Assembly (NCBI GenBank): GCA_000934665.2
Contig: JYFJ02003416.1
Coordinates: forward strand, 1-41,988
Direction of reading: 5' to 3'
Origin: Catajapyx aquilonaris
Lineage: Eukaryota
DNA length: 41,988 bases
Positions 1 through 41,988 of this stretch are shown here, piece by piece. Within the stretch, counting starts at the first letter, position 1; each line of letters begins with the position of its first letter. A program made the translations under genes and the position numbers. The notes beneath the pieces were generated by a model that had not been told where the DNA came from, did not search any database, and worked only from the letters and a program-made list of their open reading frames with translations.

Positions 1-1099
1 TTTGCGGAAGATATATCAGTCTTAAAATTTTGAAATAAATCTACACGTGATCCCAACACTGTTTACAAGCGTAATACGTGGAATTATTAATTTAAAACTA
101 AAAAATTAAAAATCGTAAAATGCAAAAGTTGGTACCCCTGCAGTTCAGTGCAGCACCATGGTGCTAGAATCACCGGGGTCCTTGCGGTGAGCTGGATTTT
201 TACCTGGACACCATGTTTGGGCTTGAGTAAACTTGGTGTGAAACAGTGGCACAGAAGGAATGAAGCTGGTGGCCTAACCTCCAGTTGCTCTACATTTTTA
301 AAACGTATACAGTATACAGTATACAGTATGTTAGTTGCATGCATGTTTTCATATCATTGATTTCATAATCACCCATTCCATTATATATTTTGCATGGCCT
401 GACCAGTCACCAAAAGATTTTATTGCATTGGTCAATTGAGATAGCTAGACACTAGTCCAGCGGTTCTCAAACTGTGGGGCGCTGATTAGGTAAGAACTAC
501 TTCTCAGGGCTTACTGTAGCGTGCAGTTCTACACAATTCGTGCAGTTCTAAAAGCCAAATGTGCAGTTCTGAATAAGGATTTGTGCAGTCAGATAATAGC
601 AGACAAGTCCGTTATATCCAGATTCAACTGCGCTTGGACATTGGCACTGCTGGAAATATGAAGGGACAGATCTTTCTACTTGCTTACATCTGATGTGCTT
701 ACAGTATAGGAGGATTCCACTGTACAGGGTGGGCGAAAAGTCCCAGGACACCTGGCTTTTTTTGCCTGCAAAACAAATCTGTGCATGGAAAATGTGTCGG
801 GGATGCTGGTGTGACATATTCTGGACACTTACGGAACTGTTTGATGAGGGGAGACATCTGGGGACCCCCAACAACACCCACAGTAAGTTAACACTGTTAA
901 CAGTGCAAGATGGCGGATACGAGCAGGTTCACTGCGGAGGAGAGACTTGTGGCTACTGTGTGGGTCCACGGGAGGCCTCATATGGGGAAAGTACATAACA
1001 CACATCATGCAGGATATCAGGGCTCCTTTCGGTAAGGTGCCACCGAGAAGAAGTAACTTGTTCAAGTGGGAGAAAAAACCATTCAGCATGGGAAATGTG

Positions 1100-1257
1100 A
1101 TGCAATCATATCGAGTATGGTACCATATAGTAAAGGCCAAACCTTTGCGCAGGGCACCTTCTTCGTGATTTTTCCGATTAACGGTACGTTTCGCTACAAA
1201 AATGTAAAATTCCCTCAAAAATGCACCTACCGTATTTTTACTAATGCGCCGCCTTAA
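1100..1257 (-). mobile_element. Truncated copy (one end) of the TTAA-flanked Kolobok-like MITE at 41437-41940
   Basis: Close reverse complement of about 41433-41583, ending ...tttttactaatgcgccgcc|ttaa. Confidence 0.75.
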
Positions 1258-1506
1258 CCTTAACGTGGTGGTGGGCCTTGAGTTCTCCAGCGACCCCACA
1301 GCTGCCTGCTGGCACAGTCATCCAGGCCAGGTTTGCCATTTTGGGGTTGGGGAATGACTAAGAGAGGTTCCGGTCTTTCAAAGCTATTCTACATTTACTG
1401 CACAGCCTTCAATTTTTCCATACTTTTGCTGGATTTTTAAGGCGTATTGTGTACTCTCTTACAATCTGACATCCGCAGTTTTGAGTTTGGACTTCATGCA
1501 CATGCA

Positions 1507-1770
1507 ATATCGTCGGCCGGCGATCAACACCTCGTAACTCCATTTTGCGCGAAAATGGACTTACGTACCTCGTAAGTCCCTTTGCACAACTTTGCAACGG
1601 TGTACATGAATTCAACATCATCCTCATGAAAGGTAAGGTTTACGTTATGCTATACTGTAGGAATAATTGTCAGCATGAACAGAAAACATGATGTTACAAA
1701 ATGCTTTTTGTCCCACCTGTAAAATTTGGTCTTGAGGAGTTACGAGGTTTTGATCGCCGGCCGATGATAT
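1507..1770. mobile_element. MITE with ~35-bp terminal inverted repeats
   Basis: Left atatcgtcggccggcgatcaacacctcgtaactc and right gagttacgaggttttgatcgccggccgatgatat. TA/AT boundaries. Confidence 0.7.
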
Positions 1771-1847
1771 GCTCCATGTTACAGGTATGCCAACATTGTA
1801 TAGCCATAATTATTTCAAAGGTTACTACCAAATCAATGACTTACACC

Positions 1848-2122
1848 CAAAGAGTTCTGCTATATTATATATACACCTAGAGGAGGTACTCGGCCTGAAA
1901 TGTGAGGCAGGCAACAATATGACCTCCAACAAGATGGCGGACGCCTGACATTATTGAACTAATTGTCGCCCAGTTGTCATTATTGGTTGTTGTCCCAGTT
2001 GCTAGACAACTGTTAGAACAACAATATGACCTCCAACAAGATGGCGGCTGCCTCAGCCTGTCCAATGGAAAAGGATAGGGAGTACCTCCTCTAGGTATTA
2101 TATTATATAGCAGAACTCTTTG
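1848..2122. mobile_element. MITE with 8-bp TSD (P-element- or hAT-type)
   Basis: TIRs caaagagttctgctatat...cctagaggaggtactc and gagtacctcctctagg...atatagcagaactctttg. Perfect TSD CTTACACC at 1840-1847 and 2123-2130. Internal direct repeat acaatatgacctccaacaagatggcgg x2. Confidence 0.85.
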
Positions 2123-2151
2123 CTTACACCTACATGGAAAAGTATTTCATA

Positions 2152-2179
2152 ACCCGAGCAACGCCAGGTATCCTGCTAG
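2152..2179 (+). mobile_element. Helitron 3' terminus (GC-rich hairpin + CTAG)
   Basis: acccgagc-aac-gccaggt hairpin followed by atcctgCTAG|T, the typical Helitron 3' signature. The 5' end was not located. Confidence 0.6.
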
Positions 2180-2282
2180 TTTACAATATTTAACTAAAGC
2201 AAAACAAACAAATGGGTAGAACATTACAGTATTTCATGAGAAAATATAGATTTATTGCTGGAGTGGGACAGTAGATAACCTC

Positions 2283-2326
2283 AGGATTTGGATAATCCAA
2301 GGTCGGATATTCGGGGTTCTACTCTA
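2283..2326 (-). mobile_element. Possible pogo/Tigger-like TIR remnant
   Basis: Reverse complement tagagtagaaccccgaatatccgaccttggattatcc. A similar end lies at 39515-39554 (tacactgtactcccgattatccaggtgtggattatcc). Confidence 0.35.
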
Positions 2327-4296
2327 TGTGCAATAAATAAAATCCTCGGTAAGGACAGTGGTATTCTTGATAGCATTTTCATCTGTCAAGGCAAATTAAC
2401 CTCACTCATACTTTTGCTGGTGCTGTCTATTTGCCACTGTAAAACTATTCATATGTCAGTCACTTATCCATTCAAAAATTGCACATTTTGCACCATAATG
2501 GACAAATCATGTTATAGTGTAAATTGTATGCATTTAGCTGTCCCCAATTATCTGTACTAATTGGAACCATAGGAGTTCAAGTAATGTGTGGGTAATACAC
2601 AAGTTAATACTGGAAGGGAGTAGGAGTGTTTAAAATTACATGTTACAAGAAATAGAAGCACACTGTGAATTCAAAATTGGGTTTATTCATCGATACTGTA
2701 ACTATGTCCCCTTCAGTTCTTGCGTGGACGCTGTAACTCACTGGCAAAGAAAACACTGATGGAAGTGGTCAGGAAAATCCACAACATGTCTGAGTGTGCA
2801 GCACAAATCCATAAATAGTGGTTAATCACATCGTGTGTGGATATTCCGATAAAAACAGAATCTGGATAATTGAAGTCCAGATGATCAAGGCTGTGTTGAC
2901 AGTTATGTTGACTTTTCCTATCAGTGATGCTTTGTGTCTTTTTACTGGCAGGGTAATTCCACTGCAATTGATACCTTTAGAAAAGAGGCAGAAATAAGTG
3001 TAATCCTAGCAAAATAAAAGGTGAGCAAAAGTATTCCACTTCATCATACTCTAGTACAGTACTCTGAGGACACGCAGGTATGCCATGATTTGGAAACTTC
3101 ATATTAATTTCCTTCAATGGATGGACATCTGCAATTGCTAGAACAGCTAAAAAGGTGGGGTATTCAGTTGGTAATAACAAGCAAAACCTTGCCAGTTGCC
3201 AACTGCTTGTGTTTCAAGGCATCATTACCGTCGTCATCATCATCTCTATCCACTTGATATTGGACTACTGGCCTAGCATGTAAGTTAACTAAATATTACA
3301 TGCATAGCCTAAATGCTGGCATACCATATCCTTTGTGCCACAGAGCATGTGTCGTACCGAAAGTTATGTTGCGGTGGCATTACACGCCTCAATACTAGCC
3401 ATAAATCAGAAATAAAGATCATTCAATTTAATTCAAAAGAAAATGTACTAAATATCCCATTGATTGGGATAAGCTATAATGGGACAAGCTACTGAATGTA
3501 ACTTATATTTTTCTTTCCATTTACCCCCCTATAACGACTTACAGTTGTATCACGGGGTTTAAAAAAAAATAATAATAATAAATCTGTCCATTTGAAATCA
3601 ATAAAATGCTCTCAGATTTGAACTACTACATATGTGATGTGTTACAAAATTTCTTTCCTAAAGGAACCAATATCTGCGGAATTACCCAATAATGAAAGCG
3701 AACAAATATGCATGAAAGAAGTGTCAATAATAAAAGCAAGGCATCTTGAATGAGGAAATCCTATTGTTAAATTTATACTGTATGCCAGTCCAGTCAAAAA
3801 ACAAATGCAAACCAGACTACTGAAGTAGCAACACACACGAGGCCAAGCTTGCTGCAAAAGAAGACTGTGTAGAAGATATGCCATTTCATCCATGCATACA
3901 TATTTACATTTGCAATAAATGAGTAAAAAATATGAATTATTATTTACTTCTCTTTGACAACACTAGAATTGATAACACTCACACCTTCATGCTCCTAATA
4001 AAATTTTTGAATGACAGACAAAGTAAAATTACTTCATATAAACTGCATCAACTTCCACACATTTAATCAACACAATAATATTCATAACAATCAACATGTT
4101 ACTGACCAAATTAGGCAAGTTTTTTCATAGAGAAAACTATAAACCTTCTCAATATATCTCTACTACGTTGCAGACTAGGCTCCAGTTCCCTATTAACATC
4201 TATCTATCACATATCCCCCATGGAAAAAGAAACATACTAAAACAAACAAAGTACCCTGCTGTTTCCATGTATTGATGGTGGCAAAAATTCAGCTTC

Positions 4297-4646
4297 TTAA
4301 ATGTCACCTTTGAAGGCCGAGTCTTCTTCTGAGCCTGAAGATTGATTGCCAAGAGTACTACTAGTTTTCACCTGCTTTCTCTTGAGATTCCCGTGAACCG
4401 TCTGAATGTGCAACTGCAGGCTGGGGTTCCTTGTGAAGCGATGGTAGCAAACAGGGCATACAAACTTTGGCAGCACGCCACATTCATATCTCAGGTGACG
4501 TGCAAGTGACTTCTTCAACTGGTAAACTCGACTACACTTTGGGCATCTGAATTCCTGACCTGTGGCCTCTGATAAAGATGCAGTGATTGTCAATGATTCT
4601 GCATGTTGATCAGATTTTGAAACCAGAAGGGGCGAGTTCCAGTATT
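4297..4646 (-). CDS. lola: lola-like alternative terminal exon ZF-1 (CCHC+C2H2)
   Basis: Acceptor ttttgttttgtttcag|AA TAC TGG (phase 1). Encodes ...FRCPKCSRVYQLKKSLARHLRYECGVLPKFVCPVCYHRFTRNPSLQLHIQTVH..., stop TAA at 4297-4299. Confidence 0.88.
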
Positions 4647-5214
4647 CTGAAACAAAACAAAATATGCAACATTAAGATGCTGCTGCCAAACTGCTTACTA
4701 GTACTGGCAATAGAAGACAAATCAAAAGATTAAAAGGCCATGCAATGCATGCAAATGTCTAACACAGAGTTGACACAATGTGCTTGTGTATTTTTGTTGA
4801 GCACCCAAAATAAATTTCCCAATATAAGTAATGTCCAGACAGAGAGTTGGAACATAACGACAATGTTTGGAGGCTTCACTTAGCAGAAAAAAAGGGAGGA
4901 TTAATTGTAAAGCTACCACAACTGGCTATAAAACTACAAAAAATCATACTTGAAAGCAGGCTACCAAAAAGTTGTATTTCTAACACATTCTGACCCATTT
5001 TGCATAGAAGTATTATTTAAAAAAACATTGGCATTAAAAAGCTGCCTGAAGAAGAAAGCAGAAGCAAGAAAAAGTCACCTTGTTTCATACAGCATTATCT
5101 GGGGGGAGGGGGGGGGGGGGGAATCCTACTAAAAAGGATAGCAAGGAAGGTTTGTTGAAATATTACAACACATATACCTGCCTTTCAAGAATTTGCATAC
5201 ATGACTTTGTGTGT

Positions 5215-5220
5215 TTTATT
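5215..5220 (-). terminator. Candidate polyadenylation signal (AATAAA) for exon ZF-2
   Basis: Plus-strand tttatt at 5215-5220 is AATAAA on the minus strand, about 12 nt after the ZF-2 stop and upstream of the ZF-1 acceptor. Confidence 0.4.
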
Positions 5221-5232
5221 ATATTCCATGCC

Positions 5233-5480
5233 TCAAACGACGCCATGAACTTCAGCGTGCTTTCTTAAGTGATGGAAATGCTTAAATTTCTTTCCACACA
5301 CATAGCATTGGAACTTGGGCCCAACACCACACTCGAATCTCTGATGCCTAACCAAGGTGTTTTTGTGCTCATAATTGCGGCCACATTTCTTGCAGATGAA
5401 ACGTGGGCCCGATGGGACAAATATCTGGGACACATCCATTAATTCATCATTCATGTTCACTGGAGATGCACCTTCACATC
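5233..5480 (-). CDS. lola: lola-like alternative terminal exon ZF-2
   Basis: Acceptor tttttttgttttccag|GA TGT (phase 1). Encodes FICKKCGRNYEHKNTLVRHQRFECGVGPKFQCYVCGKKFKHFHHLRKHAEVH. AATAAA follows the stop. Confidence 0.9.
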
Positions 5481-5819
5481 CTGGAAAACAAAAAAAATAT
5501 GAAATGTTCAGATTCTTTTCCTTCATGTCAACACTATCAGGTTCATGGGACATAATTGATGAAGTGTCTCACAGTTAGCATTACATAATCATCATGCTTC
5601 TGATTCCTGGTAAAATAGCTTCAAGTGTTTTTTTCACATCTCAGTTATTCTTACCCTGGAAAGAATGACTACTACTCTGTCATACACCATAGGCAGCTTA
5701 GCATAATACCTAACATAGTTCCTAGATTGCATCCAAAACGCACTGTTTTGAATCCATTCTAGTTTTTTGCTGCTTCTTTTTACCCCATCCTTAATCAACA
5801 CCCAGTGCTACTATAATGT

Positions 5820-5891
5820 TACTAAAAATATTACTGAGATATCTACTGAAATATTGATGAAATATCTACTAAAAATATTAATGAAATATCT
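5820..5891. repeat. Short tandem repeat, ~24-bp unit x3
   Basis: tactaaaaatattactgagatatc / tactgaaatattgatgaaatatc / tactaaaaatattaatgaaatatc. Confidence 0.7.
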
Positions 5892-7114
5892 CCCCTAAGT
5901 AGAACCTGTCTTAACATTGTGGGGAGATATCTTAGTCACCAACAATCTTTTTAAGATAACACAAATACCCTTTTTGGCTTCTACAACCCCATCCAGTACC
6001 TGCTCTGGTGCCATAAGACCATAACAGTCTATATTCCACTCATCAGTAACTAAAACAGCATTATGATTTAGGTGTTTGTATTCACCACTTAGGAAGTACA
6101 GCTCCAAGTAATTGTTATGCTTGCAATCATTTCAGAAAAAAACTGAATTATATTTCCATACTGCCAAAGCAGCTGGAACCTTCATGTCACTGGCTTGGGT
6201 AGGACAGATATTCGCAACACAAAGTTGTCGAAGCATTTGCTACGTGGTGCATGGAATCTCAATAAATGAAACCCTTTTGGTTGCCAACAACTTTTCTCGT
6301 CTCACTTTTATTGATAAATACGACAACCTGCAGTTGCAGCCCCCTACATGGTACAATGCAGGAAAATACTGATGATTTGAAAAGCTCTCCAAGCATCTGC
6401 AACAATATGCAACAATGGGATATCTTTTGATGAGGGGGAGTCTTGCAGCATATTTTATCTTTTTTTTGCATGCAGGACACAACTCACTACAAGGTTATGT
6501 ACTTTTTTTTTGCCATTCTAATGGGGGTTACTTACATAGTAAACCTACACATCTGCTCACAACAGACACCTTCGCTTACGACTGAGTTAAAACATATTTT
6601 CCCCCATTCTTCGAAAAAACAAAGAGAGCAGAGAGTTGTTTTCCTTTTCAATCATGTAACATGAGATCTAACACTACATCTGAGTTTTGTCATGTACTTT
6701 GTGACTAGTTGTTTTCAGAGTTGAGCCCTGAGGCTACAAAAAAGATTAACTCTACAGATTAAGTCTTAATCCACACAAATCAGTCTGCATGTCAAAAATA
6801 TTAACATAACACTAAACAAAACTGAGAAGATGAGGTTAACATAACTTAGGTACTGGTACTTAAATTAAGATTTTAAAAATGTGTTGCAGTATTCTCCACC
6901 ACAACACCAACGAACTTACAAAAAAATATATTGTTAATACTGCTCACACTCGCATGCAAAATGCCTTTTGCAAAAACACAGGAAGTAAGTCTCCCTCACT
7001 TTCACCATTTAATGCTAGGGAGGAAAACCATAACTGGGAAAATGGCAATTGGCTGGGGGAGGGAAGATAATATTTCCTGCACGGTTTTTCTGAATCTGTT
7101 TTTCATGGATTTGT

Positions 7115-7371
7115 TCACTTGAGATGAGTTTTGAGGTGCTCTTTCAAATGGTGGCGGTGCCTGAACTTTCTGCGGCACAGCTCGCACTCGTACTGTGGCC
7201 GTACTCCGCACTCTAATCGGCGGTGCCGCAAGAGGTTAGACTTGTGGGAATAGAGGCGGCCACAGGTGGGGCACGAGTATGGTGGGGCTCCGGTACCCCC
7301 TACCACCAAGCCTTGCTGATGGGGAAGCGCTGAGAAGTGGAGGAGGACTTGATCGGGGATCAGAAGTGGAT
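7115..7371 (-). CDS. lola: lola-like alternative terminal exon ZF-3
   Basis: Acceptor ttcttctctgtcttccag|AT CCA (phase 1). Encodes YSCPTCGRLYSHKSNLLRHRRLECGVRPQYECELCRRKFRHRHHLKEHLKTH. Confidence 0.9.
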
Positions 7372-8283
7372 CTGGAAGACAGAGAAGAATAGATGGGCAA
7401 CAAAGTCCAGTTGCCAACACCCAAAAGCTAACCTCTTTTGTGGTCATACAACGCCTGACACCTATCACAGGAGAAACTACTCACAAACTACTACCGTTTT
7501 GCTCCTGGTGAAACATGTTTTGGGAAGAGAGGTTTTTCATCCTCCATGACAGGCCCCATAGCACACTGTGTCAAGGTCAAGTCATAAGGCAGAGACAAGT
7601 GTTCAAGTCTTCTACTCAGTCTTTATTGATAAATTTCTCTTCTCAGTTCAATCAGCATTATTTTAACTAGCACAATTAGTCTATTACCTACATGTAAATT
7701 TGCATACATTTATGAGTGATAGGTTCATCTTCAGGAGAAGGAAAGAAATACATTTCAATTGTACCTCTGTAAATTGAACTGCAATTACTCACAAAATAGG
7801 CAAAAAAATTACTTGATAATGCTTGCAGTTAAAGAAGGTACTTGCATCGTTATGGCTGTCCTCATGGCATATCTTACACACAGATGTTCAATTCCTTAAG
7901 AGGTAAATCACAAAATATATCAAAATACTGTCATATTTAAAAACAAACAAGGAGTAACTCTTACAACCCACATAATCCATCATTTGTTCAGGAAGCACCT
8001 GTGAGAACCTTCAAACATCAAGTTACTCTTACATTAGTATACTACTCCATTAATATTATCCATAGCACTTTCTCAAGCATGAGCAATGGTAAATATCTGG
8101 TCAGCACCTGATAGATCAAGGAGTTGCGGAGGACAGATCAGTTTTCCTTACTCAAGTTAGTGTGGCAAAAAATCACTACAAATCTAACTCAAGCACCAAG
8201 AAAGCAAATCTTATGCTAAAAATGAACAACACGGAAATTTTCTCCCATGAAATATAACAAAAATCCTCCTTTCATTTTGTAAT

Positions 8284-8630
8284 CTATTTGGGATCATGCT
8301 TTTCGTGCCAGATGAGATGAGTCTTCAGATTGAAATTGTGCGTGAATTTTCGCGGGCAGCGGTCACAGCAGAAGCGCGGCTCCACGCCACACTCGTACCG
8401 CCGGTGCCTCAAGAGTGTCCCTTTGCAGGAGTAGGCCTTGTTGCAGCGGGGGCAGCGATAGATTTGGTCCAGAAGCCCTGTCGAGGAGGGGCACAGGTGG
8501 TGGTGGTGATGGTGGGTAGTGGTTGTGATGATGGTTGTACTTGTGGGGTGATTGGCAAGTAGGGGCAGAGTGGAGCCCAGCACCCCCACCCTCGCCAGGG
8601 CCGCCGACAGCTGCTCGAGGCTGCCCGCCC
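8284..8630 (-). CDS. lola: lola-like alternative terminal exon ZF-4 (poly-Thr/His linker)
   Basis: Acceptor ccctcctgtctcgttgcag|GG GCG (phase 1). Encodes YRCPRCNKAYSCKGTLLRHRRYECGVEPRFCCDRCPRKFTHNFNLKTHLIWH. Confidence 0.9.
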
Positions 8631-9554
8631 CTGCAACGAGACAGGAGGGCAAAGTTCCGCAATCTTTCTCTCTTCAAGAGGGACTCTAGTACTGCACTGC
8701 TTTTCAGCACGCACGATAATCATGAACCCATCCACTAGGTTGTTAGTACGGGGCACATAAGATTTCTAAAATGTGCCGGTGGCAAACACTCATCTAGTCT
8801 TTTACATTTTTATTTCCATTTAGCATACAAAATATATACAGAAAACCAACACCCAAAAACCAAGGCAGCCACTAACACATTGCATATTTCAAATATTTCA
8901 AATTTCACAGAGCTATAAAAACATTACTATAATGTTTTAAAAATATATGCATACTGTGCTAGTTTTATTTCTCAAGGAAGTGGTCGTAGAGGAGCTAGAT
9001 TAATTCTGGTTACAATTTTGCCCAAGGCCATTTGTCCATACCAAAATGATGATGCAATGTGGAGAGAAAACTTCAATTGATATCATTTTGCAATAGTCAT
9101 GAGTAACAAAAAATAGATCATAAGCTATATATACTTCAATGTTAGTTTAATGTAAATCAGCATTGCACCATTATAGAGTGTTGTTAGCAACCAAAATGAC
9201 CTGTCCCATTGACCTAAAATAACAGTCCTTGTACTGCACTTCCACAATAATAACAGAATAGATTTGGGGCTCCCAGTCTCACAGCCTATTATTTAATTTT
9301 GGTCTGTCTTTCATCAGTGTAATAGTTATTCTTGTCTGAATAATTACCTAACATTGCACTCAGCCACTGAAAAATAGCCACAAACAAGGGTCATCCACAG
9401 GCTGATTTCCTATGATTTGGTTGAATATCATGTCAAAGAAGGTGCATTGTAGTCTGAATATGCATTGGTGAAGGCCGTAAGATGTCCATACACATCCAGT
9501 AGTGAGTTAAACCAAGTTGGGGCCAAAAGCCCCCAATGGCTGGCCAGCTAAGTA

Positions 9555-10310
9555 TTAGCATATCCGGAAAGTAAGGTCAGTTATATATTTTAAAAGCAGC
9601 AATGCGTCCCTAAAATTTTTATTTACACATCTGAAATCTACAACTGTCTACTTTTTTTCCAAAATAGTTTCTAAACAAATCGATGCATTTTTCAGTGAGT
9701 TACACAAGATTTTGTGGACCTATGTCATAGAGTCTGCCGCCAGCCATTTCCGCTATCCCTGAACGCTGGATTGCAACTCATCATCGTCAACCTTCTGCTA
9801 TGCAAGCCATTTCTCCCTGTCCATGAACAGGTGGTAATTGCTAGGCTCTAAATCCCGGGTGATCAAACAATTCGCACTGGAATTATTGTGTAGCGGCATG
9901 TTGAGTTCCTGGTGTTTTTCTTGCGCGACAATGCCCGCCTGCCTACTGCCTGTGCTTGCTTACTGGAAGGAACCCTGCCACAACAATTCAAGTGCACATT
10001 GTTCGATCACCCAGGATTTAGATCCTAGCACCTGTCCATGGACAGGAAGAAATGGCTTGCGTAGCAGAAGGTTGACGATGACAAGGAGTTGCAATCCAGC
10101 GTTCAGGAATAGCGGAAATGGCGTGCGGCAGACTCTATGACATACGCCCACAAAATCTTGTGTAACTCAATGAAAAATGCCTCGATTTGTTTGGAAACTA
10201 TTATGAAAAAAAAGTAGACAGTTGTCGATTTCAGATGTGTAAATAAAAATTTTGGGAATACATAGCGGTTTTTAAAATAAATAACGGACCTTACCTTCTG
10301 GATACGCTAA
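9555..10310. mobile_element. Palindromic (foldback) mariner derivative built from two 3' transposase ends
   Basis: ~340-bp inverted arms, TA at 9553-54 and 10311-12. Right arm translates (degenerate) as LFDHP..DLDPS..KKWLA*QKVDDDKELQSSVQE*..YD..EKCLDLFGNYYEK, the mariner C-terminus with a YSPDLAPSD motif remnant. Confidence 0.85.
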
Positions 10311-11480
10311 TACCTGCTCACTGAGCAAACTCGCAGACAAGGTCTGGTAACAGTGTATAAGACACATGAGGATTAACTTTTAATAAAATGCATCCAAATA
10401 ACATTTAATGTTGTAACATTTCACTGCATCATAGGTGTTGATTGCAATGATGTCATTATCAGTATAGTGCAGGGAGTAAAAATTAGAATATAAATTATGA
10501 TCTTGTGACCAGAAATATTTTCATCTGGCTGAACCTTCATGTGATATGTTATACTTGCATTCATGGTAGTAGTTGTTCATGTCACAAAAAGTGATGCGGG
10601 AAAAGTTAATGTCCAAGTCAATAAATTATGAAAGAACACGTACTACCCTTATTAATGTAATGATCAATGCTCAATAAAATTATTCCCATAGGCCTATGTG
10701 TGTGCACATACTTGCAATGATATAGGCATTAAATAATATCTCTCTTTTGGTCCACCCAACGTATTTTAGAGAGAAAGTAACCTATAAAATGCATCACAGT
10801 GTGCAGTGCAAAGGTTAACAATAAAAACAGTGCATGTAAAGTGCAAGTGCTAATGTGTGTGGTTTGTAAAACTAAACGTTGCAGTCACCAGAAACAAAAG
10901 GCCAGGGGTGGAAGAAAAATTTCCCAGCTCTGTTGGCTCTGACCTGTAAACTTCTGCTTAGTGTTTCATCCCCTCGTCTACCAGACCTCATCTGGCACTT
11001 AGCATGCTGGCTGTTGTGGCTTTTGTCCTTGTTTTTGCTTGTAACTTTAAAAAGGCATGAGCTTGGACACCTATGGCTCTCACCAACGTGTTTTCGGCCT
11101 GCAATGCACTTCTTACGTAATTTTCATCCAAACTGGAAATCACCCTGTCCCTTGCAAGAGCGAAAATTCACATTCACTATTCTGAAAAACTAAAAAAAAT
11201 GGGTGTACACAGTTACTATTGACAAATCAGCAACACTTTAAAAAACTGTGTCTGCAATGTACACCAGAAGTATTATGCTTCTAATTTAGAAAGGTGTGCT
11301 TTCCGTGCAATTATACCATGTAATATGCCTGAAAAAGAGTTCATGTTAATGGCTGGATTCCCCCCCCCCCCCCCCCNCCCCAACCACCCAAAACCACACT
11401 ACCTTCCCTTCCCTTGGTCCATGTTGTGTGATCAGCAACAAAAACACTAGCTTTGAGAAATAAACTCGTGAAAACGACGC

Positions 11481-11836
11481 TCATGTAGTGGGTGGCATTT
11501 GGTGGTGACAAGTAGACAAGTGTCTCTGCAGGCTGTACTTGTAATGAAAAGCGTGACCGCACAAATGGCAAGTGTACTGTGGTGTCTTCCCGCACTCATA
11601 CTTCTGATGTCGATATAGACTTTGCTGCTGTTGGTAAAGCCGTCCACACTGGCAGGCAAAGCTTTGCTGCTGCATATTGGCCACCATGTTGGTGAACAGG
11701 TTGGGATCTTGGCTAACAATGCTCGAGTGGGTGGCGATGGGCATGGTGGAGGCATGATGGCCATGGGCCGCTGCTACCAGGAAGGAGTTGGTGGTGTCTA
11801 GGAGCTTGGTTCCCAGGTTCAAGGATGCTAAGGACC
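11481..11836 (-). CDS. lola: lola-like alternative terminal exon ZF-5 (CxC first finger)
   Basis: Acceptor after a ~70-nt pyrimidine tract, ...ctcccttgcag|GG TCC (phase 1). Encodes FACQCGRLYQQQQSLYRHQKYECGKTPQYTCHLCGHAFHYKYSLQRHLSTCH. Confidence 0.88.
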
Positions 11837-13399
11837 CTGCAAGGGAGAAAAATAAAGAGAAAAGAGAAAAGCGAGAAAGAGAAGAGAGAGACAGAGAGAG
11901 AAAAAAAATTAGGAGAGTAAGTCCCCAGCAAGGATCAAGGTGAAGAAGGAGTTGGTCATTGGGCCAGGTGGTGTCAGGGTCTAACAAAATTTAACCTATG
12001 AATCATTTGGTCCTATTTCTTTTTGCCAGTGTTCCAAAATTTCTCTTGGTAATTCTTACTATTTGATACCATTTGAAATATTTAGTGACCCTAGTGTAGC
12101 TTTGTAAATTGTTCCTTGCTTTTGACATGTTTAGTATATGTTGAAGTAATGTCAACTTTGTAGCAATTTCCTGCATTTAATGTGATCTGAGTTGACCAAA
12201 CCAGACTTGATCTGTTTTAAATATTTTAGATTTCTGAAGCTGAACTCTCTACAATGATTTTTAAAAGCAACACAGCAGTCTTCACATAATGATAATCTGC
12301 CTCACAGGACTTGATGAAGGTGAACGATACAAACACCCAAGGATATTCTACCTGTACACCATCATGTAGTCATTATTTAGTCATGTAACTTTTCAAGATA
12401 ATCTAGTTGCCATCCCCTATAGTGTCTGCCGTAAAGTAGGTGACTAAATCAACTGAGTAAGGGCTGGTTGTATTCAAGCAAGTAAAAAAGCGCCTAACTA
12501 GCAGTGAGGTAATCCACAAGTTAGCAAAAACTCTAATTATTTTGCATCTCAAACTGCCACAGAAGGCACTAGGAACTTGACAGAATTTTAATTTGACTCT
12601 TTATGACAATAGTACGTAATGGCCAATTTTTTGGGTTGTGTATTGTTCAATGACTGATTTTTAAAAAAAATGGCTTAACAATGTGGCAACACACCAAATG
12701 GGGCATCATGCTGGCATGCATTACTTTACTATGAAAATTATTGTTCGTAAACAATATGGGACTCAAATAATAATTGGCCATCCCCAACAACTGTCACAAA
12801 AATTCAAGATAAAATTCTCCCACATTCCTAGCCATTCCTAGTGCAAAAAAAAGCAAATTCTGAACTTTCAAGCCCAGGTTTTCACTACTCAGAGAACAGA
12901 ATGCTATTTAAAAACTCAGTTTCACTTTTTCATCTCATATAATTAGGAACAACTTCCAACAGAAATTATCGTGGTACATGGCAAAATCAATCTCAGGAGG
13001 GATCCCTTGCAATATTGCCATTATTCGCTTTAAAATCGTCACAGGAGACTCCAGTAACTCAAATAATTTTCTATCATTTCTAGCAATGTTAAATAAAGCC
13101 AGATCTTTCAAGCTGTATATTGTTCCCTAAAGGTAATATTTATCAAAACAGACAATTTTGCAACACGAGTTACATAAGGTACATAAGGTAGTATGTTACA
13201 TAAGTTTTCTTACATAGGGCAAAACAATAGATTACCATGATTGTGTACATAATGTCATTAATCCAGTTTCAGTGGGCATGTGGGAACTCTGAAATCAGTC
13301 GTCTGCCATTGCCTGAATTTTTTTAAATGAAATGAATGAAGGTTCCTGGCATCCCCTGTGGTCATTGACTAATCAGTAGCTATGCTGACATACAGTATA

Positions 13400-13827
13400 C
13401 ACGGTGAAGGGATTCTCGTGCCCAATCACCAGGTAGACTGATAGTACTCGCAAAACTAATATAGGGATGTGCAATTATGTAGTTAATGCGTACAGCGCCT
13501 TAGAGTGTAGAGTGTCAGATGGTAGGATATGAGGTAAACAATGACCAAGTGCACAGGTGTCACACCCGGATTCTTACTCCGACGGGATTTGATCACCTAG
13601 TGCACACGGGGGGTGTATTACGGGACCAAGGCTGGATTATTTGGAGGCCCTCGAGCTGACTTTTGCTTCTTTGAAACTGGAGGAACAGATGTGACATCAC
13701 AAAACTTCGAAGGCTCCCAACACTTTAACTATGCAATGGCGTCCAAAACTAATTGCACCTTCCTATATTCGTTTTGCAAGTACTATCAATCTACCTGGCG
13801 ATTAGGTGCGAGAATCAATTCACCGTG
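13400..13827. mobile_element. Tc1/mariner-type MITE with ~100-bp imperfect TIRs
   Basis: ta|cacggtgaagggattctcgtgcccaatcaccaggtagactgatagtact ... agtactatcaatctacctggcgattaggtgcgagaatcaattcaccgtg|ta. Confidence 0.8.
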
Positions 13828-16800
13828 TATGCAGCAGGAACATATTAAGAACAACTTTGATGTTGTTCGTCTCTCAAGTGACTGCACCCGTCTTTTCTGA
13901 GTGAGGAAATAAATGACATTGGTACCTGACCCAAATTAAGCAGGGAAGAAAAAATAATATGCATTTACACTACAGTTTATCTGATTCCAATTCCCTCCTG
14001 CCCTGCAGACCGTCACTAGAATACTTTTAAAGTGAATATAGGCGTATAATAAAATTTGGTCACTAAATTTCATCAGAACTGCTGTTAGAACATGACTTGA
14101 TATGATAACTGCCACAAACAACACCCATATCAACTCCTGACCATTCCTCTTCACCCCAACTGAGTTAGAGTAACTGGTAGTGATGTACAGTAGTATTCTG
14201 CCCTTGGACTTTGCTACCCTAAGAAGCTCCATGCAGGGCCTATTGGTAAATTATGCCCCTGCCTCCATACACACAAACTGCTTGTGTCCCACCCTACTAT
14301 TCTAAGGGCTGCACACATGGTCAAACAGGCAAGGGAACAACAAGGTTAAGTAAATTGGTGCATTGTTCCACCTTAATCCATCCTGTCAGGTTTCCCTGCC
14401 AGAAGTGTTAACAAATCTATTGATATGAAACTTGCAAATAATTAGACCTAGTTGAAATATGGCTTCCCCTTTGTGCAAACATTGATTGAAACTCATTTAA
14501 TGGGATGAGTTCATGTTTGGTGAAATGACATCATAAGGTATATAATGCATGCATCAATAACAACTTCCAGTGTTCCAATACTGTCTCCTTTATTTCAGCA
14601 CACTTGTTATAAGACTATGATAGACTCTATACCATAACTTATGCTCCATCCACATAAAAAGACAGAAACAAATGTCTGCATAAATTGACTGCACTGTCAT
14701 GGTTTCACAGGCTGAACAAAATCTTATTGTATGTAGCTTCAGAAAAAATTATGCTTTGTTGCTCTTGCATTCATGTTTCTTACACCTACTGCAACTATCA
14801 CAGCTTCCCAAGTGCCTAGGAAAGCATTCCAGTCACCGTAACTGGTTCTTTTGTACACACTTCCCCTATACAGAAACACCGGATACGTCATTTACACCAA
14901 TCTTTATATAAACATGGATATGATGTATGTAAAACAGTCGACTTTTTGCATGTGGTGGTATGGAATAAGAGTTTACCCGAACTCATGGAAAAATAAAGAT
15001 AGTATAATGTTTTTACACAATAGTCTCACACTTGGGACACCATAAAAAGCATGGGCTCACAACCCATCATTTCAGACAATACATAATACAGCCATTAATT
15101 ACAACAGAAACAGAAAAATAAAAAGTTCACCTACTGCCAATTTATACATTCAATATAAAGAAGCGAGAAAAAAGCTCGTCACCCCTAAAAATCACTGTGC
15201 TTTGTCCTTTTTTCTCGTATACAATTTGCATCAATGGAGTATCATCTCTGGTGCATAAACCTCTAAAAGTGACAAATAGCATTTCTCCCACTCCCCTCCC
15301 TTTCAGTCTAGTGCAGTTAAGCAGACAACTATTATGTACAAATATGTCTCATCCAATATCTACAATCATGTAACAACTTCACCTATAGACTCATGGTAAT
15401 AGCTTGCCACTATTGATCACTATTGATAGTGATACACGTCACGATCTGTACAAGCACATGCACACACTGTATGATGATGGGCTGCGTTTCCCCATTCACA
15501 TTCGAAAATGTTTTGTGTAAAGAACAAACAAACCAAAACACACTCCATCACATGAATACTGCCAAAAAATGAATAGACAATTTCTTTGGCCCTCAGTGCT
15601 GAGTACAACAATTCAAATACTCGGATCATGTTTGTGACACAAGTTGCTGTTTTGTGAACCTTATGTCAATTACCTTTCAGCCCATCCAGATCTCATGTCA
15701 TGTGGCAAAAAGAATTATGTTAAAATAAAATAGGCAATTGGTGATGTGGGAATTGCAGATACATAGTCTTTAGCTCATCAAGCGTCATTTACTGGGTTGA
15801 GAGTACACATTGTAATGTCACATGCCACTTGTAGATACGTTGATGAAGAAAGTAAGGAAGGCAATAAAAACGGAACAGCATGGCATCTTATTACTTCAAA
15901 ATGTCCCTGCAGTTATACGAGGTAGATCTGTGGGTCTGTTATCTTACGGCAATGTCGTGAACCACTGCAAGTTTCTGGGAAAAACTTGCAACAGAACACG
16001 TGAAAATCGCATTGTTGTGTGTACAGTATTGCATGTGGCATTAACAAGGTGTGGTCCCTATTGTCATACTGTTAAATGGCTCTGGAATATTTCAACAGAA
16101 AACTAAACTGCTGGAAACAGATAACCGTCACAATTAAACATTAATTAAAAGTTTCATTTAAAAAAATTACAATGGCAACACTGACTACTAGTAATAATAC
16201 AATACAACTAAATAATACTCACAATAATACTACATAGCAAATAACTGAAAAACGACCCTAGTACCCCATTTCCATATTTTCAAACAGGTGCAACAGATCC
16301 TAATTGGGGTGGGGTTTTGCACAACCACAAGAAGATTACCAGTTATTAGTGGAATGTTCCATTGCAGCACTGCTGCTGAACTTGCAACATGCAATATAAT
16401 CAAGTCCACGTACGGAATCATAACTAGGACTTTCAGTTAATCAGAAAAGGAAAACGTATTTCGCCTTGCTGAATTCATGACACCAGTGTTGTACTTAGGT
16501 TGCAATGCAAAACTTATTTGCCAAGGGCACACAACTCTTGTATAATACGTGTTCATATCAGTTAATTATTTCTTATTTGAGGATAATAGTATGCATAAGT
16601 AGGAACATGATATAAGCTATTCAAACTTCTGTGTTGCAGAAGTTAAATGTCAGGAATACTGAGAGTAGCAGCCATTGTTTTCATTTCCCTGTACATCAGT
16701 CTTCATGCTGTGACCTAATAAATGTTGATGATTTGCAAAACCAGACGGTATAACTTAATTGGTGGCAAGTCTATACACAGTATTACATGGTGCATCACAA

Positions 16801-19800
16801 ATAATTAATTGTAGCATGACACTAAACCCTACTGACTAATGCTGCCCTTGCTGTGAACAACTACTGGTGACATGAATTCAGCAGACATGAGTGTATTCTC
16901 TCAGTCAACAAAACAGAGTCTATTGTTTTCATGGCCTCCAAAGGATTTTGGCATGTGATAGGAACCTTTCATTGCAGAAATAACAAGTTGCATGTTAGGT
17001 AAACAGGAGGTAGTGGAAAGTGTGGGGAAGCTTGGTAATAGGTATTTGTAGGTAAAGATGGGAGTGAGAAGTGTCACTTAAATAAGTTTGCCGCGCCTGA
17101 ATGGCAAGAACTTATACCGCTCCTGCTTAAATTATTACTGGGATCACAACCTACAATTTGTCTACTTGCTATCAGTGTTGTTTCCATTCATTATGAGATT
17201 ACTGAACAGGCAAATCTGCATCATTTTTACACCCATTCGGGCCTTATAAGTTACCCTGTAAAAAAAGCTGACCAGACTCCATAATACTTTCCAGCTCACT
17301 TCCTACTTTACGACACTGACAGATCCAAGTTTCCTTCCTCACATTTTCAACGCTCTGATCCACCACAAAAATATGCACCAGTCAGAGAAACAACTTCAGT
17401 CTACATGCCCTACATTGGACTACAGTAGCGCTAAAAATGTGTATAATACCCGCAGTAGGTAATAAATAATGATGCAACCTTATGGAGGAGATATATGCAA
17501 AGGAAATGTACATACACAATGCAATCATGGTTCTGTGAGGGAATTTGCATTTCACTTGCACCACATATATTCCTCTAATCGTATACTGGTGTTACCAACA
17601 GATTCATGCAGCCTGGAAAATAATGTGATTCCTATTTGTTCCAACATAAAAAAAAACAACCTGAGTTCTACTGCCACATGAAAGTTGGCCTTATGTTGTC
17701 CTATGTCTTACAAAAAAGAGTTATCCTCGCAGCTCCATATTTTTTCTGGAAGTCAACACTAGTAATAATCACAATCTAAGGCATTGTGCACACTTTGCAT
17801 ACATCAAGACACAAACAGCTGTCACCTTAGCATGGCACCCTCCCCTGCCTAATTGTGTACAGCTGGGTTCACACATCAGTAATTAAATAGCTGTGCAACA
17901 GATTACATAATTAGTAGGGACTGTCTGGTTATTTGGTGTTCCTGAGAGGTCACAGGGTAGGCAAGCGGGCAGACAGACAGAGGTGAGGAGTCTGCACTGG
18001 GATGGCATGCCCAAGGGCCATTTTGATCAATCCCAGTCTCCAACAGACAGGCAATCTGCAGTTACACAACAACAGATCACCGACAGACCCTGCCAAGCTG
18101 CAGATCCCAAGGATGTAGCATGCTATGCCTAATGAGACCCGTAACATGTATTGTGTGAAATAGAGCATATTAGTCCAACTAAATTCCTTGGCTCCTCTCA
18201 GCTGCATCCATACCAGTACTTTAGAGTTTAGAATGTTTGCCCCTGCCTGCCTTCATGCCCCTGCCTGCCTTCATTCCCCTTATTCAATAGCCAGTTACTT
18301 GTACCCCTGGAGAGTACATGTTCCCTACAGTCCAAGCAATTTCCACAAAACTGGTTCTTTGAGGCTAAATTATATTGATGCAAATGCATGTGGGAACAAG
18401 AGGTCCTGCCTTTGAGAAAAAGAGAGAGAAAAAAACTCACACAACCATAAAATAGCAGATATGTGAACCCGGCTAAAACAATCAGTGAAATTAAAATCAG
18501 TGTGCTTGCAACACACAGTTATAAAAAGCTTTCTGAAATCATGCTTGATTTCAACGTTGCACATTCAGTTAACAATCTAAAATGCATATGCGAAAGTATA
18601 CAGATGATGTGGGAGGGATCCAGGATCATGTTTCAAGGCGCCATTTGTCAAGTACGTGTATGTGACATGGTTAAACACACCAGTCAGTGAAAATGAAAAT
18701 ACCCCAAGGCCAGTCTTTCAACCTGACAGGAGTGGTGAAAAACTCATTTCTTGGGAAAAAAATGGAAGCAGTTAATTTCTAAACTCTCCAGTGAAAGTAC
18801 CACATATTTTCAGACCTCATCACCAACCACTTGGTGCTTCCTTCAGCACATTCTGAAAGTAATTAATGCAATTAAGTTGCCTGATTTGGGCTCCTTTCTA
18901 AATAAGGTTCCATTCTGAAAATGTTTGTTTTTATGGGATCCAATGAAAATTATGACATAATTACACTATTCTCACTTGTGCCCTTTCATGAGCAGGTCAT
19001 TTAACAACCAATATCTTCATTTCAGAAAGCATTCAGCTTGGGATGTTTCCATTCTCATTGACTCATCTGATAATGTCATACATGGCCTCCCAAAAATCCC
19101 CATCATGTGTGTGGCTGGTATAATTAAAAATCTACACATTACTTTCATTACCAATGGAACTTCCTTGAATACAAAATATGACACTAACCAGAAATGTGTA
19201 ATGGGAATGAAGTACAATGATGGGCAAAATTATCACAGTAACTGGAATTAACCCATTCAAGATGAAACAAGTATTAAATTGTCAACAAAGGCAATTCGTG
19301 AGAATATAGTGACTGATTATGACAAATACTGTATACTCAACATTTAACACCACACCCTCCATGCATGTCTGGTTTGTTGCTTGTTTGTTGATTTGGGACA
19401 TTACTTAATATCAATTTTCAATTGCTTCATAAAATCAATAGCTGGGGAGAAGGGGGGGGGGGGGGTTGATTCTTGTTATTGCTTCCATGACAGGCTACCA
19501 ATGGCACTTGTATATGACATCAGGGCTAATTTTGCAATTCCTCTTGCTAACAATTTCTTCTTCTCAAAATTAAATGAAATTGAAAAATAAAAATTCAGAA
19601 ATGAACTATCATATTACCAAAATTAACTGCTTACTGTAAAATCTCCTAAAATCTCCTGTGACCTCCCCAGTAAGACACTAATATTCTGTGAAGCAGGATT
19701 CCAAAGCCACAAAACTGGTCTTCTGGCCCTTGGTCCCAGTGACTGCAACATTACTGTCTGCCTTGTGACCCTTCACGCATGGTCCATACAATTTTAGTTA

Positions 19801-20900
19801 GACGTGAGCATAGTGAGCTGGGCACATATCGTGGCTTTGCCAATCTGCATCTTATCACGGCATTGGGGAGCCCACCTTATGGCTTTGGAATATTGCTTAT
19901 GTGCTTGTTCAGGAATGTCCAGTCAATGTCCTGAATGTTCAGTGAACATCAAGTGAATGTCTTGACATTGGACCTATGTACTACCAGGTAACAAGTTAAA
20001 TTGATTAATTGATAATCAGGGCATGTACATTTATTAAAATTCAACATTTAAGTATTTGAATGCCAAGAAATGGGAAGTGAACATTCAGTGAACATTCAGA
20101 AGGCAATGGCAGTGTACAGAAATTATGTTCACTGAACATTCACTAGTTATTGGAGCTCATCCTGAGTTAAGGAATTTTAATACATCTTAGCAAGTTAAAT
20201 TTTGCACTTTTCCCTTTCATCCAATGTCTTACCTCTACTGAACTTATATTTGGAAAAAGTAAAATCAGGGGAAAAAAAATCTTATTCAATACATATCGCT
20301 CAATGTAAAATTGTGAACAATGTTGTGTTTCATTAACTTCTCAATGCCCAACACAAGTCCAACTCTCATTCTTGATTAAGCTTTTCATGATGTCAGAAAT
20401 CCAGAAAATTCTCAAAAATTTTGCAGTTAGAGAGGAGGGCGGGGGAGGGGGGAAGAGAGAAAATGGAGAGCTTATTTCATAGAACTGCAGCTACACCAAA
20501 ACATGCAGCAGGAGGTATGGTGTTTTAAGAAACTAATTCAGTGTGCATTATCCTCTCACATAATTGTAATCCTTAAAGTCATTTATAATTTTCCATGAAC
20601 TATTGTTGTATGACTATGTTGTGAATTTTAAAATTAGTGTCAATTGGGAGCAATTTGTTCAGCCATTCACTAGTAGATTATATATTTGGCTCCTAAAGGT
20701 GACAGAAAATACCACTCACAAAAATGATTGGAAATTTTGGGAGCATGACCCATGTATACAACTTGGCCTACGCAACATAATACTGAACATACTTAGGGAA
20801 AGTAATAGATTGGGAAAGATGGATTGCATCACACCAGTCACAACTCCCCTGCTTTCCCCAACAATTTTAAAGCAGCCATTAAAACAATAGCATAAATTAA

Positions 20901-21445
20901 TCACAGTGGTTCTGGAATGTGGGGCAACTCTGAATGGTGCAGCTTGATATGCTCAAGCAGCCTGAACTTGTACTTGGTGCGCCGCTCACAGAAGGGGCAC
21001 TGGAATTTGGGCTCCACCCCGCACTCGAAGTGAATGTGGCGGTTCAGGCTGCTCCGGCTCATGTATGGACGGCTGCACTTGGGGCATGACAGGCGCGCTT
21101 CTGACATCACAAGTGCACCTCCCAAGCCTGCCCCTGGGCTAGCCTTGGGAAGTGGCACTCCCCCCCACATTTGAAGCATGCCAACGCTGCCCTCCCTCTC
21201 CTGCAACACGACCTGGGGCTCCACCATGGCTGTTCTTTGGTGGTGGTAGTGGTGGTGGCTGCCATTCGGGGGTGGGGTGGTAGTAGCGGGTAGTTGTGCT
21301 TGTGATGGTGGTGGGGGGGCTGCGGTGGTGGTGGTAGTGGTGGTGGTAGTGGTGCCACCTCCCAGGGCGAGCAAAGCTGTCTGGCAGCGGAAGGAGGAGG
21401 CGAAAAGTACCTGCAGCTGCTTAGAAGGAGACTGGGGACTTGCCT
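20901..21445 (-). CDS. lola: lola-like alternative terminal exon ZF-6 (poly-T/P/H low-complexity N-terminal part)
   Basis: Acceptor cttctcccttctactttccag|AG GCA (phase 1), open in frame into LSCPKCSRPYMSRSSLNRHIHFECGVEPKFQCPFCERRTKYKFRLLEHIKLHH. Confidence 0.87.
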
Positions 21446-22550
21446 CTGGAAAGTAGAAGGGAGAAGCGCAAGTTTTATTACTCTTTTGGCTTTGGGGCGG
21501 GAGGTGCAGGGTGTTAATAAGGTGATGGTGTGGGGCGTGTCCAAACCAAGGTGATAGAAAAGAGAAAGAGTGACAGAGAGAGCAGGGTTAAGGTACAGGA
21601 TGGCTGAATCTGGCAACTTCTAAGCAGCAGAGGTGCTTTTCGTCCTTTTTTTCTTTGCACTCACATATAACAACCTCCTTCAGACAGACATTGCTACCTT
21701 ACAAGCCTACTCATGCTTTTAAAAAAAGGAATATATATATATCTAGCCCAGCACCACATGCAAATGAGAAATAATCATAGCAAAAAGAAGCAAAGGATCA
21801 TCAAAACAACGTCCTGAGACATGGTGCAATGAATTTTCCAGCATCTTGACACAACTCCCACATTTAGCCTGCCACCTCTTTTCTTTCCCCACCTAGCCAG
21901 TGCCACAGTAGTGCAAAACCCCTACTGCTGCAACAATACTAGTGCCACAATGGGATGGTCAAAACTGTCAAAAATCCTCAGTTATCCACTGATCAGTAGT
22001 GTGGTAACAATTCTGTGCTCAAAAATGTTTCATTTTCAGAATATGAGCCTGAAGACTTTTGATAGTTAAGTAAGAAGGGCCCCTTACCAGAATTGAGGGG
22101 TGTGGTGGAAAAAGGTGTTGACCCACAAAAGTGTAATTTTTCAGGAGATTGTATTGAAGTTGCATTCTCTTCACAAATCATAGGGAATGCAAGTTTTGAT
22201 CTAGTCCGTGTTGTCGCATCGTGCATGATACGTGGACTTGTAGTTTGCCGTGTATTTTTTATAGTTGCTAGGTGTTTAGGTCAAAAATGACAAAAATGAG
22301 GGTTGTCACCTTTTTCCACCACGCCCCTCAATTAACTTTTGGCTTGGATGGAGGTTGGAATGCAAAAATGTGGGAAAAAGTGAACCTTCCAACCTTTGCA
22401 GTCAGGTGCCCCCAAACCAGGCAGGGTGTTACAGAAATCCCCTTAAACACCCGAATTGCTAAATTTTTGGCAGGAGGGAGGAATTTTAAAAAAGAAAGAG
22501 AAGAAACTCACATGTATGATGCACGTGTGTTAATTAAGAAGAAAAAAAAA

Positions 22551-22981
22551 CTACTTTTGATGCGTTCTCATGTGCAGGATGAGGTTGTGCTTGTGCTTAG
22601 ACTTTTTGTGGCAGATGGGGCACTCAAACTTGGGCTCCACCCCACACTCGAACTTCAAGTGTCGGCTGAGACTGTGCGCCCGGGCATAGGTGTTCCCACA
22701 TTTGCTACAGGAGAAGATGGGTGAGTTGGCACCCCCCTGGTCTCCACCTCCACCACTTCCAACACTTGGCCTGCCCCCTGCGGCCACAGCCTCGCTAAGG
22801 GCACGCCGCTTCAGTACATGAAGGTCGAGCCCACTCAGCTCAGGGGCCAGCGAAAGGGCAGACATTACGTCAAACCTGCTCCCGGGGCTCGCTAGCAGCC
22901 TGGCAAACGATTCCGTGGCATGAAACAGTCCCGTGGTTTGCCCCGCATGCATCCCCGTAACGCCGCGAGTCCCAACCGACT
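22551..22981 (-). CDS. lola: lola-like alternative terminal exon ZF-7
   Basis: Acceptor ttctccattctcattttcag|AG TCG (phase 1). Encodes FSCSKCGNTYARAHSLSRHLKFECGVEPKFECPICHKKSKHKHNLILHMRTHQK, which from recall resembles a conserved insect lola isoform. Confidence 0.92.
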
Positions 22982-23964
22982 CTGAAAATGAGAATGGAGA
23001 AAAGGGACTGTTAGGGGGGTGGCAAATCTGTTTTCGCATTGACTTATTTCTTTTAATCCCTCTCCTGCTCTCTACTTGTACATGTCAATTGCTCCCCACA
23101 CTCAATATTGTTAATTTGGTAGAACATTAATAAGCACAACAACCATGGGCACACATGAGAACTCTTTTTATAAGTCCATGTGCATCTAAGTTTCTCATTC
23201 TTCCTTCCTCCCCCTATCCAGAGGATAATTCAGGTTGTCAGATTAATAATAATACAGTACTACTTGCCTCTGCAATGGAAAGGAGTGGCAGATGCCCTGG
23301 ATCTACATTTGTGACCTAACGATCAGAACTCCTCACATCTTAGTGGTCTATGAAGCAGTTGTGGGAAACTTATGCGGGTGAGAGAGATTCATGAGCAATA
23401 AACTGTGTACAAAGTATTCCAGTTTTATTTGTCCCACGTCAACTTCATCCAGTCAGTAAAGGCTACAACAATCTAGTTTTGGTCTTTGTGACATATTTTT
23501 TCCCCAAAACTATGAGACATCATTACTGTACATTCCTAGTACATCTATTCTATACCACCAACACAAACAAAATCAACAATCTCAGATAATGTCATCCTTA
23601 TGCAACTTAAACATGGTCCACCTCTACATCTTCAGCTGGAAGTGACTAGACACATCTTTCCCTACTGCCTCAAAAACTTCCTCTCAATATTATCAATTTT
23701 GTAAACACAGCTCAGGTGACAAACTCCAAGACTGTGTCCTCATGGCATGATAAGTTAAATGAGAATAATTTATACCTCAATCACTTTCTCCGGATAAAAT
23801 AATTTGTAAACATCTTCAATAAAAAAGAAGCAAAATAAAATTATCACAAAGCACACTACACTGTCACCTTTCACAAAGTCCTTCCCCCCACGCCATACCA
23901 CCAGGAATAAAGTACATTCAAAAATATGTGTACTGCACTTCAATCTGTGCCTTTCCTAATTTGG

Positions 23965-24236
23965 TCACGTTTTCATCCCATGCTTGAGATTAATATGCAG
24001 CCTAAGCTGATCAGATCGTTTGAATTTCCCCCCACAAAAGAAGCACACAAACTGCCGCTCCACCCCACATTCGAACCTCATGTGGCGCTTCAGAGTGCTG
24101 ACCACTTTGTACCTTCTTCCACACTGGGGGCACACATAACTATCACCAACAATTTGGGTGGTTCCCGTAGCGGCCGACTGATCCAACTGACTCCCTCCCA
24201 ATGATCTAATGTCAATCTCTTGGGGGGCTGTCAGCT
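23965..24236 (-). CDS. lola: lola-like alternative terminal exon ZF-8
   Basis: Acceptor ctcttgtctctttgcag|AG CTG (phase 1). Encodes YVCPQCGRRYKVVSTLKRHMRFECGVERQFVCFFCGGKFKRSDQLRLHINLKH. Confidence 0.9.
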
Positions 24237-27200
24237 CTGCAAAGAGACAAGAGGGTCCCCTGAGTGTTTCTTGTTATCTCTCTTGCTCTCCCCGATCCAC
24301 TGCTTAGTTTTTTAACACAGTAAGTAGCGCAGTCAACACAAATTAGTGAGATGTTAATAGTTTATTTTCTAAGTTTCACAAAGTTACAAAATGATAAATC
24401 AAGTTCTACATCTTCCCAAAAATTCTCTCATCTAATTACCTTGTGACGTGAAAAAAAAAATCCTCATAAAATTGTGAATCAATCTAGAAGAACCTACCTG
24501 AATTTTCAGGTCATTACAATAATTCATAAATGCAAATCTCCGAATTCAGGGGGCAAAAAAAGCTCCTGAGATGCGTTTGAAGAACAGTACAATTTTATAA
24601 TATACATCAACTTCTTAATCATTCTGCAAAATCTACTAAAAATGCTATGTCCGAGTACTTGGAATTCAAACGAAGCATTGCATACTAGAACTCAAGTCCA
24701 CTTTTAACTCCTCAAGAGTCAAAGAGCATGTAGAATTGAAGACTTGACAGGTCAACCTCAGGGATGTCTTCCAGAATACTGGCATTAAATATTCACATTA
24801 ATTTTATATTAATGTAGTTTCAGTTAGAGTGGAGTGCCTTTTAGCTGCAAAATAATAAAGAAACAAATCTGACATTTTACAAATTTGAAGTGGAGGCAAG
24901 GAAGAGCCTCTCCTCTAAACCAGATTTATCTGAAGGTCCAACTGACATCATTACCAATCACATGATTGTTGGCAATATTTTACAAGATTAATATTCAGAG
25001 AGAGAACAGGTGTCATATGATCAAATGTGCCAAAAAAAACAACATCTGCACTGTCTACAGCATGGCTCATTAACTCCCTGCCTGACCCAGTTATTAGACT
25101 CTGTACTTGGTGCTTTACTAAGCATAAATATTACAAATTGTGGGTTTCATTAGTTAAATATGAAATTATGATCATTCAAGCTTTTATAATTGTATGAGTG
25201 ACAGAAGCACACTTCTAGCCTGCTTGCCTCTGAGCATGGACACTACAGTCCAGATAAAAATATTGGAAATGCAGGAGGGTGGGAGGGAGAGGGGTATAGC
25301 AGGGAAGGGTGGTATCAATATGAATTTTCTAAGAATTTCAGTATATATTTTGGTGTTTTGTAATAAAGGTATACTAACTTGTCACCAATTAATTGTAGTT
25401 TTTCACTCAAGAAACACATTACTACTGTGTTACATAAGCAGATGAGGAGTCAGAACTTTATCGAAAAGTCTTCTCAGAAACAAATGTGCTGCCAATACAA
25501 TGTCATAATTCATAACTGCTCCACTCCGTACCCTTCAAGTTATACTAATCTCTTCTCAAATTTACAACTTTGCAGGAATGGTCATAACTTTTCAAACTAG
25601 GCACACCCAGAACACATGACCAATCAACAATTTTACACTCATGGCCACAGAGAAGCATATTAATACAGAAACATCAGCTGTTTCACAGAAAGGTTTGAAA
25701 AATAACCCTATTGTATCTTATGAATATCTGAAAACGCAATTTCTCAAGTCAAGCCAATCTTTTCCCTGCCTCTGACTATCTCAAAATGTCTTTTTGGAGA
25801 GAAAAAATGGCATGCATTAAATTCAATTTTTCAAGTTAGACAGATCTGACTTATTATGCTTCAGTTACATCAATTAATATTGACTGTGAGAAGGCAACAC
25901 ATCTAGGTTTTCTCTGGTTCTGAACACGTACTTTTACCAACATTTCTCATTACCATTGGACATGTTTCTTAGGATTGGTTTTAATTCCATAATTTTTATT
26001 AGAGGATGCTCACAAATACAATTAAAAAGTGAAATTCATTCTTTTTCCAGCAAATATTTGAGTTTTTAAATTGTGGTCTGCAAGTGGAAAAGTTTGAATT
26101 TTTTCATATTAACATGGCCATAAGATCTTTGACTTTCCATAATTATGTCAGTTTATGTAGCACTAGCATATGATTCACAATTTTTAAAGCAGTTTATTGT
26201 TCACCAATTCTGAAGTTTAAGAAAATTATTTGTCTGTTTGATTGGGAAACTCTTAACCACTCCTGGTCCCTGGTTGCGGAAAATTGACGATGGCATGCTA
26301 TTAGTTACGTATGGTAATATGACCAATGTCTCCCATTTTATATAGCACTGTGCGATTATAAATTCACTGTCGTTGGTTAAATGCCAGTGGCAGTTAACAA
26401 TGCTTATGCTATCAGTGGAAATTTCAAAGAAAAATGGTGGGAGTTTTGCCCTTCCGCTAAGTCATTGCTAGAGGCATGCTTCTGCAGTGAAGCTTCTGCC
26501 ATAAGCATTTTCATGCTGACATGTAGCACTGTTGTGAACTTTAGACATAAGAATTTAAAATCCATCGCAAATTGGAAAATATTTTCACAATATTTTAAGT
26601 ACTTTCACTGCTACCTGATGTCTAGCCCGAGTTGATACTTGGCATATCTCACACCCTGGCACTCATTTTTCATAAAAAATCACTCACACCCTCCCTAAAC
26701 TTGAGCTCACCCTGTATTCTCAATTGACACATTGTAAATGAGTACTCTCACATTAAGGCAAATATTCAACTTGTAACCTATCACACAACAAACAGTTTCA
26801 GAAATGTCATGTCTAAAGATGAAAGACATGTGGATAGCTACCTCGTATCTGTTAACTCCAGTTGGTGTGGACGTGATGACTTTCTTTCAACTTTAACAGC
26901 TACTGATTTGATGTGCTGCACTGCTTAGTGTTAAATACAAGAAGAATGCCATTTTTCACATCCCCTCAATCCTTGCTGCACCAGTTCATACCATAGTCAA
27001 TGATGCTAACATCCCAATATCGTCACTAAAAGTTCAACCTACCCAGTTCCTGCCATCCATAAATCAAACAAAAAACATGCCAGAGATGGAAACAACCCCA
27101 CTTTGTAGATATAAATATATTATTTGAGCCCTACCATAACAAAGGACTCGTTTATGTAACAAAGTGTACCCCAGCTACAATAATTTGGTAACCACAGAGA

Positions 27201-27595
27201 ATATCATCTTGACATACGTGTGAGAGCCACACACTTGGGGCTAATCACATGACAAAAATTTACAGAAAATCTTGGAGAGGTATTCCCAATGTGTAACCTG
27301 ACAAAAAAATATGAGATTTTCCTTGTAATATCTGTTATTACAACTGGCCCTTACTGTATCTTAGAAATGTTTTTAGAGAATCACTTAATGCTTCAGAGCA
27401 AGAATGTTAATAACCAAATTTCAATCTAAAATTTTATAATAAAACTTATGGCCCAGCATTTAATTTGACAATTACAATAAAACTAGAATTTTATAAATAT
27501 TCTATGTTAATGAAAAGTCACAGATTTATTATGTGCTTAGCAATCTCTCTTCTTAAATAAATTCACGTTTACTTTTCTTTTTATATCAAATCGTA

Positions 27596-28563
27596 CACTA
27601 CCCTGCATTAATGGCTTTGCACAGACATTGCCACCTGGCAGACATAAGTTCCGGCAGCTGCGTCCAAAATACTGGGGACAGCTCAAGACTGCTCCCGAGA
27701 CTGCTCAAGACATCGCGGTGGATTCAAACGATTGCTACAAAGATGGATCATAGATATATCATATGTATCTATAGGATGGATTATAAAACCATTGTGATTC
27801 CTCTCAATGCACTGAAGTTGTGAATCTGTTTATTACACCAACCACGATAATGCTTATTAGTAATATTATTGCCTCTTGTTCGTGTGTTTGGGATGGCCAG
27901 GTGGATTGTTCCTGGTCATTGCTGGTAACCCCATCTTGGGAATATGCCGTGAGTGTAACGAATGAATGAAAGAATGAATGAATGAATGAATGGTCTCTTG
28001 TTACTAAATGTATGGCTGTATAGGGGACTTTTGGGAGTGCACGTAAACAGCATCACTCTTCTCTTATCATTTCACTGTTAAATTCAGGAGTTTTAATACA
28101 CTGTAGTAAAACAACGCAAGTCATATAGGGTAGTGCAAAAAGATTGGGCATAGGCGACAACTGTCATTCGAGAGACTCCCGTATGACTCTGACTAATGAT
28201 TGGCAATGGATAACATTTCTTGTCAAGCCCAGCAGATCCTACCCCTTCCTTGTAGATAACTTCTGAATTATAAAGTGAAATGATGAGCGAAGAGTGATGC
28301 TGTTTACACGCACTCCAAAAAGTCCCCCATGAAATAAGAATACACGTGGTCCATGACTCACTGTCAGTGTAATCACACAACCTCAGTGCATTGATAGGAA
28401 TCACAATGGCCTTATGATCCATCCCAGATATATCAATGATCCATCGTTGTAGCAAGATTTTGAATCCACCGCGATATCTTGAACTGTCTCAGTATTTTGG
28501 ACGCAGCCGCAGCTGCTTATTTCCGCAAGATGGCGATGTCTGTCCATAGCCATTAATGCAGTG
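27596..28563. mobile_element. Long palindromic TA-flanked DNA transposon derivative with a secondary insertion in the left arm
   Basis: Outer arms 27603-27822 and about 28370-28561 are inverted (ctgcattaatggc...gccattaatgcag). Inner arms about 28020-28100 and 28252-28331 are also inverted. About 27825-27991 has no partner and ends in (GAAT)n. Confidence 0.75.
27960..27991 (+). repeat. (GAAT)n microsatellite, likely a retroposon tail
   Basis: gaatgaatgaaagaatgaatgaatgaatgaat. Confidence 0.65.
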
Positions 28564-30777
28564 TACTGTACAAGATTATCCTGACATGATGAACAGTGAT
28601 ATAGGAGTAAATTTCAGAATTATATCCCTTAATACTAATTAAAGGGGTATATTACTTTGTTTTTTTTGTCTATGTTGAGAGGGACCAAGAAAAACCTGCT
28701 GTTATAGCTGACTGATAATGAACAAAATCACACCTAATGTCCCTGCCTTGGGTTGGTCTGCAAGACTTTGGTAGGCTGGGTTACAGCCAATAAATCATTT
28801 TCTCGCTATGGACTGTGGAGTCATCGCATTCCAACAGGTGCACTGGGAAATGGATTCTCTTCAGCATATTTTTTTCTTTCTTTCTTTCCTACATAATCAG
28901 TTGTTCAAGGTACCCACACCAACAGCAGTGCCATGCGGTGACCTCTGACCCTGGATGCGTCCTTTGACTGGAAAAACTCCACGGGCCCCACCAAAGACTG
29001 AGAGACAATAATACCCTGTGACAAGCCTGATGCAAGGCCAACTCCATCAACAATGTATGCATGGCCCACCTGAGATCCTAGCCTAAGAGTGATGCTCAGT
29101 ACCTCACTGGGCATTTCCCCCTCAATCTTGAGCCCACAATTTTCATTTTTCAAACTACAAAGAGCATGGATTTCCTGCCATGTACTGAGCACCAGCCACA
29201 TTTGTCCTTTACAACAAGCATCCCAGAATGGAGCAAGACTGCAGCAAGTTTGCTGCCATTGTTCCTGTGTAGGGTGTGGTAACAAAATTCCATATCCACA
29301 TTACATGGTAACATTTACCATGCACCCACCCTCCCACAGCAGCACCAGATGTAGCAATGGCGGACTCTGAACTGATGAGTAGAGAATTGGTCATAGTAAG
29401 AAAATGCAAATTCTAATATTTATTCTAGTGAACAGGGATTTGTTATTTGTATCATTGAACAGCTGCTTCCTCTACTGACGTGTCCACTTTGAGACCTGCA
29501 TGATTTTTAAAATTTCTCTTAAAAAAGCTACTTGTGAGCACTAACAAGACCCAAGTTACGTGGGGGCAGTGAACCCAGGGTATGGATCATAAGTTGCTAG
29601 GTGTTCTCAGGTAAGCCAACTGGAGCAAACAATGCCAAATTAATCATTATTTTGGGTGTGCCCATGTGCACTACAAGTACATTTCAACCTAGTGTTGCAT
29701 AACCAAAAACCTGCAGAGATTGCAAGTGCCACGAAAAAATTATTCCTGCATATGAGTGTTTAGAAAAAGATTTAAAATTACACTGTTATATTGAGTCTTG
29801 TGTGTTGAAAGGCAGTTCAAATGTACGACTGTGTATCATTGCATAGCTCCTGTAATCTTCCTGTATTTTACCAGAAGTACATCCAAATGATTATTTACAT
29901 GCACCCCAAAATAATCACAAAAGTTTTCCAGGTTCCTGAACTAACTGAGGTGGCAGAGAAGTTAAGAATGACTTATCTCACAATGTGAATCATCTGCACT
30001 AGTGGTTTATGAGGTTGCTCCAAGGTAAGCCAAGAACAGATCGAAAGCTCAATTCCTTAGTGCAGTTGTATGGGCAAATTACAATTCCCTTAGGACAGCA
30101 AGTGGCCATCATAATCTATCACCCTTCTCTTATGTGGCCCACCATTAAAAAACAATGGTTTAAAAAAACATTGTCCTTCACACCATTCAATATTAAGACA
30201 GCCTGTGCATTCAATGTCATTCCTGAAGTAACAACTCTTTCACTCAGCAATGTGATTTTCCAAACCCCCTAATGCAACATTTGAACTCAGCTGTCAGTGA
30301 CTCTTTGAATTAGAGTGGATGCCAGAGCTAGCTAGACATGTGAGGCCCAATATAAAGAGTTGGCAGTTATAATATTACACATTGTAATTTATGTGAATAA
30401 AATGTAAAAGCTAACAATAAACATGGTCCAAGAGCTCATAAGTGTACTGTCAAAATAAATATTCAACACAAAAGGTATACATATTCCTCTTCACTTTATT
30501 TATATTTAAAAACAGTTTTCAAAATGACTTGAGCATGCAATTATTCATTATGTGATATTCACACATATATAGTTTGCCTCGTAGGACTTTCTCAAATTCA
30601 CAAAGTCATTGCAAACGAAACATCTTCAAAATAAGTTACAATGAAATCGTTCATTAACACATGAGCATAGTAGGTACAGCAAAGATTGCTCAGGAGGTGA
30701 TCCAACATGCCCTTGTCTAAGTAGTCTTTTTTTGTTGGCAAAACATGATCAACCATCAGTAGGCCTACTGAGGATGT

Positions 30778-31058
30778 TCACCACATTTTCCCCTTGGGAA
30801 GCACATGTCCCAAAGTCCTGCAATGTCTCTTAAGTGAGTCCATTCGAGTGAAACCAGACCCACACTCATTACAGAGGTACTGTGCTTGCACCCCACACTC
30901 CAGGGCTAAATGCCTCCGCAGCCCACTTTTGAATTTGTACCTCCTACTGCAACGGTGACAGACCCAACTGGGCACTGACTCAAGCGAATGACTATGCAAG
31001 TCCCGGCTCAAATCTGGCGTGGGAAGAGGATCAGCGAATAGGTCCGGCGACCATGCAT
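30778..31058 (-). CDS. lola: lola-like alternative terminal exon ZF-9
   Basis: Acceptor cccctccctgccgttgcag|AT GCA (phase 1), with a second in-frame acceptor giving exon start 31013. Encodes WVCHRCSRRYKFKSGLRRHLALECGVQAQYLCNECGSGFTRMDSLKRHCRTLGH. Confidence 0.87.
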
Positions 31059-31144
31059 CTGCAACGGCAGGGAGGGGATGTGCGTTTAATTATGCCATTG
31101 AACCATTACATGAGGGAACCAACCAAATACCCCCCATCTTTCCT

Positions 31145-31401
31145 TCAATGCCTGGTGACCCAGTGGCTTTTGAGCTGGGCCTTGTGCCTGAACTTAAGTC
31201 CACACTGCCCACACTGGAACTTAGGCTCCACTCCGCACTCAAACTTAACATGCCTCCAGAGTGAGCGTGCCACGCAGTAACCCTTCCCGCATTTCTGGCA
31301 CACATGGGGCCGCTCCTCAGGTGATGAATACTCTACCATCGGCCTACTATCTGTTACGTACGCTCCACTAAATGTGGGTGGGGCCACTACATAGACGCAG
31401 C
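31145..31401 (-). CDS. lola: lola-like alternative terminal exon ZF-10
   Basis: Acceptor ttcccttccctccttttccag|GC TGC (phase 1). Encodes HVCQKCGKGYCVARSLWRHVKFECGVEPKFQCGQCGLKFRHKAQLKSHWVTRH. Confidence 0.9.
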
Positions 31402-31669
31402 CTGGAAAAGGAGGGAAGGGAAAGGTAGAGCAGAGGACAGGGTGGTGGGCAATGCATGGAAAGAAAAGAGGAAACCTTGGTAAGAGCCTAATAGCAAGTT
31501 GCAACTAGAACACTTTGAAATAACTCTTTGGAATAATTTCTTGTAATACTGGCACTCAGATACATTTCCCATCTCAGCCCCCTACCCTTTGTAATTCCCA
31601 CCATCAAGCATCCTGTCAGCCTTTGTTAGCAGTAATGTCAAGTGTGTGCATGTGTGGTCCATTATATCT

Positions 31670-31977
31670 TTACAGCATGGAAAAGTCTCCCAGGAAGTGA
31701 AGTTTCTGTTTCTGGTGGCACCGTAGCACATCTCTTCGACTGAATCTTTTCGAGCAAACAGGGCAACAGAACTGCTTCTCCACACCACACTCGTAACGCA
31801 AGTGCCGGTCTAAGGTGTAATTCACAGAATACTTTCGATTGCACCGAGGGCATGATAGCTTCCCATCTTCACCGGGAACGAAGACCAGACTGCCACCACC
31901 CCCACCACTACCCATTTCTTCTGAAGCCTCAGAAGAACTATGCTGCTGAGTCCATGATCGGGGCAAAATCCATGGCT
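31670..31977 (-). CDS. lola: lola-like alternative terminal exon ZF-11
   Basis: Acceptor tttactcttgttgcag|AG CCA (phase 1). Encodes LSCPRCNRKYSVNYTLDRHLRYECGVEKQFCCPVCSKRFSRRDVLRCHQKQKLH. Confidence 0.9.
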
Positions 31978-32733
31978 CTGCAACAAGAGTAAATCTATTA
32001 CTCTGAAGAATATGTAGAATCCAATCATAGCTATCTACGGCGTGATAAGATTGTCTCTTGTCTCTCTTGTGGCAATACTTGTCAATTCAGTTATGCTCAA
32101 GAAAATTAACAACAAACAAATGAAATGATAACTATTCATTTAACCCAATAAAGTAAGGCTAAATCTCATCAAATAGTTTAAAATTTGTTCAATGCAGGGC
32201 CATTATTTAAAATTTTTGATGTATTCTATTCATTTCTGATTTCCAAGTCTCAAACTCTTACCTCAATCCTCAAAACTCTCCTGGAGGAATACAACATCCC
32301 ATATCTTCTCTGACGGTAAAGTGAAGCAATTTGCCGATGATGCTCCTATATTCCTGCTCTCACAAGCTGTCAAATCTAACTCCTAATATGTTGCATAATC
32401 AAAAACATGGGAGTACAGAGGCATGTCCAATAAACCTGGTTATGAAAGCCCCATAGTGCCTCTTTTACCATACACACGATCCATCAACAATAACCGAGTG
32501 CTCCCATATACCCGAAGAACAGATATGAGTGGGTGTAGATACTGCCTGCTCCGCCACATCCGAGTGCAAATCAAGAGATAATTCATTTTAAGGAAATGCG
32601 TACCAGAACTTGGAAGTATGAGCTACACTTTCCCTTCCCAAAGCACAATGCAAGTTATTTGCTACTATGTTAATTTTGTCTACTCAACTTCTTCCCACGC
32701 CCCATCTCATCTCCCTCCCTCCCCCACACTCAT

Positions 32734-32760
32734 TCTCTCTCTCTCTCACACACACACACA
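32734..32760. repeat. Compound (CT)n(CA)n microsatellite
   Basis: tctctctctctctcacacacacacaca. Confidence 0.8.
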
Positions 32761-35172
32761 TACAACCAATAAGCACGCATTATTAATTTCCAACTAAATA
32801 ACAATGCCTTTTTCATCCACTACAATTGGCAGGCACTAGTCACGAAGCCAAAACATTATCATCTGTCTTACATAATTGAAATAATCTAAGATTTTCAGTG
32901 AAACAAAGCAAAACAAAACCTTGGAAATACGTTACACACCTGTATGCAGGAAGGAGGGCCCCCTCTGCTTTCAGAGGCCCATTTGCCCCATAACTGTACA
33001 AACTGCATCAGCACACCAACTCGGAACAGTCTTCTGTCTTGACAACCCTTCTTCTCTGCTCTTCTAATATACTGTGACTTGGACTTTCCTCTCATAATAA
33101 TACTTTTGTTTCCAAAATCTTTGTATATTGTACATGAATAACCAACCACATGAGAGGTATTACCATATGCAACTAATAAAATTATTCCAAAGAAGACTGG
33201 AGTGGTGTAAAAATATTGTATGTGATCATTACACTGCAAAACATGTTCTAGCCTTATGCGTAAGGAGAAGGATTTTTTTTGTGTTTTTTTTTGGTGCCTG
33301 TTACTCGTAGGAGGTACCAATATTCCTTGTGGACCAACTTTATGTTTATAATGCAAACTGTTGGACACTTTTTTAGATATGACACAATTTCCCTATGCTT
33401 CACCCCATGTCAGTCATTCCACCTAACAAAAGAGGAAGCCATTCACAACTGATGACAACTTGATTCCCCAGTTAAAACGATTCATGAACCAATGTCTACC
33501 CACCCTCGCAATGGCCAGGTATTTTGGGTGCTCAACGAAGTCAACACGTCACAATCTATCCCAATGGATCTTACCTTAGGTGCAAGGCTAAATATTCAGT
33601 TCAGTAACTCCCATTCAATTCACACAGTCGACACTAATTATAATAATCGTGATCCTACTTGCTTTACAGCATGCCATATGTGAGCCATATTATGTTTATT
33701 CAATGAAATAAAGTCATAGCTCACAGCATTCCAAGTGGGCTTCATCTGCATTGTGTTCCAATAGTAAAAAAGGCCTCCAAAAAATTGAAAACAAAATAAT
33801 AACTGCCATTATGTAAAAACAAAAACGCATAAAAGCCACAAGCCATGTAGAGCCTCAACACGAATTTAATACAAGAGAACAGCCTGCTAGAAAATCAAGC
33901 CAACGTAATGTCACACTAAAGTTATGTGGTGCTAGTTTCTCTTTAAGGGCTTTCCCCTGGAGTGGGCTGTATGCTACTTAACTGCAAAAATTCATATTGG
34001 GAAAAAGTAACCATATCCAAACAGGGACGAATGACTCCCTTGATCCCACGTTCTTCTATTAGGGGAAGAGTCCCCAATTTTGGATACATTTACTTGACAG
34101 ACACAACAACCAAGGAGCCTTGGTACATGGGGATTTTCCCTTGGGCGGCACATTTCAACTAAAACTGTTAAAAGTGCTGATCCTGCATGAAATAATTCAG
34201 TCGAAGGTATGTTTGAACCAACACATTGTAAATTATGCATAGAGAGGAATGCTTGAGGGTAGGGAGTAGGAAGCAGGGAGGGGGAAAAGTTGTGCATGTG
34301 TAGCATAGTATGCCCCATCACTATATATCCTGTCATGCCAGCCCCTAATTGCATCTAAACATAATTGGAATCTACTAATTCCGACAACCTGTGATGCATG
34401 AGGAGGAAATTGAGTGTGTAACTTTCTTACGTACTAGGAGCCTTTGACCACCTGCAAGCTGGTGTGTAACAAAAGTTGCATGTACCAAAGCTCCTCTAAC
34501 AACATGCACAAAAAAAGGTACACAAGAAAAAAATATCATTCCACAGGTGAGGCTGACATTTACAATTACCAAAAAACCTACACATCAGGCAAAGTATTAC
34601 ATTTACAACTGCCCATGGCAATGTGTATTTCTTCACTGGATCCACCAGATTCTTCTCCAAATCCAAAACAATGTATCCTTGTTAAGACATCCCTTGCCTT
34701 TCTATAACCAAATACTTGTCACTGAAAAAATCACAGCATAAGAGAGCTGGCTATACTGTTTTCAAGCCCCACATGTGGAATGTTATGGCACAAAGCACAT
34801 CACTGCAGTAACCACCACTGGGTTCAATAGAATCTAATATTCACTTTTTCATTATGAAAGTAATTGTAATGCTATCAGATACTATCACCACAGTATTACC
34901 ACAGTCAAAGAAGCAATAATGCTCTCAATAGCAATCATGTAGGGGATACAGAAACACCATCCCACAGTAGTCACTTGCCATTGAACATGCTCTGTGCCAC
35001 AATGAAACTGGAAAACATGTCCTTACCTTGTTGACCTTCCCTTTGAGATCCATCTTGTGATGATGCAAATACTTCATCCCCTGAGCTTTCAGGTGGAACC
35101 AGCCAGGGTGCAAAGCCTAGAAAGAAGAAAACAAACATCTACCTTAGGAAGAACACTTGCATATTCATTATA

Positions 35173-35913
35173 CAGGGGTGGGGGAAATGAACAACAGGAT
35201 TTGAATCACGTGGGACGGTGGTGCTATTTGCACATGAGCGAGAGATTGGCATGTGCTGGAGTGGGGAAGGTATGCCATTTGCAAAAATAGCATCGTGGTC
35301 AGCAGAAAACCATGCATACATCGTGAAGGATTATTTTGAAAATAATGAGTCCCCCATAGCTGTACAAAGTATCTTTCTTCGCCTTTTTGGGCTGGAACCT
35401 CAGGAAGTCCCCAACCACCGGACGTTCATAAAGTGGGTGGAGCAGTTCTGGGACACAGCTTCAAGCCGGGTCCAGACAGCACTGGATGTAAAAGGACACA
35501 TCAGACCCCTCAACGGAGCTTCAAATGGCCGATCGCTGAGGACTTCGGAGTAGCGCATTGCTTACCTCTTGTACCCGTTGAGGGGTCGTATGTGTTCTTT
35601 GATGTCCAGTACTTTCTGGTCCCGGCTTGAAGCTGTGTCCCAAAACTGCTTCACCCACCTTATGAACGGTCCAGTGGTCAGGGACTTTTTTCACAGCCCA
35701 AAAAGGCAAAGAAATATCCTTTGTAGAGCTACAGGGAACTCATTATTTTAAAAATAATTCTCCACAACGAATGCAAAGTGTTCTGCTGACCATGACACAA
35801 TATTTGCAAATGGCATACCTTCCCCACTCCAGCACATGCCAATATCCAGCATGCGCAAATAGCACCACCATACCACATGATTCAAATACTTTCTTTCATT
35901 TTGCCTAACCCTG
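35173..35913. mobile_element. Palindromic Tc1/mariner-superfamily derivative built from two 5' ends (N-terminal HTH, DUF4817-like)
   Basis: ta|caggg...ccctg|ta with ~350-bp inverted arms. ORF 35218-35553 contains WSAENHAYIVKDYFENNESPIAVQSIFLRLF...PNHRTFIKWVEQFWDTAS, resembling the N-terminal HTH of arthropod Tc1/mariner-like transposases. Confidence 0.82.
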
Positions 35914-36554
35914 TACATATTGGCCCTATTTTAAGACATTTCACATTAACAACTATTTCAATATTACTGTAAATAAAGGAAAATTTTTATATTTATTAAA
36001 TAAACAAAATCGAAACATAAACACATCACTGCAACACCTGGAAGTCCAAACATATGAGGGTATATAAAAAGACTGGAACAGATTTTTTTCCCTGAACTAC
36101 TCTGCGACCACCGTAAGAGTGAACCTTTGCCTGTACAAAAGAAAAAGGGGGAATCCGGAAAGTATGCTATACAAATACGTTTGAAATATTGATTTGGACT
36201 GTACCTGGCAGAAGGCCAACAACTATAGTTCCAAAGCTTCCAAGCTTCCAAAGCTTGCAGGTTTTCTCGGTAGTAGCCTATACCTGCCATTTACTTGCAG
36301 GCTTCGGAGAGTTAGGGAGGAAGAGCACTGACTTTTGGATCTCTCTCACAGTAGGGTTGGTATAAGTTTGTGTAAATTTCATACCTGCAACATGATAAGT
36401 GTTCACACACAAATATTGTGTAGTTGCATTATGAATTGCAGGATACCTGAAGTTGCCAGGGTAATTAAGTACTCACTTGTCAGTTGGTGACCACTGGGTT
36501 ATGACCTAAAATGGCCTTGAGGCCAAATCTGATGCTGACAATACTCCCATTTTA

Positions 36555-36790
36555 GGGAGACGGAGTGGCGCCGCGGTAACGCGTGCGCCCACGGAAGTTA
36601 AGGTCCCGGGTTCAATCCCCACCCGGGGTTCCCACCTTCTTTCGTGCAGAGTGAGACCGTCTCTGGCTTCGTTTCGGGTGGCGATCCTTTCACATATGCC
36701 ACCCGGGGGAGTTCACAAAACGGCACATCAACGACATTGCATACGCACTTTGCACATCCCCTCCTACTTACCCTTGGAACACACTAAATA
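36555..36790 (+). mobile_element. tRNA-derived SINE
   Basis: A-box-like TGGCGCCGCGG (36566) and B-box GGTTCAATCC (36609-36618). No acceptor-stem closure, and the GC-rich body continues. The 3' end is approximate. Confidence 0.65.
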
Positions 36791-37779
36791 CTATCTTAGT
36801 ATACCGGTTCCACCCAAATGGTGGTATTCCACCCCCCTAAAGGAAATGTAACTCCCAATGGGGTAATGCAAAAAAAAAAATACTCCCATTTTGGGGTCAA
36901 CACTTTTGAAACATCAAAAAAATTAGTAACTCCCAATTTGGTCCTCATTTTTATCTCCTGTGGCCTCATTTTGACACAGGTAGTCCAGGAAAGCAAAGCT
37001 ATTGAGTCTGTTTTTGAAAATGGTGAAATGGCTACGGTATTTACAACTGGCCGCAGCATTGCCCTACTGCCCATCCACCTGCCCTAGTTGCCAGTGCCCA
37101 TTTCCTCTCAGCCCATCTTCCTTACTCCATTTGTTACTCCTGCTCCTGACTCGGCCCCATATCATTACCCTCTGAACCCATTTTCCCAGGGCAAACCTGC
37201 TCCTTCACTACCTCCACTTTCCTCAGTGCACAGCACTTTGCAAGTCCCTCACCCATCATCTCTACTTCTGTCCAAACACCATTCGTTAATAGCAACAGGA
37301 TCTCTTGGGATGATCCCATGGAACTGGACACTCTCTAACCCTGTTCCTGCCCTGGCCCAGGGGGCTCCAGCATCCACACATATCACTAGGGGTGTCACGG
37401 AAAACTTTTGGCAAAAAAAAAAAAAACCAACAACTCTAGAGCTGTAACCATATATTGCACAGATGTATGATTTTAGAAAGAAAAAAAAACTCTAATGCGA
37501 GGGGGATAGGGAAGGAAGCAAATGTGGATCATTTTGGCAGGGAACCATCCCATAATTATCTAGAGAATCATCATCACCATCACGACATTTCCCTATGAGG
37601 GGTAGTCAGCGATGAAGGCAGATGCAAGCTAACCCAATATATGAACTCAATTAAAACTTGTGAAAATAAAACTATAAACAACCTGTCCCACCCCCCACCC
37701 CTTCCCATCTCAGACGACAGACACTGAATATTAAATTTAAATGTTACACTATGCAATGTGGTACTTTGCCAAATCAAGT

Positions 37780-38170
37780 CCCCCCCCCCAACCCGCCACT
37801 ACTCCGGACGCCCTGAGCACGCCGACGTGTATGGCACCACCCTTGCACCTCATTGACCCCGCCAAATTGGCCCATCTACTCACCGGAGTGAAGGAAGCCT
37901 TATCCTCAGACCTATTTACCCAAAAATTAACCTACACCATTTACATCTATCCAAGCAAACAACCTTAGCCTCAGCCATGTCCATGGTCCTATTGACACAT
38001 GAACATCTCGGCTTAACACTAGCAACACACTTAAGACACTGACGCACCTGGTCCAACTATGTCTTCCTAGGCCTACCCTTGCCCCTCTTACCAACTACTC
38101 CCCCCAAATAAACCTTCTTCACAATCTCCTCCTCCTTCATCCTCTCCACATGGCTAAACCACCTTGAGTA
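37780..38170 (-). mobile_element. 5'-truncated RTE-clade non-LTR retrotransposon (3' fragment)
   Basis: Minus strand translates RWFSHVERMKEEEIVKKVYLGGVVGKRGKGRPRKT*LDQV...MDMAEAKVVCLDRCKW, the typical RTE ORF C-terminus (WFGHVxRM...RGRP..W). Contains an in-frame stop. Boundaries are approximate. Confidence 0.8.
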
Positions 38171-38293
38171 GACCTACACACCTGATCTTTAACAGTCCTA
38201 GAAGAATCTCGAGAATGATCAGGCAAAACCACAGAAGTCCAGATTAGGTTTCTGATAGACTCAACCTGGATGGCAGCAGCTGTTACACTAGGC

Positions 38294-39037
38294 CAGCGTT
38301 TCTCAACCGGGTTTCCTTAAGCAAATGCCAGGGGTTTCGGAAGAAATAGTGATAACAATCGGCTCAAGCCTTGTTTTCCCTGCCGTTGTCGTGCCGCGGA
38401 GGGCATGAACCACGCACTGTTAAAACAGAGTTCGTTTATCGTGTAGTTCCCTCCGCTTGGACGGGGACACGAGGGTCGGGGGTTCGTGTGCAGATAAATG
38501 GCACGACAAGGAACCATGAAAAGGTAGTCGAGCCATCTGTTTGTGTCATCTGCATTCGAAATCCGTGCGGTTGCCAAGCAAAAGCGGCTGTGAAGCAGTT
38601 TATTGATTAGAAACTGTGGAAAACCTGCAGCGGGGGCTTGTAGTGAAAACAACTAAACTTATTTTCGAATGAAGATTTCGTGCGACATGAATTAGCGGCA
38701 CGACGACAGCAGTGAAAACAAGGCTTAATCCTATGTAAGTGTATTTTTGAGTCATTCACTGATATAATAATTTTTATGTAGGGGTTCCCGGGCGACACGG
38801 TGGCGGAGTGGTTAGCGCCGCAGCATTCCACCTCTAAGGTCCCGAGTTCGATCCCCGGGTCGGACAGAGGATACTTATGTGGATGGAGTTTCGATGGGTT
38901 CTCTCCGTGTTCGCGTGGGTTTTCCCGGGGTTCTCCCGTTTCCTCCCACTATCAAAATCCATCACATTTCAGGCAAATGATTAAAGTCGGTTATTCAAAA
39001 GATGATCCCCTAAGAGGCCCATCCATTATCCATTATC

Positions 39038-39088
<51 letters not shown>

Positions 39089-39139
39089 GTAGGGGTTCCC
39101 GGAGACATGAAAATAATTTCAAGAGTTCCCCGAACGCTG
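38294..39139. mobile_element. Non-autonomous hAT (Charlie/Buster-type) element
   Basis: Left TIR CAGCGTTTCTCAACC. Right end ...aacgctg (partly deleted). 8-bp TSD cactaggc (38286-38293) and cactagac (39140-39147) with central TA. Confidence 0.75.
38790..39086 (+). mobile_element. tRNA-derived SINE with V-domain-like core and (TTA)n tail, nested in the hAT element
   Basis: A box TGGCGGAGTGG, B box AGTTCGATCC. Core gttctctccgtgttcgcgtgggttttcccggggttctcccgtttcctcccact. (tta)n tail. Flanking direct repeat ttatgtaggggttcccgg at 38774-38791 and 39085-39102. Confidence 0.88.
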
Positions 39140-39192
39140 CACTAGACTGTCTCACGCACAGTGAAAAGGAAGCCTGACAATGGTTACTCTAA

Positions 39193-39382
39193 GGCCCAGT
39201 TCACGCATGGCCACTTTTAGTGGCAGCAACTGGCTACAGCAACTGACCACTTTTGGTTACACAGGATTGACTGAGAGATTGGCCATGTGTGAATGCTCTC
39301 ATTCAATCCTGTGTAATTCCAAAAGTGGTCAGTTGCTGTAGCCAGTTGCTGCCACTAAAAGTGGCCACGTGTGAACCAGGCC
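39193..39382. mobile_element. PIF/Harbinger (Tourist-like) palindromic MITE
   Basis: ~85-bp near-perfect inverted arms with GGCC termini. TAA on the left, AAA on the right (degenerate 3-bp TSD). Confidence 0.75.
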
Positions 39383-40316
39383 AAACTGACCACTTCACTA
39401 TAGATGCAAGCCTATTCCTAATTCCAACTTCTGGTTCCAGTCCATGGAAGTGTTAGTACGTCAGGACCAAATCCATCATTAGCCTGCTATCAGTTATTGT
39501 TATTGCATACACTATACACTGTACTCCCGATTATCCAGGTGTGGATTATCCAAGTGTTGCCAAAACAAAGAAAACAAATAACAGTCTCGGAAATAATGTC
39601 AATATATCTCGGAAGCAAAGAAAATATTACAGACATTTTTCAGAAGACAAACTGAAAATGTGTGGGAAGTTTCATTATCTGTGTTAAACCTTATTTAAAG
39701 CAGCGTAAGTATGCGCGGTAGTTCATTTAAAACCTCTGAACAGCTCACTTTTACAGCATCTAGGACCATTTTCCAATTATTATTTGTGTTTTTAACAGCG
39801 CACTTTGAATCTCAGTGCTCCACACGAACTCACAAGGCAAAATTGGCAAGAGCACAGCTCAGAGGTCGACCATTTTAATAGCAAAAGGTCACAAAAGGGT
39901 GGGAGACACATCACCAACAGCACCGGGAAGCCCACACAGCAACTTGCACTAGTTGAACACCCAAGAATAGTACAATACCATACCATGGTAATAACCCAAC
40001 AACCACCCAACAACTACTTCAGTCTTAGATTTGACAAGGCATACATGGAAGATTCCCTGATGCTACGTCTCCATGGTCCCAGATTTACTATGTTGGAATT
40101 AGGAGTACACCTGCAGAAGGAAACCAGAATAGAACCAGCCATGGTATTCCTGCTGAATTCTAGCACATTGCACAGGTGTGCCTACTCCAGAAGTCCATAT
40201 CCATTAAAAAGTAGTTATTAGCCTTGTCAGTGGACTTCTCTTACAAACCTCTACCTCTTAACTGTTAAGGTATTAATTTTGGATGTTTAGAGGGAGACAA
40301 GTGTAAATGCATTTGG

Positions 40317-40528
40317 TACTTTTCAGTTTGCTGATACACACTATGCATATTTTCTGGAACAGGCCTACCCATGTTATAGTCAACAATCCCAACTTTCACA
40401 TTTGCATGGAGTAAATTACCTCCATGGAGTAAATAGTGTCAACAATGACTGCATTTCCATGGAGTAACAATAAAGGGTAGGCCTGTTCCAGAAAATATGC
40501 ATAGTTGGTATCAGCAAACAGAAATGTA
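40317..40528. mobile_element. TA-flanked MITE / inverted repeat
   Basis: tacttttcagtttgctgatac..ctatgcatattttctggaacaggcctaccc and gggtaggcctgttccagaaaatatgcatag..gtatcagcaaacagaaatgta. Confidence 0.7.
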
Positions 40529-41436
40529 CAGTGCTGGACACATTAGCCGTTGCTGATGTTTTTTCCGGCGGCGGCGGCTGCGGCTTAACCTGGCAACCCC
40601 GGCCGGCGGGCCAATTCAAACACCAGCATATGGAGAGTGCTTATAGTGTTCTGTCCTTTGTTGCCACTGTTTACAAATCGAGTGAGTGACGCGGACGACC
40701 CAACGTCGGGTCTCTTCTGCCTGCTCACACATCAGTAGCAATAAGGGATACGCAGGGAAAAACGGGAAAATAATGATGTTGGAAGCAAGTCATTTTGGGA
40801 AAATTATCCTTGGACTCAAAGAAATATTTTCTTCCACAGCACACAAAACATATTCCATCGCTGAGGAGGGAGTGTCAAGTAAGATCAGGGGTGTGCAAAT
40901 TGAAAATGCCTCAACTGATGGATTCTTTCGGTTTGGTGTGTCTTTTACATTGTGCTCTATGACACTGAAAATGTTAAAAGTATTGTTTTATTAGTAAGTT
41001 TAATAGACAAGTATCCAGCACGCTTTCTGGCGGGAATAGACTGAAATACTTTTAAGTACGTTTGATATTTTTAGTGTAATAGAGCATGGTGTATAATTTT
41101 ATCGCGCACATTTCTGGCTTGCCGTCCATACATTCGCGTAGTAATTAGGATTATTAACGGCCGAGATAACTGAGGTGTGCAATGAGCTTAATTATGATTC
41201 CACAAAATAATGGCGATTTCTAAGTTTCAAATATATCATTGGATAGAAAAAGAGTTGCACAATCCAGGGTTCACAGGGGGAATTTTTTGGCCTCCTGAAA
41301 GTGTCATAAAAAATTCACTTTGCTGCGTAACTTCAGCAACTAGTCAAAAAATGACACTTTTCCGTGTTCTTCTTGCGATAAAAAATTACATAAAGAAGAT
41401 AGGTAATCAACTGGCATATATGTTACTTAGATTTAA

Positions 41437-41940
41437 GGGGGTGCATTAGTAAAAATACGGTAGGCGCATTTTTGAGGGAATTTTATTTTGTGGCGAAACG
41501 CACCGTTAATCGGAAAAATCAAGTCGAAGGTACCCTGCGCAAAGGTTTGGCCTTTACTGTGGTACCATACTCGATATGACTGCATTAAAATTGTGGACAT
41601 ACGGGCGCAGAAGAGTTCCCAACTTTGTCGCGTTCCTGCCACCATGTTATTCAAATGGGCTTCTCGGGAACGCCATTTTCCTTTCACTTCAACTCGATGA
41701 AAAGGTCACTTCTAGGCCGCAAATGGTAAAATGACGACAAAGGTGCCCTGCGCCAGATCATGTCCTATTTTTGGTGTAATTTTTGTGTCCATTGCTCCAT
41801 TTTTGCGCCCGTACGGCCGCAGAAGCGTAGACATGTCGAATCCCCATATGCTGTCCATGCATACGCGAGTTTGTTTACGTGGTCGCCAAGGGCTCGCATT
41901 GTTACCGATTGTTACCGTATTTTTTTACTAATGCGCCCCC
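41437..41940. mobile_element. Complete TTAA-flanked MITE with purine-starting TIRs (Kolobok/T2-like)
   Basis: TTAA|GGGGGTGCATTAGTAAAAATACGGTA ... TACCGTATTTTTTTACTAATGCGCCCCC|TTAA. A TTAA TSD with GG termini fits Kolobok rather than piggyBac (CCC termini). Confidence 0.8.
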
Positions 41941-41988
41941 TTAAGAGGGCCGGGTACCTGGCGACCGCGCCACTTTTCAGGCAAAGCG

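Follow-up and report, generated by a model that had tools for sequence, protein, structure and literature searches.

Eleven zinc-finger-pair exons in tandem, probably the variable 3' part of a lola-type arthropod gene

Zinc-finger pairs of the locus

The minus strand of the window (the whole stretch of 41,988 nucleotides that was analysed) carries exactly 11 open frames, each with a terminal CCHC + C2H2 zinc-finger pair followed by a stop. The exons lie head to tail over about 27.7 kb (4297..31977), and all 11 stop-to-stop frames that an earlier note on this DNA had described as minus-strand ORF fragments were recovered. In the list below, acceptors are predicted, written as intron/exon and all of phase 1; helix residues are given for finger 1 and finger 2.

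4297..4646, minus strand: exon 1, coding part from acceptor to stop, last of the array in transcription order; frame 4297-4671; acceptor tttcag/AA at 4646, top score 19; helices LKSR and RPSL, 31-aa tail; Pfam zf-C2H2 4.7e-9; no in-frame ATG before the fingers
5233..5480, minus strand: exon 2; frame 5233-5568; acceptor ttccag/GA at 5480, top score 21; helices HNTR and HHHK; 60 % identity to Cloeon dipterum lola isoform X4 (P0120)
7115..7371, minus strand: exon 3; frame 7115-7480; acceptor ttccag/AT at 7371, top score 21; helices HSNR and HHHE; matches Cloeon lola X4 with BTB (60 %) and small hypothetical proteins of Blattella, Timema and Ladona
8284..8630, minus strand: exon 4, with Thr/His-rich linker; frame 8284-8673; acceptor ttgcag/GG at 8630, top score 20; helices CGTR and HFNT; no in-frame ATG before the fingers; best sampled match 57 %, ostracod multi-pair protein P0123
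11481..11836, minus strand: exon 5; frame 11481-11990; acceptor ttgcag/GG at 11836, top score 22; C-x1-C finger 1, ECGK linker; helices QQSR and YYSR
20901..21445, minus strand: exon 6, longest linker, with Thr, Pro and His runs; frame 20901-21587; acceptor ttccag/AG at 21445, top score 22 (rival 21380, phase 0, score 21); helices SSSR and YFRE; period-3 repeat at 21238-21354
22551..22981, minus strand: exon 7; frame 22551-23084; acceptor tttcag/AG at 22981, top score 22; helices RHSR and HHNL; ortholog of an insect lola exon that is widely conserved
23965..24236, minus strand: exon 8; frame 23965-24273; acceptor ttgcag/AG at 24236, top score 18; helices VSTR and RDQL; Pfam zf-C2H2 9.5e-11; no in-frame ATG before the fingers
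30778..31058, minus strand: exon 9, most divergent pair; frame 30778-31089; acceptor ttgcag/AT at 31058, score 19, tied with 31013; helices FSGR and RDSR; no in-frame ATG
31145..31401, minus strand: exon 10; frame 31145-31504; acceptor ttccag/GC at 31401, top score 24, tied for best on the strand; helices VRSR and HAQS; stop immediately past the last His, 87 nt from the exon 9 acceptor
31670..31977, minus strand: exon 11, first of the array in transcription order; frame 31670-32086; acceptor ttgcag/AG at 31977, score 16, rank 2 behind 32002; helices VYTR and RDVC
32087..41988, minus strand: some 10 kb preceding the array on the coding strand, presumed intron after the last common exon, with repeats and a transposon remnant

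The consensus C-x2-C-x12-H-x4-C then C-x2-C-x12-H-x3-5-H was matched by 10 of the 11 pairs, and the lone deviant (frame 11481-11990) has C-x1-C in finger 1, so the CCHC + C2H2 ending reported earlier holds with one variant; 15 of the fetched arthropod proteins have this variant too, with 24 sites between them. The pairs also have the H-x3-E-C-G junction of the lola-type pair, a hallmark taken here from 26 BTB-bearing relatives and not from a curated model. The stop follows 0-31 residues past finger 2 in every frame, giving the tandem arrangement of one pair and a stop per terminal exon that is a feature of the lola locus. The 11 pairs were made into a profile, and this was searched against 1098 six-frame fragments of at least 25 aa. 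The pairs themselves scored 72-91 bits and all other fragments 7 bits or less; from this gap (7 versus 72) we conclude that there are 11 pairs in the window, no more, and that all of them lie on the minus strand. Pfam found zf-C2H2 in all 11 exons, above its cut-off in 7.

Helix residues -1, 2, 3 and 6 are distinct among all 11 pairs in both fingers, as had been stated before, with the exception of position 6 of finger 1, which is always R. Pairwise identity among the finger pairs is 31-54 %. Because of this low identity and the differing helix residues, the copies are, as judged from their sequences, old and diverged, and neither recent duplicates nor pseudogenes. Two familiar types of locus do not fit. 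A classical tandem poly-zinc-finger gene does not agree with two fingers and then a stop in each frame, with reading frames that differ between units, and identity with mod(mdg4) does not agree with zf-C2H2 and no FLYWCH in the Pfam search of the 11 exons, nor with all units lying on the minus strand.

The spacing of the exons is uneven. There are gaps of 9 kb and 6.5 kb within the array, and exons 11, 10 and 9 are packed within 1.3 kb, with spacers of 269 nt and 87 nt. No canonical poly(A) hexamer was found between the exon 11 stop and exon 10, and only 87 nt separate exons 10 and 9, so that not every one of these exons can have a 3' UTR of its own. We count this against the explanation preferred below. 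In the further reading given after that explanation, exons 11, 10 and 9 would also depend on common processing of their 3' ends, in a nested terminal-exon arrangement.

Predicted acceptors, phase and start codons

At all 11 predicted exon starts a pyrimidine tract and CAG end the intron, and the exon begins 2 nt before the first full codon, i.e. in phase 1, which agrees with the earlier reading. The acceptors were ranked with a home-made score, not a trained splice model. It combines the number of pyrimidines with the bases at -3 and +1, and penalises an AG upstream. As a chance control, it was applied to every AG from the upstream stop of each frame to the fingers, 173 sites in total. By this score the predicted acceptor ranked first in 10 frames and second in one. 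One first rank is a tie, between 31058 and 31013, both of phase 1. In exon 11 the predicted site at 31977 scored 16 and a phase 0 site at 32002 scored 17, which counts against the preferred explanation. The probability that the best site would be of phase 1 in at least 10 of 11 frames by chance was about 1e-3 with the frames' own AG phase fractions, and 1.3e-4 with one third per phase. On the whole minus strand, 6 of the 11 strongest acceptor-like sites (score of at least 21, of 2552 AGs) are predicted acceptors of the array. The single intron phase that goes with the one donor of a lola locus is thus found at 11 of 11 predicted acceptors. The last base of a common exon spliced to these acceptors cannot, on the predicted junctions, be T, because T would make TAA, TGA or TAG at about 7 of the 11.

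The earlier note had also described the frames as lacking a reliable ATG. This holds for four of the 11 frames, with no in-frame ATG before the fingers, and fails for the remaining seven, which have at least one. With an ATG in seven frames, independent translation would be compatible with the sequence alone, and this is a point against the preferred explanation. The exons could accordingly be read as 11 independent small zinc-finger genes or retained fragments, with acceptor-like sites that are 5' UTR introns or chance, a reading that also agrees with the stand-alone proteins of 79-191 aa listed for such units in public annotations. We consider it very improbable, since four frames have no ATG before the fingers, independent genes have no reason to share the phase of the best acceptor in 10 of 11 cases, and three exons have orthologs that form the C-terminus of BTB proteins. 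Each gene would furthermore encode a lone two-finger peptide, for which we know of no partner domain.

Upstream region

Pfam detected no BTB domain in the 138 other frames of at least 67 aa in the window, among them those of the 10 kb that precede the array. The sole Pfam family in upstream frames of this length was DUF4817 at 35191-35550 (plus strand), and inverted repeats were found in the upstream region at 35171-35915 and 39193-39382. When 67 lola-like proteins, 25 of them BTB-bearing, were compared with the window by tblastn, only the 11 finger exons matched. We count the absence of a BTB or common exon from the window against the preferred explanation, in which the link to BTB is inferred.

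Relatives of the exons in other arthropods

The alignments show a kinship of three exons (2, 3 and 7) with lola isoforms. The fingers of exon 7 are about 75-85 % identical to those of BTB-bearing lola isoforms of Drosophila, Homalodisca, Rhodnius, Apis, Cloeon and others. PF00651 (BTB) was present in 25 of its 67 matches, including lola in six Drosophila species rows (75-84 % in the fingers), and rows with both PF00651 and a lola name included D. erecta (83 %), D. rhopaloa (83 %), D. busckii (84 %) and Homalodisca (85 %). Best matches to another gene family had been named beforehand as the sign of a wrong reading; the closest relatives of exon 7 are BTB-bearing longitudinals lacking proteins. 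Cloeon dipterum lola isoform X3 (P0055) is an exon 7 ortholog with 73 % identity, and over 116 aa its BTB region shows 54 % identity to that of D. erecta lola. For exons 2 and 3, the identity to Cloeon lola isoform X4 is about 60 % each. The first 294 aa are the same in isoforms X3 and X4, which differ from there on, and from this it follows that orthologs of the window exons are alternative ends of one mayfly gene. LOLA orthologs are described as extending to the most basal arthropod clades examined (PMC11426971).

With respect to named lola exons, ortholog status applies to exon 7 (75-85 %) and to exons 2 and 3 (60 %). For the remaining 8 exons the best sampled matches were 45-57 % identical, i.e. 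at family level, paralogs being up to 54 % identical; as the sampled proteins were picked via exons 7, 3 and 5, these figures are weak either way. The nearest ESM Atlas clusters of exons 9 and 11 are named longitudinals lacking ...-like (0.98 in both cases), and are leads only, recognition of exon 9 being below the tool's mark. The P-C-D-L-R-L motif, present near the start of the variable parts of three relatives, is absent from the exon 7 linker, and this too we count against the preferred explanation.

It is conceivable, but improbable, that the same architecture belongs to another BTB zinc-finger gene of the Tramtrack group, fruitless-like or a lineage-specific lola paralog, and not to a one-to-one ortholog of Drosophila lola. 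The window holds no common exon, two 'fruitless-like' cDNAs of Penaeus monodon are reported to map to a lola-annotated locus (PMC8858584), a cluster named fruitless appears at Atlas rank 14-15 (score 0.96), and exon 7 matches were also auto-named 'jim lovell', 'glass-like' and 'krueppel-like'. The window fingers moreover deviate where the displayed insect matches agree, which suggests a distant lineage. On the other hand, in Drosophila exon 7 matches lola best (75-84 %), no fruitless-named Drosophila rows are among those listed, Atlas ranks 1-2 are lola-named clusters (exons 9 and 11, as leads), and the orthologs of exons 2/3 and of exon 7 belong to one lola-named Cloeon gene. A closest relationship to insect Fru ends was not found in this comparison, which consists of the exon 7 alignment, with the Atlas ranks of exons 9 and 11 as leads only.

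All 26 BTB-bearing relatives examined carry the CCHC + C2H2 pair type, and in 25 of them there is exactly one pair at the extreme C-terminus, ending 1-23 residues from it. The exception, P0002 ('unnamed protein product'), has two pairs and is probably a fused model. Similar multi-pair fusion models in other arthropods are named 'zinc finger protein 425-like', '208-like' or '567-like', and the exon 3 ortholog is annotated as a small 'hypothetical' protein in Blattella, Timema and Ladona. These small hypotheticals and fused models confirm that annotation mishandles such arrays, missing or splitting the exons as the earlier note had claimed. If the fused models were taken at face value, the units could be internal exons of a single long gene with many fingers, since at least two pairs occur in 65 of the 271 fetched proteins (2-7 pairs each), some of them NCBI-named. 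This can hardly be believed of the present array, in which a stop follows finger 2 in every frame and the acceptors are all of phase 1 without a matching in-frame exit. BTB-bearing relatives end, with one exception, in a single pair.

Proposed gene structure

The region probably represents the variable 3' portion of an arthropod gene for a BTB zinc-finger transcription factor of the lola type, and the lola-type terminal-exon array proposed in the earlier note gains support from the phase-1 acceptors, the stops and the lola kinship of exons 7, 2 and 3. The gene would have 11 mutually exclusive terminal exons, each consisting of a poorly conserved linker, a finger pair and a stop, and a single common 5' part upstream, beyond position 41988. 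The common part is expected to encode a Tramtrack-type BTB domain and to finish at a phase-1 donor. Joined to any one of the exons, it would give at least 11 proteins with the same oligomerisation domain and different DNA-contacting residues. We infer the link between BTB and the exons, their mutually exclusive use, the mode of splicing (cis or trans) and the distinct DNA specificities. The gene name lola is provisional, because one decapod locus with lola isoforms in its annotation was reported as fruitless-like (PMC8858584). Understood in this way, the array would be a real but ordinary case of a known route by which many transcription factors are obtained from one gene.

A further reading, which we regard as rather unlikely, is that the array belongs to an arthropod lineage not among the sampled insects and that most of its 11 pairs form a lineage-specific DNA-binding repertoire. 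The observation cited for it is that 8 exons have no counterpart above paralog level in the sample. If it were true, lola-type diversification of 3' exons would have been extensive, with an independent turnover, already before the insects radiated or outside their radiation.

Comparison with known systems

Drosophila lola is described as having 32 exons and 20 protein isoforms, 17 isoforms having unique C-terminal fingers from alternative 3' exons, and as employing both cis and trans splicing (10.1101/132027; PMC11426971). The array resembles it as described there in being a one-strand array of alternative 3' exons, with a unique C-terminal finger pair behind a constant part (10.1101/132027; PMC11426971). 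The pair type at the extreme C-terminus, CCHC + C2H2, is also the same, and the exon 7 fingers are 75-84 % identical to those of lola in Drosophila species. Unlike in Drosophila lola, the constant BTB part lies outside the present window, 11 finger exons are found compared to 17 finger isoforms in the fly, the array is spread over 27.7 kb with its 9-kb and 6.5-kb gaps, and no fly counterpart is demonstrated for most linkers or for 8 of the 11 finger pairs.

The Cloeon dipterum 'longitudinals lacking protein, isoforms A/B/D/L-like' X3 and X4, compared as proteins and not as a locus, share a prefix that contains the BTB domain and have ends orthologous to exon 7 (73 %) and to exons 2/3 (60 %), a single X4 end corresponding to two window exons. 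The variable ends of mod(mdg4) contain FLYWCH domains and are all attached by trans-splicing, some of them being encoded on the opposite strand, whereas the ends here are C2H2 pairs on one strand. The likeness is that alternative 3' exons diversify the C-terminal domain, a constant BTB part being joined to one of about 30 of them according to the accounts of mod(mdg4) (PMC4667647; PMC11426971). Fruitless and decapod Pmfru-1/-2 are described as combining a BTB constant part with mutually exclusive zinc-finger-pair exons, Pmfru with few alternative ends (two cDNAs) compared to the 11 of the present array (PMC8858584). Unlike for fruitless, the best named matches of the present array are lola.

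Results

A stop-to-stop listing of the whole window under the standard code returned the 11 minus-strand frames at the places where the earlier note had put the alternative terminal zinc-finger exons of a lola-type array. The exons are numbered by rising coordinate, with exon 11 first and exon 1 last in transcription order, and the larger coordinate is the claimed acceptor-side start:

4297-4646, minus strand: exon 1
5233-5480, minus strand: exon 2
7115-7371, minus strand: exon 3
8284-8630, minus strand: exon 4
11481-11836, minus strand: exon 5
20901-21445, minus strand: exon 6
22551-22981, minus strand: exon 7
23965-24236, minus strand: exon 8
30778-31058, minus strand: exon 9
31145-31401, minus strand: exon 10
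31670-31977, minus strand: exon 11

The proposed CCHC + C2H2 pair, C-x2-C-x12-H-x4-C followed after 6-8 residues by C-x2-C-x12-H-x3-5-H, was matched exactly in 10 of the 11 frames, while the first finger of frame 11481-11990 is C-x1-C. A loose finger pattern run on all 1098 six-frame fragments of at least 25 aa confined paired fingers to these 11 frames, with none on the plus strand anywhere in the window, and a profile built from the 11 pairs gave 72-91 bits for its own pairs and less than 7 bits for the next window fragment. The finger-pair count in the window is therefore exactly 11. Pfam zf-C2H2 was reported in all exons, above cut-off in seven. The pairs are 31-54 % identical to each other and, as had been claimed for their recognition helices, differ in every case at helix positions -1, 2, 3 and 6, except that finger 1 has R at position 6 throughout. 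As these positions contact DNA, the 11 pairs would be expected to have distinct target sequences. Exons 4 and 6 have low-complexity coding runs (Thr, His, Pro) in their linkers (8496-8534 and 21238-21354, minus strand), where they register as period-19 and period-3 tandem repeats.

The C-x1-C finger of exon 5 (minus strand) is accompanied by an E-C-G-K linker. Among the fetched arthropod proteins, a set chosen by similarity to exon 5, 15 have the same variant with the same linker, 24 sites in all, and because of this recurrence it looks like a conserved subclass rather than decay. When exon 5 was compared with representative proteins, the best 150 matches were mostly proteins in which 3-31 stretches aligned, with identities of 47 % at most, and single-pair orthologs would rank below these 150. 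The sole N in the window, at 11377, is next to a G-run some 100 nt past the exon 5 stop and is probably an assembly or base-calling blemish.

All 11 claimed exons have a pyrimidine tract and CAG directly before the start, 2 nt ahead of the first full codon. As a control against hand-picking, all 173 AG sites between the upstream stop and the fingers of each frame were scored with a home-made measure, not a trained splice model, which combined pyrimidines at -23 to -4, the -3 base, an upstream-AG penalty and the +1 base. The top-scoring AG was the claimed acceptor in 10 of the 11 frames; in exon 9 it tied with another phase-1 site (31058 and 31013), and in exon 11 the claimed 31977 scored 16 against 17 for the phase-0 site 32002. 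Under random phase, at least 10 of 11 in phase 1 would be expected with P ~1e-3 from the frames' own AG phase fractions, or P = 1.3e-4 at one third each. Among 2552 minus-strand AGs, six of the 11 strongest acceptor-like sites are claimed acceptors. The phase-1 observation thus stood in 11 of 11, also under the control scoring in 10, whereas the statement that reliable ATGs are lacking held in part: four frames have no in-frame ATG ahead of the fingers and seven have at least one.

The other strong acceptor-like sites on the minus strand (36130, 19441, 5098, 5045 and 23269) open only 3-54 phase-1 codons with no domain and so give no evidence of finger-less alternative exons. Site 23269 (minus strand, score 20) opens nine phase-1 codons, and the same 8 nt, AGGCAAGT, follow it and the exon 6 acceptor (21445); this may mark the start of an exon that has since decayed, or be a coincidence. 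The best 7-mer in the 150 nt ahead of the acceptors was present in 4 of 11 (control mean 3.5, maximum 6), so there is no shared intron motif beyond the pyrimidine tract.

Exons 11, 10 and 9 (30778-31977, minus strand) crowd into 1.3 kb, with spacers from stop to next acceptor of 269 nt (exon 11 to 10) and 87 nt (exon 10 to 9). There is no AATAAA or ATTAAA between the exon 11 stop and exon 10, and one 54 nt past the exon 10 stop. The 3' UTRs of the packed exons must either run into the exons downstream or rely on unusual signals.

The window contains no BTB domain or other common exon; in the 138 further frames of at least 67 aa Pfam reported only a DUF4817 helix-turn-helix (plus strand, 35191-35550, E 4e-7). 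Matches in a tblastn of the window with 67 relatives, 25 of them BTB-bearing, were likewise confined to the 11 exons. The motif P-C-D-L-R-L, which three relatives of exon 7 carry close to their start, occurs in none of the six-frame window fragments, which thus give no hint of a further variable exon upstream. Repeats abound in the 10 kb between exon 11 and 41988. The repeats of the window are:

35171-35915: hairpin-like inverted repeat, arms of 153, 94 and 66 nt, 82-87 % complementary, overlapping the DUF4817 frame
9552-10313: intronic inverted repeat, arms of 237 nt, 89 %
27593-28571: intronic inverted repeats, several pairs of 64-82 nt
39193-39382: intronic inverted repeat, 64 nt, 94 %
1129-1201 and 41486-41558: dispersed repeat, 73 nt, 92 % complementary, 40 kb apart at the window ends
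39039-39088: perfect (ATT)n microsatellite, 16.7 copies

The element at 35171-35915 is, with its DUF4817 frame, a transposon remnant in the presumed intron, and the three intronic sets of inverted repeats are foldback or MITE-like elements. The frames at the two copies of the dispersed repeat hold a similar peptide. Rfam found no RNA family.

Exon 7 (22554-22979) matched 67 longer proteins. PF00651, the BTB domain, is present in 25 of these, and those with a name are mostly called 'longitudinals lacking'. Its fingers are 75-84 % identical to those of Drosophila species and up to 85 % identical to hemipteran isoforms. Exon 3 (7118-7369) had four matches: lola isoform X4 of Cloeon dipterum, with a BTB domain, at 60 %, and small 'hypothetical' proteins of Blattella, Timema and Ladona. 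The Cloeon isoform X3, which carries the exon 7 ortholog, is the same as X4 over 294 residues and diverges afterward; therefore the counterparts of these window exons are alternative ends of one mayfly BTB gene, the BTB region of which is 54 % identical to that of D. erecta lola. A single CCHC + C2H2 pair ends 1-23 residues from the C-terminus in 25 of 26 BTB-bearing relatives examined, and the window exons share this layout, with 0-31 residues between finger 2 and the stop. Exon 2 is also 60 % identical to the X4 end; exons 2 and 3 (5233-5480 and 7115-7371, minus strand), at about 60 % each to that end and 48 % to each other, could be co-orthologs that arose by an old duplication.

In the ESM Atlas, the top clusters for exons 9 and 11 are named 'longitudinals lacking ...-like' (0.98), with recognition values of 2181 and 2131, below the mark of 2300, so these names are leads only. 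Eight of the 11 exons had a best match of 45-57 % among 270 proteins, a sample picked with exons 7, 3 and 5; this is no better than the 31-54 % between window pairs and would not imply lineage specificity. A search of a large protein set with the 11-exon profile yielded no orthologs of single exons, since unrelated multi-finger proteins such as ZNF333 and RREB1 dominated its matches, and a PDB profile search gave generic tandem C2H2 proteins, with no lola finger structure among the 60 matches listed.

In a synteny comparison, the exon 3 orthologs of Blattella and Timema have a second pair fused upstream, and its best match is exon 1 (53 % and 35 %), not the neighbouring exon 4. By eye, the exon 7 and exon 3 fingers of the window differ from the insect orthologs where those agree, and the sequences of Blattella, Timema, Ladona and Cloeon seem to resemble one another far more than they resemble the window, a visual impression rather than computed identities. 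This suggests that the array comes from a lineage that branches basally to the sampled insects or lies outside them.

Discussion

The window is most economically read as a lola-type gene, the constant part of which would sit upstream of 41988 and include a Tramtrack-type BTB domain. The last coding exon of this part would break off behind the first codon base and be spliced to one of at least 11 terminal exons. The first two exon bases are AA, GA, AT, GG, GG, AG, AG, AG, AT, GC and AG; T is excluded as the shared first codon base because it creates a stop at seven junctions. The exons could be joined in cis or in trans. The observation behind the earlier note is thus confirmed and its lola-type interpretation supported as far as the window allows.

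One locus could thereby supply at least 11 DNA-binding ends to a single oligomerising transcription factor. This principle is textbook knowledge from Drosophila lola; the result is accordingly of use to annotation and evolutionary work but no surprise. Goeke 2003 reportedly compared fly and mosquito lola. The earlier expectation that annotation mishandles such exons was borne out: relatives appear as stand-alone 'hypothetical' proteins of 171-191 aa with one or two such pairs, as Atlas clusters of 79-108-aa proteins named lola-like, or as multi-pair fusions named 'zinc finger protein 425-like', '208-like' or '567-like', or unnamed, in planthoppers, lacewing, gall wasp, stick insect and ostracod. 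At least two pairs occur in 65 of 271 fetched proteins. Exact starts, phase and stops are given here for genes of a class often broken up or wrongly fused by automatic annotation, and the coordinates permit a correct gene model for the source genome once the BTB exons are located. The value thus lies in annotation and in dating the variable ends of lola, for whose individual ages the array provides a data point that is probably non-insect or early-branching.

A similar scheme is described for mod(mdg4), with FLYWCH ends, some on the opposite strand (PMC4667647); in contrast, neither feature was seen in the window array. The 'fruitless-like' cDNAs of Penaeus monodon, in which the finger exons are mutually exclusive, map to a locus that has lola isoforms in its annotation (PMC8858584), and the name of the window gene should therefore await its BTB exons. 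Drosophila lola itself is described as having 32 exons and 20 protein isoforms, 17 of them with unique C-terminal fingers from alternative 3' exons, made by cis and trans splicing, with some isoforms conserved in Anopheles (10.1101/132027; PMC11426971). LOLA is placed with the oldest BTB proteins of the Tramtrack type, as its orthologs extend to the most basal of the arthropod clades examined (PMC11426971).
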